Shown here: in pieces, positions 1 through 64,000 of the stretch
How the letters are laid out: the number at the start of each line of letters is the position of its first letter
Position numbering within the stretch: the stretch's first letter is position 1
NCBI GenBank assembly: GCA_963665325.3
Contig: OZ224045.1
Coordinates: 224,001 to 288,000, forward strand
DNA: 64,000 bases
Reading direction: 5' to 3'
DNA from: Alphaproteobacteria bacterium
GTDB taxonomy: Bacteria; Pseudomonadota; Alphaproteobacteria; Bin95
Notes under the pieces: model-generated
What the model was told of the DNA's origin: nothing
The model's database searches: none
The model's input: only the letters and a program-made list of their open reading frames with translations
Program-made: the position numbers and the translations under genes

Positions 1-594
1 TTCGGCCGCGTCCCGTCCTCCGTGCTTGGCATGGACGCGCGGCGTGCCGATGGGGCCCGGGGAGAGACTGTTCACGCGGATCCCCTGCCCCGCATGGTCG
101 ATCGCCATGACCTTCGCCAGCTGGATCAGCGCTCCCTTGGCGGCGTTGTACCAGCAGTGGCCCGGCTTACCGACCTGGCCCAGTTGCGAGGCCACATGGA
201 CGATGCTGCCGCCGCCGCTCGCCGCGATCAGCGGGACGGCATATTTGCTCATCAGGAACGGCCCGGTGAGGTTGACGGCGAGCGAACGCGTCCAGTCCTC
301 TTCCGCGACATCGACTACGGTGCCGTAAGGCACGAAGACGGCGGCGTTGTTGACGAGAATATGCAAGCGGCCGAACCGCTCTCTCGCCAGTGCTGTCGCG
401 GCTTCCGCGTCCGCTGGCCGGGATACGTCGCAACGAAGCGCGACTGCCTCCTCCGGCGCGCGCTCGGTTATATCCTCGGCACTGTCCGCCGCAATGACCT
501 CCGCTCCCTCGCGCAAGAAGGCGGACGCGATGGCGTGGCCGATGCCGCCCGCGGCGCCCGTGACGATGGCGGCCTTGCCCGCGAGCCGGGCCAC
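1..594 (-). CDS. SDR family oxidoreductase (3' end runs off the window)
   Basis: Not in the ORF track; translated by hand from GTG at 594: MARLAGKAAIVTGAAGGIG..., NNAA, YNAAK, IRVNSLSPG. The start overlaps the upstream TAG. Confidence 0.9.
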   Translation of the reverse strand, partial: MARLAGKAAIVTGAAGGIGHAIASAFLREGAEVIAADSAEDITERAPEEAVALRCDVSRPADAEAATALARERFGRLHILVNNAAVFVPYGTVVDVAEEDWTRSLAVNLTGPFLMSKYAVPLIAASGGGSIVHVASQLGQVGKPGHCWYNAAKGALIQLAKVMAIDHAGQGIRVNSLSPGPIGTPRVHAKHGGRDAAE

Positions 595-1433
595 TATTCC
601 CAGCGCCCTTCCGCGTGCCACTCCACCTGCTCGGCATAGCTGGCGCTGTAGGCCGCGCGGTGGCGGTGGTAGCTGTCCCAGTCGAGGCCGTCGTCAGGGC
701 GCGGTTCGAGGTCGAAATGGCCGTAACGGTCCTCGCCCCGCACCAGCGTCGCCGGCACTCTGATGCTGCCGATATGGCGGACGTTTGCCGGGATGTAGGA
801 AATGCCGATCCCGATGCGCCGGTCGTCGGCCCGGTTGGGACCCGAGGCGTGGACCGCAAGCGTGTGGTGGATCGAGAACTGGCCGGGCCGGAGCGGCACC
901 GGCACGGCGTCCTCGGTCGGGAAGTCCGCGGCCGTTCGCTGGCCGGCGCTATTGATGCTGTTGGGCGCCGCATTGGCGATGTGCTGCATCAGCCCGTTGC
1001 GGCTGGTGCCGGGCACGAATCGCATGCAGCCCGCCTCCTCCGACGCCTCACTCAGCGCCAGCCATGCGGTGACATGGAGGTGCGGGCGCAGGCCGAAATA
1101 GGTGGCGTCCTGGTGCCAGATGGTCTGGGCGTCGGTCTTCGCGTCCTTGACGAACCAGGTGCTCGTCCAGCACAGGATATCGGGGCCGAGCAGCGCCTCC
1201 ACCGCGTCGAGTATGCGCGGATGGCGCACAAGATCGGCCGCAAAGGGCAACAGAAGATGCGTCTTGAAGCGGGTGTCGGGGTCCCCCTCCGTAACGCGCC
1301 GGCCGAGCTCGCCTTCATAAGCCTCAAATTTCCGGCGATATTCGCCGGCCTCGTCCGCGCTCATCGCATGGAAGGGACCGCCGAAACCATTCCGCTCGAA
1401 GGCCTCGGCATCGATACTTTGCGCTGCATTCAT
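594..1433 (-). CDS. Phytanoyl-CoA dioxygenase (PhyH) family Fe(II)/2-oxoglutarate dioxygenase
   Basis: WHQD (HxD), VTAWLAL, GCMRFVPG, HASGPN...RRIG. Start moved to ATG 1433, behind a GGGAGG RBS. Confidence 0.88.
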   Translation of the reverse strand: MNAAQSIDAEAFERNGFGGPFHAMSADEAGEYRRKFEAYEGELGRRVTEGDPDTRFKTHLLLPFAADLVRHPRILDAVEALLGPDILCWTSTWFVKDAKTDAQTIWHQDATYFGLRPHLHVTAWLALSEASEEAGCMRFVPGTSRNGLMQHIANAAPNSINSAGQRTAADFPTEDAVPVPLRPGQFSIHHTLAVHASGPNRADDRRIGIGISYIPANVRHIGSIRVPATLVRGEDRYGHFDLEPRPDDGLDWDSYHRHRAAYSASYAEQVEWHAEGRWE

Positions 1434-1462
1434 CTTCTTCCTCCCTGCCGTCCCGCTCCGAC

Positions 1463-2878
1463 TTACAGCACGCGAATCATGTCCTTCATACCGCTCGCCT
1501 GATGCCCGAGGACATGGCAATGAAACAGCCAGTCGCCGGGATTGTCAGCAACGAAAGCGATTTCCACCCGCTCGCGCGGGTCCAGCAGGACCGTATCCCG
1601 CCATTCCCGATGCGCTGTCGGCCTGCCGTTGCGCGAAAGCACCCGGAAGGCATGGCCGTGCAGATGCATCGGGTGGTGCCAAGCAGTGGCATTGGTCATG
1701 GCGATGACGCAACTCTGGCCGCGCCGAAGCGTCGCGATCGGTTCCAGAGCTCCCGGGGAAGCGGCTTCGCCATTGACGAACCAGAACGAGCCCGGTCCGA
1801 CCGGACCCATGCTACCGCCCATCTCGGCCATTATCGCCCCGCCCATTGCGCCGCCGGTGAACATCATCTCGTGGCGAAACGCGCCCTCCAGATCGGGCTC
1901 CGGCAGGGGATTCCGCGGCAGGCCGACCGGCCATGCGGGCGGCTCGCCGCGCAGCGGTTCGGACGCATAGGCGAGGTCGAGCAGGCGGTATTCCCGGTTG
2001 CGATAGAAGGCATCCACCACGGGCGTCTTCGTCCCCGGCTCCCCGGTCATGTCGAGCACGATGTCGGCACGCATGCCGGGGCCGAGCACGACCCGGCCGC
2101 GTTCCGGCGTGTGCGGCGCAACCGGATGGCCATCGAGCGCAACGACCTGCGGCCGATGATCCTGGAACTCGAGCCCGAAAACCCGCGCATTCGCGGTGTT
2201 GACGAGGCGCAGGCGGATGCGCTCGCCCCGGCGCACGGCGAACTCTCCCGGACTCGAACCGTTGACGGTGGCCCAATTGCCGAGACGCCCGCCATGGCTC
2301 ATGTCGTGAGCGTTGTCGAACCTGCCGGCCAGCGCGGCGTCCTCGGTCATCCGCCAGTCGTCCAGCACCCAGGTGACATCGCGGTCCACCCGAAGCGCGG
2401 GCTCGCGTTCCTCGACGACCAGCACGCCATAGAGGCCGCGTGCGACCTGTTCGAGGCTGTTCGCATGCGGGTGGTACCAGAAGGTCCCGGCGTCAACGGC
2501 GTCGAACTCATAGGCGAAGGTCTCGCCGGGGCAAACTGGCGGCTGCGTCACCAGCGGCACGCCGTCCATAGCGTTGGGCAGCCTGAGCCCGTGCCAGTGG
2601 ATCGTGGTGTCCTCGTCGAGCCCGTTGTCGAGCACGACCCGCAGCCGGTCGCCCTGGCGCACCCGGATTTCGGGCCCGGGAACGCTGCCCCCGTAACACC
2701 AGACTGCCGTTTCGCCATAGGGGTCCGGCACGAGGCGGACGGACGCAGGCGCGGCCCGCACCCGCATTTCGGTTCCTCCCGCCGCCCGGACCCGGCCGAA
2801 CGGCGCAAGCGTGAGGGCCGCTCCTGCCGATGCGAGAAACGCACGGCGCGTCGTCGCTGGCATGGACAATCCGGTCAT
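1463..2878 (-). CDS. Multicopper oxidase with Tat signal
   Basis: TRRAFL Tat motif; copper ligands HWHG, WYHPH, HPMHLHGH, HCHVLGH..M. Confidence 0.93.
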   Translation of the reverse strand: MTGLSMPATTRRAFLASAGAALTLAPFGRVRAAGGTEMRVRAAPASVRLVPDPYGETAVWCYGGSVPGPEIRVRQGDRLRVVLDNGLDEDTTIHWHGLRLPNAMDGVPLVTQPPVCPGETFAYEFDAVDAGTFWYHPHANSLEQVARGLYGVLVVEEREPALRVDRDVTWVLDDWRMTEDAALAGRFDNAHDMSHGGRLGNWATVNGSSPGEFAVRRGERIRLRLVNTANARVFGLEFQDHRPQVVALDGHPVAPHTPERGRVVLGPGMRADIVLDMTGEPGTKTPVVDAFYRNREYRLLDLAYASEPLRGEPPAWPVGLPRNPLPEPDLEGAFRHEMMFTGGAMGGAIMAEMGGSMGPVGPGSFWFVNGEAASPGALEPIATLRRGQSCVIAMTNATAWHHPMHLHGHAFRVLSRNGRPTAHREWRDTVLLDPRERVEIAFVADNPGDWLFHCHVLGHQASGMKDMIRVL

Positions 2879-2897
2879 GAGAACCCGCTCGGATTTC

Positions 2898-2974
2898 TGG
2901 CGCGCCCGGCACGACTCGAACGTGCGACCTTCTGCTCCGGAGGCAGACGCTCTATCCGACTGAGCTACGGGCGC
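2898..2974 (-). tRNA. tRNA-Arg (CCG)
   Basis: GCGCCCGTAGCTCAGTCGGATAGAGC...CTCCGGA...GTTCGAGTC...GGGCGCGCCA: 77-nt cloverleaf, anticodon CCG, encoded CCA. Confidence 0.97.
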
Positions 2975-3047
2975 TTGCGCCGCAAGACCATAGATGCACG
3001 CCGTTCGCTGTCAACCGGAACACAGGCCTGTTTCAGGGCAAGCCTGT

Positions 3048-4235
3048 TCAGCCGAGATAGGCCCCATCGCGGGCGACCAGCCGGCCGCCCTTGAAAACCA
3101 GCCCGCGCGGTGGGTGCTGGGCAACCGCTTCGGCGAGTGTCTCAGCGTGGACGGTGAACAGGTCCGCCGGCGCGCCCGCGGCGATGCCCCGGTCGTCCTG
3201 GCGGAAGACCCGGCGCGGGGCGGCCGTCGCGCAGTCGAAGGCTATGGCCAGGTCGCCGTCGGCGCGGAAGCCCGAGCGCCATGACAGCAGCATGGCGCGG
3301 ATCAACAGGTCCCCGTTGCCGTAAGGGCCCCAAGTATCGCGCACATCGTCATTGCCGACGAACAGCTCGACACCGCGCTCGCGGAGCTTCTTCACCGGCG
3401 GCAGCGGCGACGCCCCGCCTCCGTGGCTGGCAAGCGACATGCCGGCCTCCGCCATGGCGGAGGCCAGGCGCTCGAAAACATCCTCCGGGCACGCGCCGAG
3501 GCAGAAGCCGTGGCTGACGGTAACGCGCCCCTCCATGCCAGCGGCGCGGGTGCGTTCGGCAAGGGCGGCGATTTCCAGCAGGCCCGCTTCGCCGGGGTCG
3601 TGGATGTGGATGTCGATGCCGACATCGTGCTTGCCCGCCAGTCCGAACAGCAGGTCGAGCTGGCCGTCCAGGTCGCCGTCCCGGTCGATGGGGTCGATGC
3701 CGCCCACCAGGTCCGCGCCCATCGCCAGCGCCTCGTCCATCAGTTCGTTAGTTCCGGGAGCGGCAAGCACGCCATATTGTGGAAAGGCGACGATCTGGAC
3801 ATCGGCGGCGTGTGCGAATGCGGCCTTGACCTCCAGCAATGCCTCGACATGCCGGACACCGATATCGGGGCCGATATCGGCATGGCTGCGGAAGGCGGTT
3901 GCGCCAAGCGCGACTGCTTGGCGGACGAGGTTGGACGCGCGCTCAGCTGGCGGCGGCAGCGTCGCGCGCAAGCCTTGCTCGGTGGCGATGCGGCTCTCCC
4001 GGTCCGGCCCGGCCGGATGCGGCATCCACGGCAGGCCGGTCAACGTTTTGTCGAGATGCACATGCCCGTCGATCATGCCCGGCAGGACGAGCAGCCCGCC
4101 GCCATCGAAGCGTTGCGCGGCCGCCGCGTCGAGGCCGGGCCCGACCTCTTCGATGATGCCGCCGGCCATGCGGATATCGGCCGCACTTCCGTCGGAGAGG
4201 CGCACATTCGCAAGTAGTACCGTCCCGTTGTTCAT
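3048..4235 (-). CDS. Amidohydrolase, cytosine deaminase-like
   Basis: PGMIDGHVHLDK, QIVAFPQ, DIHIHD, VSHGFCLG, GNDDVRD.W.PYG. Confidence 0.88.
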   Translation of the reverse strand: MNNGTVLLANVRLSDGSAADIRMAGGIIEEVGPGLDAAAAQRFDGGGLLVLPGMIDGHVHLDKTLTGLPWMPHPAGPDRESRIATEQGLRATLPPPAERASNLVRQAVALGATAFRSHADIGPDIGVRHVEALLEVKAAFAHAADVQIVAFPQYGVLAAPGTNELMDEALAMGADLVGGIDPIDRDGDLDGQLDLLFGLAGKHDVGIDIHIHDPGEAGLLEIAALAERTRAAGMEGRVTVSHGFCLGACPEDVFERLASAMAEAGMSLASHGGGASPLPPVKKLRERGVELFVGNDDVRDTWGPYGNGDLLIRAMLLSWRSGFRADGDLAIAFDCATAAPRRVFRQDDRGIAAGAPADLFTVHAETLAEAVAQHPPRGLVFKGGRLVARDGAYLG

Positions 4236-4337
4236 GGCTGCACTCCGCTCGTTTCAGCCGCTTCGATACACCGCTTTGCCGGACACTTGCCAGAGGGCCT
4301 GCTATCGTTCCGGATGTCACGGGCGAGAGGATCGGCA

Positions 4338-5174
4338 ATGGCTGCGGCATTCGACATTTCGGACCATTACTCACAGGGAGACCTGCTCGCACGGCTTGAG
4401 GCGAACTTACGCGAAGACGGAGTCGACCCGGCGCAGGCGACTATCGAGGAGCTCGCTCCCTACGACCAATTCCACGGCCGCGGCCTGGAGGCGACCGAGG
4501 ACATAGCGAACCTTCTCCCGGTCTCCGCGACGGACCGTATCCTGGATATCGGCAGCGGCCTCGGCGGCCCGGCGCGCTACATGGCGCGGCGTTTCGGCTG
4601 CCGGGTCAGCGGTATCGACCTGACAGCCGAGTTCTGCGATATCGCGCGCCTCCTGACGGCGCGCCTCGGGCTGGAGGACCGCGTGTCCTTCGAGCAGGGA
4701 GATGCACTGGCCATGCCGTTCGGAGATGCGGCATTCGACGGCGCTTACTCGATGAATGTCTCCATGAACATCGCCGACAAACGCGCGCTCTACCGGGAGA
4801 TCCACCGCTTGCTCAAACCCGGTGCCTGGCTATGCCTGTCCGAGGTCGCGCAGGGGCCGGGCGGCGAGCCCGATTACCCGCAGGCCTGGGCGCCGACCGC
4901 CGCGTCGAGCTTCCTTGCAACGCCGGAGAATACCTGCGCCGACCTAGAGGCCTCCGGTTTCAGGGTCGAAAGCCTGCGCGTGACGATTGAGGCGGCGCGC
5001 GACTTCGCCGCCCGCTCGCGCGTCATCGTCCAGGCCGGCGGAAAGCCGCCCCATCGCGCCGTCATCCTGGCCCTCGGCGAACGCGCCCCGGAAGCAATGG
5101 CGAACTCGGGCCGGGCAGCGAAGGAAGGCCGCACGGTGCCGCTCGAACTCCTCTGCCGGAAGGCGCAGGCCTGA
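4338..5174 (+). CDS. Class I SAM-dependent methyltransferase
   Basis: ILDIGSGLGG motif I, GIDLT, QGDALAMPF, LKPG. Start set at ATG 4338. Confidence 0.88.
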   Translation: MAAAFDISDHYSQGDLLARLEANLREDGVDPAQATIEELAPYDQFHGRGLEATEDIANLLPVSATDRILDIGSGLGGPARYMARRFGCRVSGIDLTAEFCDIARLLTARLGLEDRVSFEQGDALAMPFGDAAFDGAYSMNVSMNIADKRALYREIHRLLKPGAWLCLSEVAQGPGGEPDYPQAWAPTAASSFLATPENTCADLEASGFRVESLRVTIEAARDFAARSRVIVQAGGKPPHRAVILALGERAPEAMANSGRAAKEGRTVPLELLCRKAQA

Positions 5175-5343
5175 CCAGCACCGCACCTCCGCCCGCATTC
5201 GGGCGTTCGACGCAGTTCTGGAACGGGACTTGCTTGTGTGCCATGCTTGGTGCCGCTTGGGAGGTGGGGCCATCGCGCCCGGTCTGCGGACGAAGGTGCA
5301 TGGCACCCCTTCGGGCCGCAACGCGTCAACCCGAGGATCAGAC

Positions 5344-6342
5344 ATGAAGAAAATCATGACATTGGCGGCAGTGCTGCTCGTTGCAGCGCTCCAGCCGGCA
5401 TTCGCGCAGGAAGTCAAGATCAAGTTCGCGTCGGCCAACCCCGACGACAGCTACCACGGCGTGTTCGGCCACGCGTTCAAAAAGCATGCCGAGGAGCTAT
5501 CCGGAGGGCGCATCCAAGTCGATGTCTTCCTCGGGGGCCAGCTCGGCTCGGAACAGGACAATGTGAACCAGGTGTCGAGCGGCATCCTCAACATGACAAG
5601 CGCCGCGGTGAACAATGTCACGCCCTTCGCGCCCATCGTCGGGTTCTGCAGCCTGCCTTACATGTGGAACAACTTCGAAGAGGCGTGGGCGGTTCTCGAC
5701 AGCCCGCTGCGGGACCGGCTCAACGACACGATGGCGGAGCAGGCGAACATGCGGGCCATTGCCTGGCTTACCGGCGGGTTCCGGGTGCTCACCAACTCGA
5801 AGAAGCCGGTCCGCACTCCCGCCGACCTCCAGGGGCTTCGCATCCGCGTGCCGAAGAACGAAATCATGATCGCAGCCTACAAGGCATGGGGCATCGACCC
5901 GGTGCCGATGGCGTGGACCGAGGTGTTCAACGCGCTCCAGCAGAAGGTGGTAGACGGCCAGGATAACCCCTACGCCGCCATTCCCGCGGTCCGTTTCGAC
6001 GAGGTGCAGAACTACATCACGAACATTCACTACCTCCTCTGGATCGGCCCGGTGGTGGTGAACGATGCGTGGTACGCCGGACTGGCCCCGGACATTCGGG
6101 AAATCGTCAACGAGGCGGCGAAGCTCGCCCAGGACGAGGAACGGCAGTGGGCGATCGCACGCGAAGGCACGGCTGCGCTCCAGTCCGTCGAAGCGGGTCT
6201 TGAAATCATGGTGCCCGCCGACGACGAGCGGGAGTGGATCGAGAAGGCCAAATCCGTCTGGCCGATGTTCTACGACAAGATCGGCGGCAAGGCGTTCGTG
6301 GACGAAGTGGTGGGCTTCCTCGAAGACTTCCGGACGAACTGA
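5344..6342 (+). CDS. dctP: TRAP transporter substrate-binding protein
   Basis: Signal peptide MKKIMTLAAVLL..AFA; GQLGSE, DLQGLRIRVP, ALQQKVVDGQDNP. Confidence 0.92.
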   Translation: MKKIMTLAAVLLVAALQPAFAQEVKIKFASANPDDSYHGVFGHAFKKHAEELSGGRIQVDVFLGGQLGSEQDNVNQVSSGILNMTSAAVNNVTPFAPIVGFCSLPYMWNNFEEAWAVLDSPLRDRLNDTMAEQANMRAIAWLTGGFRVLTNSKKPVRTPADLQGLRIRVPKNEIMIAAYKAWGIDPVPMAWTEVFNALQQKVVDGQDNPYAAIPAVRFDEVQNYITNIHYLLWIGPVVVNDAWYAGLAPDIREIVNEAAKLAQDEERQWAIAREGTAALQSVEAGLEIMVPADDEREWIEKAKSVWPMFYDKIGGKAFVDEVVGFLEDFRTN

Positions 6343-6378
6343 CACTTCGCCGTTCGCCGAATGCAGAGGCAGAGGCGA

Positions 6379-6407
6379 CGGGCCGGGTTCCATGCGAACC
6401 CGGCCCG
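6379..6407. terminator. Perfect 12-bp hairpin between convergent dctP and dctM; probable bidirectional terminator
   Basis: CGGGCCGGGTTC-catgc-GAACCCGGCCCG. The U-tract is weak. Confidence 0.6.
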
Positions 6408-6429
6408 ATCTTCGTTTGTCGATTGTCCG

Positions 6430-7713
6430 TTACAGCCCGTAACCGAGGAAATGCGGCAGCCAGAGGCTTATCTTCGGGAAATAGGCAAGCACCAGGATGC
6501 AGACCACGATTGCCGCTATGTGCGGCAGGACGTGAAGGCTCAGGCGTTCCAACGAAACCTTTGCGAGCTGGCTCGCGACGAACAGGTTCGCCCCGAGCGG
6601 CGGCGTGAGGAACGCCACTTCGTTGGTGACCACGAACAGAATCCCGAAATGGATCGGGTCGATGCCGAGTTGAACGACGACCGGCAGCAGGACCGGCGTG
6701 ACGATGATGATCGTGGACAGGGTCTCCATGAACATCCCGAGAATGAAGAACGCGAGGATGATTATGAGGAGGACTGTGAACGGATCGGTCGAGACGGTCG
6801 CCAGCAGCTCAGCGAGCCTGTGGGGCGCCTGGTTCACGGTCAGGATTTGTCCGAATACCGTGGAGGTGGCGACAATGATCATGGCGGTGGAAATGCGCGC
6901 CGCCTCGATCAGCGAGTCGAAAATCGCCTTGAAATCGAGCATCCGGTTGATGACGCCGCCGACGAACAGTCCGTAGAAGACCGCGATCACCGACGCCTCC
7001 ACCGGCGTGAACACGCCTGCATAGATGCCGCCGAGAATGAGGAATGGCGCGGCGAGGGAAAACTTGCCTTGCCAGCAGGCGCACGCGAACTCCCTGAAAT
7101 TGAAGCGTTCTCCGGTCGCCTCGTAGCCCACATGACGAGCGACGAGATAGGCGACGAGGCAATGGGCAACGCCGATGATCATCCCGGGCACGATGCCGGC
7201 CATGAAGAGGCCCACGATGGAAGTCTGGGCGATCACGCCGTAAATGATCATCGGGTTGCTCGGCGGGATGAGGATCCCGAGGGTGCCGCCCGAGGACGAC
7301 ACCGCCCCTGCATAGTCCCTTCCGTGGCCGGCCCGGAGCATGGCCGGAATCATCACCGACCCCACCGCCGCCACCGTTCCAGGTCCCGAGCCGCTGATGG
7401 CCGAGAAAAACATGCACGCGAGAATCGTCGCGATTCCGAGCCCGCCGCGCACGCGCCCGGTGAACTGCGAGATCACCGCGATGATCTGCCGTGTGACCTC
7501 GCCCCGCTCCATCAGGGAGCCGGCAAGGATGAAACAGGGGATCGCGAGCAGCGGAAACTTGTCCACGCCCTGGTAGAGGGTCTGCCCCAGGATGAGCATG
7601 GGAACATCGGAAACGGTGAGGGCGACGACGGTCGCGATTCCCAGCGCCATGAATATCGGCACCCCGATGACCAGACAGACCGCGAGCGTGCCGAGGAGAA
7701 GGGTGAGAATCAC
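6430..7713 (-). CDS. dctM: TRAP transporter large permease
   Basis: LLAIPCFILAG, AISGSG, GILIPPSNPMIIY, GIDPIHFG, LTPPLG. Confidence 0.93.
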   Translation of the reverse strand: MILTLLLGTLAVCLVIGVPIFMALGIATVVALTVSDVPMLILGQTLYQGVDKFPLLAIPCFILAGSLMERGEVTRQIIAVISQFTGRVRGGLGIATILACMFFSAISGSGPGTVAAVGSVMIPAMLRAGHGRDYAGAVSSSGGTLGILIPPSNPMIIYGVIAQTSIVGLFMAGIVPGMIIGVAHCLVAYLVARHVGYEATGERFNFREFACACWQGKFSLAAPFLILGGIYAGVFTPVEASVIAVFYGLFVGGVINRMLDFKAIFDSLIEAARISTAMIIVATSTVFGQILTVNQAPHRLAELLATVSTDPFTVLLIIILAFFILGMFMETLSTIIIVTPVLLPVVVQLGIDPIHFGILFVVTNEVAFLTPPLGANLFVASQLAKVSLERLSLHVLPHIAAIVVCILVLAYFPKISLWLPHFLGYGL

Positions 7714-8267
7714 GGTTCGCCCCTCTTCGTCCCCGGCTCGTCCCCGGCGGCCTCAGCCCCGAGGGCCGCTTCATCGACCCATTGCGCAAAGGTGCCTCTG
7801 CGCCAGTCACGCCAGTGGCCTTCCAGGATGCGAAAGCTCATGAGCAGGAACCCGAGCGGCACGACCGCATAGATGAGCGCCATGTTCCACTGGAGAGCCG
7901 GCGAGATGTAGCTGAACCGCATCAGGTGCGCGACCTGCTGCGCGCCCTGCCAGGCGAAGACGAGGTTGATCGTGACCCACAGCAAATCGGCCGCTGGAAT
8001 CATCCAGCCGCGGGCGGCAACGGGTAAGAGGCGGTGAAAGGCGGTCACCCTGATGTGAATCCGCTCCTTCGCGCCGAGAACCGCACCCATATAGACGAGC
8101 CAGATGAACGCGAAGCGGCTGAGTTCTTCCGACCAGGTGAGCGATGCATTGAGAACGAAGCGAAAGAACACCTGCGCCCCCAGGCAGAACACCACGAGGA
8201 CCATCAGGAAGGCGCAGAAGTACTGCTCGAAGTCCCGGTAAACCTGGCCAAGGGCGGAACGCAGCAT
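7710..8267 (-). CDS. dctQ: TRAP transporter small permease
   Basis: QVFFRF, WSEELSR, HIRV; four TM segments; overlaps the dctM start. Confidence 0.9.
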   Translation of the reverse strand: MLRSALGQVYRDFEQYFCAFLMVLVVFCLGAQVFFRFVLNASLTWSEELSRFAFIWLVYMGAVLGAKERIHIRVTAFHRLLPVAARGWMIPAADLLWVTINLVFAWQGAQQVAHLMRFSYISPALQWNMALIYAVVPLGFLLMSFRILEGHWRDWRRGTFAQWVDEAALGAEAAGDEPGTKRGEP

Positions 8268-8502
8268 GATTGCCGGTCTTCCTTGAAGACGCTTCCTGAT
8301 GCCCGTTCATCTTGGGCATTTTTCGAGCCGTTGCACAGGCATGATTGCGATGTGGGGGATCGCTGCCGTTCATCTTCCTGTTCGCTTGCGAAGGAAGGTC
8401 CGCCCGATACGGGCTGGGAGGCCCTGCCCTGCTCCCATATTGCGCGTGGCAAGGGCTTCGCTATCATTCCGGCACCGTCCGCATGGCCGAGGGGAGGCGT
8501 CG

Positions 8503-8682
8503 ATGGAACCGCCCGAGACGATTGAGGTCGAGGAGGCCGCGCTTGCCTGCGACGGCGGCGGCGGTGCGCTCGGCCATCCGCGCGTCTACCTTCATCTGGA
8601 CAGCGAAGGCCGGGTCGATTGCCCCTATTGCGGCCGGCGTTTTGTGCTGAAGGACGGAGCCGAACTCCGCACCGCGCATTGA
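8503..8682 (+). CDS. zf-CHCC zinc-finger protein
   Basis: [20 protein letters not shown]; GGGGAGG RBS; overlaps the polA start. Confidence 0.85.
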
Positions 8683-11390
8683 CCGACGAAGCACCGCGGC
8701 ACGTCTTCCTGGTCGACGGCTCCGGCTACATCTTCCGCGCCTTCCACGGTCTGCCGCCGATGACGCGGCCGGACGGCACCCCCGTCAATGCCGTGTACGG
8801 GTTCACGACCATGCTGATGAAGCTGGTCGAGGACACGGATGCCGACCGGATCGCGGTCGTGTTCGATGTTGCCCGGACGACCTTCCGAAACGACATCTAC
8901 GCCGACTACAAGGCGAACCGGTCGGACCCGCCGCCCGAACTCATCCCGCAGTTCGCGCTGATCCGCGAGGCCGTCAGGGCGCTGAACCTCCAGGTCGCCG
9001 AACTGCCCGGCTACGAGGCCGATGACGTTATCGCGACCTATGCCCGCAGCGCGGCGAAAATCGGCGCCGAGGTCACAATCGTCTCCTCCGACAAGGACCT
9101 CATGCAACTCGTCGATGAACGAATTTCTCTGTTCGACCCTGTTAAGCAGCGCAAGATCGGCGAGGCCGAGGTGATCGAGCGCTTCGGCGTGCCGCCGGAG
9201 AAGGTCGTCGACGTACAGGCGCTGGCCGGCGATTCCAGCGACAATGTGCCGGGCGTTCCGGGCATCGGTGTCAAGACGGCCGCGCAGTTGATCGTCGAAT
9301 ACGGAGACCTCGACACGATCCTCGCGCGGGCCGGGGAAATCCGCCAACCGAAGCGGCGCAACAACCTGATCGAATTCGCCGACCAAGCGCGCGTGTCGCG
9401 GGAACTTGTGCTGCTGCGCGACGATGCGCCCGTCGCCGAAGACCTGGACGCTTTTTCCGTCCCCGGCCTGGACCCGGCGCGGTTGCGCCCGTTCCTGGAG
9501 GAGCAGGGCTTTGCCTCGATTCTTGCGCGCCTGGGCGGCGAGGACGAGCAGCCGGCAGCGCCGGTGGAGGCGGACTACGAGCTGGTTACCGACGAGGAGA
9601 CGCTGCGGATCTGGGTCGAAGCCGCATTCGAGGCCGGAATCGTTGCCGTCGACACCGAGACGGACAGCCTGGATGCACAGCGCGCGCGGCTGGTCGGTCT
9701 GTCGCTGGCTGTGGCGCCCGGCAAGGCCTGCTACATCCCTGTCGGCCACAGTCGGACGGCGGAACTGCTGGAAGTCGATGCACCGCCCCAGCTTTCTCCC
9801 GAAACCGCGCTTGCGGTCCTGGGACCGATGCTCGTCTCGGACGCCGTGCTGAAGGTCGGCCAGAACATCAAGTACGATATGAATGTCCTTGCCCAGCATG
9901 GCGTTCGGGTATCGCCGATCGAAGACACGATGATGCTCTCCTATGTGCTGGACGGCTCCAGCCACGGCCACGGCATGGACGAGCTTGCGCGGCTGCACCT
10001 TGGCCATGAGTGCATCGGCTACGAAAGCGTCTGCGGCAAGGGCAAGAACGCCATCACCTTCGACAAGGTGGCGCTCGACAAGGCGCTCGATTACGCGGCC
10101 GAAGACGCCGACATCACGCTCCGGCTGCATGGAATCCTGCGCCCGCGCCTGCGCGAGGAGCGCGTGGCGGCGGTTTACGAGACCATCGAACGGCCGCTGA
10201 TCCCTGTGCTCGTCGACATGGAAAATGCCGGCATCAAGGTCGATGTTGCGGCGCTGAATGCGCTCTCGAAGGACTTTGCGCGCCGTATCGGCGACCTTGA
10301 GGAGGAAATTCACGATCTCGTTGGCCGGTCCTTCAATGTCGGCTCGCCCAAGCAGCTCGGCGAAATCCTGTTCGACGAGATGAGCTTGCCGGGGGGAAAG
10401 AAGGGCAAGACCGGGGCCTACGGAACGGGCGCCGAAGTCCTGGAAGACCTGCGCGCGCAGGGGCACGACCTACCGGCGCGCGTGCTGGACTGGCGTCAGC
10501 TTTCGAAGCTGCGCAGCACCTATACCGAGGCGCTGGCCGCCGCCGCTCATTCCGGCACGCAGCGCGTCCACACTTCGTTTTCCCAGGCGATTGCAGGGAC
10601 AGGGCGGCTTTCGTCCAACGACCCCAACCTCCAGAACATTCCGGTGCGCACCGAGGAAGGCCGGAAGATCCGCCGCGCCTTCGTTGCCGAGCCGGGTCAT
10701 ATGCTCGTCAGCGCCGATTATTCGCAGATCGAATTGCGGTTGCTCGCCCATGTCGCGGAAATCGAACCGCTGCGCGAGGCGTTCCATGCCGGTCTCGACA
10801 TTCACGCCCTCACGGCGTCCCAGGTGTTCGGGGAGCCGGTGGAAGACATGGACCCCATGACCCGCCGCCGCGCCAAGGCGATCAACTTTGGCATCATCTA
10901 CGGCATTTCGGCCTTCGGCCTCTCGCGGCAGCTCGCCATTCCTCAGGGCGAAGCGCGGGCCTATATCGACGCCTATTTCGAGCGTTACCCCGGTATCCGC
11001 GACTATATGGGCCGGGCGCGGGCTTTCGCGCGCAAGAACGGCTATGTGCCGACCATTTTCGGCCGAAAGTGCCGGACACCCCTTATCGCCGAGAAGAACC
11101 CCGCGCGGCGAAGTTTCGCCGAGCGCGCCGCGATCAACGCGCCGCTCCAGGGCTCGGCCGCAGACATCATCAAGCGTGCCATGCTGCGTGTGCCTCCGGC
11201 TCTGACCCGGGCCGGCCTGAATGCGCGAATGATCCTCCAGGTCCACGACGAACTGCTTTTCGAGGTGCCGGAAAGCGAGGTCGAGGAAACCCGCGCCTGC
11301 GTCGCCTCGGCGATGGAGAGCGCTGCGGAACTGGCCGTACCGCTGGTCGTCGAGACCGGAGCGGCCGACAACTGGTCCGACTCGCATTGA
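8679..11390 (+). CDS. polA: DNA polymerase I
   Basis: [12 protein letters not shown] 5'-3' exonuclease, DTET 3'-5' exonuclease, [24 protein letters not shown]. Likely TTG start at 8679. Confidence 0.97.
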
Positions 11391-11467
11391 GCCGCGGCGG
11401 CCGCGCCGGCCGGGGATAAGCGTACGGCTCCCTTGCCGGGCAGGCCTTCATCGGTCATAGGTGGCGC

Positions 11468-13987
11468 GTGATGACTGACCGGCAGGATGACGACCGCGAA
11501 GTTGACGAAACACTGGGGGACGCCGAGCGGCAGGCCGCCGTGTTCACCCACACCCGGCGCGCGCGGCGCAAGGAAATCGCGGAAGACTATGTCGAGCTGA
11601 TCGACGACCTGATAGAGGCGAACGGCGAGGCCCGCCTCGTCGAGATCGCGCGCCGCATGGGCGTGACCCATATGACGGCCAGTAAGGCGGTGGCCCGCCT
11701 GCAACGCGACGGGCTGGTGACGACCCGGCCCTACCGCTCGATCTTCCTGACCGGGAAAGGCCGCACGATGGCGCTGCGCTCGCGCCGGCGCCACCAGATC
11801 GTGCTGGACTTCCTGAAGACGATCGGTGTCAGCGATGAGACGGCCAGGCGAGACGCCGAGGGTATCGAGCACCATGTCAGCGAGGAAACGCTGCGGGCCT
11901 TCACGAAGATCAGCGAGGGAGACCCCGCCGCAAGCCCGCCTCGCGCGGAACGGCGGCCGCACAGCATTACCCAGCACGGACAGGAGCGCATCGACCCCTA
12001 TGCCTGGCTCCGCGCGGAAAACTGGCAGGAGGCGATGCGCGATCCCTCCGTTCTGCCCGAGGATATCCGCCGGCATTTGGAGGCCGAGAACGAATACACG
12101 GAAACGGTCATGGCACCCTTGCGCGAGCTGCAGGAGCGGTTGGCGCAGGAGATGCGCGCCAGAATCAAGGAAGACGATACGACGGCCCCGGCTCCCGACG
12201 GGCCGTTTTCCTACTACACCCGGTTCGTGACCGGCGGCGAGCACCCGCTTTTCTGCCGGCAGGACGGCAATGGCGAAGAGACGGTCCTGCTCGACGGCAA
12301 TCTGCTGGCGGAAGGTCATCCCTACTGCCGCATCGCCGCCTGCACGCACAGCCCTGACCACAAGCTGATCGCCTACACGGTCGATCTGTCCGGCTCCGAA
12401 GACTTTACGCTGGCGTTCCGGGACGCCGTCAGCGGCGCGGACCTTGCGGACAGGATCGAACGGACGGCGGGCGTCGTCGTCTGGGCCAGTGACAGCAGCA
12501 CGGTCGTCTATACCGTGCGCGACGACAATGCCCGGCCCCGCTGGGTTTACCGCCGCAGCCTCGGAGGTACGCCCGAGCTCGTTTACGAAGAGCCCGACCC
12601 CGGATTCTTCCTGGACGTAGGAAAGACCCAGAGCGGACGGTTCATCGTCCTGGATTCCCATGACCACACCAGCGGCGAAATCCGCCTCGTCGATGCCGAC
12701 CGGCCCGGGAGCCCGCCGCGGCTGGTGGCCGCCCGGCGACCCGATGTCGAATATTCGCTGGGAGACCAGGAGCAGCAGCTGCTGATCCTCGCCAACGACC
12801 GGGAGGCCGAGGATTTCCGCATTGCCGCGGCCCCGGTCGATGCCCCGGACCCGGCCGCGTGGGAGGACCTGGTACCGCACAAGCCGGGACGCCTAATCCT
12901 GCAATTGATTGTGTTCCGGGACTGGATCGTGCGGCTGGAGCGCGAGGATGGATTGCCCCGGATAGTGGTGCGTGCCGCCGCCTCCGGCGAGGAACACGCT
13001 ATCGCCTTCGACGAAGAGGCCTATTCGCTGGGTATCCTTTCCGGCTTCGAATACGCGACCGACGTGCTGCGTTTCGCCTACTCCTCGCCGACGACGCCGA
13101 CGCATGTCTACGACTATGACATGGCCGGCCGTACGCGCCGGCTGCTGCGCAAACAGGAAGTGCCGAGCGGCCACGACCCCGGGGACTACCGGACCCGGCG
13201 GCTGAACGCGACGGCACCCGACGGCGAGGAAGTGCCCGTCACCCTGCTCTATCGCGCCGACCTCGAATTCTCCCCGCCGCCGCCCTGCCTGCTCTATGGC
13301 TACGGCGCCTACGGCATGTCGATCCCTGCGGGTTTCTCAACTTCGAGGCTCAGCCTCGTCGATCGGGGATTCGTTTATGCCATCGCCCATATCAGGGGCG
13401 GCACGGACCGCGGCTACCGCTGGTACCGAACCGGCAAGCTGGTGGGCAAGACCAACAGTTTCGACGATTTCATCGCCGCAGGACGCCATCTGGCGACCGA
13501 GGGCTTTGCAGGCGGCATCGTCGCCCACGGAGGCAGCGCCGGAGGATTGCTGGTCGGTGCAGCCGCCAATCGCGCGCCGGACCTCTTCAGGGCGGTGCTT
13601 GCGGAAGTGCCATTCGTCGATGTGCTCAACACCATGTCCGATCCGACCTTGCCGCTGACGCCGCCGGAATGGCCGGAATGGGGCAACCCCATAGAGGACG
13701 AGGAGGCGTTCGGGCGCATAGCCGCTTACAGCCCGTACGAAAATGTCGCCGCAACGTCCTATCCCGACATTTTCGCCACGGCGGGCGTTTCGGACCCCCG
13801 GGTCACCTATTGGGAGCCGGCGAAATGGATCGCCGCGCTGCGCGAGACGGCCGAAGGCGATCCCGTGCTATTGTTGCGAACGAACATGGTTGCGGGCCAT
13901 GGCGGCGCATCGGGCCGCTTCGAGACATTGAACGAACTTGCGGAAATATACGCCTTCGCGCTCAGCCGTTTCGGGATAACCGACTAG
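11468..13987 (+). CDS. MntR-type Mn-binding regulator fused to oligopeptidase B (S9A, PtrB-like)
   Basis: Residues 1 to about 150: EDYVELIDDL, PYRSIFLT, DAEGIEHHVSEETL. Remainder: DPYAWLR, YGYGAYG, AHIRGG, GGSAGG, DPRV, GHGG. Confidence 0.88.
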   Translation: MMTDRQDDDREVDETLGDAERQAAVFTHTRRARRKEIAEDYVELIDDLIEANGEARLVEIARRMGVTHMTASKAVARLQRDGLVTTRPYRSIFLTGKGRTMALRSRRRHQIVLDFLKTIGVSDETARRDAEGIEHHVSEETLRAFTKISEGDPAASPPRAERRPHSITQHGQERIDPYAWLRAENWQEAMRDPSVLPEDIRRHLEAENEYTETVMAPLRELQERLAQEMRARIKEDDTTAPAPDGPFSYYTRFVTGGEHPLFCRQDGNGEETVLLDGNLLAEGHPYCRIAACTHSPDHKLIAYTVDLSGSEDFTLAFRDAVSGADLADRIERTAGVVVWASDSSTVVYTVRDDNARPRWVYRRSLGGTPELVYEEPDPGFFLDVGKTQSGRFIVLDSHDHTSGEIRLVDADRPGSPPRLVAARRPDVEYSLGDQEQQLLILANDREAEDFRIAAAPVDAPDPAAWEDLVPHKPGRLILQLIVFRDWIVRLEREDGLPRIVVRAAASGEEHAIAFDEEAYSLGILSGFEYATDVLRFAYSSPTTPTHVYDYDMAGRTRRLLRKQEVPSGHDPGDYRTRRLNATAPDGEEVPVTLLYRADLEFSPPPPCLLYGYGAYGMSIPAGFSTSRLSLVDRGFVYAIAHIRGGTDRGYRWYRTGKLVGKTNSFDDFIAAGRHLATEGFAGGIVAHGGSAGGLLVGAAANRAPDLFRAVLAEVPFVDVLNTMSDPTLPLTPPEWPEWGNPIEDEEAFGRIAAYSPYENVAATSYPDIFATAGVSDPRVTYWEPAKWIAALRETAEGDPVLLLRTNMVAGHGGASGRFETLNELAEIYAFALSRFGITD

Positions 13988-14514
13988 CGGCCGCCTCCCA
14001 GATTGCGCTCGAACTGCTCTTTCGTCAGTTCCATTCCGACATAGATGCGGTAAGCCGAAAAGGATGCGTTTTCCTTTACCGGGACATCCAGGACCAGTGG
14101 CTCCGCCCTCGCGGCCTCGGTCCGGCTTCCCTCGAACGCGACCTGCACCGAAAACGCCTTCCGCGCCGCTACGCCGCCCTCGGGATCGACCACCGCAACG
14201 AAATAATCGAAATTCTGCTCGGTCGCCGAGCTGGCGGGGCCGCGCTGCGTGCGGAACACGATGTCGAGGTCGATCGAACCGGTCCTCGTGTCGCCGTCGA
14301 AGCTGCACTCGGCTGCCAGGCTCCCGACATTCGCCCGGAATTCAACATCCGTCAGGTCGCTGCCGCCGCTCCTGAATCTCGTCAGATGCCCCGCATTGTC
14401 GAGAACGCCCACCGTCGGGCAGGGGACGGTCGATCCCTCGAAAACCGAGCACCCGCCCAATACCGAAAGCGCCGCCGCCAATACTGCGGCCCGGGCCGTA
14501 AATCCTCTCGCCAT
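13984..14514 (-). CDS. Hypothetical lipoprotein
   Basis: Lipobox LGGC after a hydrophobic stretch; divergent from ispH. Confidence 0.7.
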   Translation of the reverse strand: MARGFTARAAVLAAALSVLGGCSVFEGSTVPCPTVGVLDNAGHLTRFRSGGSDLTDVEFRANVGSLAAECSFDGDTRTGSIDLDIVFRTQRGPASSATEQNFDYFVAVVDPEGGVAARKAFSVQVAFEGSRTEAARAEPLVLDVPVKENASFSAYRIYVGMELTKEQFERNLGGGR

Positions 14515-14589
14515 CGACTGCCCTCTGGATTAGGTTCGGCGGCGCGCCATGTATGTGCCCAACCTTAGAACGGACCGGAGGACCGCACA

Positions 14590-15540
14590 ATGACAGGAGA
14601 GAAGGCTCCTCTCACCGTCCGCCTCGCCGGTCCGCGCGGCTTTTGCGCCGGGGTGGTCCGCGCGATCCAGGTTGTCGAGGCGGCGCTGGAGCGTCATGGC
14701 GCGCCGGTTTATGTGCGCCACGAAATTGTCCACAATCGTTTCGTTGTAGAGACTTTGCAGGCAAAAGGCGCAGTCTTCGTCGAAGAGCTGGACGAGGTTC
14801 CGAACGATGTGCCAGTCGTGTTTTCGGCGCATGGCGTGCCGAAGTCCGTTCCGGAAGAAGCCCAGCGGCGCGAACTCCACTACATCGACGCCACCTGCCC
14901 GCTGGTGAGCAAGATCCATCGCGAAGCCGAGCGGCATTTCACGGTCGGCAGGCATCTGTTGTTGATCGGGCATGCCGGCCATCCGGAAGTTGTCGGAACG
15001 ATGGGGCAATTGCCGGACGGCGCGGTCCAACTGGTCCAGACCGTCGCCGAAGCCCGGCAGACCGAAGTCCCGGCGGACCGCGAACTCGCCTACGTTACTC
15101 AGACGACACTTTCGGTCGACGACACGGCAGAGATAATCGAAGTGTTGCGCGCACGCTTCCCCGAACTGCACGAACCCAGGCGGGAAGACATTTGCTATGC
15201 CACGACCAATCGTCAGGCAGCGGTCAAGGATGTCGTTTCCGGCGCAGACGCTGCAATCGTGCTGGGTTCCCCGAACTCCTCGAACTCGAATCGACTGGTC
15301 GAAGTGGCCAAGGCGGCCGGATGCCCACGCGCATTCCTGGTGGATAGTGCGGCCCGCATCGACTGGGAAGCGCTTGCGGATGTGAAAGTATTGGCGGTCA
15401 CTGCGGGGGCTTCCGCACCGGAAGTTCTGGTCGAAGAGGTCGTGGAGGCCTGCCGGCAACGCTTCGACGTGACGGTGGAAGAGTGGACGAGCACGGTCGA
15501 GACCGTGAAGTTCAAGCTGCCGCGCGGACTGGCTGCCTGA
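14590..15540 (+). CDS. ispH: 4-hydroxy-3-methylbut-2-enyl diphosphate reductase
   Basis: [36 protein letters not shown]. Confidence 0.97.
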
Positions 15541-15546
15541 GACGGG

Positions 15547-16464
15547 ATGGCCGTCTATACGCCGGTCGGCGAAGCCGCACTCGAGCGGTTCCTGACCGGT
15601 TACCGGTTGGGCGGCGTGCAGCGCTTCGAACCCATTCCGGAGGGAATCGACAACACCAACTACCTGCTCGAAGTAACTTCGGGCCGTTATGTGCTGACCT
15701 TGTTCGAAAACCGAATTGACCCCGCGGACCTGCCGTTCTTCGTCGATCTGATGGATTACCTGGCCGTTCGCGGCGTGCCCTGCCCTGCCCCGGTGCCTCG
15801 CCGAGACGGAACGAGACTGGCGCAGCTGGCAGGGCGGACGGCGCTGATCGTGACTTTCCTGGAAGGAGAACGCGACCCCGGCGGGCTCCGGGCTATCGGC
15901 GAGGCGCTTGCCCGGCTTCATCTGGCCGGCCAGGGATTCCCTTCGAGACGCGCCAACGATCTGGGCCCGGGAGGATGGCATCGGCTCGCCGCGCTGACAT
16001 CCGGCCGCGCCGACGAGGTGGCGCCCGGATTGGCCCGGCGTATCGCCGAAGCGTTGGCGGAATTGAGCGGGCGCTGGCCCAGGGGTCTTCCGGACGGTGC
16101 CATCCATGCGGACCTCTTTCCTGACAACGCGGTTTTTCGGGATGGAGCGGTTTCGGGAATCTACGATTTCTACTTCGCCTGCACGGATATGTTGGCCTAC
16201 GACCTCGCTATTGCTCAGGTTGCGTGGACCGTGGACCCGGCGGGACGATTCGATGTCCATGCAGCGGCCGAAATGCAGGAAGGCTACGAGGCCGAAAGAC
16301 CGCTCGAACCGGAGGAACTACGTGCGTTGGCGACGCTCAGACGGGGTGCCGCGCTTCGCTTTCTTTTGACCCGGCTGCATGACCGGTTGCACCCCGCGCC
16401 CGCTGCATTGGTGACTCCCAAGGACCCGCTCGAATATCTGCGCAAGCTGGACGGGTTGTCGTGA
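15547..16464 (+). CDS. thrB: Homoserine kinase type II
   Basis: [35 protein letters not shown]; ispH-thrB-rnhA synteny. Confidence 0.92.
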
Positions 16465-16904
16465 CCGAAGTCGAAATCTTTACCGACGGCGCCTGCCTGG
16501 GCAATCCGGGCCCCGGCGGCTGGGCGGCTCTGCTGCGCTGCGGCGCGCAGGAGTCGGAACTGGCCGGCGGCGACCCCCATACCACCAACAACCGCATGGA
16601 GTTGATGGCGGCTATTGCGGGTCTCGAAGCGCTTACCAGGCCCTGTTCCGTGAGGCTGACGACAGACAGCCGGTATGTCCTGGACGGCATCCAATCCTGG
16701 TTGCCGGCATGGAAGCGCAATGGCTGGCGCACCGCAGCCAGGAAGCCGGTGAAGAATATCGACCTGTGGCAGAGGCTCGATACGGCGTCGGCCCGCCACG
16801 AGATCGAGTGGCATTGGGTCCGCGGCCATGCCGGCCACGCCGAGAACGAGCGGGTAGACGCCCTCGCGCGGCAGCAGGCCGAACGCGAGGGCGTCGAACT
16901 CTAG
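16461..16904 (+). CDS. rnhA: Ribonuclease HI
   Basis: [35 protein letters not shown]. Confidence 0.97.
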
Positions 16905-17383
16905 AGCTGTTCGAGAATCTTCTCGGCGCTGGAAACTTCGAAGGCCCCGCCGTCCTCCAGGTTCAGGTGCGTGACCGTGCCGTCGTCCACGATCATCGAA
17001 TAGCGGCGCGCGCGCACGCCGAGTCCGAGGCCGCTCAGGTCCAGTTCGACTCCCATCGCCTTGGCAAGGTCGCCACTGCCGTCGGCGAGCATACGGACCT
17101 TGCCCGCGGCGCCCCGTTGCTCGCCCCAGGCGCCCATGACGAACGCATCGTTGACCGCGAAGCAAACGATGTCGTCCACCCCCTTCTCCCGGATTGCCTC
17201 GGCCTTATCGACGAAACCCGGCAGATGTCTTGCCGAGCATGTCGGCGTGAAGGCGCCCGGTACGCAGAAGGCAACGACCTTCCTGCCGCCGAAAAGGTCT
17301 GCGGTGTCGACGTTTTGCGGCCCGCCGTCGGTCATTTCCTTCAAGGTCGCCGCCGGAACCTTGTCTCCCTTGGCAATCGTCAT
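16901..17383 (-). CDS. Peroxiredoxin, Prx5 type
   Basis: [24 protein letters not shown]. Confidence 0.93.
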
Positions 17384-17524
17384 GCCTTGCTACTCCTCGC
17401 ATTGGATGGCGCACCATAGAAACCCTCTTCGCCCGTGCAAAGCAGCGGATTGAGGACAGGTCGAACTGGACTGCCTGGCGGCCTGTCTTCTATAACGACG
17501 GGGTCGAATTGGCCGGAGGCGCTT

Positions 17525-18478
17525 ATGCCGGATTCGGTGCCGGCGGGCGTAGCGGACCGCGGGAAATTCCAAGACCCCAAGTTTACTGCGGACGGCAGCC
17601 GCCGCGCCAGGGTCGCGCTACGCAGGCTCGAAACGTTGTGGATCAACACCGGCACGCTCTGCAACCTCGCCTGCCGCAACTGCTATATCGAGTCGAGCCC
17701 ACGCAACGACCGCCTTGCCTATATCCGCGCGGACGAGACGGCGGCATATCTCGACGAGATCGCCAGAGCCGGCACCGGCACCCGGGTTATCGGTTTCACC
17801 GGCGGCGAACCGTTCATGAATCCGGAGTTCATGGCCATGCTGGCGGACGCGCTCGAACGCGGTTTCGAGACATTGACGCTGACCAACGCGATGCGCCCGA
17901 TGATGAAGCATCGCGAAGCGCTGCTGGCGCTGAGAGCCCTGCACAGCGAGCGGCTTCGTATCCGGGTCTCGCTGGACCACTACACCGAGGCCCTGCACGA
18001 GACGGAGCGCGGCGAACGCAGCTGGGCGCCGGCATTGGCCGGGCTGTCGTGGCTCGACGGGAACGGGTTCGCTCCGGAAGTCGGGGCCCGCACCTGCTGG
18101 GGAGAGGACGAAGCCTCCACACGCGCCGGCTATGCACAGCTGTTCGCAACGCTCGGCCTGACCTGCAATGCCGACAACCCGATTGCGCTTACGCTCTTTC
18201 CCGAAATGGACGAAGGCGCTCCCGTGCCCGAGATCACCGCCGGTTGCTGGGCGACGCTCGGCAAGTCGCCTGCGGATGTCATGTGTTCATCCTCCCGCAT
18301 GATTGTGAAGCGCCGGGGCGCGATGAGGCCCGCTGTCGTTGCCTGCACCCTCCTGCCCTACGACCACCGCTTCGAGCTTGGCGAGACGCTGTCCGAAGCT
18401 GCAGGGCCGGTGTCCCTGAACCATGTGCATTGCGCCAGGTTCTGCGTGCTCGGCGGTGGAGCCTGCGGCGGCGCGTGA
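17525..18478 (+). CDS. Radical SAM protein of unknown function
   Basis: CNLACRNC (CxxxCxxC), FTGGEPF, C-terminal Cys cluster HCARFCVLGGGAC; GGAGG RBS before ATG 17525. Confidence 0.85.
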   Translation: MPDSVPAGVADRGKFQDPKFTADGSRRARVALRRLETLWINTGTLCNLACRNCYIESSPRNDRLAYIRADETAAYLDEIARAGTGTRVIGFTGGEPFMNPEFMAMLADALERGFETLTLTNAMRPMMKHREALLALRALHSERLRIRVSLDHYTEALHETERGERSWAPALAGLSWLDGNGFAPEVGARTCWGEDEASTRAGYAQLFATLGLTCNADNPIALTLFPEMDEGAPVPEITAGCWATLGKSPADVMCSSSRMIVKRRGAMRPAVVACTLLPYDHRFELGETLSEAAGPVSLNHVHCARFCVLGGGACGGA

Positions 18479-18519
18479 GGTTGTTCGAACTTCGGGATCG
18501 GTCGTTTCGGATTGACGCC

Positions 18520-18572
18520 TTGACTTGGTTGCCTGGGCGACCATATGTTGGCATAAAGTCTCCTAGGTAACT
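18520..18572 (+). promoter_or_regulatory. Putative sigma70 promoter with MarR-type operator palindromes
   Basis: TTGACT-18nt-TATGTT. The spacer is the imperfect inverted repeat TGGTTGCC-tg-GGCGACCA. A second related palindrome AGTCTCCTAGGTAACT lies at 18557-18572, just before marR. Confidence 0.5.
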
Positions 18573-18592
18573 AAATTCAGGTCTCCAATCAC

Positions 18593-19072
18593 ATGGAAGA
18601 CGAACGCTTTTTCGGCTTTCTGGTCTCGGATGTTGCCCGCTTGCTGCGCACGGAGTTCGACCGCCGGGTGCGGGATTTGGGTCTCACGCGGTCGCAGTGG
18701 CTGGCGCTCACCCGCATTTTCCGCCAACCCGGCTGCACGCAGTCGGAACTGGCCGAGACCCTGGAGATGGAAAAGGGCCCGGCGGGGCGCCTGATCGACC
18801 GGCTTGAGGACAACGGGTTCGTGGAGCGCAAGGCTGACCCGACGGACCGACGCGTCAATCGGATCCATCTGACGGCGGAGGCCGAGGCGATCGAACGCAC
18901 GATGCGCGAGATCGCTCTCCAGACGATTCACGAAGCCCTGAGCGATCTCGACGAAGCCGAGCGCGACAAGGCTGTCGAGGTGCTGATTACCGTCAAGGCT
19001 CGTTTGCAGGAAATGCTCCAGAACAGTAACCAAGCCGCTAATGCGGCCGACCGACAGATGGCAGCCCAATGA
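18593..19072 (+). CDS. MarR family transcriptional regulator
   Basis: LGLTRSQW, TQSELAE, RLIDRLE..GFVER..DPTDRR. Confidence 0.92.
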   Translation: MEDERFFGFLVSDVARLLRTEFDRRVRDLGLTRSQWLALTRIFRQPGCTQSELAETLEMEKGPAGRLIDRLEDNGFVERKADPTDRRVNRIHLTAEAEAIERTMREIALQTIHEALSDLDEAERDKAVEVLITVKARLQEMLQNSNQAANAADRQMAAQ

Positions 19073-20187
19073 GTCTGCGCCGCGTAAGCCGGGCCCTGAC
19101 CCGCCTGTTCCTGCTGATCGTGGTTCCGCTTACCGCCATCGCGATCGGAGCCTATGTCTATCTGACCGGCGGGCGCTATGTGACGACCGAAAACGCCTAT
19201 GTGAAGAACGACATCATCCAGGTCAGCGCAGACGTCGAAGGACGTGTCGTGGATGTCGGCGTCCTTGACCATCGCGAAGTCCGTCCCGGCGACCTCCTGT
19301 TCCGGATCGACCCGGTCCCCTTCGAAATCCGTCTTGCGCGCGCCGAAGCGGAGCTGGGTATGGTACGCGACGAATTGCGCAGCCTGCGGGCCGAATACGA
19401 TGTAGCCGCCGGTCAGGTGGAGGTAACCGAAGGCGAGTTGCATGAGGCGCTCGAGGCCGTTCGCTACCACCGGATGCAGGTGAAGCGCCTGCGCAGCCTG
19501 CAGCGCAGGGGCGCGACGGCTCGAATCAATCTGGAAGCTGCGGAGCACGACCTGGCGGTCGCCCGCCAGCGGACCGAAGTGGTCCGCAAGCAAGCGGAAG
19601 TGGCGCGGAAGCGTATGAGCCGGGTGCTGGTGCAGTTGGGGGGAACTCTCGACACACCTGTCGAGAGCAATCCGATGTACCGCGAAAAGGAATCGCTGCG
19701 CGATGCGGCACGATTCGATCTCGAACGTACCGTTGTCCGTGCTGCGGTCGGCGGCATCGTCAGCAATGTCAAATTGCAGGCCGGCGAATATGTCGAATCC
19801 GGCAGGCCGATATTCTCCATCATCGCCGGGCGCCAGCCATGGGTCGAGGCCAATCTCAAGGAGACGGAGTTGACCCATGTCCGCGTCGGCCAGAAAGCGA
19901 CAGTCGAGGTCGATGCCTATCCGGATGTGGTCTGGCAGGCGGTGGTGGAAAGCATCAGCCCGGCGACAGGTGCGGAATTCGCGGTGCTGCCGCCCCAAAA
20001 TGCGACCGGCAACTGGGTCAAGGTGGTGCAGCGCCTGCCAGTGCGTTTGCAGCTTCAGGAACGGCCCGGCGCGCCTCCCCTGCGTGCCGGCATGACCGTT
20101 TCCGCATCGATCGACACGGTGCGCGAGCGCCATCTGCTGACGGTCATCAAGGAAAGCTGGGCTAGCACCCGGTCCGGCGCCGAATAG
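19069..20187 (+). CDS. HlyD/EmrA family membrane fusion protein
   Basis: TENAYV, WVEANLKET, LPPQNATGNWVKVVQRLPV. Confidence 0.92.
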   Translation: MSLRRVSRALTRLFLLIVVPLTAIAIGAYVYLTGGRYVTTENAYVKNDIIQVSADVEGRVVDVGVLDHREVRPGDLLFRIDPVPFEIRLARAEAELGMVRDELRSLRAEYDVAAGQVEVTEGELHEALEAVRYHRMQVKRLRSLQRRGATARINLEAAEHDLAVARQRTEVVRKQAEVARKRMSRVLVQLGGTLDTPVESNPMYREKESLRDAARFDLERTVVRAAVGGIVSNVKLQAGEYVESGRPIFSIIAGRQPWVEANLKETELTHVRVGQKATVEVDAYPDVVWQAVVESISPATGAEFAVLPPQNATGNWVKVVQRLPVRLQLQERPGAPPLRAGMTVSASIDTVRERHLLTVIKESWASTRSGAE

Positions 20188-20273
20188 GCTGCCCCATGGA
20201 CGAACCGCCGCTTCATCGTAGATAATCGGGGGGTTGGCCGGCGAAGAGACGCTTTAGCCCCAGGAGCCCAGAT

Positions 20274-23200
20274 ATGGCGCTTGCGCAAGTCAAGCTCGAC
20301 GACAAATACATCCTGGACGAAGGACGTGCCCTGCTGACCGGGGCCCAGGCTTTGGTCAGGCTCCCATTGGTGCAGCGCCGCCGCGACCTAGCAGCCGGCC
20401 TCAACACGGCCGGTTTCATTTCCGGCTATCGCGGTTCTCCCCTCGGCGGCTACGATCAGCAGCTCTGGGCGGCCCGCAAGCACCTGCAAGACCACCAGGT
20501 CGTCTTCAAGGCGGGCGTCAACGAAGACCTCGCCGCGACTTCGGTATGGGGAACGCAGCAGTCCGCTTTCTTCGGCGATGCCAAGTATGACGGCGTCTTC
20601 AGCATCTGGTACGGCAAAGGCCCGGGCGTGGACCGGACGGGCGATGCGCTCAAGCACGCCAACCTGTTCGGCACGCACCCGCATGGCGGCGTCATCGCGC
20701 TTGCCGGCGACGACCACGTCGCCAAGAGCTCGACCACGGCGCATCAGAGCGAGTTCGCGTTCGTCGATGCAATGGTGCCGGTCCTGAACCCGTCGGGGGT
20801 GCAGGAGTTCCTCGATTTCGGCCTCTACGGCTTTGCCATGTCGCGCTATGCCGGCCTCTGGGCGGGCTTCATCTGCGTGACGGATACGGTCGACTCCACA
20901 GCGACGGTGGATATCGATCCCGACCGGGTGCAAATCCGGCTTCCGGGCGATTTCGAGATGCCGGAGGGCGGCCCCAACATCCGCTGGCCGGACAATTGGC
21001 TCGACCAGGAGCCGCGCCTGCACAATGTCAAGCTGCCGGCGGCCGTTGCTTTCGTGCGTGCGAACCGGCTCGACCGGGTCGCCGTCGGCGGTCCCGGCCG
21101 GCGGATCGGCATTGTCACCACGGGTAAGTCCTATCTGGATACGCGGCAAGCCCTTTCGGCGCTCGGCATCGACGACGCGACCGCCCGCGAACTCGGAATT
21201 TCCGTTTACAAGGTGGCGCTCTCCTGGCCGATCGAGCCGGAAGGCATGCGCGCGTTCTGCGAAGGCCTCGAAGAGGTCCTCGTCGTCGAAGAGAAGCGCG
21301 GACTGATGGAGCCCCAGATCAAGGAACTGCTCTACAGCACGCCGGCCGACCGCCGGCCCAGGGTAGTCGGTAAGACCGACGAGGCGGGGCGGGAACTGCT
21401 GCGAACGTACCAGGAATTGCAACCGGAAGACGTTGCAGAGGCAATCCTTTCCCGGCTCGGGCGCGTCGCCGATATCGGCCGTTTCGAGTCCCGGCTGGCT
21501 GCAATCCGGGAGGTAACGCGCCAGTCGGGCGGCAACCAGCCCAGCCTGGTGCGCACGCCGTCCTTCTGCTCCGGCTGCCCGCACAATTCCGGCACCAAGC
21601 TGCCGGACGGGTCGCGGGCGTTCTCGGGCATCGGCTGCCACTTCATGGCGCAATGGGTCGATCCGGAGAAGACCGCCACCTACACCCATATGGGCGCGGA
21701 AGGCGCGACCTGGGCCGGGCTGCACCACTTCGTCGAAACGCCGCACATCTTCCAGAATATCGGCGACGGCACCTACTACCATTCCGGCATTCTGGCAGTG
21801 CGCGCGGCCGTCGCGTCCGGCGCCAGCATGACCTACAAGGTGCTCTACAACGACGCCGTCGCGATGACCGGCGGCCAGCCGGTGGACGGACCGCTGTCGC
21901 CGGCGATGGTGACGCAGCAGCTTGCCGCCGAGGGTGTAAAGCCGATCTATCTCGTCACCGATACGCCGGAAGCCTATGAAAAAGCGCGAGACCTCGCGCC
22001 CGGCACAGTGGTCAAGCACCGCTCGGAAATGAACCTGGTCCAGATCGAGCTGCGGGAAATCGAAGGCGTTTCAGGCCTCGTCTATGTGCAGACTTGCGCT
22101 GCCGAGAAGCGACGCCGGCGCAAGCGCGGCGCCTTCCCGAACCCGCCCAAGCGCATGTTCATCAACCCCGCCGTCTGCGAGGGTTGCGGCGATTGCGGGG
22201 TCAAGTCGAATTGCGTCTCGGTCATCCCCGTCGAAACCGAGTTCGGCCGCAAGCGGATGATCGACCAGTCGGCCTGCAACAAGGATTATTCCTGCCTGAA
22301 CGGCTTCTGCCCGAGCTTCGTCACCGTCTATGACGCCGAGCCGCGCAAGGGCGAGCCGGCCGGCCAGGCGCCGGGACCGCTGGAGGTCCTGCCGGAACCC
22401 ACGCTCCCGGCGACCGACGAGCCCTATTCCATGATGATCGACGGGATCGGCGGCACGGGCGTCATCACCGTCGGTGCGCTGCTGGCCATGGCGGCCCATC
22501 TGGAGGGCAAGGCGGCCACCGTGATGGACATGACGGGCCTCGCTCAGAAAGGCGGCGCCGTCTGGAGCCACTTGCGGATCGCCGACGATCTGGAGGACCT
22601 GCACAGCGTGCGCGTCGGCCTCGGCGGCGGGCGCGCCCTGATCGGCTGCGACCTGGTGACCTCAAGCCAGGTCGATACGCTCTCCAGGCTGGCGCGAGGC
22701 TCCAGCCGGGCGGTCATCAATACATATCGCACCTACACGAACGAGTTCGCCCGCAATCCCGACATGTCGTTCCCGGACGACGAGCTGCGGACCCGGATCG
22801 AGGCAGCGCTCGGCGGCGATGCCGTGGAAATGATCGACGCCACCCGCCTGGCCACCGCGCTTCTGGGCGACGCCATCGGCTCCAACCTCTTCATGACCGG
22901 TTTCGCTTACCAGAGGGGTCTGGTTCCCGTCAGCGGCGAGGCCATCGAGCGGGCGATCGAGCTCAACGGCGTCGCCGTCGAGATGAACAAGACCGCATTC
23001 GATTGGGGCCGGCGCGCCGCGCACGATCTCGCGTTCGTGGAGCGCATCGCATACCCGGCGGACACGAGGAACGAGCGCCCCACTCTGGAAAGCCTGGATG
23101 ATACGGTCGCCCGCAGGGCGGCGTTCCTGACCGACTATCAGAATGCTGCCTACGCGGCGCGTTACACCTCGCTTGTGAACCGTGTGCGCGAAGCGGAGGC

Positions 23201-23747
23201 CATCGAGGGTGGCGGGCCGCTGTCCCAGGCCGTGGCCCGCTACTACTTCAAGCTGCTCGCCTACAAGGACGAATACGAGGTCGCACGTCTCCACGCTTCC
23301 GGCGATCTCCGCCAGCAGATCTCGCGGCAGTTCGAGGACGGCTACCGGCTGGAATTCAATCTGGCGCCACCGCTCTTCGCTAGGAAGGACCCGGTCACCG
23401 GCGAGCCCCGTAAGATGCGCTTCGGCTCGTGGATGCTGCATGTCTTCAAGCTGCTGGCGGCTATGCGCGGCCTGCGCGGCACGGCTTTCGACCCCTTCGG
23501 ACGGACCGAGGAACGCCGCCGCGAGCGCGCGCTCATCGTGCAATATGAAGGCGATGTCGAAGAGATCCTTCGCCGCTTCGGCCCGGAGACCCGCGCCGCC
23601 ACCGTCGATCTGGCGAGTGTACCGGAACATATTCGCGGCTACGGCCATGTGAAGCTGCGTCACCTCGAAGTTGCCGAGAAGCGCCGGGCGGCACTTCTAG
23701 AAGCGCTTCACGATCCGAAGAAACACGCTGTCGCCGCCGCAGAGTAG
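20274..23747 (+). CDS. Indolepyruvate ferredoxin oxidoreductase family (fused subunits)
   Basis: SGYRGSPLGG, FCSGCPHN, GDGTYYHSG, CEGCGDC, GIGGTGV, GLAQKGG, IRGYGHVK. Confidence 0.94.
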   Translation: MALAQVKLDDKYILDEGRALLTGAQALVRLPLVQRRRDLAAGLNTAGFISGYRGSPLGGYDQQLWAARKHLQDHQVVFKAGVNEDLAATSVWGTQQSAFFGDAKYDGVFSIWYGKGPGVDRTGDALKHANLFGTHPHGGVIALAGDDHVAKSSTTAHQSEFAFVDAMVPVLNPSGVQEFLDFGLYGFAMSRYAGLWAGFICVTDTVDSTATVDIDPDRVQIRLPGDFEMPEGGPNIRWPDNWLDQEPRLHNVKLPAAVAFVRANRLDRVAVGGPGRRIGIVTTGKSYLDTRQALSALGIDDATARELGISVYKVALSWPIEPEGMRAFCEGLEEVLVVEEKRGLMEPQIKELLYSTPADRRPRVVGKTDEAGRELLRTYQELQPEDVAEAILSRLGRVADIGRFESRLAAIREVTRQSGGNQPSLVRTPSFCSGCPHNSGTKLPDGSRAFSGIGCHFMAQWVDPEKTATYTHMGAEGATWAGLHHFVETPHIFQNIGDGTYYHSGILAVRAAVASGASMTYKVLYNDAVAMTGGQPVDGPLSPAMVTQQLAAEGVKPIYLVTDTPEAYEKARDLAPGTVVKHRSEMNLVQIELREIEGVSGLVYVQTCAAEKRRRRKRGAFPNPPKRMFINPAVCEGCGDCGVKSNCVSVIPVETEFGRKRMIDQSACNKDYSCLNGFCPSFVTVYDAEPRKGEPAGQAPGPLEVLPEPTLPATDEPYSMMIDGIGGTGVITVGALLAMAAHLEGKAATVMDMTGLAQKGGAVWSHLRIADDLEDLHSVRVGLGGGRALIGCDLVTSSQVDTLSRLARGSSRAVINTYRTYTNEFARNPDMSFPDDELRTRIEAALGGDAVEMIDATRLATALLGDAIGSNLFMTGFAYQRGLVPVSGEAIERAIELNGVAVEMNKTAFDWGRRAAHDLAFVERIAYPADTRNERPTLESLDDTVARRAAFLTDYQNAAYAARYTSLVNRVREAEAIEGGGPLSQAVARYYFKLLAYKDEYEVARLHASGDLRQQISRQFEDGYRLEFNLAPPLFARKDPVTGEPRKMRFGSWMLHVFKLLAAMRGLRGTAFDPFGRTEERRRERALIVQYEGDVEEILRRFGPETRAATVDLASVPEHIRGYGHVKLRHLEVAEKRRAALLEALHDPKKHAVAAAE

Positions 23748-23760
23748 GAGCCCTCTGAGT

Positions 23761-24453
23761 ATGAATGGTACGGAAACCGCGATCGTTATCGGGGTCGGGC
23801 CGGGGCTCGGCGCCTCGCTCGGACGAATTTTCTCCCGGGCAGGCATGAAGGTCGCGCTCGCGGCGCGCACGCCGGCGAAGCTGGAGCCCATGGCCGCCGA
23901 GATGGGCGACGGTGTGAGCATTCATGCCTGCGACGCCACGGACGATGCTAGCGTCAAGGCCTTGTTCGCTGCGGTTTCGGATCCGGACATCGTCGTATTC
24001 AACGCCTCCGGCCGTGTACGCGGGAGCATTGTGGACATCGAAACCGAAGAGTTCGAGCAGGCGTGGCGACAGGCCTGCCTCGGCGGTTTCATCGTCGGCC
24101 GCGAGGCTGCGAGAGCCATGCTGCCGCGCGGGTCGGGCAGCATCTTCTTCACCGGAGCCACGGCGTCGGTGAAGGGCTATGCCAAGTCGGCAAGTTTTGC
24201 GGTCGGCAAGTTCGGCCTGCGGGCCCTGGCGCAGTCGATGGCGCGGGACTTCGGCCCTCGGGGCCTGCATATCGCGCATTTCATCATCGACGGCGGCATA
24301 CTGGGCCCGCATCACGCGCCCGACCCCGATCTGCCCGAAGACCACCTTCTGGTCCCGGACTCGATTGCCGAGACCTATCTGCATGTCCATCGCCAGCATC
24401 GCTCCGCCTGGGCGCAGGAGGTTGATCTGCGGCCGTGGGCGGAATCGTTCTGA
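23761..24453 (+). CDS. SDR family oxidoreductase
   Basis: GVGPGLG, FTGATAS, FAVGKFGLRALAQSMAR. Confidence 0.88.
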   Translation: MNGTETAIVIGVGPGLGASLGRIFSRAGMKVALAARTPAKLEPMAAEMGDGVSIHACDATDDASVKALFAAVSDPDIVVFNASGRVRGSIVDIETEEFEQAWRQACLGGFIVGREAARAMLPRGSGSIFFTGATASVKGYAKSASFAVGKFGLRALAQSMARDFGPRGLHIAHFIIDGGILGPHHAPDPDLPEDHLLVPDSIAETYLHVHRQHRSAWAQEVDLRPWAESF

Positions 24454-24488
24454 CGAGTTCGCAGGCCTGAGCGGCCGCGAATGCGAGG

Positions 24489-24950
24489 ATGAGCATGGCA
24501 AGGCGTGTGCTGATTCTGAACGGGCCCAACCTGAACATGCTCGGTCAGCGCCAGCCCGAAATCTACGGGCGGACGACCCTTGCCGAGATTACCGCCAACG
24601 TCGAGGCCGCCGCCGGCGACCTCGGCATGGAAGCGGTTTGCCGGCAGAGCAATCACGAAGGCGCACTCGTCACCTGGATTCAGGAGGCACGCGCGGACTT
24701 CGACGCCATCGTCATCAATGCGGCGGCCTATACCCACACATCGGTCGCGCTGCTGGACGCGCTCACGCTCTTCGAGGGGCCGGTCGTCGAAGTCCATCTT
24801 TCGAACATCCACAGGCGTGAAGCATTCCGCCATCGTTCCTATATATCGGGTGCGGCGCTCGGCATGATCGCGGGCTTCGGCCCCGTCGGGTACCGCCTGG
24901 CCCTGTTGGCCCTGGATGACCGCTGGCGCACGGATGAGAAGATGCCATGA
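24489..24950 (+). CDS. aroQ: Type II 3-dehydroquinate dehydratase
   Basis: [39 protein letters not shown]. Confidence 0.96.
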
Positions 24951-25405
24951 GCCGTTTTGACATCGATGAGGACGCTGTTCGCCGTCTGGCCGGGTTGCTG
25001 GAAGAGACCGGCGTTTCCGAAATCGAGTATCGCGACGGCAATCGCAGCCTTCGGATTTCGGCGCGCGCCCCCGCGCCAGCTCCCCTGCCAGCGGCTCCTC
25101 CCGTAACGTCGGGGCAGCCGGTGGCGGTCGATCCGGTCGCAGCACCTCCGCAGCCTCCTGCGGCAGTGGAAGGCGTGCCTGTCACTGCGCCCATCGTTGG
25201 CACGGTCTATCTTCAGCCGGATCCTCAGCAGTCCGCATTTGTACAGGTAGGCGACCGCGTTCAGGCGGGGCAGATACTGCTGATTATCGAGGCGATGAAG
25301 GTCTACAACCAGATTCCTGCGCCTAGCGACGGCGTCGTGCGGCAGATTCTCGTCTCCAGCGGCGATCCTGTCGAATATGGCGAGACCCTGATGATTCTCG
25401 GCTGA
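24947..25405 (+). CDS. accB: Biotin carboxyl carrier protein
   Basis: Pro/Ala linker, EAMK biotinylation motif, PVEYGE. Confidence 0.94.
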
Positions 25406-25409
25406 GCCG

Positions 25410-26750
25410 GTGTTCGAAAAGGTCCTGATCGCCAATCGTGGCGAGATCGCGCTTCGCATCATCCGCGCCTGCCGGGATCTCGGCATCCGTACGGTCGCGG
25501 TTCATTCAACCATCGACTCCGAGGCCATGCATGTGCGCCTTGCAGATGAAAGCGTGTGCATCGGCCCGCCGGCGCCGCGCGACAGCTATCTGAGCATGGC
25601 GGCGCTGGTATCGGCAGCCAGCGTGGCCGGCGCCGACGCGATTCATCCGGGCCTCGGCTTCCTCGCGGAAAACGCCACATTCGCGCAGGTCGTCACAGAT
25701 CACGGCTTTACCTTTATCGGGCCGAGCCCGGACCATATCGCCACGATGGGCGACAAGATCGCCGCCAAGGCAGCCATGGTGGAGGTCGGCATCTCGCCGG
25801 TGCCCGGCAGCGATGCTGCAGTCGAGAGCGACGCGGAAGCGGCGCGGATCGCCGAGGAGATCGGCTACCCGGTGCTCGTGAAGGCGGCGGCCGGGGGCGG
25901 CGGCCGCGGGATGCAAATCGCTCGCGAGCCGACGATCCTTGCACCGGCACTCGCGTTGGCGCGGCGCGAGGCCGCCGGCGCTTTCGGCGACTCCCGAGTG
26001 TTCATCGAGAAGTTCATCGAAAAACCGCGCCACATCGAGATTCAGATTCTTGCCGATTCCCATGGCAACGCCGTTCACCTGGGGGAGCGCGATTGCTCCA
26101 TCCAGCGCCGCCACCAGAAGGTAATCGAGGAGTCGCCCTCCCCCGTCCTGGACGATGCGGTGCGGGCAGAGATCGGCGCGCGGGCCGCGACGGCAGTCCG
26201 CCAGCTCGGCTATCTCGGCGCGGGCACGCTGGAGTTCCTCTTCGACGGCCGGGACTTCCACTTCATTGAAATGAACACGCGCCTCCAGGTCGAGCACCCG
26301 GTTACCGAAATGGTGACCGGGGTCGATCTCGTGCGCGAGCAGTTGGAGATTGCGGCCGGCGGCAAGCTACAGTTCGGGCAGGACGATGTGCGCTTCGACG
26401 GCCATGCCATCGAATGCCGGGTCAATGCCGAGGATGCCCGCACCTTCGTGCCTTCGCCCGGACGGGTTCGCGAATACCACCCCCCGGGAGGCCCCGGAGT
26501 GCGGGTCGATTCCGCCCTGTTCGCCGGCTGCATGGTTCCGCCGCACTATGACAGCCTGATCGCCAAGCTCATCGTGCATGGGCCCGACCGCGCGACCGCC
26601 GTCGCCCGGCTTGCACGCGCCCTCGACGAATATGTCATCGAGGGCATAGACACCAATCTCGAGCTCCACCGGGGCATTGCAGGCAATCGGGACTTCAGCA
26701 GCGGAGCCTACGACATACACTGGCTCGAGCGCTGGATGGACGGCGCTTGA
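25410..26750 (+). CDS. accC: Biotin carboxylase
   Basis: LIANRGEIA, GGGGRGM, ERDCSIQRRHQK, EMNTRLQVEH, YDSLIAK. Confidence 0.96.
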   Translation: MFEKVLIANRGEIALRIIRACRDLGIRTVAVHSTIDSEAMHVRLADESVCIGPPAPRDSYLSMAALVSAASVAGADAIHPGLGFLAENATFAQVVTDHGFTFIGPSPDHIATMGDKIAAKAAMVEVGISPVPGSDAAVESDAEAARIAEEIGYPVLVKAAAGGGGRGMQIAREPTILAPALALARREAAGAFGDSRVFIEKFIEKPRHIEIQILADSHGNAVHLGERDCSIQRRHQKVIEESPSPVLDDAVRAEIGARAATAVRQLGYLGAGTLEFLFDGRDFHFIEMNTRLQVEHPVTEMVTGVDLVREQLEIAAGGKLQFGQDDVRFDGHAIECRVNAEDARTFVPSPGRVREYHPPGGPGVRVDSALFAGCMVPPHYDSLIAKLIVHGPDRATAVARLARALDEYVIEGIDTNLELHRGIAGNRDFSSGAYDIHWLERWMDGA

Positions 26751-27427
26751 AGCGGATTTCGGCGGAAATGCTGCTGACGGCCTACCGCCTGGGGCTTTTT
26801 CCCATGGCGGACGGGCGTCGCTCGAACACGCTCTACTGGCTCGACCCGCGCCGGCGCGGCATCATCCCGCTCGACCGGTTCCGGGTGTCCCGGCGCCTCG
26901 GCCGCACCGTTCGCCGGGGCCGCTTCGAGGTTCGGGTCGATTGCGACTTCGACGCGGTGATCGCCGCCTGCGCCGAGCCGCGCTCCGACGACGGCGATAC
27001 CTGGATCAACGACGACATCCTGCGCCTGTACAAGGAACTGTTCCAAGAAGGCGCCGCGCACAGCGTGGAGTGCCGGCTGGACGGGCAGTTAACAGGTGGT
27101 CTCTACGGCGTTTCGGTCGGCGGTGCCTTCTTCGGCGAGAGCATGTTTTCGCGGGTCCGGGACGCCAGCAAGGTGGCGCTCGTCCACCTGGCGGCCCGCC
27201 TCAGTGTCGGCGGCTATCTCCTTCTGGACACGCAGTTCGTTACCGAGCATCTCGCAACATTCGGCGCCATAGAGATCAGCCGTACGGACTATCGACGCCG
27301 CCTCAGCGCCGCCATCCACGTGGACACCGAACTGCCGCAGGATTTGCCGGAAGGCGCGCTGGAGCGCTTTCTCGCCTCGGCGCGCCCTACGCCGCTTCCA
27401 GAGGCACCACGGGCACTGCGTCCTTGA
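26747..27427 (+). CDS. aat: Leucyl/phenylalanyl-tRNA--protein transferase
   Basis: AYRLGLFPM, TWIN, AHSVE, GGLYGV, FFGESMFS, DASKVAL. Confidence 0.95.
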   Translation: MKRISAEMLLTAYRLGLFPMADGRRSNTLYWLDPRRRGIIPLDRFRVSRRLGRTVRRGRFEVRVDCDFDAVIAACAEPRSDDGDTWINDDILRLYKELFQEGAAHSVECRLDGQLTGGLYGVSVGGAFFGESMFSRVRDASKVALVHLAARLSVGGYLLLDTQFVTEHLATFGAIEISRTDYRRRLSAAIHVDTELPQDLPEGALERFLASARPTPLPEAPRALRP

Positions 27428-28430
27428 CCACGATACCGCCCCGGTCGCCGGCCCGGATGCTGCCGTAACGGGCGGCGAAGGCTTCCGGAAGCCGGCGCCC
27501 TTCGGGCGGGCACAGCCAGAGCCGCAGCAGGTGGCGGCGGCGCTCCGGCTCCGGCCAGTCCTCGAAGGCCGTGCGGTCGTGCAGGATCACATGGTTGCAC
27601 AGGAACTGCATGTCGCCGGCCTCGAAAGCCATGTCGAGCCGGAATTCGTCGCTGTTGCAGAGCGAGTCGAACAGGTCGAGGGCTTCCACCTGTTTCGGCG
27701 TCAGCGCCGGCACCTCCGCAAAGCGGCGCGCCGACTCGATGTAGCGCCGCGTATAGATCGTGGTCAGCTCGCCATCGACCCGGTTGAAGACCGGCAAGGT
27801 GAACCAGGGCTTCATGCCTTCCGGTACCTCGCCGCGTCGGTCGACAAAGAAGGGCTCATAGAGCTCGGCGGCCAGGTCCGGCCGGCTTTGCGCCATCTCG
27901 TTGTGGACGGCAACGGAACTCACGATGGAGCTCAGGCCGCCGGAGCGGGCGGGTTGCAGGCACATCAATGCGACGATATCCACCGAATCGGTATGAAACA
28001 GCTGGCGTTCGCGGGTCTGGTAAACGCGAACATTAGGGTCGCTGCTGTGCAGGCCCATGTCCTTCACATGGCCCATCAGGTGGCCCTTGGCGTTCTGCGA
28101 GCGGGCGCTGCCGAAATGCGCGCCGATACCCCAGAAGGCGGCCACGGCCTCTTCCCGGCTCATCCTGCGGACCGGCAGCCCGCGAAGCAGGAAGAACCCC
28201 CTGCCGTCCAGCAATTCGCGCCTGAGCCCGGCCAGCTTCGGGCCGAGCGTCGCCAGTGGGAACGCTTCCCGGTCAACCTCGATCAACGGTCGGTCGATTG
28301 CGGCCACCGCGGCATCGACCTCGGCGACCTCCGCTTCGGTCAGGCGGTATTCCCAAACGTCTTGCGCCACCATCTCCCGGCCGCGCCAGGCTGCCGGGCT
28401 GTCGAGGACTTCTGGAGATAGGGTCGTCAT
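27387..28430 (-). CDS. TauD/TfdA family dioxygenase
   Basis: FHTD, NHVILHDRT, RRHLLRLW. Confidence 0.88.
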   Translation of the reverse strand: MTTLSPEVLDSPAAWRGREMVAQDVWEYRLTEAEVAEVDAAVAAIDRPLIEVDREAFPLATLGPKLAGLRRELLDGRGFFLLRGLPVRRMSREEAVAAFWGIGAHFGSARSQNAKGHLMGHVKDMGLHSSDPNVRVYQTRERQLFHTDSVDIVALMCLQPARSGGLSSIVSSVAVHNEMAQSRPDLAAELYEPFFVDRRGEVPEGMKPWFTLPVFNRVDGELTTIYTRRYIESARRFAEVPALTPKQVEALDLFDSLCNSDEFRLDMAFEAGDMQFLCNHVILHDRTAFEDWPEPERRRHLLRLWLCPPEGRRLPEAFAARYGSIRAGDRGGIVVKDAVPVVPLEAA

Positions 28431-28516
28431 GCCATGCTCTTCCGGTCGATCTCGGTGCTGGAGACCATAATCCCGATGTTGTCCCTTGAATCAATGGCGC
28501 GGGAGCGCCCGGCGCC

Positions 28517-29944
28517 ATGATGCCTGAAGAATTCCGCCGCCACGCCCACCGCCTCGTGGACTGGATGGCCGACTATATGTCTGAGGTGGAACGTTTCCCG
28601 GTCCGCGCGCAGACGCGTCCCGGCGAGGTCGCGTCCGCCCTGCCCCCGGCGGCGCCCGAGGCAGGCGAGCCGATGGAAACCGTGTTCGCGGACTTCGAGC
28701 GCATCGTCATGCCCGGCATGACCCATTGGCAGCATCCGCGCTTCTTCGCCTATTTCCCGGCGAATTCGAGCCCGCCTTCGGTGCTGGCCGAGATGCTGAC
28801 GGCCGCGCTCGGCGCCCAGTGCATGCTGTGGCAGACCTCGCCCGCCGCCACCGAGATGGAATCCCGGATGCTGGACTGGCTGCGCCACGCCATCGGTCTG
28901 CCGGAGGGCTTCTCGGGAGTCATCCAGGATTCGGCGTCGTCGGCCATTCTTTGCGCCCTGTTGACGGCGCGCGAGCGGGCGACCGATGGCGCCGCGAACG
29001 AGCGGGGCCTTGCCGACGCCGGAGCAGCGCCGGTGGTTTACACCTCGGATCAGGCCCATTCGGCTACCGAAAAGGGAGCCAAAATAGCCGGTTACGGGCG
29101 CAACCATGTGAGACTGGTCGAGACTGGCGACGACTTCGCGATGAGAGCCGATGCGCTGGACGCGGCAATCCGCGCCGACAAGGCCGCCGGTCTCCGGCCC
29201 GCCTGCATCGTCGCAAGCATGGGCACGACCGGCGTCGGCGCCATCGACCGGCTGGACGAAATCGGCGCTGTCGCCCGGGCGCACGATGTCTTCCTGCATG
29301 TCGATGCCGCGTGGGCAGGCAGCGCGCTGATCTGCGAGGAACACCGCTGGATGCTACGGGGCATCGAGACCGTGGACAGCCTCGTCTTCAACCCCCACAA
29401 ATGGCTGCTGACCAATTTCGACTGCTCGGCGCATTTCGTTCGCGATCCGGACGCGCTCGTCCGCACACTTTCGATCCTCCCCGCCTACCTGCAAAGCCGC
29501 GAGGGAAACGCCGTGATCGACTATCGCGACTGGAGCGTGCCGCTGGGCCGGCGCTTCCGCGCGCTCAAGCTTTGGTTCGTGCTACGCAGCTATGGCCTCG
29601 TCGGATTGCGCGACATGATTCGGCGGCATATCGCGCTCGCGGAATGGCTTGAAGGCAAGATCGCAGCGCATCCGGACTTTGAGCTCATGGCTCCCAGGTC
29701 ATTGGCGCTACTCAATTTCCGTTACGCCCCTGCTTGGGCCGGGGCGCTCGACGAGTTGAACGAGCGTCTGCTGCACGCGATCAACGATGATGGGCGCATC
29801 TATCTGACGCAGGGCAGTGTGCGCGGGGCTTACGCAATCCGCGTCTCCATCGGCCAGACCGGCACCGAACGCATCCATGTCGAGCAGGCGTGGGAGGCGA
29901 TCGAGGCTGCCGCCGCCCGCCTGCAGTCCCATCCCAAGGTGTGA
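28517..29944 (+). CDS. Group II PLP-dependent aromatic-L-amino-acid decarboxylase-like enzyme
   Basis: PGMTHWQHP.FFAYFP, SPAATE, HVDAAWAG, NPHKW (PLP Lys), LGRRFRALKLW. Confidence 0.9.
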   Translation: MMPEEFRRHAHRLVDWMADYMSEVERFPVRAQTRPGEVASALPPAAPEAGEPMETVFADFERIVMPGMTHWQHPRFFAYFPANSSPPSVLAEMLTAALGAQCMLWQTSPAATEMESRMLDWLRHAIGLPEGFSGVIQDSASSAILCALLTARERATDGAANERGLADAGAAPVVYTSDQAHSATEKGAKIAGYGRNHVRLVETGDDFAMRADALDAAIRADKAAGLRPACIVASMGTTGVGAIDRLDEIGAVARAHDVFLHVDAAWAGSALICEEHRWMLRGIETVDSLVFNPHKWLLTNFDCSAHFVRDPDALVRTLSILPAYLQSREGNAVIDYRDWSVPLGRRFRALKLWFVLRSYGLVGLRDMIRRHIALAEWLEGKIAAHPDFELMAPRSLALLNFRYAPAWAGALDELNERLLHAINDDGRIYLTQGSVRGAYAIRVSIGQTGTERIHVEQAWEAIEAAAARLQSHPKV

Positions 29945-29989
29945 GTAAAGTGAATTAAATCCTGATTTGGCTCGACCCCGAAAAAAGTG

Positions 29990-30285
29990 TGGTATGCTGT
30001 CCTTGAGGGAAGAGGCGTCCGGAGCCGCTTCCCCAGATCCGAAAAAATACCCGCAAAACCCACGGGAGACGTGCGCCCTGCGCTTGCCTCGCGCGCAGGC
30101 GCAATCAGGCGCGCGAACCGCGCCGGCGCCAACGGGCGCCCCCGCCCGCGCGCAAACTGCGCGCGAAAAAAGGGCTCCCCTCCCGGACCGGCAAGGAGAC
30201 GAGGATGATCGCAACCGACCCCCGCCCCGCACTGGCGGCGACGCTCGCCGCGCGCCCGGCGCATGGAGATCATGACATGACACAT
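29990..30285 (+). repeat. Dispersed structured intergenic element, copy A (candidate ncRNA or leader)
   Basis: 30091-30141 matches the reverse complement of 46727-46777 at 50/51 nt. Also shared: ACGGGAGACGTGCGCCC, CGCGCGAAAAA(A)GGG, AAGGAGA..ATG, CATGAC. Extended -10 TGgTATGCT at 29990-29998. Confidence 0.8.
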
Positions 30286-30312
30286 CGCGCGGGATTCCCC
30301 GGCAGCAGGGGC

Positions 30313-30537
30313 CTACCCGGCCTTTGCGATCACGAAACGGTAGGGAGCGTCCGCCTCATGGGCTTCCACGATGTTGTGCCCCTCGGTCGCGCAGAAATGA
30401 CGCATGTCGATGGGCGATACCGGGTCGTCGGTCAGCACTTCCAGTCGGTCGCCGGGCGCCATCGTCTTGAGACGTTTGCGGGCCCGCAGGACCGGAATCG
30501 GGCAGCGCAGACCCGTAGCGTCCAGCACATCGGCCAT
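30313..30537 (-). CDS. tusA: Sulfur carrier TusA family protein
   Basis: LDATGLRCPIP motif, TDDP, 74 aa. Confidence 0.9.
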   Translation of the reverse strand: MADVLDATGLRCPIPVLRARKRLKTMAPGDRLEVLTDDPVSPIDMRHFCATEGHNIVEAHEADAPYRFVIAKAG

Positions 30538-30540
30538 GGG

Positions 30541-31407
30541 TCAGAACGCGTTGAGCGGAATCTTGAGATAGGCGCGGCCGTTGCTTTCCGGCTCCGGCAG
30601 GTCTCCGCCGCGCATGTTGACCTGGATCGACGGCAAAAGCAGCGCCGGCACACCGAGCTCCCTGTCCCGTTCCGTGCGCATGGCGACGAAGGCCGATTCG
30701 TCGATCCCGTCGCGCACATGCCGGTTCGCCTTGCGTTCCTCCGCCACCGTCGTTTCCCAGGCGACGGGCCGCCCGCCCGGCGCGTAGTCGTGCCCGACGA
30801 AGACGCGCGTTTCGGGCGGCAGCGAAAGGATACGCCGCGCCGAACGGTAGAGCGCGGTTGCGTCGCCGCCGGGGAAGTCGCAGCGCGCCGTGCCGAAATC
30901 CGGCATGAACACCGTGTCGCCTGTGAACGCGGCGTCGCCGATGACATAGGTGACGCAGGCGGGCGTGTGCCCGGGCGTGTGCAGCACCTGCGCTTCCACG
31001 CGTCCTACCTGGAACCGCGCTTCGTCGGCGAACAGCCAGTCGAATTGCGAACCGTCGGTCAGGAACTCCGGCGGCAGGTTGTAGATGTCCTTGAAGACCG
31101 CCTGCACATCGACGATGTGGCCGCCGATGGCCGTTCGGCCGCCGAGCGCTCCTTTCAGGAAGGCGCCGGCGCTCAGATGATCGGCATGGACATGGGTTTC
31201 GAGTATCCATTCCACGGCAAGCCCGCGTTCCCGGACCCGCTCCATGAGCTGCTCCGCGAATGCGGTTTCCGTTCGCCCGGAATAGATGTCGTAGTCGAGC
31301 ACCGGATCGACAATGGCGGCCTGGCCTGTCTCCGGGCAGGCAACGATATAGCTCACGGTCGAGCTGGCTTCGTGAAACAGCGCCTCAACCAGCGGTCTTT
31401 CGGCCAA
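30541..31407 (-). CDS. Persulfide dioxygenase-like (ETHE1/Blh) MBL-fold enzyme
   Basis: ETHVHADH, TPGHTPAC, PDFGTARCDFPGG, GHDY, LKIPLNAF. Confidence 0.88.
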   Translation of the reverse strand: MAERPLVEALFHEASSTVSYIVACPETGQAAIVDPVLDYDIYSGRTETAFAEQLMERVRERGLAVEWILETHVHADHLSAGAFLKGALGGRTAIGGHIVDVQAVFKDIYNLPPEFLTDGSQFDWLFADEARFQVGRVEAQVLHTPGHTPACVTYVIGDAAFTGDTVFMPDFGTARCDFPGGDATALYRSARRILSLPPETRVFVGHDYAPGGRPVAWETTVAEERKANRHVRDGIDESAFVAMRTERDRELGVPALLLPSIQVNMRGGDLPEPESNGRAYLKIPLNAF

Positions 31408-31471
31408 GAGTCGCCCTCCCTCGCCGGGAGACGCTATCCTATACCGGATTCACAAACGGGAGAACGCATCC

Positions 31472-32224
31472 GTGAACGCGCCGCTGATCGACTACCGCTC
31501 CGAAGACGGCATCGCAACGATTACGCTGAACCGGCCCGACAAGATGAATGCGCTATCGAACGGGCTGGTCGCCGAACTGATCCAGGCTTTCGAACGGTTG
31601 CAGGACGGCGACGACCGCGTCGCGATCCTGACCGGCGCCGGCGAGCGAGCTTTCTCGGTGGGCGCAGACCTGCGCGACCCGCCCCGCGACCCGGAACTCT
31701 GGGAATGCATGCCGGGCGTGGGCGTCATGGTGGACAAGCCGATCATCGCCGCCGTTCACGGTTACTGCGTCGGCGGGGCCTTCTGTCTGGTCGAATTCTG
31801 CGACCTCGCCGTAGCCGACGAAACCGCGGACTTCTTCTATCCCGAGGCACAAATCGGCTTCTGCGGCGGGCTGATCGCCGGGCTGGCGGCGCGTATTCCG
31901 CACAAGCTGGCCATGGAATTCATGATGACCGGGAAGCATTTCGACGCGGAGCGCGCTGCGGAGACCGGCATGGTCAACCGCGCCGTACCGAGAGGCGAGT
32001 TGATGGCCGCAGCAAGAGACTACGCGACCATCCTCAGGGACAGCGCGCCGCTCGTGCTGCGGACGGTCAAGCGTTTCGTGCGGGATACCGTGGTGGCGCG
32101 AGGGCCGTCCGAGCTCCAGGCGCTGGCGCGGCGCGAATTGTTGTCGATCAGCCGCAGCGAAGACCAGAAGGAAGGCGGGCGCGCGTTCCGCGAGAAGCGC
32201 AAGCCTGCCTTCAACGGCCGATGA
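31472..32224 (+). CDS. Enoyl-CoA hydratase/isomerase family
   Basis: LNRPDKMNAL, AFSVGADL, KPIIAAVHG, AFREKRKP. Confidence 0.9.
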   Translation: MNAPLIDYRSEDGIATITLNRPDKMNALSNGLVAELIQAFERLQDGDDRVAILTGAGERAFSVGADLRDPPRDPELWECMPGVGVMVDKPIIAAVHGYCVGGAFCLVEFCDLAVADETADFFYPEAQIGFCGGLIAGLAARIPHKLAMEFMMTGKHFDAERAAETGMVNRAVPRGELMAAARDYATILRDSAPLVLRTVKRFVRDTVVARGPSELQALARRELLSISRSEDQKEGGRAFREKRKPAFNGR

Positions 32225-33009
32225 GCGCGGAGATCGTCTTCGAGGTCAGGGACAGGGTTGGCCTCATTCGGCTGAATCGGCCAGAAAAGCTCAATGCCTT
32301 CACCAACCCGATGCTGGAGGACTGGCTGAGGGCGCTGGACGAGGCGGAGGCCCGCGAGGATGTGCGCTGCATCGTTATCACCGGCACGGGTCGCGGCTTC
32401 ACCACCGGCGGCGATGTCTCGACGATGGGCGACGGCCGGGACAACAGCCCCCGAGCGACCAAGGACCGCATTTGGGAGACGATACAGGCAGTGCCCAAAC
32501 GATTGGCGACAATGGACACGCCGACCATCGCCGCCGTCAATGGCGTCGCCACGGGCGGCGGGGTCGATGTCGCGCTCGCCTGCGATATTAGGGTCTGCGC
32601 CGCCTCGGCGCGCTTCGCCGAGACCTATGCCCGGCTCGGCCTCATCCCCGGTGCTGGCGGGGCATACTTCCTGCCCCGCACCGTAGGCACGGCCCGTGCG
32701 CTGGAGTTGCTCTGGACAGCCGAGTTCATCGATGCGGAGACGGCCGAGCGCATCGGGCTCGTCAACCATGTCTATCCCGACGAGAGCTTTCTCGATGACG
32801 CGATGGCGCTTGCGGGGCGCATTGCCGCCGCTGCGCCGCTATCTGTGCGCTACATCAAGCGCACGGTCTATCGCTCGCTCGCGACCGACATGCTGACCAG
32901 CTTCGACCTAGTGTCCTCGCACATGACCGTCGTGCGCTCGTCCGAGGACCATGTCGAGGCCGTCGCGGCCTTCCGCGAGAAGCGTGCGCCCGAGTTCAAG
33001 GGTCGGTGA
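32221..33009 (+). CDS. Enoyl-CoA hydratase/isomerase family
   Basis: C-terminal part of track ORF 30205..33009. True ATG at 32221 overlaps the upstream TGA; LNRPEKLNAF, PTIAAVNG, GLIPGAGG. Confidence 0.9.
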   Translation: MSAEIVFEVRDRVGLIRLNRPEKLNAFTNPMLEDWLRALDEAEAREDVRCIVITGTGRGFTTGGDVSTMGDGRDNSPRATKDRIWETIQAVPKRLATMDTPTIAAVNGVATGGGVDVALACDIRVCAASARFAETYARLGLIPGAGGAYFLPRTVGTARALELLWTAEFIDAETAERIGLVNHVYPDESFLDDAMALAGRIAAAAPLSVRYIKRTVYRSLATDMLTSFDLVSSHMTVVRSSEDHVEAVAAFREKRAPEFKGR

Positions 33010-33033
33010 CGGTCCTCGCATGCGGCCGCACCG

Positions 33034-33072
33034 AAACATGACAATTCATGACATCCCATGACACCTCATGAC
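33034..33072 (+). repeat. Four CATGAC direct repeats at exact 10-bp spacing
   Basis: CATGAC at 33037, 33047, 33057 and 33067. AAACATGACAATTCATGACATCCC matches the reverse complement of 46479-46502 at 23/24 nt. Confidence 0.85.
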
Positions 33073-33150
33073 GCCTCTGCCCTTCCGGCGGTCTCCGGCG
33101 CGGGGCATATTGGCCCCTCCGGTTGCCGCTTCCATCAGGAGAACTGAACC

Positions 33151-33858
33151 TTGTCCAAGTTGACCGCAGAAGATCTCGCCGCGCTGCGCGCCCTCGACAC
33201 CCCCACGATCTGCAACGCGCTGGAGGTCGTGGCCGGCGGCCGGCTGAACACCGGCTTCACCGTCGAGCCGCTTGTCTGCCCGTTCCCAGACCTGCCGCCC
33301 ATCGTCGGCTATGCGCGCACCGGCACGATACGCTCGCAATTCCCGAGTGCCGTCGCGGGTGACGAGGCAACGAAGTTGCGCGTGGCCTATTACGACTATG
33401 TCGCCCATGGCGGTCCGACGCCGCAAATCGTGGTGCTGCAGGACCTGGACGGACCGAGGGCCGGGTTCGGCGCGTTCTGGGGCGAGGTCAACTCCAACAT
33501 CCACAAGGCGCTGGGGTGCCTCGGCGTCGTCACCGATGGCTGCATCCGCGACATCCCCGACTGGGCGGACGGGTTCCAGGCCATTGCCGGGTCGATCAAG
33601 CCTGCTCATGCCCATGTCCATGCCGTGGATTTCGGCGGGCAGGTGAGCGTGGCCGGCATGGTCGTCAACAGCGGCGACCTGGTGCATGCCGATCAACACG
33701 GCGCGGCGGTTATTCCCATCGACCAGGCCCGCGAGGTGCCGAAGGCGGCGGCCGAAGTCGCGGCGAAGGAAAAAATCGTGCTGGATGTCTGCCGCGGCGC
33801 CGGCTTCACCTTCGAGAAGCTGAAACGCGCCATGGTAGGCCCCGAGGACGTGCACTAA
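33151..33858 (+). CDS. RraA/HMG aldolase family protein
   Basis: DTPTICNALE, VGYART, WGEV, VTDGCIRD, GDLVHADQHG. Confidence 0.88.
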   Translation: MSKLTAEDLAALRALDTPTICNALEVVAGGRLNTGFTVEPLVCPFPDLPPIVGYARTGTIRSQFPSAVAGDEATKLRVAYYDYVAHGGPTPQIVVLQDLDGPRAGFGAFWGEVNSNIHKALGCLGVVTDGCIRDIPDWADGFQAIAGSIKPAHAHVHAVDFGGQVSVAGMVVNSGDLVHADQHGAAVIPIDQAREVPKAAAEVAAKEKIVLDVCRGAGFTFEKLKRAMVGPEDVH

Positions 33859-33872
33859 GCGCGGCTGCCTTC

Positions 33873-34391
33873 ATGCGCCTGCCCCTCCTGCCCCTGGCCG
33901 CCATGACCGGGCTGGTCGCACTCTCCAATGTGCTCGTCCAGTATCCGCTCAGCGACTGGCTGACCTGGGGCGCGTTCACCTACCCCGTCTGCTTCCTGGT
34001 CACGGACCTGACCAACCGGATGCATGGCGCGGCGACGGCGCGGCGGGTCGTCTATATCGGCTTCGCCGCCGCCGTGGTCCTGTCCATCGTGCTGGCGACG
34101 CCGCGCATCGCCGTCGCCTCGGGCCTGGCGTTCCTGGTGGCCCAGCTTCTGGACGTCTCCATCTTCGACCGGATGCGGCGACGGATCTGGTGGCAGGCGC
34201 CGCTGGTCTCCTCGATGCTTGGCTCGGCAGTCGATACCGCGCTGTTCTTCTCCATTGCCTTCTACGGCACGGAACTGCCCTGGATAACGCTCGGGATCGG
34301 CGACTTCCTCTGGAAAGCCGCTTTCGCACTCGCCATGCTGATCCCGTTCCGGCTGTTCATGCCGATGACGGGCGGCCGGTTGGCTCAATAG
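33873..34391 (+). CDS. Queuosine precursor transporter (VUT/YhhQ family)
   Basis: SNVLVQYP, TWGAFTYP..FLVTD, AQLLD, DTALFF. Confidence 0.85.
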   Translation: MRLPLLPLAAMTGLVALSNVLVQYPLSDWLTWGAFTYPVCFLVTDLTNRMHGAATARRVVYIGFAAAVVLSIVLATPRIAVASGLAFLVAQLLDVSIFDRMRRRIWWQAPLVSSMLGSAVDTALFFSIAFYGTELPWITLGIGDFLWKAAFALAMLIPFRLFMPMTGGRLAQ

Positions 34392-35140
34392 TTGGAGACG
34401 CCGCCCTCCGCCGGGATGACCGCGCCATTCACCATGCGCGACTCGTCCGACGCCAGGAAGAGCCCGATATTGGCGATGTCCTCCGGCTGCCCGATGCTGA
34501 AGGGATACTGGTTGAAGACGGCGAATTGCCCCTCGTTCACGCGTTCCCGGTCGGGCGGCAGGCGCGCGAGGATCCGTTCGGTCAGGATGAGGCCGGGGCA
34601 GATGACATTGGCGCGCACGCCGTCGTCGGAATAGGAGCCGGCGAGCGAGCGGGTGAAGGAGATCAGCCCGCCCTTCGCAGCCGAATAGACATGCGACGGG
34701 ACGAAGCCGCGCAGCGCCGCGACCGACGAGATGTTGATGACCGCGCCGCCGCCGCCCGCGATCATGTGGGGCACGACATGCCGGCACATCAGCATCGGCC
34801 CCTTGAGGTCGAGCGGGATCGTGCGGTCCCAGACTTCGAGATCGACCTCGTGGATCTTCGTGTCCTCGGGGACCGACCCGCCGGCGCAGTTGAACAGGAT
34901 GTCGATGCGTCCGAACGCGGCCATCGCCGCCGCCGCGCAGGCCGCAGCCGAGGCGTCGTCGGTCACATCGGTGCGGTGAAAGACGGCGCCGGTCTCGGCC
35001 GCCGTCGCGGAACCGGTCGCTTCGTCGATCTCGGCCGCCATCACCTTCGCGCCCTCGCGGATAAAGATACCGGTGGCCGCTTTGGCGATGCCGGTTCCCG
35101 CGCCGGTAATCACCGCGATCTTGCCTTCCAGGCGTCCCAT
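34385..35140 (-). CDS. SDR family oxidoreductase (tandem paralog 2)
   Basis: TGAGTGIA, NCAG, YSAAK. Confidence 0.92.
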   Translation of the reverse strand: MGRLEGKIAVITGAGTGIAKAATGIFIREGAKVMAAEIDEATGSATAAETGAVFHRTDVTDDASAAACAAAAMAAFGRIDILFNCAGGSVPEDTKIHEVDLEVWDRTIPLDLKGPMLMCRHVVPHMIAGGGGAVINISSVAALRGFVPSHVYSAAKGGLISFTRSLAGSYSDDGVRANVICPGLILTERILARLPPDRERVNEGQFAVFNQYPFSIGQPEDIANIGLFLASDESRMVNGAVIPAEGGVSNY

Positions 35141-35152
35141 GTGTTGCGCTCC

Positions 35153-35911
35153 TCAATAAGCGGAGATACCGCCCTCGGCAGGGATCACCGCACCGTTCAC
35201 CATGCGCGACTCGTCGGATGCAAGGAAGAGCCCGATATTGGCAATGTCCTCCGGCTGGCCGACGCCGAATGGATAGCTCTCGAATGTGGAGACCGACCCC
35301 TCGCGCGGCCGCTCCTCGTTCGGCTGGCGGTAGCGGGCGCGGATGCGCTCGGTCAGGATAAGGCCGGGGCAGATGACATTGGCGCGCACGCCTTCGTCGG
35401 AATAGGAGCCGGCGAGCGAGCGGGTGAAGGAAATCAAGCCACCCTTTGCAGCCGAATAGATGTGCGCCGGATGGTTGCCGCGCAACGCTACGACCGAGGA
35501 AATATTGATGACGGCCCCGCCGCCGCCCGCGACCATGTGAGGCACGACATGACGGCACATCAGCATCGGCCCCTTGAGGTCGAGCGGGATCGTGCGGTCC
35601 CAGACCTCGAGATCGACCTCGTGGATCTTCGTGTCCTCGACGACCGATCCGCCGGCGCAGTTGAACAGGATGTCGATGCGCCCGAACTCCGCCATTGCCG
35701 CCGCCGCACAGGCCGCCGCCGAGACATCGTCGGTCACGTCGGTGCGGTGGAACGCAGCCCCGGCGTCCGCCGCCGTTGCGGCTCCGGCCGCCTCGTCAAT
35801 CTCGGCCACCATCACCTTCGCCCCCTCGCGGATGAAGATTCCGGTAGCCACTCTTGCGATCCCGGACCCGGCGCCGGTAATGATTGCGACCTTCCCTTCG
35901 AGGCGTCCCAT
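35153..35911 (-). CDS. SDR family oxidoreductase (tandem paralog 1)
   Basis: MGRLEGKVAIITGAGSGIA, YSAAK; close paralog of its neighbour. Confidence 0.92.
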   Translation of the reverse strand: MGRLEGKVAIITGAGSGIARVATGIFIREGAKVMVAEIDEAAGAATAADAGAAFHRTDVTDDVSAAACAAAAMAEFGRIDILFNCAGGSVVEDTKIHEVDLEVWDRTIPLDLKGPMLMCRHVVPHMVAGGGGAVINISSVVALRGNHPAHIYSAAKGGLISFTRSLAGSYSDEGVRANVICPGLILTERIRARYRQPNEERPREGSVSTFESYPFGVGQPEDIANIGLFLASDESRMVNGAVIPAEGGISAY

Positions 35912-35951
35912 CTCTTGCCTTCCTTCCGATCCCGGCGCTAGGGTCGCGCCC

Positions 35952-37598
35952 ATGGCACAAGAGCTTATCAATCCCTGCGGCATCTACCAGCGCAATAGCG
36001 GCGCGCTGGCGCCGCGCCGCTCTCTGGAGGACGTCAAGGTCGTCGGCCTGTTCTCCAATCTCAAGGCCAATGCGGACCGCTATCTGGAAGAGTTGTCGGA
36101 GCGGCTGAAGGCCCGCTATCCGCATCTGGAGTTCGAACTCTTCCAGAAGATCGCGAGCGAGCCCGCCAACTTTTCCCAGCATTGGCTCGACCGGGTCCAC
36201 GCGGTGGCCGCAGCTTTCGGGGACTGAGGCTCCTGCACGTCGTGGTGTATCCATGACGCGATCAAGCTTGAAGAGCGCGGCATTCCCGTAGCCGTCACCT
36301 GCACGGACGAGTTTTTCGCCCTTGGCAAGGCGGAGGCCGAATGCCTCGGCATGGCCGGCCTGCCGATTGCCGTCGTACCGCATCCGGTGGCGAAACTGCC
36401 TCCGGCCGGTGTGGCGGAGATCGCCGACGAGGTGATAGACCAGATTGTCCATATGCTGGAGGCCGAGGCCGGCGAACTGGCGGAGGAGTGCCGCAACCGC
36501 CCGCTGCCGAAACGCGGGCGAATGCGCTATCGCTCGCTGTTCGAGGGCGATTTCAACGCGCCCGGTGCGCCGGAACGGATTTCCGGCCCCGACTCGCCGG
36601 AGGCGTTGAACCGCGTCTTCTACCAGCGCGGCTGGACGGACGGCCTGCCTTTCGTGGCGCCGACGCCCGACCGCTGGGATGCCATGCTGGGCGGACACGA
36701 TCCCGAAGAGGAAATTGGCTTCATCGAACCGCGCCTTGGTCTTGCGACGGTCGGAAAGGTCGCCGCCAACGCCGTGATGGCCGGGGCGACGCCGGCCATG
36801 ATGCCGACGATCCTGGCCGCAACCCGCGCCATGACCGCCGAGCGGCTGAACCTGAAGGCGCTACAATCGACGACTCATCCTTGCGGCCTGCTGACCGTTG
36901 TACACGGGCCGATGGTGGAGGAACTTGACGTTGCATCGGGTACCAATTGCATGGGTCAAGGTGCCCATGCCAATGCCGCGATCGGACGTGCTGTCCGGCT
37001 GGTGTTGAACAATATTGGGGGCGCGCAGCCTGCCGTCCTCGACCGTGCCACAATGGGAACGCCCGCCAAATACAGCTACTGCTTCGCGGAGAACTTGGAA
37101 GCCAATCCCTGGGCCGCCTTCCATACGGAGCGCGGCTTCGATGCAGAGCAGAATGCCGTCACACTCGGCGGCGTCGAGGGGCCGCACAATGTCAACGACC
37201 ACTACAGCGAAACGGCGGAAGACGTTCTGTTGACGATCTGCGGCACCATGGCCACACCCGGCTGCAACAACTCCTACTTCCACGGCGAATACCTGGTCGT
37301 GATCGGCCCCGAACATGCCGAGGTCATCGCGCGCGAGGGCTGGTCGAAGGAGGATGTCGAGCGCTTTATCATCGAGCGGGCGATCATTCCGCGCTGGCAT
37401 ATCGGTAAGGCGCAGATGGCGCTCTATCGCCAGCAGGTCCCGGAACGGTTCGTCGGCCCAGACGGTCGGGACGGTGTGCGCATCGTGAGCGAGCGGGAGC
37501 AACTCATGGTCATGGTCGCCGGCGGGGCCGGACGCCATTCCTGCGTCATCCCGTCCTTCGGGAGCACGCTCTCCGTCACCGAGGCGATCCGCGACTAG
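35952..37598 (+). CDS. UGSC-type selenoprotein (Sec at TGA 36225-36227) fused to a conserved ~370-aa domain; 548 aa
   Basis: Reading through TGA gives [25 protein letters not shown], in frame with track ORF 36351..37598; SECIS-like hairpin at 36238-36258. Confidence 0.85.
36238..36258 (+). promoter_or_regulatory. Putative bacterial SECIS hairpin
   Basis: CGTCGTGG-tgtat-CCATGACG (8 bp, one G-U pair), starting 10 nt after the in-frame TGA, with GU in the loop. Confidence 0.65.
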
Positions 37599-37602
37599 CC
37601 GC

Positions 37603-38583
37603 TCATCCGCGCAGGTCCGTGAGCAGCGGCATGACGTTGCTGGCGAAGCGTTCGATCTGCTCCGAGCGCCGGTCGTAGGGACCTACGAGATCGACCACGA
37701 CATGCTTGGCGCCCGCCCGATGGAAATCGCGGATGCGCTCGGCCACCTGCTCGCCGGTTCCGAGCGCCGCATAGCGCGCGGCTGCCTTGCGAAAGTCCAT
37801 GGCATAGCGTCGCGACAGCGACTCGGTCGCGATATCGAGTGCGCGCTCATAGCTGTCGTCGATGCGTGCGAACAGTAGATGGCCGGTGCCGAACGGCACC
37901 TCGCCGCGTCCTGCCGCCTCGGCCGCCTGCCCTATTTGGTCCAGCGCCCGCGCGAACATATCGGGCGTCACCACATAAGAGACATAGCCATTCGCGAGCC
38001 GGCCCGCGCGCCGCAAAGCTGGCGGACGCCGTCCGCCGCACCAGATCGGCGGGCCGCCCGGTTGCCTCGGCGGCGGCAGCATCGGCACATCCTCGAAGGA
38101 GAAATAGCGGCCGGAGTAGCTTGCCGGCCTGCCCGACCAGAGCGCGCGAATCGCTTCGATGCACTCGGTCAAGCGGCGCCCGCGCTCCTCGCGAGGCACG
38201 CCGCATACCTCGTATTCCTTGGGGAACTCACCGCCGACACCGACGCCGAAGATAAACCGCCCCTCCGTCAGGTGGTCGAGCGTAGCGGTCATCTTCGCGA
38301 CCGGGCCCGGATGGCGAAGGGGCAGGAGATAGAAGCCCGTACCGAAGACCAGTCGCCGGCTCGCCACTGCCGCCTGAGCAATCATGAGCAAGGGATCGAG
38401 GAAGGGGATCGCGAAGGAGACATGGTCGCCCAACCAGATCTCGTCGAAGCCCTTCGCGTCCACGTCCTCGACAAACGACACCAGGTCATCGATCCGCGGC
38501 TGCCACGGGCCGGTCGGCGAGTCGCCCTCACGGTGGATCGTCTGGATTCCGAGTTTCAGTCCCTCTTCGAGCCGGAGCGCCAT
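37603..38583 (-). CDS. LLM class flavin-dependent oxidoreductase
   Basis: WLGDHV, LPLRHP, GRFIFGVGVG, PPIWCGG. Confidence 0.9.
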   Translation of the reverse strand: MALRLEEGLKLGIQTIHREGDSPTGPWQPRIDDLVSFVEDVDAKGFDEIWLGDHVSFAIPFLDPLLMIAQAAVASRRLVFGTGFYLLPLRHPGPVAKMTATLDHLTEGRFIFGVGVGGEFPKEYEVCGVPREERGRRLTECIEAIRALWSGRPASYSGRYFSFEDVPMLPPPRQPGGPPIWCGGRRPPALRRAGRLANGYVSYVVTPDMFARALDQIGQAAEAAGRGEVPFGTGHLLFARIDDSYERALDIATESLSRRYAMDFRKAAARYAALGTGEQVAERIRDFHRAGAKHVVVDLVGPYDRRSEQIERFASNVMPLLTDLRG

Positions 38584-38650
38584 GCGCCTCCCTCCCCCGT
38601 GGCTGGCGTTTTGGGGTATAGAGCGTCATCCGCAGGGGAGACGCAATGCG

Positions 38651-39973
38651 ATGAACGGGTTTGCATCGCTGGTGGACGACCGTGCCGGCGAGGGCGTCTT
38701 TCGGGTGGACCGGGCGGTCTATACCGACCCGGACGTCTTTGCCGCCGAGATCGAGGCGATCTTCGAGGGCAACTGGATTTATCTCGCGCATGAGAGCCAG
38801 ATCGCGGCGCCGGGCGACTACCTTGCCGTCTGGATGGGCCGCCAGCCGGTGATCGTCAACCGGCGGGCTGACGGCTCTGTTGGCGCCATGCTGAACGCCT
38901 GCGCCCATCGCGGCGCCCGCCTGACGCCCACCCGGCAGGGCAAGGCGACGACCTTCGTGTGCCGCTATCACGGCTGGTGCTACGATACCTTCGGCGCCTG
39001 CACGAAGATCAAGGACGAGCGCACCTCTGCATTGCCGCCCGGCGCATCGCGCGCGGATTTCGGTCTCAAGACGGTGCCATTGGTCGAGAGCTATAAGGGC
39101 TTTGTCTTCGGCTCGCTCAAACCGGACGCGCCGCCGCTCGCCGAACATCTGGGCGAGGCGCTCCCGGTCATCGACCTGCTCGCGGACCAGTCGCCCGACG
39201 GCATGGAGGTTGTTCCGGGGCAGGCAAGCTATGTCGTGGACGGGAACTGGAAGCTCCAGACCGAAAACGGCGTGGACGGTTACCACGTCTCCACCGTGCA
39301 CCGGAACTTCGTCACCACCATCCAGCGCCGCGATCTGAAATCGCAGGCAAGCGGTACTAAGCGGACGGACAACAGCCGCTTCATGGGCGCGACCCGCAAT
39401 GGCTGTTACGACCTCGGCAATGGCCACAACCTGATATGGACCGAACGTGGGATGCCGGAATCGGCACCGCTCTGGGAGGCGAAGGACCGTTTGCTGCCGC
39501 TTGTCGGCGAACGCAAATGGACATGGATGTGCGCGCGGGGCCGTAACCTGCTGCTCTTTCCCAATGTGTTTCTCATGGATCAGTCCTCAACGCAGATTCG
39601 CGTGATCCGTCCGCTGTCGCCGAGCCGCACCGAAATCACGGTCTATTGCATCGCGCCGAAGGGAGAGAGTCGAGCGGCGCGCACGGCGCGGATGGCGAAG
39701 TTCCGTGACTTCTTCCTGATGAGCGGGTTGGCGACGCCCGACGATTCGGCAGCGCTGGAAGATACGCAAGCTGGCTGCGAAGGCCGTCTGGACCGCTGGA
39801 ACGACCTCTCGCGCGGGCTCTCCGCGATGTGCGACGGCGGCGACGATGCGGCCAGCGACCTCGGCATCCACCCGGTTTCCAGCAGCCCGCGCTGGGACCA
39901 CGAAACGCTCTATCACGGGCAGTATCGCCAATGGCGCCGCCTTATGGCGCGTGCTGACAGGACTGCCGCGTGA
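38651..39973 (+). CDS. Rieske aromatic ring-hydroxylating dioxygenase alpha subunit (benzoate/anthranilate-like)
   Basis: NACAHRG..CRYHGW Rieske site; NWKLQTENGVDGYHVSTVH; GLATPDD. Start set at ATG 38651. Confidence 0.92.
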   Translation: MNGFASLVDDRAGEGVFRVDRAVYTDPDVFAAEIEAIFEGNWIYLAHESQIAAPGDYLAVWMGRQPVIVNRRADGSVGAMLNACAHRGARLTPTRQGKATTFVCRYHGWCYDTFGACTKIKDERTSALPPGASRADFGLKTVPLVESYKGFVFGSLKPDAPPLAEHLGEALPVIDLLADQSPDGMEVVPGQASYVVDGNWKLQTENGVDGYHVSTVHRNFVTTIQRRDLKSQASGTKRTDNSRFMGATRNGCYDLGNGHNLIWTERGMPESAPLWEAKDRLLPLVGERKWTWMCARGRNLLLFPNVFLMDQSSTQIRVIRPLSPSRTEITVYCIAPKGESRAARTARMAKFRDFFLMSGLATPDDSAALEDTQAGCEGRLDRWNDLSRGLSAMCDGGDDAASDLGIHPVSSSPRWDHETLYHGQYRQWRRLMARADRTAA

Positions 39974-40470
39974 AGATCGACCCGGAACTGCAACTCGCCA
40001 TCGAGCGGGTCATCCATCTCGACGCATGGCTTCTGGATGAACGCCGCTTCGAGGACTGGCTGGCGCTGTTCACCGAAGACGTGACGTTCTGGGTTCCCGC
40101 CTGGACCGGCGAGGAAACTCTGGCGCGCGATCCCGAGACCGAGCTTGCGCTCATCTATATCCGGGGCAAGGCGGGGCTCGACGACCGCGTGTTCCGCATC
40201 GGCACGCGGGATAGCTACGCCTCTCTTCCCTTGCCGCGCTCGTGCCATGTGGTGGGCAATGTGCTGATCGTTTCGGCCGACGCCGGGGAAGTCGAAGCCG
40301 TCGCCTCCTGGACGGTGCATCAATATGCCTCGCTCAAGGGCGCGCGCGTGCATGGCGGGCGCTACCGCTATCGGCTCCGTCTCGAAGACGGCGAATGGCG
40401 GATCGCCGCCAAGACCGTGACCTTTCTGAACGACGGGATCGATGTAGCCTTGGATATCTACAATGTCTGA
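39970..40470 (+). CDS. Ring-hydroxylating dioxygenase beta subunit
   Basis: LLDERRFEDWL, FWVPAW, LDDRVFRI, LDIYNV. Confidence 0.9.
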   Translation: MKIDPELQLAIERVIHLDAWLLDERRFEDWLALFTEDVTFWVPAWTGEETLARDPETELALIYIRGKAGLDDRVFRIGTRDSYASLPLPRSCHVVGNVLIVSADAGEVEAVASWTVHQYASLKGARVHGGRYRYRLRLEDGEWRIAAKTVTFLNDGIDVALDIYNV

Positions 40471-41035
40471 ACCGAACACGGCGCCGAAGGGCCTCCGTTT
40501 TGCAGTGGATTACGGCCCGCTACTGGTCTTCTTCGTCACCTATTACGCCGCGGGCATCATGTGGGCGACGGCGGCGATCATGGCGGCCACCACGATCATG
40601 CTGGGTTTCTCCTGGTACTTCGAGCGGCGGTTGGCTCCGCTGCCTCTGGTGACAGCGGGCATCGTTGCAGTGTTCGGCGGGCTGACGCTGGTGTTTGCGG
40701 ACGAGACTTTCATCAAGATGAAGCCGACCATCGTGAAGGCCCTCATGGCAGCGGTCCTGCTGGGAGGCCTCGCATTCGGCAAGCCACTGCTGAAATACGT
40801 CTTCGCCGCCGTCTGGAAGATCGACGACCGGGGCTGGCGGACGCTGACGCTGCGATTCGGGTTGTTTTTTCTCGCAATGGCGGTGCTGAACGAGATCGTC
40901 TGGCGCACGCAGTCCACCGATTTCTGGGTCAACTACAAGCTGTTCGGCACGATCGGCCTGACATTCGCCTTTTCGCTGACGCAGATACCGGTCTTCCGCC
41001 GCCACTGGGTCGAAGAACCGGCGGAAAGCGCGTAG
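40463..41035 (+). CDS. yciB: Inner membrane protein YciB/IspZ
   Basis: DYGPLLVFF, VFGGLTL, FIKMKPTI, LNEIVWR, WVNYKLFG. Confidence 0.92.
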   Translation: MSEPNTAPKGLRFAVDYGPLLVFFVTYYAAGIMWATAAIMAATTIMLGFSWYFERRLAPLPLVTAGIVAVFGGLTLVFADETFIKMKPTIVKALMAAVLLGGLAFGKPLLKYVFAAVWKIDDRGWRTLTLRFGLFFLAMAVLNEIVWRTQSTDFWVNYKLFGTIGLTFAFSLTQIPVFRRHWVEEPAESA

Positions 41036-41046
41036 CCCCTCCCGTC

Positions 41047-42378
41047 TCAGGCGGCCCGCTGCGCTGTTTCAAGCAGGTCGTTAACGACACGCTCCAGGTG
41101 GTTGAGCGTGTTGCATTCGCGCAAGAGATCACAATAGGGCCGGTAGCGGCGCATCTCGCTGTCTCCGGTGCCCCAGAGCGGCGGCGGTTCCGGATTGAGC
41201 CAGATGAGCCTCTTGCAGCGCTCGTGCATCTCTTTCAGATACTCCGCCTTGGGGTCGGTATTGTTCGACCGGGCGTCGCCGAGGAAGATGATCGTGGTGT
41301 TCCGGTCCACGTCGGCCAGAAAACTCTCGCGGAAATTGGTAAGCGATTCGCCGTAATCCGTCGGCATGTAGCCGACCTTCTGCATCACCTTGTCGGCGGC
41401 TTCGTCCGCAATGTTGTCCTTGAAGTGCTCCGAGACCTCGATGAGGTAGCCGGAAAAGGCAAAGCTCCGAATGTCATGCAGGAGCTCGTGCAGCTCATAG
41501 AGGAACTGCAGCAGGAACCGCGCAACGCTCGCCACGGAACCGCTGACATCGCAGATCGCCATGACCCGGGGCCGGTCGAGCTTGCGTTTCTTCCATTCCA
41601 GCTCGAACAGCACGCCGTCATTGCCGTAATTGCGGCGCATGGTGCGGCGGATGTCGAGCTGGCCCCGGTTCTTCATCTTGCGCCGCCGGGAATGGAGCGC
41701 CACCAGCCGGCGGCAGATCTTCTCCACGATGCGGCGCATCTGCTCGCGGTCGCGACGGTCGAGATTATCGAGCCGGGACCGCCGCAGACGGTCCTCGCGA
41801 AGCTCCTGCGAAGTCGCCGCGCCCTGCAGCGAAAGCTGCTGCTCGACATAGTTCCGCACCTGCTCGAACAGCCAGGCACGGCTTTCCTGCAAGGCCTGTC
41901 CGGCGCTGCCGCCGCCGCCCTGCCCGCCCATCGCCTGGATCTGCGCATCCACGCCTTCGACGCCCATCTGCTGGAGAACGCGCTGGGTATAGAGGCCGCG
42001 CTGGGTGAAAAAGCGGATGTTCTCGACGCCGACCTCAACTGCGGCCTCCTGCATGGCGAGCGCCAGCGCGGCGCGGTCGCCGGCTTCCAGCTTGGCGAGC
42101 AGGTCTCCGCCGTCAGCCTGTTCGTTCTCCTCCGTCTCCTCGCCGTCCCGGCGGTCATGAAAGCTCTCGAAGGCGAAGAATTCATCGAAGATACGGGTGA
42201 AGCCGGTCTTTTCCTCGGGCGTCTTGGCCAGCGCCATGGCAAGGGCGTCGTGCAGGCTTTGACGGTCCGACCAGCCCATCAGCCGCGCCGTTTCCATTGC
42301 ATCGAGGGTCTCGGCGACCGAAACGCGGATATCGGCCCCACGCAGGGCGGAGAGGAAGTTGGTAAAGGTGCGCTCCAT
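41047..42378 (-). CDS. VWA domain protein, CoxE-like
   Basis: CDVSGSV MIDAS, TDYG, LGDARSN, WLNPE..WGTGDS. Start set at ATG 42378. Confidence 0.88.
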   Translation of the reverse strand: MERTFTNFLSALRGADIRVSVAETLDAMETARLMGWSDRQSLHDALAMALAKTPEEKTGFTRIFDEFFAFESFHDRRDGEETEENEQADGGDLLAKLEAGDRAALALAMQEAAVEVGVENIRFFTQRGLYTQRVLQQMGVEGVDAQIQAMGGQGGGGSAGQALQESRAWLFEQVRNYVEQQLSLQGAATSQELREDRLRRSRLDNLDRRDREQMRRIVEKICRRLVALHSRRRKMKNRGQLDIRRTMRRNYGNDGVLFELEWKKRKLDRPRVMAICDVSGSVASVARFLLQFLYELHELLHDIRSFAFSGYLIEVSEHFKDNIADEAADKVMQKVGYMPTDYGESLTNFRESFLADVDRNTTIIFLGDARSNNTDPKAEYLKEMHERCKRLIWLNPEPPPLWGTGDSEMRRYRPYCDLLRECNTLNHLERVVNDLLETAQRAA

Positions 42379-43334
42379 CAGGCACGCGCGCCGTCGGCCT
42401 TCTTCGCCTGGCGGGTAAACCCGTAGAGGTCCGCATCGACCGACTGGATGTCTTCCTCGAATTTGAGGAAAACATTGAGCGTTTCCCGAACCATGTCCGC
42501 TTCGAGTTCGTCGGCATGCAGGAGCAGCAGCACGCGCGCCCAGTCGATGGATTCGCTGACGGAGGGATGCTTCTTCAGGTCCAGTTCGCGCACCTGCTGC
42601 ACGAAGGAAACGAGCTGGTATTTGAGGTTGCGGGGAATCTCCGGAATGCGGGCCTGGATGATCTCCCGCTCCAGCCGTGCATCGGGAAACGGCACATAGA
42701 GATGCAGGCATCGCCGCTTGAGCGCGTCGCTCATCTCGCGCGTATTGTTGGAGGTGAGGAACACGACAGGGCGCCGCTCCGCCTTGATCGTCCCGAGTTC
42801 CGGAATCGAGACCTGGAATTCGGAGAGGATTTCCAGAAGGAAGGCTTCGAATTCGTGGTCCGACTTGTCCACTTCATCGATCAGCAACACCGCACCGCCG
42901 GGTTCGCGCAGTGCTTTCAGTAAGGGGCGCGGCGCCAGGAAACGCTCTGAGAAAAAGACATCCGCATGGGCATGCAGCCGGTCCATGGACTCTTTGATTC
43001 CCTGCGCCTCGCCCAGCACTTCTCCCAGCTTGTCCCGCAGAATCTGTGTGTAGAGAAGTTGCTTGGCGTAGCGCCATTCGTACAGCGCCTTGGACTCGTC
43101 CAGACCCTCGTAACACTGCAGCCGGATGAGCGGCAGGTCCAGATAGGCTGCCGTCGTGTTCGCAAGCTCCGTCTTGCCGACGCCGGCAGGGCCCTCGACG
43201 AGAACAGGCTTGCCGAGATGGCCCGCAACATAGATCGCCGTTGCAATCTGGCGCGAACAGATATAGCCGAGTTCCGCGTAGCCTTCGCGGACGCGTTCGA
43301 TGGACTCCAGCTTTTCCAATTGTTCAGGGGTCAT
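42378..43334 (-). CDS. MoxR family AAA+ ATPase, CoxD-like
   Basis: EGPAGVGKT, RLQCYEGLDE, LLIDEVDK, SDALKRRC. Confidence 0.92.
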   Translation of the reverse strand: MTPEQLEKLESIERVREGYAELGYICSRQIATAIYVAGHLGKPVLVEGPAGVGKTELANTTAAYLDLPLIRLQCYEGLDESKALYEWRYAKQLLYTQILRDKLGEVLGEAQGIKESMDRLHAHADVFFSERFLAPRPLLKALREPGGAVLLIDEVDKSDHEFEAFLLEILSEFQVSIPELGTIKAERRPVVFLTSNNTREMSDALKRRCLHLYVPFPDARLEREIIQARIPEIPRNLKYQLVSFVQQVRELDLKKHPSVSESIDWARVLLLLHADELEADMVRETLNVFLKFEEDIQSVDADLYGFTRQAKKADGARA

Positions 43335-43459
43335 ATCTTGTCCGGAGAAGAGAGAGCGGCGGATATTGCCCGCTGCTTCGGGTCGATACAACCGATCCAA
43401 GTCGTGTGAAACCGCCGCATGACGCGCGCTTGCTCATATCCCGAATTGCGCCTGCTTTC

Positions 43460-44332
43460 ATGAGGCCGGACAAGCCGGGGCGCGGCATCGCCCTCATGAT
43501 CCTCGCTATGGCGATGCTGGCCGGCCTCGACGCCATCGGCAAACTCGCGACCCAGACCTATCCGGTGTCGCAGGTGCTGTTCCTGCGCTTCGCCATGTTC
43601 CTCGCTTTCGCGCTGGCTCTCGCTGCCCGGCGCGGCGGCATCCGGGCGAGATTGCGCACGCGGCACGTTCGCCTCCAGGTTTTCCGGTCCCTGGTTCTGG
43701 CGCTTGAGATGTGGCTGTTCGTCTATGCGATCTCGAAGCTGGCGCTGGCGGATGTCCACGCGGTTGCGGCCGTTTCGCCTCTGATCGCAACCGCGCTTGC
43801 CGTGCCGATTCTGCGCGAGCGGGTGGGTCCATGGCGCTGGGCCGCAGTGGCGGCAGGCTTCGTCGGCACGCTGATCGTGATACGGCCCGGTATCGGCGTA
43901 TTCGACCCGCTGACCATCGTGCCGCTCGTCGCGGCCTTCGGGTGGGCCTACTACCAGATACTGCTTCGGCGCCTGCGGGAGGAACCTCCCGAGACGACGC
44001 TGCTCTACACCGCGATCGTCGGCGCGGCAGTCTGGAGCGCGTCCGTGCCTTTCGCCTGGCATCCCCCGGACGCTTATGGATGGGCGCTCCTCGGCGCGGT
44101 CGGGGCGATCGGAATTGTCACGCACGGCCTCCTCATTCTTGCAGCGCGGGAGGCCCCGGCATCGGTACTGCAACCGTTCACCTACACCCTTCTGGTCTGG
44201 GCAACGCTTTGGGGATGGGTCGGGTTCGGCGCCTTTCCCGATTCCTGGACGATTGTCGGGGCATCTGTCGTCGTAGCCAGCGGGCTCGTCGCAATCTGGC
44301 GGGAACACCGGCATGCCGCGCGCCATCTGTAA
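43460..44332 (+). CDS. DMT/EamA family transporter
   Basis: About ten TM segments; ILRERVG..RW, ASVLQPF.Y. Confidence 0.88.
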   Translation: MRPDKPGRGIALMILAMAMLAGLDAIGKLATQTYPVSQVLFLRFAMFLAFALALAARRGGIRARLRTRHVRLQVFRSLVLALEMWLFVYAISKLALADVHAVAAVSPLIATALAVPILRERVGPWRWAAVAAGFVGTLIVIRPGIGVFDPLTIVPLVAAFGWAYYQILLRRLREEPPETTLLYTAIVGAAVWSASVPFAWHPPDAYGWALLGAVGAIGIVTHGLLILAAREAPASVLQPFTYTLLVWATLWGWVGFGAFPDSWTIVGASVVVASGLVAIWREHRHAARHL

Positions 44333-44410
44333 CGATCCGGGGAAGCCTGCCATACCGGCCGGGCCCGGCAATTCGTGCATAATGCAGGCAACGCAAATCG
44401 GGGGCTTTCC

Positions 44411-45421
44411 ATGCAGTTCGTTCTGGCAATTCGGGGCCAGTTTCCACCCGGAGACGACATGAATGTGCGTTTCGAAGAGCTGATGGAGCAGGTCCGTCTG
44501 GCGAAACGGCTCGGCTTCAACGGCATCGCCAAGTCCTGCCACTACAGCTCCTCGCCCTGGCAGGAAATCCAGCAGATTCCATTCCTCGCCCGCGCGGCGG
44601 CGGAGGCCCCCGGCCTCACCTTCCTCACCTCCATCGTGCTGCTGCCCCTGCACAAACCGCTGGAGATTGCCGAGCAGGCCGCGGCGCTCGACCTGTTCAC
44701 CGGTGGGCGTTTCATCCTCGGCGTCGGCATCGGCTACCGCGATGTCGAGTTCAAGGCGTTCGGCACCAGCCAGAAGGAGCGCGTGCCGCGGCTGGTGGAG
44801 AATATCCAGGCGATCAGGCGTTTGTGGACCGAAGATGCGGTGACGATGAAGGGCTCGCATTTCGAGCTCGACGGCGCGGTCTGCTCGCTGAAGCCCAGTC
44901 GCCCGCCGCCTATCTGGATCGGGGCCAATGCCGATCCGGCTATCCGCCGGGCAGCCCATATTGCCGACAGCTGGATGATCAACCCGCACAACCGTATCGA
45001 CACGATCCTGCGCCAGATCGAGGTTTACAAGCGGGCCTTGGACGAAGCGGGCAAGCCCTGGCCGGAAACATTGCCGCTGGCGCGGGAGATGTTCGTGGCC
45101 CGCACCCGCGCCGAGGCGATTCGGCTCGCCCGTCCCTATCTCGAAGCCAAATACAAGGCGTATGACAGTTGGGGGCAAGGCGCCGCAATGCCGGAAGGCG
45201 ACAACGATCTCGGCCAGGCGTTCGACGATCTCGCCCGCGACCGGTTCCTGTTCGGCTCGGCCGACGAGGTGGCCGAGCAGATCGTGGGCATGATGCGGGC
45301 GACCGGCGCCAACCAACTGTCCTGCCCCATCCAGTGGCCGGGAATGCCCCATGAGGTTGTCGTCGAACAGATGCATGTGATGGCGGAAGAGGTCGTGCCG
45401 CTTGTGAAGCAGGGACTGTAG
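44411..45421 (+). CDS. LLM class flavin-dependent oxidoreductase
   Basis: LLPLHKPLEIAE, GRFILGVGIGYR, PPIWIGAN. Confidence 0.9.
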   Translation: MQFVLAIRGQFPPGDDMNVRFEELMEQVRLAKRLGFNGIAKSCHYSSSPWQEIQQIPFLARAAAEAPGLTFLTSIVLLPLHKPLEIAEQAAALDLFTGGRFILGVGIGYRDVEFKAFGTSQKERVPRLVENIQAIRRLWTEDAVTMKGSHFELDGAVCSLKPSRPPPIWIGANADPAIRRAAHIADSWMINPHNRIDTILRQIEVYKRALDEAGKPWPETLPLAREMFVARTRAEAIRLARPYLEAKYKAYDSWGQGAAMPEGDNDLGQAFDDLARDRFLFGSADEVAEQIVGMMRATGANQLSCPIQWPGMPHEVVVEQMHVMAEEVVPLVKQGL

Positions 45422-45424
45422 GCC

Positions 45425-46441
45425 ATGCAATTCGGGTTGATGACGCGCGGCCAGTACGAGCTTGGCGACGACATGCAGCGCCGCTTCGCGGAGCTTGCAG
45501 AGCAGGTGCGGCTGGCGGACCGCCTCGGGTTTGCGTCCCTTACCAAGGGCTCCCACTACAGCGCCTGGCCTTATCAGGACTTCCAGCAGCTGCCCTATCT
45601 CACCCGGATGATGGCGGAGGCTCCCAATCTGCGGCTCAATGCCGGCATCATCCTGCTGCCGCTGCACAAGCCGCTCGATCTGGCCGAGCAATTGGCCACC
45701 ATGGATGTGATGTCGGGCGGGCGCATGATCGCGGGTGTCGGCCTCGGCTATCGAGATGTGGAGTTCGACGGCTTTGGTACGAACCGCCCGGAACGGATTC
45801 GCCGCTTCGAGGAGAACCTTGAGGCGATGAAACGCCTCTGGACGGAAGACAAAGTCACCATGGAGGGCACGCATTTCGCGCTCCGCGAAGCGTCCTGCCC
45901 CACCAAGCCGGTCCAGAAGCCGCATCCGCCGATCTGGATCGGCGCCAATGCCGACTCCGCCATCCGCCGGGCGGCCCGACTCGGAACCTGCTGGTACATC
46001 AATCCCCACAACCGGATTTCGACGATCCGCGAACAAATGGATGTTTATCGCCGTGCGCTTGACGAACTCGACAAGCCTATGCCCGAGGAGTTGCCGATCC
46101 GCCGCGAGGTGTTCGTCGCCGACAGCCGCGAGGAGGCGATCCGGCTCTGCGGCCCGCATCTGGCAGGCAAATACGCCGTCTATGCCTCCTGGGGCCAGGA
46201 CAAGGCGATGCCGGCTGGGGATTCCGATCTGACCGCTGCCTTCGAGGACCTCGCCCGCGATCGCTTCCTCGTCGGCTCCGCGGACGAAGTGGCAGAGCAG
46301 ATGATCGCGCTGGCGCGCGCCACCGGCGTCAACCACATCGTAATGAGCATCCAGTGGTCCGGCGTGCCGCAAAGCCTTGCGTTGGAGACCTTGCAACGCC
46401 TTGCCGAGGACGTGTTCCCCAAGGTCCGCCAGGGGCTGTAA
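45425..46441 (+). CDS. LLM class flavin-dependent oxidoreductase (tandem paralog)
   Basis: LLPLHKPLDLAE, GVGLGYR, PPIWIGAN. Confidence 0.9.
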   Translation: MQFGLMTRGQYELGDDMQRRFAELAEQVRLADRLGFASLTKGSHYSAWPYQDFQQLPYLTRMMAEAPNLRLNAGIILLPLHKPLDLAEQLATMDVMSGGRMIAGVGLGYRDVEFDGFGTNRPERIRRFEENLEAMKRLWTEDKVTMEGTHFALREASCPTKPVQKPHPPIWIGANADSAIRRAARLGTCWYINPHNRISTIREQMDVYRRALDELDKPMPEELPIRREVFVADSREEAIRLCGPHLAGKYAVYASWGQDKAMPAGDSDLTAAFEDLARDRFLVGSADEVAEQMIALARATGVNHIVMSIQWSGVPQSLALETLQRLAEDVFPKVRQGL

Positions 46442-46478
46442 CGGCCGCCGCGGGGCCTCATCCCCGGGGAGGGGGTGC

Positions 46479-46930
46479 GGGATGTCATGAAATGTCATGT
46501 TTTGCAGATTTCCCTGTTTTGTCCTGCCTGCACCAGCCTTTCCTTCCGCTCCCGTTTCGTTCCGACCGCCAGGGAACCCGGGGGGCGTCATGAAATGTCA
46601 TGTTTTGTCGTGTTCCGGGGCATCGCCTGCCTTTCCATGCCGGGTCTCTCCTGCATCGTTTCTCCTTCCCGTTCCCCGCCTCCCGGCAGCGGGACCCTTT
46701 TTCGCGCGTATCGCGCGCGGGGGGGCGGGCGCCCGTTGGCGCCGGCGCGGTTTGCGCGCCTGATTGCGCCTGCGCGCGCCCGTGCGCGTGACCCCGGGCG
46801 CGGGGCGCACGTCTCCCGTCGGTTTCTCAAGGGTCTTTTCGCGCCGGCGCGAACCGGGGGAAGAGGCGGCCCCGCGCGGATGCCGCTCCTTTTCTCCCGC
46901 CTTATATCGGAACGAGCTTCCCGATGTCAA
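46479..46930 (-). repeat. Dispersed structured intergenic element, copy B, with two CATGAC repeat pairs
   Basis: Inverted homolog of copy A. GTCATGAAATGTCATGTTTT occurs at 46484 and 46587; AAGGAGA RBS and ATG (46656) on the minus strand. Confidence 0.8.
46901..46930 (-). promoter_or_regulatory. Near-consensus sigma70 promoter pointing into element copy B
   Basis: Minus strand TTGACA (46930-46925)-18nt-TATAAG (46906-46901), with an AT-rich upstream tract. Confidence 0.6.
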
Positions 46931-47037
46931 TCTTTTTCAGGAAATAATTCTAACAAAAAAAGAACAAACGATTGCAATCGGATACAGTTGTCCGATTCTC
47001 CTCCGGCTTGCGGGAGCGGCCGGAGCGTGAGGCCGGG

Positions 47038-47418
47038 TCATTCGACGGCGATGAGCGCGGCGGCGACACGACGGTCTTCCGCCATCAGCACATTGTAGGT
47101 GCGGCAGGCCGCGCCCGTATCCATAGCGTCGGCGACCATACCCTCGGCCCGGATCGCCTCGCGCAACGTCCGGGGAAGAAGTTCCGCCCGGCCGCCGCAG
47201 CCGATGAGGAGGATTTCGGGGGTGTCCTCTCCCTCCGTCAACGGCATGAGGCTTTCCAGCGTAAGGTCCTGGAAGTCCGTCACGGGCCAGGCGGACGCAA
47301 TGTCGGGACGCAACAGGACCGAACCGGCCCACACGGTTCCTGAAATCCGGAAACCCCCGCCCCCGTAGCTTTCGACGACCTGCCGGCCTTGCGGAACGAC
47401 AGGGCTGATGTCGGTCAT
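47038..47418 (-). CDS. Mth938-like domain protein
   Basis: YGGGGFRI, LLIGCG, MDTGAACRTYNVL..EDRRVAAAL. Confidence 0.9.
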   Translation of the reverse strand: MTDISPVVPQGRQVVESYGGGGFRISGTVWAGSVLLRPDIASAWPVTDFQDLTLESLMPLTEGEDTPEILLIGCGGRAELLPRTLREAIRAEGMVADAMDTGAACRTYNVLMAEDRRVAAALIAVE

Positions 47419-48365
47419 TGGTCGCCGAGCGTGCGCGCGACTTCGGCATCGTCAGGCAGGTCGTCCGTTGCGCTTGGACGCACCCCCATCCACAGCAGCG
47501 TGGCCGATGCGATCCAGACCGAGGAATAGGTGCCGATGATGACGCCCCAGATCATCGCGAAGGCGAAATCGCGGATGACCTCGCCGCCAAGGAAGAACAG
47601 GGAAAGCAGGGCGAGCAGCGTGGTCACGGAGGTCATGACCGTGCGCGACAGGGTCTCGTTGACCGACCGGTTCAGCAGATCAATCATCGGCAGGGTCTTG
47701 TAACGGCGCAGGTTCTCGCGCACCCGGTCGAAGACGACCACCGTGTCGTTGATCGAATAGCCGGCGATGGTCAGCACGGCGGCAACGGTCGATAGGTTGA
47801 ATTCCAGCTGCAGGATCGAGAAGATGCCCACCGTCGTGATGACGTCGTGGGCCAGCGCCAGCACGGCGCCCACACCGAATTGCCATTCGAACCGGAACCA
47901 GATGTAGGCCATGATCGCCAGCAGCGCGAGCGCCACGGAAATCGCGCCCGCCTCGATCAGCTCGCCCCCGACCTTGGGTCCGACGACCTCGACCCGGCGA
48001 TACTCCTCGACACTGTCGCCGAGCGCCTCTTTCACGGCGGCGACCGTGGCCTGCTGGGCGGCATCGCCGCCCGGCTGTTGCTGGATGCGGATCAGCACAT
48101 CGGTCGGCTGGCCGAACTCCTGCAGGCCGACCTCACCTCTGTCCAGTGCGGAGAGCGTCTGGCGCATCCCCGAGATATCGGCCGGTCCCTTCGTGCGCAC
48201 CTCGATCAGGGTGCCGCCGACGAAATCGATGCCGAAGTTCAGGCTCTGCACCGCCAGCGACGCTACCGAAACCAGGATCAGAACGATCGAGACGATATAG
48301 GCGCGCTTGCGCAGCGCAATGAAGCGGTAGTTGGTGTCGGGCGGTATCAGCCGTAACGGTCGCAT
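47415..48365 (-). CDS. secF: Protein translocase subunit SecF
   Basis: NFGIDFVGG, VGPKVG, HDV, GYSINDTVVVFDRVRE. Confidence 0.96.
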   Translation of the reverse strand: MRPLRLIPPDTNYRFIALRKRAYIVSIVLILVSVASLAVQSLNFGIDFVGGTLIEVRTKGPADISGMRQTLSALDRGEVGLQEFGQPTDVLIRIQQQPGGDAAQQATVAAVKEALGDSVEEYRRVEVVGPKVGGELIEAGAISVALALLAIMAYIWFRFEWQFGVGAVLALAHDVITTVGIFSILQLEFNLSTVAAVLTIAGYSINDTVVVFDRVRENLRRYKTLPMIDLLNRSVNETLSRTVMTSVTTLLALLSLFFLGGEVIRDFAFAMIWGVIIGTYSSVWIASATLLWMGVRPSATDDLPDDAEVARTLGDQ

Positions 48366-48381
48366 TGTTCCTGCCCGCCCC

Positions 48382-49944
48382 TCAGATCGGCAACATTTGC
48401 GGGCGCCGGCGGCGAACCCACAAAACGACCATCAGCCTCGTGACCCAGATCGCGGTGAACATGGAGGTCACGATGCCGATGGCCAGCGTAACGGCGAAGC
48501 CCTTGACCGGCCCGGAGCCGAACCAGAACAGGAGGGTCGCGGCAATCAGGGTTGTGAGGTTCGCGTCGATGATTGTCTTGAGCGCCCGGTCGTAGCCGGC
48601 GTCGATGGCTCCGATCACGCCGCGCCCGACCCTCGCTTCCTCGCGAATGCGCTCGAAGATCAGCACATTGGCATCCACCGCCATGCCGATGGTCAGCACG
48701 ATGCCGGCGATGCCGGGCAAAGTGAGCGTGGCCTGGAGCAGCGACAGCGCGCCGAAAATGAGCGCCATGTTGAACACCAGCGCGATGTTCGCCATGAGGC
48801 CGAAGAGGCCGTAGACCACGACCATGAAGACCAGCACGGCGACCATGCCGATGATGCTCGCCGCCTTGCCGGCGTCGATGGAGTCCTGCCCGAGGCCCGG
48901 GCCGACCGTGCGCTCCTCCAGATAGATCAGGGGCGCCGGCAGCGCGCCGGCGCGCAGCAGCAGCGCCAGGTTCTGCGCTTCGGTCAGTGAGAACGACCCG
49001 GAAATGATGCCCGATCCGCCGAGGATCGGCTCGTTGATTCTGGGCGCGCTGATGACCTCGTTGTCGAGCACGATCGCCAGGGGCCGCCCCACATGCTCGC
49101 CCGTGGTGCGGCCGAACTGCCGCGCGCCGACCGAGTCGAAGCGGAAGCTAACCACCGGCTGCCCGTCCTGGAAGGTCTGCTGGGCATCGACCAGGCGCTC
49201 GCCCGAAACGCGCACCCGCTTTTCGACGAGATAATCGATCACCTGCCCGACCGGGTCCGTGCCCTTGAGCCAGCGCGCGCCGGGCGGCGCCGCGGCGGTC
49301 GGGTCCGCATTCCTCTGGTCCAGAAGATGGAAGGTGAGCTTGGCAGTCTGGGTGAGAAGCTCCTTGATGGCGTCCGGATCGTCCACGCCCGGAAGCTGCA
49401 CGATGATGCGGTCTGCGCCGTGGCGCTGGATCGTCGGTTCCCTGAGCCCGAGCTCGTTCAGCCGGATACGCAGGATTTCCAGCGTCTGCTCGACGGCCGC
49501 ACTCTCGACGTCGACGACCACTTCCGGGGGATATTCCAGCCGCGCGGCCCCGCTGTCGTCGATTTCGACTAGCACGAGGCTGTCCCGCTCGGCGATCAGG
49601 CGCCGCGCGCTTTCGATGTCCCTCACGTCGCGCAATGAGAACACAACGGCGTTGCCCCGCACTCCGAGGCCCCGATAGCCGATCCGGACATCGCGCAGGC
49701 CGCGGCGGACGTTATCCTCCACCGCCTCGAGGCGTTCCTGCATCACGGCGCTCGTCTGCACCTCGATCAGCAGGTGCGCGCCGCCTTGCAGGTCAAGCCC
49801 GAGATTGACGGTCTTGTGCGGTATCCAGCTCGGCAGGTCCGTTCCGAGATTGTCCGACCGCCAGAAATTCGGCGATGCGTAGATCAGGCCGAGCGCGCAA
49901 ATCGCCAGGATGACGACGATCTTCCACCTGGCGAAATAGAGCAT
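48382..49944 (-). CDS. secD: Protein translocase subunit SecD
   Basis: LGLDLQGG, LRAGALPAP, GMAVDANVLIFERIREE. Confidence 0.96.
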   Translation of the reverse strand: MLYFARWKIVVILAICALGLIYASPNFWRSDNLGTDLPSWIPHKTVNLGLDLQGGAHLLIEVQTSAVMQERLEAVEDNVRRGLRDVRIGYRGLGVRGNAVVFSLRDVRDIESARRLIAERDSLVLVEIDDSGAARLEYPPEVVVDVESAAVEQTLEILRIRLNELGLREPTIQRHGADRIIVQLPGVDDPDAIKELLTQTAKLTFHLLDQRNADPTAAAPPGARWLKGTDPVGQVIDYLVEKRVRVSGERLVDAQQTFQDGQPVVSFRFDSVGARQFGRTTGEHVGRPLAIVLDNEVISAPRINEPILGGSGIISGSFSLTEAQNLALLLRAGALPAPLIYLEERTVGPGLGQDSIDAGKAASIIGMVAVLVFMVVVYGLFGLMANIALVFNMALIFGALSLLQATLTLPGIAGIVLTIGMAVDANVLIFERIREEARVGRGVIGAIDAGYDRALKTIIDANLTTLIAATLLFWFGSGPVKGFAVTLAIGIVTSMFTAIWVTRLMVVLWVRRRRPQMLPI

Positions 49945-49950
49945 TGCCGG

Positions 49951-50340
49951 TTAGTTGCCCCTGCGGCCGAACAGTCCGCCGAGGAGGCTGCCGCCCCCTA
50001 CCGGGCCAGCCGGCGCAGCTGCCTGGCCCGGCTGGGGTTTGGACAGCACATCGGTAATCTGCGAACGAACCATGCGTACTCGCACGCCTTCCGCAATCTC
50101 CACCAGCACTTCGTGCTCGTTGCTTACCCGAGCGACCACGCCCATGATTCCGCCGGCTGTCACCACCTTGTCACCGCGCTTGAGCGCCGCCACCAGTTCG
50201 CGATGCGCCTTGGCCTTCTTCTGCTGCGGGCGGATCAGCAGGAAGTAGAACACGACGAAGATGAGGATGATCGGCAACAGGCCGGTCAGCATGTCGCCGC
50301 CGCCCCCGCCTGACTGTGCGTAGGCCGGTGAGATCAGCAT
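49951..50340 (-). CDS. yajC: Preprotein translocase subunit YajC
   Basis: FYFLLIRPQQK, GDKVVTAGG. Confidence 0.95.
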   Translation of the reverse strand: MLISPAYAQSGGGGGDMLTGLLPIILIFVVFYFLLIRPQQKKAKAHRELVAALKRGDKVVTAGGIMGVVARVSNEHEVLVEIAEGVRVRMVRSQITDVLSKPQPGQAAAPAGPVGGGSLLGGLFGRRGN

Positions 50341-50409
50341 GGGAAGGCCCCTCCGAAAGGACGCGCGACTATAGCCGCCGATGCCGTCCGCGCAAGCGCC
50401 GTTGCCCGG

Positions 50410-51216
50410 TCACGCCGAGGGCTCGGCGCCGAGGTCGAACACGATGCCTTCGAGGTCGGCGCTCGGGGCGGGGTATCGGGCCGTCACGAGCTGGTCATGG
50501 CCGGGAACCAGCCGGTCGAGCGAGCCTGCGAGCGCAAGGCAGCGGCGGTAGCCTTCGACCATCTTCGCCAGGTCGTAGAAGATCGCGAAGGGCCGCTCGT
50601 CGGTCACTTCCTCGAACAGGTGGACCGCGTCCGAGGCAAGCAGTATCCAGCCCCGCCTGCTGTGGACGCGCAGCACGGTCTGGCCGCGCGCATGCCCGCC
50701 GATCAGGTGCGATTCGAGGCCGGGCGCGATTTCCACGACCTGCTCGGTATCGAAGCGCAGCCTGTCCTCATAGACGAGCTGCACCAGGGCCTGGGTGTCG
50801 CGCAGATGGTAGGCGTGGCGAAAGGCCGGATGCGTCATGTCGGGACCGGTGATGGATGCCATTTCCTCGGCATGCATACGGAACGACGCGGCCGGATAGT
50901 CGGCGAGATTGCCGACATGGTCGAAATGCGCGTGGGTCAGCAGTACGTCGGTCGCCGTCTTCGCTTCAACACCGAGTCGGCCGAGAACCGCCGCCGGGTC
51001 GTGCAGATGCATGCGGCCGCCCTCGCCGGAAATGTCGGACTTGAAGCCGGTGTCCACGATCCAGGTGCGCCCGGCCCCCGTTATGACATAGGTGAAGAAG
51101 TCGAGGCCCGGGATCATCTTCGCCGGGTCGCCGCCCATGAAAGTCGAACCTTCCGGGCGCTCTTTCTGCTCGCCATAGCGGATTGCAAGGACATCGTAGG
51201 ACGGCAGGCCATTCAT
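50410..51216 (-). CDS. MBL-fold hydrolase, N-acyl homoserine lactonase family
   Basis: VDTG, THAHFDHVG, GGHARG, LASDA, PGHD. Confidence 0.82.
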   Translation of the reverse strand: MNGLPSYDVLAIRYGEQKERPEGSTFMGGDPAKMIPGLDFFTYVITGAGRTWIVDTGFKSDISGEGGRMHLHDPAAVLGRLGVEAKTATDVLLTHAHFDHVGNLADYPAASFRMHAEEMASITGPDMTHPAFRHAYHLRDTQALVQLVYEDRLRFDTEQVVEIAPGLESHLIGGHARGQTVLRVHSRRGWILLASDAVHLFEEVTDERPFAIFYDLAKMVEGYRRCLALAGSLDRLVPGHDQLVTARYPAPSADLEGIVFDLGAEPSA

Positions 51217-51255
51217 GCGGGGACTCTCCGATGCTGCTAATGTGCCGCCGCTCCT

Positions 51256-52092
51256 GTGGAGGACGGCTTCCTGGCGCCCAGTCTAGCACCGACGGTCAGC
51301 ATTCTGGTCCCGTGTTTCGAGGCTGCCGCAACGATCGGCAAGGCCGTCGAAAGCGCGCTTGCCCAGACGTTCGACGACATCGAGGTGATCCTCGCCTCCG
51401 ACGACGGCGAGGACTATGCGGCCATGCTCGGCTGCGCCGACCCACGTGTAAGGCAGGTCTCCACCGGGCGGATCGGCAGCGGCGACGGGCCGGCGCGAAA
51501 TGTCGCGCTCGGTGCGGCCCGCGGGCGTTTCGTCGCCAATCTCGATGCCGACGACACCATACGACCGGAACGCCTCGCCCATATGCTGCCCTATGCGGAG
51601 CGATACGGCGCGGCGATAGACAACACGGCGCTCTGGATCGACGGCAGCTTGACCAAGACGGCGTTCCCGCCGGCCCCGGCCGACTTCCGGTTGACTGCGG
51701 AGGCGATCCTCGGTCCCCGCCTGCCGATGAATGCACTCCTGCGGCGCAACCTCGCGGGCGAGGGGTGGCCCGCATTCGATTTCTGCAGCGATGTCGTGTT
51801 CAACCTCGAAGTGCTGAGCCGGTGCCCGGATTTCCGGGGCCTTGCCCGCAGCGGTTACGACTATGTCAAGCGGGACGGCTCGATCACGCAGTCGCCGGAT
51901 ACGGCCGATAGGGCGGCGCGGGGCTATGCGGCGATTATCGCCGCCATCGACGCCGGCGAACTCGATCTCACTCCCGAAGTCGCAGCGGCAGCGCGGGAAG
52001 AATTCGCCGCAAACGCCCGCGCCAACGAGGCGTTCCGGGCCGCTCACAGGTCCGGCGCTGTCGAGAACCTGGAAGCCTGGCTCGCATCGTGA
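51256..52092 (+). CDS. Glycosyltransferase family 2
   Basis: VSILVPCF, ASDDG, ARNVAL, LDADD. Start uncertain. Confidence 0.85.
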   Translation: MEDGFLAPSLAPTVSILVPCFEAAATIGKAVESALAQTFDDIEVILASDDGEDYAAMLGCADPRVRQVSTGRIGSGDGPARNVALGAARGRFVANLDADDTIRPERLAHMLPYAERYGAAIDNTALWIDGSLTKTAFPPAPADFRLTAEAILGPRLPMNALLRRNLAGEGWPAFDFCSDVVFNLEVLSRCPDFRGLARSGYDYVKRDGSITQSPDTADRAARGYAAIIAAIDAGELDLTPEVAAAAREEFAANARANEAFRAAHRSGAVENLEAWLAS

Positions 52093-52823
52093 CGGTCGTA
52101 CTCGTTACCGGCGCAGCACGGCGCATCGGTCGCCATCTGGCGCTCGCCTTCGGCCGCTCGGGCTGTTCCGTTGGCGTTCACTACAATGGCTCGCAGAGCG
52201 AGGCCGAGACGCTTGCAAAGCGAATCGAGCATGCCGCCCTGCTGCCCGCCGATCTTGCGGAGTGGGACGCAGCGGAAGCCCTGATTGCCGGTTGCGAAGC
52301 CGATCTGGGGCCCGTCGATGTTCTCATCAACTGCGCTTCCACCTTCGAGTATGACGACATGGAAACGCTGGAAGCCGGAACCTGGGACCGCAATATGGCG
52401 GTCAATCTGGCGGCCCCGGTGAATCTAATCCGGGCCGTCGCCGCCCGCGGGCGTCCGGCCGTCGCCGTCAATTTTCTGGATTTCAAGGTCTGGCGGCCGA
52501 GTGCGTCCTTTCTCTCCTATACGCTGGCTAAGACCGCGCTGCAGAACGCCACGACGATGCTGGCACAGGCGCTGGCGCCGACCGTGCGGGTCAATGCGGT
52601 CGCTCCCGGCGTCGTGCTGCCCAGTGGCGGCCAGAGCGCCGACGAATACCGGGCGGTCGTCAGCTCTACCCTCCTGGAGCGAGAGATCGCGCTGGACGAC
52701 CTGTTCCGGGCGGTGCGTTACCTGGTCGAAACGGAGAGCATTACGGGCGAGACGCTCTATGTTGACGCCGGATTCCGCTTTCAGGACTATGAGGACGTCG
52801 AGACGGCGATGATCGAAGAATGA
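52089..52823 (+). CDS. Pteridine reductase/FolM-like SDR
   Basis: TGAARRIG, VHYNGS, NCASTF, YTLAK, RVNAVAPG; adjacent to folB. Confidence 0.8.
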   Translation: MTVVLVTGAARRIGRHLALAFGRSGCSVGVHYNGSQSEAETLAKRIEHAALLPADLAEWDAAEALIAGCEADLGPVDVLINCASTFEYDDMETLEAGTWDRNMAVNLAAPVNLIRAVAARGRPAVAVNFLDFKVWRPSASFLSYTLAKTALQNATTMLAQALAPTVRVNAVAPGVVLPSGGQSADEYRAVVSSTLLEREIALDDLFRAVRYLVETESITGETLYVDAGFRFQDYEDVETAMIEE

Positions 52824-53185
52824 CGCGGACTTGGCAGCGAGTTGCCCTCGAAGATGTTGCCGTCGAGGCCAAAGTCGGGGTTGCGGATTGGGAACGTCAT
52901 CCCGACAGGCGTCAGCGCCTGCTCGTCGATGTCGAGATGACCCGGCCCGAATGGGAGATGGCCCGCAGCCTCGACGACTGCATCGACTATGACCGTGTCT
53001 ATGCGTACGTGACCTCGGAGTGGCCGAACCGCCCGCATACCGACCTGCTTGAAACGCTGGTGGACGAGCTTCTGGAACTGTGCCTGCAGGACCCGAAGGT
53101 AGCGTGGTGCCGGGTTCGGGTGCGCAAGCCGGATGTCTATAACGGCCGGGCCGTGCCGGTCGTCGAGGCGGCGCGCGAAAGATGA
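52820..53185 (+). CDS. folB: Dihydroneopterin aldolase family
   Basis: VGVADWER...QRLLVDV, IDYD, LLETL, VRVRKPD. Confidence 0.82.
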   Translation: MTRTWQRVALEDVAVEAKVGVADWERHPDRRQRLLVDVEMTRPEWEMARSLDDCIDYDRVYAYVTSEWPNRPHTDLLETLVDELLELCLQDPKVAWCRVRVRKPDVYNGRAVPVVEAARER

Positions 53186-54726
53186 CGGCCGGCGCGGTGC
53201 AGGCCGCCCGCACCCTTCCCGGCCTGCTGGATGCGCTTGCGGAAAGCGCTCCGGAGCACGAATTCCTGGTCTATGGCGGCGAACGCTGGAGCTACGCGGC
53301 CTTTCGCGACGAGACCGCCCGACTTGCCGCCGGCCTTGCATCCTTGGGAATCGGACGCGGCGACAATGTCGGGCTGTTGATGGGCAATCGTGCCGAGTGG
53401 CTCACCACAATGTTCGCCGCGCTCTCGCTGGGCGCGCGCGTGGTCGCGGTCAACACCTGGTTTCGCGCCCGCGAACTTCGCCATGTGCTCGCCAAGGCGG
53501 ACATCGCGCTGCTGGTCGCCGCAGACCGCTATCTGGGGCAGGACTACCTGTCGCTGCTCCGCGAAGCCGAAGCGTTTCGGAAGGTCGGAACCGTTGTCAT
53601 TCTGGGCGAGACGCCGCCCGACGCCTTACCCTTCGCCCGCCTCCGCGGCAGTCCCGGCGCCTTTCCCGGTCCGGACCCCGACGACACGGCGCTGATCCTG
53701 TTTACTTCAGGCACGACCGCCATGCCGAAAGGCGCGCAGCTCACTCATCGCGGCATCGTGGAGAACATGCGAGCCATCGGCGAGCGGATGCGGCTCGAAC
53801 CGCAAGACCGGGTGTGGCTCGCGATCAACCTCTTCTGGAGCTTCGCTGCGGCCAACGCGCTCGGCGCCGCACTCACCCACGGGGCGACGATCGTCCTCCA
53901 GCATGCTTTCGAGCCCGGCGAGGCGATGGCGTTGATCGAGCGGGAGCGATGTTCGGTCTTTTACGGCCTGCCCAACATGGCGCATGCGATGTGGGAACAT
54001 CCGGACCGTCCGTCACGCGACCTTTCGTCCTTGCGAACCGGGCTTTCCATCGGCACGCCAAGCGAGATGGCGCTGATCGAACGGCTCGGGGTCGAGCGAA
54101 TCCTTCAGGTTTACGGCCTGACGGAAGCCTATGGGAACTCGGCGGTTTGCGATTACGACGACCCGGTCGAAGTCCGTCACACGACATGCGGTCGGCCGCT
54201 GCCCGGTCAGGACTTCCGCCTTGTCGATCCCGAGACCGGTCTGGACGGCGACCGGGGCGAAATCTGGCTGCGCGGTCGAAATATGCCGGGATACTACAAC
54301 GACCCGGAACGCAATGCCGAAATCTTCGCCGCGGACGGCTGGATGAAGACCGGGGACCTCGCCGCCTGGGACGATGGCGGCCGGCTGCTATTCCAGGGGC
54401 GTCTCAAGGAAATGCTGAAATCGGGCGGTATCAACATCGCGCCGCGCGAAATCGAGATGTTCCTGCAGGACCAGCCGGGCGTCGCGGAGGCGTATATCGT
54501 CGGCCTGCCGGACACCGCGAAGGGGGAGGTACCCGTGGCGGTCGTGGTCGCCGAACCCGGCGCGTCGCCGGACGCCGAAACGCTAAGGCGGGCCTGCCGG
54601 GCGGAACTCGCCGCCTACAAGACGCCGCAGCGCATCGAGATCGTCGAGCGAGCAGCCCTGCCGGTCACGGCGACCGGCAAGGTCCGAAAGCTCGAACTCG
54701 CAGAACGGCTGGCTCAGCCGTCGTAG
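53182..54726 (+). CDS. AMP-binding acyl-CoA synthetase family
   Basis: FTSGTTAMPKG, YGLTE, TGD, GRLKEMLKSGG, TGKV. Confidence 0.9.
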   Translation: MTAGAVQAARTLPGLLDALAESAPEHEFLVYGGERWSYAAFRDETARLAAGLASLGIGRGDNVGLLMGNRAEWLTTMFAALSLGARVVAVNTWFRARELRHVLAKADIALLVAADRYLGQDYLSLLREAEAFRKVGTVVILGETPPDALPFARLRGSPGAFPGPDPDDTALILFTSGTTAMPKGAQLTHRGIVENMRAIGERMRLEPQDRVWLAINLFWSFAAANALGAALTHGATIVLQHAFEPGEAMALIERERCSVFYGLPNMAHAMWEHPDRPSRDLSSLRTGLSIGTPSEMALIERLGVERILQVYGLTEAYGNSAVCDYDDPVEVRHTTCGRPLPGQDFRLVDPETGLDGDRGEIWLRGRNMPGYYNDPERNAEIFAADGWMKTGDLAAWDDGGRLLFQGRLKEMLKSGGINIAPREIEMFLQDQPGVAEAYIVGLPDTAKGEVPVAVVVAEPGASPDAETLRRACRAELAAYKTPQRIEIVERAALPVTATGKVRKLELAERLAQPS

Positions 54727-54738
54727 TCCATCCTGTCC

Positions 54739-55620
54739 TCAGGATCGCGGCAATCCGCGCAGCCAGTCCGAGAGCGCCTTGCCGATCTCGTCGGGGGAGT
54801 CTTCCTGGATGAAGTGGCTTCCCTTGACCTTTGCTACGGTCTGGTTCGGCCAGCCGAGGCAAAAGTCGCGCTGCGGGCCCGTTAGGATGGCTCCGGGTTC
54901 GGCATCGATGAACAGCTTGGCGACATCCGAGGCCGCCAGCCATTCCGAATAGGCGCGGACGATCTCCACCACGTCTTCCGGTTCCCCAGAGATGGGAATC
55001 TCGCGCGGCCAGGTCAGGGTTGGGCGGCGGTCCTCGCCCGGCGTCGCGAAAGGCCGGCGGTAAACCACCATTTCCTCCTCGGACATCTTCCGCAGGATGG
55101 AACTCGGGAGCACACGCTCGACGAACACGTTCTTCTCCAGCACCATCCCTTCGCCAGCCGGCGAGCGGAAGCCCTGGAACACGGCCTTCGCCGCTTCCGG
55201 CCATTCCTCCCAAGTCACCGGCCGTACGAGCGCCTCCATGTAGCAGAAGCCCCGCACCCGGTCGCGGTGCCGGTTGCCCCAGTCGAAACCGAGCGCCGAA
55301 CCCCAGTCGTGGATGACGAAAACGGCATTGCCTCCGAGGCCGACGGCATCGAGGAATCCGTCCAGATATTCGCGGTGTTCCACGAAGCGGTAGCTGCCGG
55401 GCCCGGGATCGTCGAGCTTGTCGCTGTCGCCCATGCCGATCAGGTCCGGCGCCAGACACCGGGCCTGCCCTGCAACATGCGGCATGATGTTGCGCCAGAG
55501 GTAGGACGATGTCGGATTGCCGTGCAGGAACACGACCGGGTCGCCCTCCCCCATCTCGACATAGGCCATCCGCTTGCCCTTCACCTCGACAAAGGACTTC
55601 GGCAGTTCGGCTGCATTCAT
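54739..55620 (-). CDS. Haloalkane dehalogenase (LinB/DhaA-type)
   Basis: [23 protein letters not shown] nucleophile, WPREIP, HFIQED. Confidence 0.9.
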
Positions 55621-55626
55621 GGACGG

Positions 55627-56415
55627 CTATTTCCCGGTAAAGTTCGGTTTGCGTTTCTCGGCGAAGGCCCCTACGCCCTCGCGCCCGTCAGCACTGGCAG
55701 CGCGGGCGGCGATGGAACGGGACTCCAGCTCCATCTGCGTTTCGAGACCGTTCTGGAAGCTCTCCATCATCAACCGCTTGACCATGCCATAGGCTCCTGT
55801 CGGTCCTTCGGCGAAGGCGCGCGCCTGCTTTTCCGCCTCCACCATCAACTCGCCGTCCGGAACCACGCGATCGACGATGCCGAGTGCCATGGCTTCGGCG
55901 GCGCTCAGCAGCCTGTTCGTGAGCGCCAGTTCCTTCGCACGGCGGAAACCCGCCAGCCGGGGCAGGAACCAGGTCGAGCTGCCGTCCGGCGACAGTGCGG
56001 CCGCGGTATAGGCCATGGTGAACCTGGCGCCCTCGCCCGCGAAGACGACGTCTCCCGTCATCGCGAGCGACATCCCGCCGCCGGCCGCCATACCGTTGAC
56101 AGCGATGACCACCGGGGCATCCATCCGGTTCATCACGGCAATGCCGGTATGAAGGCTCGTGGTCATCTCGGCCAGCACCGACTCGACCTTGTCGCCCGCC
56201 TGCAGGAAGAACTTGAGGTCGCCGCCCGCGCTGAACATCTTGCCGGCACCGGTCATCAGCACGGCCCGCACCGCCTTGTTCTTGTCGCAGTCGATCATGA
56301 TGCGGTGGAACGCCCGGACGAACTCCAGGTCGAAGGCATTGGCGGCGTCGGGGCGATTGAGCGTCACATAAGCGAGGCCGTCGCGGACTTCGTAGAGGAT
56401 CGAATCTTCGGACAT
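55627..56415 (-). CDS. Enoyl-CoA hydratase/isomerase family
   Basis: LNRPDAANAF, FSAGGDL, AVNGMAAGGG, LSPDG. Start set at ATG 56415. Confidence 0.9.
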   Translation of the reverse strand: MSEDSILYEVRDGLAYVTLNRPDAANAFDLEFVRAFHRIMIDCDKNKAVRAVLMTGAGKMFSAGGDLKFFLQAGDKVESVLAEMTTSLHTGIAVMNRMDAPVVIAVNGMAAGGGMSLAMTGDVVFAGEGARFTMAYTAAALSPDGSSTWFLPRLAGFRRAKELALTNRLLSAAEAMALGIVDRVVPDGELMVEAEKQARAFAEGPTGAYGMVKRLMMESFQNGLETQMELESRSIAARAASADGREGVGAFAEKRKPNFTGK

Positions 56416-56422
56416 CGCGCGA

Positions 56423-57403
56423 TTACTCCACCAGCAGGACCGTCGAACCGGTCGTCTTGCGTCCTTCCAGGTCCTCATGCGCTTTCCTGGCGTCGGCGAG
56501 CGCATAGGTCTGGTTGACCTCGATCCTGACCTTGCCCGACTCCACCATCGCGAACAGCGCCCCGGCCGAGTCCTGTACTTCCTGCTGCGTCACGGCGTAA
56601 TTGGCCAGGGACGGACGAGTGACATAGAGCGAGCCCTTGGCTCCGAGAACGCCGGGCGCGAAGGGCTCGGCCGGGCCGGAGGCATTGCCGAAGGAGACCA
56701 TCAGGCCGCGCGGGGCCAGACAATCCAGCGATTCGTCCCAGGTGGACTTGCCGACGCTGTCATAGACCACCGGAACGCCCGCGCCGCCGGTCAGCTCGCG
56801 CACCTGCCGGGCTATGCCGCCTTCCTTGTAGTCGATCATGTGGTCGTAACCGTAACCGCCTGCGAGCGCGCATTTCTCGGGCCCGCCCGCCGTGCCGATG
56901 ACGGTGGCGCCGAGCGCCTTTGCCCACTGTCCGGCAATCAGGCCGACACCGCCGGCCGCCGCGTGGAACAGGATGGTCTGTCCCGCGCTCACCTCAAAGG
57001 TACGATTCAACAGATATTCCACCGTCATGCCCTTGAGCATCATGGCGGCGGCCTGCTTGTCATCGATCCCGTCGGGCAGCTTCACCAGGCGGTCGGCAGG
57101 CATGATGCGCGCCTCGGAGTAAGAGCCCGGCGGGCCCATGGCGTAGGCGGCGCGGTCTCCCGGCCGGATATGTTCGACGCCTGCGCCGACCGCCTCGACA
57201 ACGCCTGCGCCCTCGGTGCCGATGCCGCTCGGCATGGGCAGTTCATACAGCCCGGAGCGGTGGTAGGTGTCGATGTAGTTCAAGCCGATGGCCGTTTGAC
57301 GAATCAGGGCTTGGCCGGGTCCGGGGTCGCCCACCGTTACCGTGCGAAGTTCCATCGCCGATGGCGGACCCGGCCTATCGATCTGGATGGCTTTGACCTG
57401 CAT
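56423..57403 (-). CDS. qor: NADPH:quinone oxidoreductase (zeta-crystallin/Qor)
   Basis: GLNYIDTYHRSG, HAAAGGVG, VYDSVG, GSLYVTRP, TTGS. Confidence 0.9.
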   Translation of the reverse strand: MQVKAIQIDRPGPPSAMELRTVTVGDPGPGQALIRQTAIGLNYIDTYHRSGLYELPMPSGIGTEGAGVVEAVGAGVEHIRPGDRAAYAMGPPGSYSEARIMPADRLVKLPDGIDDKQAAAMMLKGMTVEYLLNRTFEVSAGQTILFHAAAGGVGLIAGQWAKALGATVIGTAGGPEKCALAGGYGYDHMIDYKEGGIARQVRELTGGAGVPVVYDSVGKSTWDESLDCLAPRGLMVSFGNASGPAEPFAPGVLGAKGSLYVTRPSLANYAVTQQEVQDSAGALFAMVESGKVRIEVNQTYALADARKAHEDLEGRKTTGSTVLLVE

Positions 57404-57471
57404 CTTGCCTCACTTTATGTAGCGTCTTCCCGTTGTTTCGCGCATCGCCGCAGATTCCGCAAGGAGCGTCC

Positions 57472-58689
57472 ATGACCCGTTACGCCGACATGCCGGAAGG
57501 AATGGCCAAGCATCTGGCCCGTCTGTCGCTGCCTGAAATCGAGGGCGGCGCGTTCGTGTCCGGGCCGCCGCTCGCCGAACGCCGGATCGCTGTCGTTTCC
57601 TCCGCCGGCCTCGGCAGGCGAGGCGACCGGCCATTCGGTCCGGGAGCCGTCGACTACAGGGTGCTCCCGTCAGATACCGACGCGAACGACATCCTGATGA
57701 GCCATATCTCAGTCAACTACGACCGGACCGGCTTCCAGCAGGACCTCAACATCGTCTATCCAGTGGAGCGGCTGAAGGAAATGGCCGCCGGCGGCGAGAT
57801 CGGCGGCGTTGCAGCCCACCATTACTCCTTCATGGGCGCCAGCGATCCTGTGCCGATGCAACCCTTTGCCGAGGATGTTGCGGCCGCCATGCAGGCCGAA
57901 GGCGTCGACACCGCGCTTCTGGTCCCCGTCTGACCGAACTGCACGCGCGCCGTGTGCGCGCTCGCCCACTATCTGGAACGCAAGGGCATCGCGACCGTGG
58001 TTGTGGCCCTCGTGCATGAACATGCCGAGGCGATCGCCAATCCCCGCACGCTGTCCGTGCCCTTCGAGCTCGGCCGGCCCCTCGGAGTTCCCGACAATCC
58101 GGAATTCCAGCTTCGGGTGTTGCGCGCTGCGCTTGCACTGCTCGACCGGCCGGCCGGCCCCGTGCTGGAAGAGTTTCCCGATCCGGCGCCGCAGCCTGCG
58201 GATTACGATGGCTGGGCCTGTCCAATAGCCCTTCCCCGGCCCGAGACGGTCCCGGAAAACGGCCACAAGCGGCTTGTCGCGGAGGAAGTCGCGCGTCTGC
58301 GGCCCTGGTGGGACCTGGCAAAGGAGCGGCGCGGGCGCACCACCGTCGGCGCCAGCGGCTATGACATCGAGGAGGCAGCCCGGATGGTCTGTCGCTACGC
58401 GGATGGCGGCAAACCGGACGATCCGGGAGTGGAACGCAAATTGTCGCTCTCGCTGAAACTCGCTTGCGACGACCTGATGGCCTTCTACACGGAAGCCGCA
58501 ACGGCGCAGCCCGGAGGGGCCGGCTCGCAAGACCTCTCCGACTGGTTCTGGGGCGAAACGGCAGCTGGCAAGGCGCTGCTTGCGTTGCGCGAGCGGGCGG
58601 GCGGCGAAGAGGACAAAGGCATGAAACTGGTCGGCAGTCTGCTCATCCTGCCGAGAAATCAGGCGCACCGCGCAAGGGCCTCGAAATAG
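57472..58689 (+). CDS. GrdB/PrdB-family selenoprotein (Sec at TGA 57931-57933) with a C-terminal extension; 405 aa
   Basis: Track ORFs 57433..57933 and 57952..58689 are in frame. Read-through gives DTALLVPV-U-PNCTRAV. Family motifs VSSAG, DLNIVYP, YSFMG, PFELGRPLG. Hairpin at 57944-57960. Confidence 0.87.
57944..57960 (+). promoter_or_regulatory. Putative bacterial SECIS hairpin
   Basis: CGCGCGC-cgt-GTGCGCG, starting 10 nt after the TGA. An alternative pairing of 57941-57957 is also possible. Confidence 0.55.
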
Positions 58690-58714
58690 CCTGATTCTTG
58701 GGCCTATATGGCGC

Positions 58715-60802
58715 ATGGCGCGACAGGGCGACAAGAGAGGCAAAGGAAGCGCGGGGCAGCGGCGCCGTGGTGGTCCGAGTCTGCGCAAAGAGCCGGGCGG
58801 CAAAGCCGGCCCCGCCGCGAAGCCGCCGCTTTCGCCCGGTCGAAATCTCCAAGGGAAAGCGGGGACAGCGGCGTCCGGGAGGAAACCGGCGAGGCGAACC
58901 CGCAGCAGGAGAAGAAGATCCGGTGGCGCGTCCGGCGCGCGTCGATCCCTGTGGCGGCGTTTGTTCTCGGGGATTGCGGTCGCCGGCGTATGGGGACTAA
59001 TCGCCCTTATCGCGGTACTCGCCTATTTTTCCTACACCTTGCCCGACGTCGAGCAGGCTGCGGAAAGCGGCCGGCGTCCCGGCATTTTCCTCAACGATGT
59101 GGACGGCAATCCCGTTCTCGCGAAGGGCGACCTTTACGGCGACCCCGTGAATGCGGCCAAGCTGCCTGACTATGTGCCGCGCGCCGTCATCGCAATCGAG
59201 GACCGGCGCTTTTACGACCATAGCGGCATCGACCTGATCGGCCTGGCCCGGGCCTTGTGGGTCAATATCGTCCAGGGAAGCGTGCGCCAGGGTGGCAGTA
59301 CGATTACCCAGCAATTGGCGAAAAACGTCTTCCTCACGCCGGAGCGGTCCATCGAGCGCAAGATTCGCGAGGCGTTGCTCGCATTCTGGCTAGAGTGGCG
59401 TTACGACAAGGACCACATCATTTCGCTATACCTGAACCGGGTCTATTTCGGTTCCGGGGCCTACGGCATCGACGCCGCCGCAAGGCGCTTCTTCTCCAAG
59501 CCGGCCGCCGAACTCGGCCTCTGGGAAGCCGCTGTGCTCGCCGGCCTGCTGAAGGCGCCGAGCCGCCTCTCGCCCGTGGCCAATCCGGCGGGCGCCGGCG
59601 AACGCGGTCGGCTTGTGCTGAGAGCGATGGCCGACGCCGGCTTCATCTCCGCCGAGCGGGCCCAGAAGGCGGCCGCTTCCACCTTGCGGACCAGCGCCGA
59701 ACCCGATGGACGCGGCTATTTCGCGGACTGGGTACTGGGCCAGGTCAACCGGCGCATGGGAATGGTGGACCGGGACCTCCGTATCGCCACGACCTTCGAT
59801 CCCGGCCTGCAACGTCTGGCGGCCGAAACGGTTGACGCAGCGCTGGCGGGCAAGGCCAATCCCTCTCAGGCGGCGCTTGTCGCGATGTCGCCCGATGGCG
59901 CCGTGCGGGCGATGGTAGGCGGAAGGGACTATGGCACGAGCCAATTCAACCGCGCGACGCAGGCGGTCCGCCAGCCGGGCTCGGCCTTCAAATTGTTCGT
60001 ATATATGGCGGCGCTGGAGCGAGGCCTGCATCCGGACGACATGGTGACCGATGCCCGGGTCGATGTGGGCGGCTGGAAGCCGAGGAATTTCGACGGCCGG
60101 TTCCGCGGCTCTGTCCCCATGCGGGAAGCCTTCGCGCAATCGCTGAACGCCGCTGCCGTCCGTCTTGCCGACCGGGCCGGGCGCGCGCGCGTTGCCGAAG
60201 CCGCGCGCCGGCTAGGCATCACCTCGGACCTGGCGCCCGATCTCACCATTGCGCTCGGCTCCAGCGGCGTGAGGCTCATAGAGTTGACCAGCGCCTACGC
60301 CACCTTCGCGAATGGCGGCGCAGGCGTAATCCCGTACGGCGTTCGGGAGATCGAGGGCATATTCCGGCGGGCCGGCACCGGCGCGGGCGAGGCCGTGGCG
60401 CCGGGCGTGGTGGCATCCATGAACGATCTTCTGGCCGCCGTCGTTTCGCAGGGCACCGGCGAGGCCGCCCGGCTTGCCGACCGGCGGTCCGCAGGCAAGA
60501 CAGGCACCAGCCAGTCCTTCCGCGACGCCCTCTTCGTGGGGTTCACCGGGAACCTGGTTGCCGGCGTCTGGGTCGGCAACGACGACGGCACGCCCATGGA
60601 CGAGGTTACGGGCGGCGGACTGCCGGCGCGCATCTGGCACGATTTCATGGCGGCGGCCCATGAAGGCGCACGGGCGCGCCCGATTCCCGGTATCGGCTCG
60701 GGCAGAACGCTCTACCCCTTCCGTCCGAAGATCGGCGGCCGGGCCTCGGCGACATCTGTCGTGCCGTCCGCAGCGCCGCCCGACCCGTCCAACGACCCTT
60801 AG
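58715..60802 (+). CDS. Class A penicillin-binding protein (PBP1A family)
   Basis: EDRRFY.H.G.D, GGSTITQQLAKN, RKIRE, SAFK, SLN, KTG. Confidence 0.93.
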   Translation: MARQGDKRGKGSAGQRRRGGPSLRKEPGGKAGPAAKPPLSPGRNLQGKAGTAASGRKPARRTRSRRRRSGGASGARRSLWRRLFSGIAVAGVWGLIALIAVLAYFSYTLPDVEQAAESGRRPGIFLNDVDGNPVLAKGDLYGDPVNAAKLPDYVPRAVIAIEDRRFYDHSGIDLIGLARALWVNIVQGSVRQGGSTITQQLAKNVFLTPERSIERKIREALLAFWLEWRYDKDHIISLYLNRVYFGSGAYGIDAAARRFFSKPAAELGLWEAAVLAGLLKAPSRLSPVANPAGAGERGRLVLRAMADAGFISAERAQKAAASTLRTSAEPDGRGYFADWVLGQVNRRMGMVDRDLRIATTFDPGLQRLAAETVDAALAGKANPSQAALVAMSPDGAVRAMVGGRDYGTSQFNRATQAVRQPGSAFKLFVYMAALERGLHPDDMVTDARVDVGGWKPRNFDGRFRGSVPMREAFAQSLNAAAVRLADRAGRARVAEAARRLGITSDLAPDLTIALGSSGVRLIELTSAYATFANGGAGVIPYGVREIEGIFRRAGTGAGEAVAPGVVASMNDLLAAVVSQGTGEAARLADRRSAGKTGTSQSFRDALFVGFTGNLVAGVWVGNDDGTPMDEVTGGGLPARIWHDFMAAAHEGARARPIPGIGSGRTLYPFRPKIGGRASATSVVPSAAPPDPSNDP

Positions 60803-60821
60803 CCCGCATTTCTGGCGAAGG

Positions 60822-61796
60822 TCATGGTCCCCGCGCGGCGCCGGGTCGTTGTCCCCTGCCCTCGTTCAGCCTGGCCAGAATGCGCTCCTCGAGCGGTGTC
60901 CAATCGTCGGCGGGTATTCGGCCTGCCTCGGACAAGGTCTTGAAGATCTCCGCAAATCTCGTGTCGAGGTCGACCGCCGGCGCCCATGAGAACGCGTTCG
61001 AAAATGCGGTTGGATCGGCCGTGCAATGCACATCGTGGAACGGGAACCATTCCCTTGCTCTTGCATCGCCGTTGGCGGTTCCGACGCATCTGATCTCGAC
61101 CTCGCGGCCCGCAGCCCCGGCCAACCTGTGCACCAGATCGGTCGTGGCAATCATTTGAGGATCGGCGACATTGAAGGCGCGAAAGCCCTGAGGGGCATGT
61201 CGCAGCCATGCGCATACGGCCGTGCCAAGGTCATCCTCATGCACGAACTGGCACCACGCGTTCCCTGACCCCGGTACAAGCACAGGGCGGCCGGCGAGAA
61301 TCCGGCGGAAGAACCAGGTTTCACGGTCGAGATTGTTGTTCGGCCCGCAGATATAAGGAGGGCGCAAGGCCGTCGCGGCAGCGAACCCGCCAGCGGCATA
61401 TACATGTTCGACCTCGGTCTTGCCCCGACCGTAGTCCGCCCATGCCGCCGCGCCGCCGATGGGCTCGGTTTCGGTCGGCGGTTGACGGACATTGTCGGCA
61501 TAGACCGCCACGCTGGTGACGACCACTGCGGTCGCGACGCGCCCGCCCAGTGCCTCGATCAGGATTTCGGCCTGCCGCGGGGTATAGCAGTTCGTATCCA
61601 CAACCGCGTCGAACCGCCGGTCCCCAAGGGCGGCCGTCACCGCAGACGGGTCATTCCGGTCAGCGGTCAGTTGGGTCGTGCCCGCGATCGGACGCGACCC
61701 GCGGTTCAACAGGGACAGGTCGTGTCCTTCCGCAAGCAGCGCCCGCACGATGGCGTGGCCGACGAAGCCCGATCCCCCGATGACAAGTATGTTCAT
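60822..61796 (-). CDS. NAD-dependent epimerase/dehydratase family
   Basis: GGSGFVG, LLNRG, YGRGK, LRPPYICGP. Confidence 0.85.
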   Translation of the reverse strand: MNILVIGGSGFVGHAIVRALLAEGHDLSLLNRGSRPIAGTTQLTADRNDPSAVTAALGDRRFDAVVDTNCYTPRQAEILIEALGGRVATAVVVTSVAVYADNVRQPPTETEPIGGAAAWADYGRGKTEVEHVYAAGGFAAATALRPPYICGPNNNLDRETWFFRRILAGRPVLVPGSGNAWCQFVHEDDLGTAVCAWLRHAPQGFRAFNVADPQMIATTDLVHRLAGAAGREVEIRCVGTANGDARAREWFPFHDVHCTADPTAFSNAFSWAPAVDLDTRFAEIFKTLSEAGRIPADDWTPLEERILARLNEGRGQRPGAARGP

Positions 61797-62428
61797 CCCG
61801 CAGGGAGCGTGGCGGCGCGGAAGCGGTCCTTGGCGAGGGCAGCGTCCAGGGAACGCTTGACTGCCGGCGGCCCCGTCTCGGGCGTCACCTTGAGCAGGAC
61901 GAACGACGTGCCGTTGGCCTCACGGAGCAGCCGGCCCGCTTCCTCGATCTCATCGGATTCGGATACCGAGCGAACCGCCGGGACTCCGGCCCCCGACGCC
62001 ATCGCGGCGAGGTCCACGCCCAGCGAGGTGTGGCTCTTCTGGTAGCCCGTCTCGCCGTAATGGCCGTTATCGACGCAGACGATGGAGAGGTTGGGCGGAT
62101 TCAAGATCGCGACGGTGGCGAGCGAGCCGACATTCATCAGTAATTCTCCGTCGCCCGTCAGCACCAGAATCCGGCGGTCCGGCCGGGCGAGCGCGAGGCC
62201 CAGTCCCATGGCGACCGCACCGCCCATGACGCCTGCGCAGGCGAAATAGTTGGCCTCCGGCTCGCACATGGATGCCGTGTCCCTTGCCGTGCCAGCGAGC
62301 CCGGCGACGATCAACCAGTCCTGCGCGTTGCCGACGAGCGCCGGCACGGCCTCGCGCCTGTCCAGGGTGCCGACGGGACTCATCTCGGCCGCAGTCCCGG
62401 CCCGGAATATCTCATTCATCGCTTCCAT
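61793..62428 (-). CDS. TPP-dependent decarboxylase beta subunit (sulfopyruvate/phosphonopyruvate decarboxylase-like)
   Basis: GVMGGA, TGDGELLMN, DNGHYGETG. Start uncertain. Confidence 0.82.
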   Translation of the reverse strand: MEAMNEIFRAGTAAEMSPVGTLDRREAVPALVGNAQDWLIVAGLAGTARDTASMCEPEANYFACAGVMGGAVAMGLGLALARPDRRILVLTGDGELLMNVGSLATVAILNPPNLSIVCVDNGHYGETGYQKSHTSLGVDLAAMASGAGVPAVRSVSESDEIEEAGRLLREANGTSFVLLKVTPETGPPAVKRSLDAALAKDRFRAATLPAG

Positions 62429-62435
62429 TTCCCCG

Positions 62436-62942
62436 TCAAAACGCCTTGGCGCCAATCAATTTCTGGGTCAGCAACACGCCCACCGCCTGCCCGGACTTGA
62501 AGACCATGGTGCAGGCTGCCCGCATCGCGCCCTCGACATCCTCCGGCCGGTCGATTCGCACGGTGATGAAGCCCATCGCCTCCATCACGGGCTCCACCGC
62601 TTGTCCCATCGGCATCTGCCAGGGGTTGCCCTCGCCGAAATCGCCGCGCATCGACACCAGCACCAGCATCGGAAAGAGGCCGTTCTTCACCAGCGAGAAC
62701 ATGTTGACGCAATTGCCGATGCCGGAGGACTGCATCGCCGCAACCCCGCGCGCGCCGCCGAGATGGGCGCCAGCGAGCATGGCAATCCCTTCCTCCTCCG
62801 TGGTCAGCGGCACGGAGTGCATCTCGGGGTCCTCCAGAGACTTGTCGATCAACACCCGGTGGCCGGCGTCCGGCACATAGTTCACCTGGCTGACCTCGAA
62901 CTCCTTGAGGACCCGGTAAAGGTCCTCCTGCCAATCCGTCAT
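62436..62942 (-). CDS. TPP-dependent decarboxylase alpha subunit (ComD-like)
   Basis: YVPDAGH, TTEEEGIA, MQSSGIGN, RGDFGE.NPWQ.PMG. Confidence 0.82.
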   Translation of the reverse strand: MTDWQEDLYRVLKEFEVSQVNYVPDAGHRVLIDKSLEDPEMHSVPLTTEEEGIAMLAGAHLGGARGVAAMQSSGIGNCVNMFSLVKNGLFPMLVLVSMRGDFGEGNPWQMPMGQAVEPVMEAMGFITVRIDRPEDVEGAMRAACTMVFKSGQAVGVLLTQKLIGAKAF

Positions 62943-62970
62943 CGTTTCATGTCCTCTCCGGGAGAAGGGC

Positions 62971-63939
62971 TCACAACTGCGCGCGAACCGCCGCCGCAAT
63001 GCCGTCCGGCCCCACGCGCAACATGTCTTCGAGCGGCTTTGCGTAAGGGATCGGGACGCGCGGCGCGCCGAGCCGCTTCACCGGTGCCTTCAGGCTGCCG
63101 AACAGCGCTTCCGAGACGGTTGCGGCGACCTCAGCCCCGAAGCCGCCCACCGAAACCGCTTCATGCGCCACCACCAGCCGCCCTGTCCTGCGCACGGAGG
63201 CCAGCACCGTCTCGCGGTCCCAGGGCCAGAGCGTGCGCAGGTCGATGACCTCCACCGACACGCCCTCCTCCGCAAGTGCCTCGGCCGCAGCATCGGCATT
63301 GCGGACCATGGCGGACCAGGAAACCACGGTTGCGTCGCTGCCCTCGCGGACGATCCGCGCGGTGCCTAGCGCGTCGGGCGGCTCGTCCTCGCCGAGCTCC
63401 TCCTCGATCCCCCACAGGTCCTTGTGTTCCATATAGACGACAGGATCGTCGCTGCGGATGGCGGCCTTCAGCAGGCGCAGATTGTCTCTGGGCGTCGCCG
63501 GCGTGACCACGGTCAGGCCCGGAATATGCACATACCAGGCTTCCAGCGACTGCGAGTGCTGCGCGGCGGAAGACCGCCACATGCCCATCGGCTCGCGGAC
63601 GACCAGCGGCACACCGCCCTGCCCGCCGAACATGTAGCGGGCTTTAGCCGCCTGGTTCACAAGCTCGTCCACGGCGCAGAGCGCGAAATCGGCGAAACGC
63701 ATCTCCACCACAGGGCGCGTTCCCGCCAACGCGGCCCCGACCGAGGCTCCGAGAATCGCGGCTTCGGAAATCGGCGCGTCCGATATCCTGAGCGGCCCGA
63801 ACTCCTCGACCATGCCCGCATACTGTCCGAACACGCCGCCGCGCCCGAGGTCCTCGCCGACTGCCCACACGGTCGGATCGCGGCGCATCTCCTCGGCGAG
63901 CGCCCGCCGTCCAGCCTCCATATAGGTGGTCGTCACCAT
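62971..63939 (-). CDS. 2-oxoacid dehydrogenase E1 beta subunit
   Basis: GEDLG, DAPISE, AAQHSQ, EVIDLRTL, HEA. Confidence 0.92.
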   Translation of the reverse strand: MVTTTYMEAGRRALAEEMRRDPTVWAVGEDLGRGGVFGQYAGMVEEFGPLRISDAPISEAAILGASVGAALAGTRPVVEMRFADFALCAVDELVNQAAKARYMFGGQGGVPLVVREPMGMWRSSAAQHSQSLEAWYVHIPGLTVVTPATPRDNLRLLKAAIRSDDPVVYMEHKDLWGIEEELGEDEPPDALGTARIVREGSDATVVSWSAMVRNADAAAEALAEEGVSVEVIDLRTLWPWDRETVLASVRRTGRLVVAHEAVSVGGFGAEVAATVSEALFGSLKAPVKRLGAPRVPIPYAKPLEDMLRVGPDGIAAAVRAQL

Positions 63940-64000
63940 CGGAATACTGCCTCGCGCGGGTCGCCCACATCTTGCACATCCGCATAGAGGGCCGCCGTCT
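63933..64000 (-). CDS. Probable E1 alpha subunit, C-terminal fragment
   Basis: Translated by hand: ...TAALYADVQDVGDPREAVFRW*. Overlaps the E1 beta start. Confidence 0.55.
   Translation of the reverse strand, partial: TAALYADVQDVGDPREAVFRW

Follow-up and report, generated by a model that had tools for sequence, protein, structure and literature searches.

Two intergenic elements in an alphaproteobacterial genome as candidate remnants of a dispersed small-terminase cassette linked to a T7-like particle cluster

Two inverted elements, copies A and B, lie in a window of 64,000 nucleotides (the whole stretch of DNA that was analysed) of an alphaproteobacterial genome. We propose, with a probability of about one half for the explanation as a whole, that both are remnants, without an intact gene, of a small-terminase cassette that is dispersed in the genome and tied to a T7-like particle cluster fixed in the host; the cluster is itself a gene transfer agent (GTA) candidate. 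An earlier sequence-only reading had counted two copies. Instead, a genome search returned 68 matches to the unit above 90 bits, and about 68-70 cassette copies are present, A and B included. The CATGAC(A) arrays that belong to the family number 89 genome-wide versus 5 in one shuffled genome, so that further copies are numerous and far above chance.

No inverted pair in the window is longer than that of A and B. Their 51-nt block (30091-30141 versus 46727-46777) is identical at 50 of 51 positions, a value that was reproduced on re-measurement, and the 17-nt box ACGGGAGACGTGCGCCC occurs in both (30062-30078 in A, 46803-46819 in B). Copy A lies on the forward strand. Its head (29952-29998) carries a GAAWWAATTC-type upstream motif (29952-29961), a weak -35-like TCGACC (29972-29977) and an extended -10-like TGGTATGCT (29990-29998), which together may act as a promoter. 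The head is followed by the first hairpin, P1 (30007-30033), the sole helix with pairing support at the family level, and by the conserved GC-rich core (30062-30174), which starts with the 17-nt box and includes a near-invariant 31-nt block (30099-30129) and a CG-rich hairpin with an A-run and GGG (30147-30174). A ribosome-binding site and an ATG (30205) then open a truncated class II small-terminase-like start (30193-30270; model positions 1-19), after which an eroded CATGAC array, CATGACATGACA, occupies 30271-30282. Judged by these remains, A is a truncated class II cassette.

Copy B, on the reverse strand, is arranged alike. Its head (46901-46968) comprises the left-end word TTTGTTC (46962-46968), GAATTATTTC (46941-46950), TTGACA (46925-46930) and the -10-like TATAAG (46901-46906); P1 lies at 46862-46890 and the core at 46695-46819, containing CGCGATAC, which in other copies is the attachment core for an integrative element. 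Next come a ribosome-binding site and a remnant ORF of 22 codons (46588-46667) with its stop within the first array, the first array itself (46586-46612; three heptamers with a 10-bp period) and a second array (46483-46499), which is an internal duplication of the 3' end. The promoter words were thus found where the sequence-only reading had placed them, but the unit does not start there: the family unit begins about 35 nt further upstream, at TTTGTTC. AAGGAGA plus ATG was likewise recovered in both copies (30193-30207 and 46654-46667), as were the CATGAC repeats. The peptides that follow had been called unrelated, but they are not without meaning: MIATDPRP.. of A corresponds to class II residues 1-19 (E 1.3e-5), and KHDIS* of B is the array read in frame. 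The window also contains a solo array of the same family, without head or core, with four CATGACA units 3' of an enoyl-CoA hydratase gene (33037-33073, forward strand).

Both cassettes are intergenic. Outside them, A is flanked upstream by a co-directional gene for a pyridoxal-dependent decarboxylase (28517-29944, forward) and downstream by the convergent tusA (30313-30537, reverse); B is flanked upstream by a co-directional DUF498 gene (47038-47418, reverse) and downstream by a convergent gene for a luciferase-like monooxygenase (45425-46441, forward). The orientation towards a convergent gene was therefore correct for A and B but fails as a family rule, since the next gene is convergent in 23 of 62 copies and co-directional in the other 39.

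Across the family, the unit runs from a promoter-like head through a hairpin, the conserved GC-rich core and a variable cargo to a phased CATGACA array, and a same-strand array lies within 4 kb of the core in 67 of 69 cases. The left end is sharp, with TTTGTTC at a fixed position about 35 nt 5' of TTGAC. Cassettes range from 0.3 to 1.4 kb; complete ones measure about 1.3 kb and hold a single ORF, and most copies are eroded remnants. They occur on four of five contigs with a median gap of 67 kb, their strand shows no bias relative to GC skew, and 13 of 16 congeners carry them. The core pattern had no match in viral contigs and phage records, and no description of such a cassette was found in the literature searched, its scope lying outside subscription journals. 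A genome of another family (G391) contains homologues of class I together with 21 arrays, partly matches the cluster's large terminase, and lacks the core.

Complete copies encode one of two unrelated small-terminase-type genes: class I, with an SF6-like helix-turn-helix (HTH), or class II. The five intact class I ORFs, each of 326 aa, match PF03592 (E 2e-12; 48.3 bits versus a cut-off of 26.1), and the modelled fold matches the DNA-binding domain of the SF6 small terminase (rmsd 1.5 over 56 columns, E 0.03); by profile and predicted fold, class I is a small terminase of the Terminase_2 type. Its dN/dS of 0.16-0.31 (10 pairs) indicates purifying selection. Among genus genomes, 12 of 17 contain PF03592 matches (2-12 per genome), and one (G009) has arrays and no intact class I gene. 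The best relatives in viral contigs are 31-32% identical over the HTH, with no close relative among them.

For class II, 32 of 36 members match phrog_31793, and profile alignment (HH-align) gave P 85% and E 5.8e-6. This family lies before a terminase-like ORF of 400-500 aa in 10 of 12 loci, and the name small terminase for class II rests on gene position, phrog_31793 itself being unannotated. In the cassette-free genome G014, the deepest branch among eight genus genomes in the tree, a class II gene sits directly 5' of the large terminase (E 3.8e-23), and its product is 52-62% identical to 13 cassette class II proteins (clade support 100/100). By this relationship, class II is homologous to the gene immediately before the large terminase. 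The same slot lacks this gene in all 12 readable cassette-bearing genomes, a pattern that may represent one evolutionary event, as the genomes are kin. Selection on class II is purifying, with dN/dS only moderately low (median 0.48 in the core, 0.67 in the rest). No class II relatives were found in viral contigs and phage records, and a fold search with the class II model gave no match; ESM Atlas matches all scored below 0.9 and were treated as leads only. The cargo proteins, of which hundreds of full-length homologues exist, have long acidic C-terminal extensions, which the slot protein lacks.

The cluster to which the slot belongs contains the large terminase together with repressor, portal, capsid, tail and holin genes, the portal and tail families being T7-like. 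It is syntenic and stop-free in five congeners, the large terminase that matches is present once in 15 of the 17 genomes of the genus, and the best phage matches are 25-30% identical. Two probes (island integrase and PolA), a narrow test, gave no match in C4:495-545 kb. Judged from its genes, this conserved single-copy head-tail set without integrase or polymerase is a gene transfer agent candidate. A Mu-like prophage terminase was rejected as partner, as PF03237 is passed by only two of 17 genomes; this family misses the T7-like terminase. The cluster and the cassettes do not always go together. G003 has a seemingly intact cluster and neither slot gene nor cassettes. The slot gene may therefore have been lost before the cassettes arrived, or independently of them, and a small subunit may not be needed; in the Caulobacter GTA it is described as dispensable (PMC11841831, passage cited). 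G097 has the large terminase and neither a recognisable slot gene nor arrays. Cassettes are kept in G000, where a DDE transposase splits the large terminase, in G007, where the cluster is internally deleted, and in G002, where no large terminase or cluster was found.

The promoter-like head is conserved in 67 copies, with TTGACN and TAGAAT mostly 15-16 nt apart, which is below canonical spacing. A perfect GAAC-N7-GAAC box, as found upstream of lexA, precedes four of the five class I ORFs and 7 of 67 copies overall (0.57 expected), leaving most copies without a LexA-type box. Upstream of the head-tail cluster the box is perfect in two of five genomes and imperfect in three.

The explanation we favour, at even odds, is that the small terminase of the cluster moved into a multiplying cassette and is now supplied in trans, the arrays being putative packaging-start sites. 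It would be expressed from the cassette promoter, partly under LexA control; class II, without HTH, would serve the large terminase of the cluster, while class I would bind the 10-bp-phased CATGACA arrays through its HTH and thereby favour them as points where packaging starts. Copies without a gene, A and B among them, would contribute a promoter and a start site only. Cassette-ended DNA delivered to other cells could recombine into other copies; mosaic copies, ragged ends and the absence of target duplications would follow from this. A bolder and rather doubtful extension is a split gene transfer agent, with T7-like capsid and motor at one host locus and the DNA-selecting subunit carried by dozens of minimal cassettes that spread themselves and each plant a packaging start; such cassettes would parasitise and aim chromosome-wide transfer with no transposase or integrase of their own.

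The suggestion of a non-autonomous mobile element had been among the options of the sequence-only reading, and it fits the many copies, the lack of an Rfam family, and the orthologous sites, which are seen both filled and empty, cassettes having been gained, lost and swapped in content. Such an element could be MITE-like and promoter-bearing, with a recombinase reading TTTGTTC and the arrays and with the small-terminase genes as captured passengers that have no packaging role today. The sharp left word at its fixed position, a near-precise empty site at locus A in G006, four distinct empty sites in G000 and the persistence of cassettes where the cluster is broken are in keeping with this. We nevertheless consider this MITE-like form unlikely. 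The target-site duplications proposed as a check were absent: at k=3-8, the 67 copies showed them no more often than shuffled pairs did, although short ones could have decayed, the copies being old; the ends (TTTGTTC on the left, ..GACA on the right) show a loose TGT..ACA likeness only, with conservation running past the last heptamer; the length of flank shared by recent copies varies; and the search for copies with a long ORF yielded small-terminase-type genes in the complete ones but no transposase among the cargo ORFs. Captured passengers would also not predict two unrelated cargoes that are both of small-terminase type and both selected. Neither of two other movers was retained: retro-mobility is disfavoured because the copied DNA includes the promoter and reaches upstream of the transcription start, and the integrative element inserts into the core, its flanks holding the two halves of ordinary copies. 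As separate observations, cassettes are the attachment site of this 40-kb element and lie at synteny breaks in 14 of 31 loci. Survival where the cluster is broken, the distribution across four of the five contigs (median gap 67 kb) and the acidic extensions missing from the slot protein would suit a cargo acting apart from any particle, either by blocking the packaging motors of phages that enter the cell or as a protein that sits on about 80 dispersed arrays and organises DNA or regulates its own expression. This is quite unlikely, as site turnover, swapping between species and a very variable gene number are unlike a fixed chromosome system, and defence is without direct evidence. Duplications that decay neutrally and resemble each other through gene conversion alone would account for the prevalence of eroded remnants, the mosaic modules (between-module rank correlations 0.10-0.27) and the different subtypes seen at one orthologous site in different genomes; purifying selection on the cargo, its hundreds of full-length homologues and the contrast of empty and filled sites already disfavour this reading, which we regard as very improbable.

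An RNA as the selected unit, either a multicopy structured ncRNA or a cis-regulatory leader, was the inference drawn by the sequence-only reading, which saw selection on RNA or ssDNA structure and not on protein. P1 upholds part of it: 8.97 of 11 pairs are kept versus 8.69 +/- 0.07 in half-swaps, and A-U/G-C exchanges with a G-U to A-C ratio of 52 to 18 (inner columns, sense strand) give modest support. The conserved head and the mostly wobble-compatible changes in core stems point the same way. The core does not follow, as no pair reached E<1 in 128 sequences in our own tree-based test of limited power, consensus folding of the core was not significant, and the folds of 40 copies were little better than those of shuffled sequences (mean z -0.59 on the forward and -0.85 on the reverse strand; copy A -2.29, copy B -0.52). 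GGCGCC-N4-GGCGCC, described as invariant, is perfect in just 11 of 128 cores, the 3' hairpins vary freely, and the cargo ORFs are under purifying selection. With gene and arrays without core in G391, and copied DNA extending upstream of the transcription start, an RNA-centred explanation appears improbable. No known RNA family emerged, in line with the sequence-only reading, which had recognised none: Rfam matched one tRNA only in the window, and the best values for A (E 6.9) and B (E 0.1) were far below gathering scores. The idea of a peptide starting at the GTG in the core was discarded, all three frames occurring (63/30/22 of 115). Among assembled RNA contigs of four runs, cover was scattered over flanking genes; run X9 gave one contig over the start of A, running on into the upstream DNA of another copy, and a second starting at 30254, and runs X1-X3 gave no contig over A. 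These contigs demonstrate neither expression nor silence of A.

Parallels to the proposed split between cassette and cluster exist in several known systems. RcGTA, CcGTA and BaGTA are likewise vertically kept single-copy head-tail clusters without a replication module, and their small terminase, like that of the slot, lacks an HTH. RcGTA-type agents have a siphovirus-like gene set and a GafA-type regulator; here the families are T7-like, and DUF6456, which we take to be the GafA domain, was found in none of 17 genomes. Unlike in these GTAs, portal, tail and large terminase are of T7/podovirus type, and the small terminase is encoded away from the cluster, in many copies with a promoter-like head of their own, alongside a second, HTH-bearing type and repeat arrays. 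The small terminase G1P of SPP1/SF6 works with a pac site and resembles class I in its HTH, its helical oligomerisation region and phased direct repeats that lie in or next to the gene; the cassette gene differs in residing outside a phage, away from the large terminase, in encoding about 326 aa and in being multicopy in the chromosome. SaPI/PICI satellites have their own LexA-regulated TerS and pac. As there, a non-phage element here would supply a small terminase, plausibly SOS-linked, that redirects the motor of a helper, but the cassette has no integrase or replication genes, no own att site was found in it, it exists in about 70 copies, and the part of the helper would fall to a cluster fixed in the host and deprived of its own small terminase. 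MITEs and Correia elements share with the cassette short size, high copy number, intergenic position, lineage restriction, promoters and filled or empty sites; they differ from it in that the cassette shows no target duplication and has no inverted repeats that clearly mark its ends, its cargo ORFs included no transposase, and its long form encodes small-terminase-type proteins. The gene order also differs from the BaGTA order in the table of PMC3610622, as far as that table goes, and known GTA small terminases are described without an HTH in the passages cited (PMC11841831; 10.1101/2022.06.10.494566; PMC3610622).

Where GTAs begin packaging and what guards them from selfish DNA are named as open questions in the part of PMC11841831 cited here. 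In the present genus, a GTA-like cluster appears to have given up its small terminase to an element that is present in many copies and carries candidate start sites, and, as one of the two cargo genes of complete cassettes is the gene missing from the cluster of their host, the cassettes may steer or exploit the host gene-transfer machine. If so, read ends of particle DNA should fall at the about 80 mapped arrays, the HTH should bind CATGACA, and the cassettes would represent a kind of bacterial mobile element without its own recombinase. Whatever the mechanism, their presence at synteny breaks and their use as attachment site by the 40-kb element suggest that the cassettes may shape these genomes.

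Copies A (window about 29990-30285, + strand) and B (about 46930-46480, - strand) were present as the sequence-only reading had described them, with core blocks identical at 50/51 positions and with promoter-like words, RBS and CATGAC repeats in the positions given. Both are real, but they are only two members of a large cassette family: a cassette profile gave 74 hits in the genome, 68 of them above 90 bits. The cassette begins with TTTGTTC (~35 nt upstream of TTGAC) and GAAWWAATTC (~20 nt upstream), followed by a promoter-like head with an extended -10-like TGnTAGAAT, mostly 15-16 nt 3' of the TTGACN hexamer, then by hairpin P1, a conserved GC-rich core, an RBS with variable cargo and, in the 3' part, a CATGACA array of two to four units with a 10-bp period, within which the cargo ORF usually stops. 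Most copies span 300-600 nt (maximum ~1.3 kb), and the upstream gene was co-directional in 44/62 copies (44% expected, p 3e-5; gene calls by our own heuristic). Compared with 5 arrays in a shuffled genome, 89 were detected here, and a same-strand array lay within 4 kb of 67/69 cores, the few arrays far from a core being so owing to intervening ISs. In this count copy A was paired with a solo array some distance away; its own array is eroded and was detected separately. The core was found in 13/16 congeners and in none of eight other genomes of the family. Among 401 genomes of the class, the three-unit array pattern was seen in two, the present genome and G391 (of another family), and an exact array word occurred in 99 stretches, the 80 listed among them all being titled Alphaproteobacteria or Rhodospirillaceae MAGs.

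As remnants lacking a gene, copies A and B could provide no more than a promoter and a start site. Elsewhere in the window, a solo four-unit array without head or core directly follows an enoyl-CoA hydratase gene (33037-33073, +), and a tandem duplication (34384-34861 and 35152-35632; ~770-nt period, 76-90% identity) probably represents two paralogous genes. Mini-copies at C3:66323, C1:2517000, C3:760700 and C1:661600, one of them directly 3' of a tRNA-like sequence, combine promoter-like words with an array and a terminator-like hairpin that has a T-run; they have no core. Some cassettes carry tandem repeats of a ~40-nt palindromic unit in their cargo region (for example C4:243058 and C3:1198752). 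IS-like insertions lie in or directly after arrays at C1:1379147, C1:1708796, C1:1918668, C1:1283634, C4:114054 and C4:319933; ISs may insert preferentially at arrays.

The proposal of a conserved multi-hairpin RNA survived only for P1, in which 8.97 of 11 pairs were retained, half-swaps giving 8.69 (highest of 300 half-swaps 9.01; copies are not independent), and whose wobble pairs favoured the sense strand. Its pairing is better supported than structure in the core. Among 128 distinct cores no column pair covaried at E<1 under our own tree-based null, the fold on each strand was barely better than that of shuffled sequence in 40 copies from this genome, and the supposedly invariant GGCGCC-N4-GGCGCC hairpin was perfect in just 11 of the 128. 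The core is therefore conserved as sequence, and might be a protein site or a recombination anchor. No Rfam family matched the cassette.

The site orthologous to that of copy A was empty in one compared genome (G006), held a different cassette subtype in G004 and G010, and the same subtype as here in G002, G005, G007, G008 and G011. Thirty-one array loci of other genomes could be placed on this genome by both flanks; the corresponding sites were filled in five cases, empty in seven (four distinct sites), occupied by other DNA in five and at synteny breaks in 14. When 20 class I copies (carrying the first of two small-terminase-type cargo genes) from three congeners were tried, 15 had a mapped downstream flank, and seven of these lay where this genome also bears an array. 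Recent copies shared a common head back to TTGTTC, at times with extra flank of variable length; no target-site duplication, a feature raised by the sequence-only reading, was found at cassette copies. Filled and empty sites, subtype differences and the mosaic composition of cassette modules together show, at the level of genome comparison, gain, loss and content exchange of cassettes. Separately, a 40-kb integrative element sits inside a cassette copy at C1:777140-817140 (loci L014 and L018), the overlap being the core word CGCGATAC. It encodes a tyrosine integrase, other ORFs resembling by eye relaxase, type I restriction and glycosyltransferase genes, and a near-identical second copy occupies another cassette across contig ends C4:1-14300 and C3:1325260-1338693.

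Class I is represented by five intact copies of 326 aa. It belongs to Terminase_2, has an SF6-like HTH and a dN/dS of 0.16-0.31, and had 356 homologues among 8000 scored candidates; many distant homologues end in array-encoded residues. G391 contained five class I matches, arrays and LexA-type boxes, and no GC-rich core. At its loci L047-L063 and L187-L196 the same arrays lie 3' of TTGACA plus GAAC-N7-GAAC promoters, and its class I homologue contains the variant array units CCTGACA and CCTTACA. The unrelated class II has 10 recognisable starts in this genome, including copy A, and a median core dN/dS of 0.48 (13/16 fetched loci usable); these ratios indicate selection on both cargo genes. Phrog_31793 was matched by 32/36 class II members (HH-align P 85%), and that family was followed by a 400-500-aa terminase-like ORF in 10/12 alphaproteobacterial loci (G064 not being among the 12), five with Pfam terminase hits.

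The large terminase of such loci was single-copy in 15/17 genus genomes. Here it belongs to a single-copy T7-like head-tail cluster, a gene-transfer-agent (GTA) candidate, at C4:512586-525672 (512.6-525.7 kb; L218, L219), with repressor, T7-type portal, capsid, tail tube proteins, internal virion protein and holins, and without a small terminase. The cluster was syntenic in five congeners (capsid identity 90-96%). In G014, which has no cassettes and branches deepest among eight genus genomes in the midpoint-rooted terminase tree, the small-terminase slot between a holin and the large terminase is occupied by a class II gene of 93 aa, whose product is 52-62% identical to cassette class II proteins and groups with them at 100/100. 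G017, of another genus of the family, also bears a slot gene. The gene was missing from the slot in all 12 cassette-bearing genomes with a readable slot (this one, G004, G005, G006, G008-G013, G015 and G016), which are related and not independent tests; G002 had no match to the large terminase, and the G007 cluster has an internal deletion. These comparisons show that class II is kin to the slot gene, and that the slot is empty in those cassette bearers. A Mu-like prophage morphogenesis region at C1:462000-490000 (L165) has a large terminase of its own.

SaPI/PICI satellites carry a small terminase of their own with a pac site, and would be the closest working likeness, here on a GTA-like helper. 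According to our model, the cassette small terminase would be expressed in trans and used by the motor of the cluster, class I would bind the arrays, where packaging would start, and cassettes would spread via recombination of packaged ends. We give this whole chain a probability of about 0.5; the stronger form, cassettes and cluster as a "split gene transfer agent", we consider rather unlikely. A perfect LexA-type box precedes lexA and 4/5 class I genes (one mismatch at recA, uvrA and ssb, none at recN); it precedes the cluster in only 2/5 genomes, which we count against the chain. Also against it, G009 bears arrays but no intact class I gene, G003 lacks both the slot gene and cassettes and yet has the cluster, and the large terminase of the present genome is interrupted by a DDE transposase. 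The cluster is intact in several congeners. According to the review PMC11841831, known GTA small terminases have no DNA-binding domain, a pattern that class II fits. It also states that no small subunit is known for the Caulobacter GTA, which packages DNA all the same; a small subunit may therefore be less necessary than our model implies.

The cassettes fell outside PICIs, RcGTA, Rfam families and, having no target duplication, MITEs, and our literature searches returned no published description of such a cassette. As far as these searches reach, they are a real, undescribed kind of element, which sequence evidence ties concretely to a tamed phage cluster, through a mechanism that we offer as a proposal.
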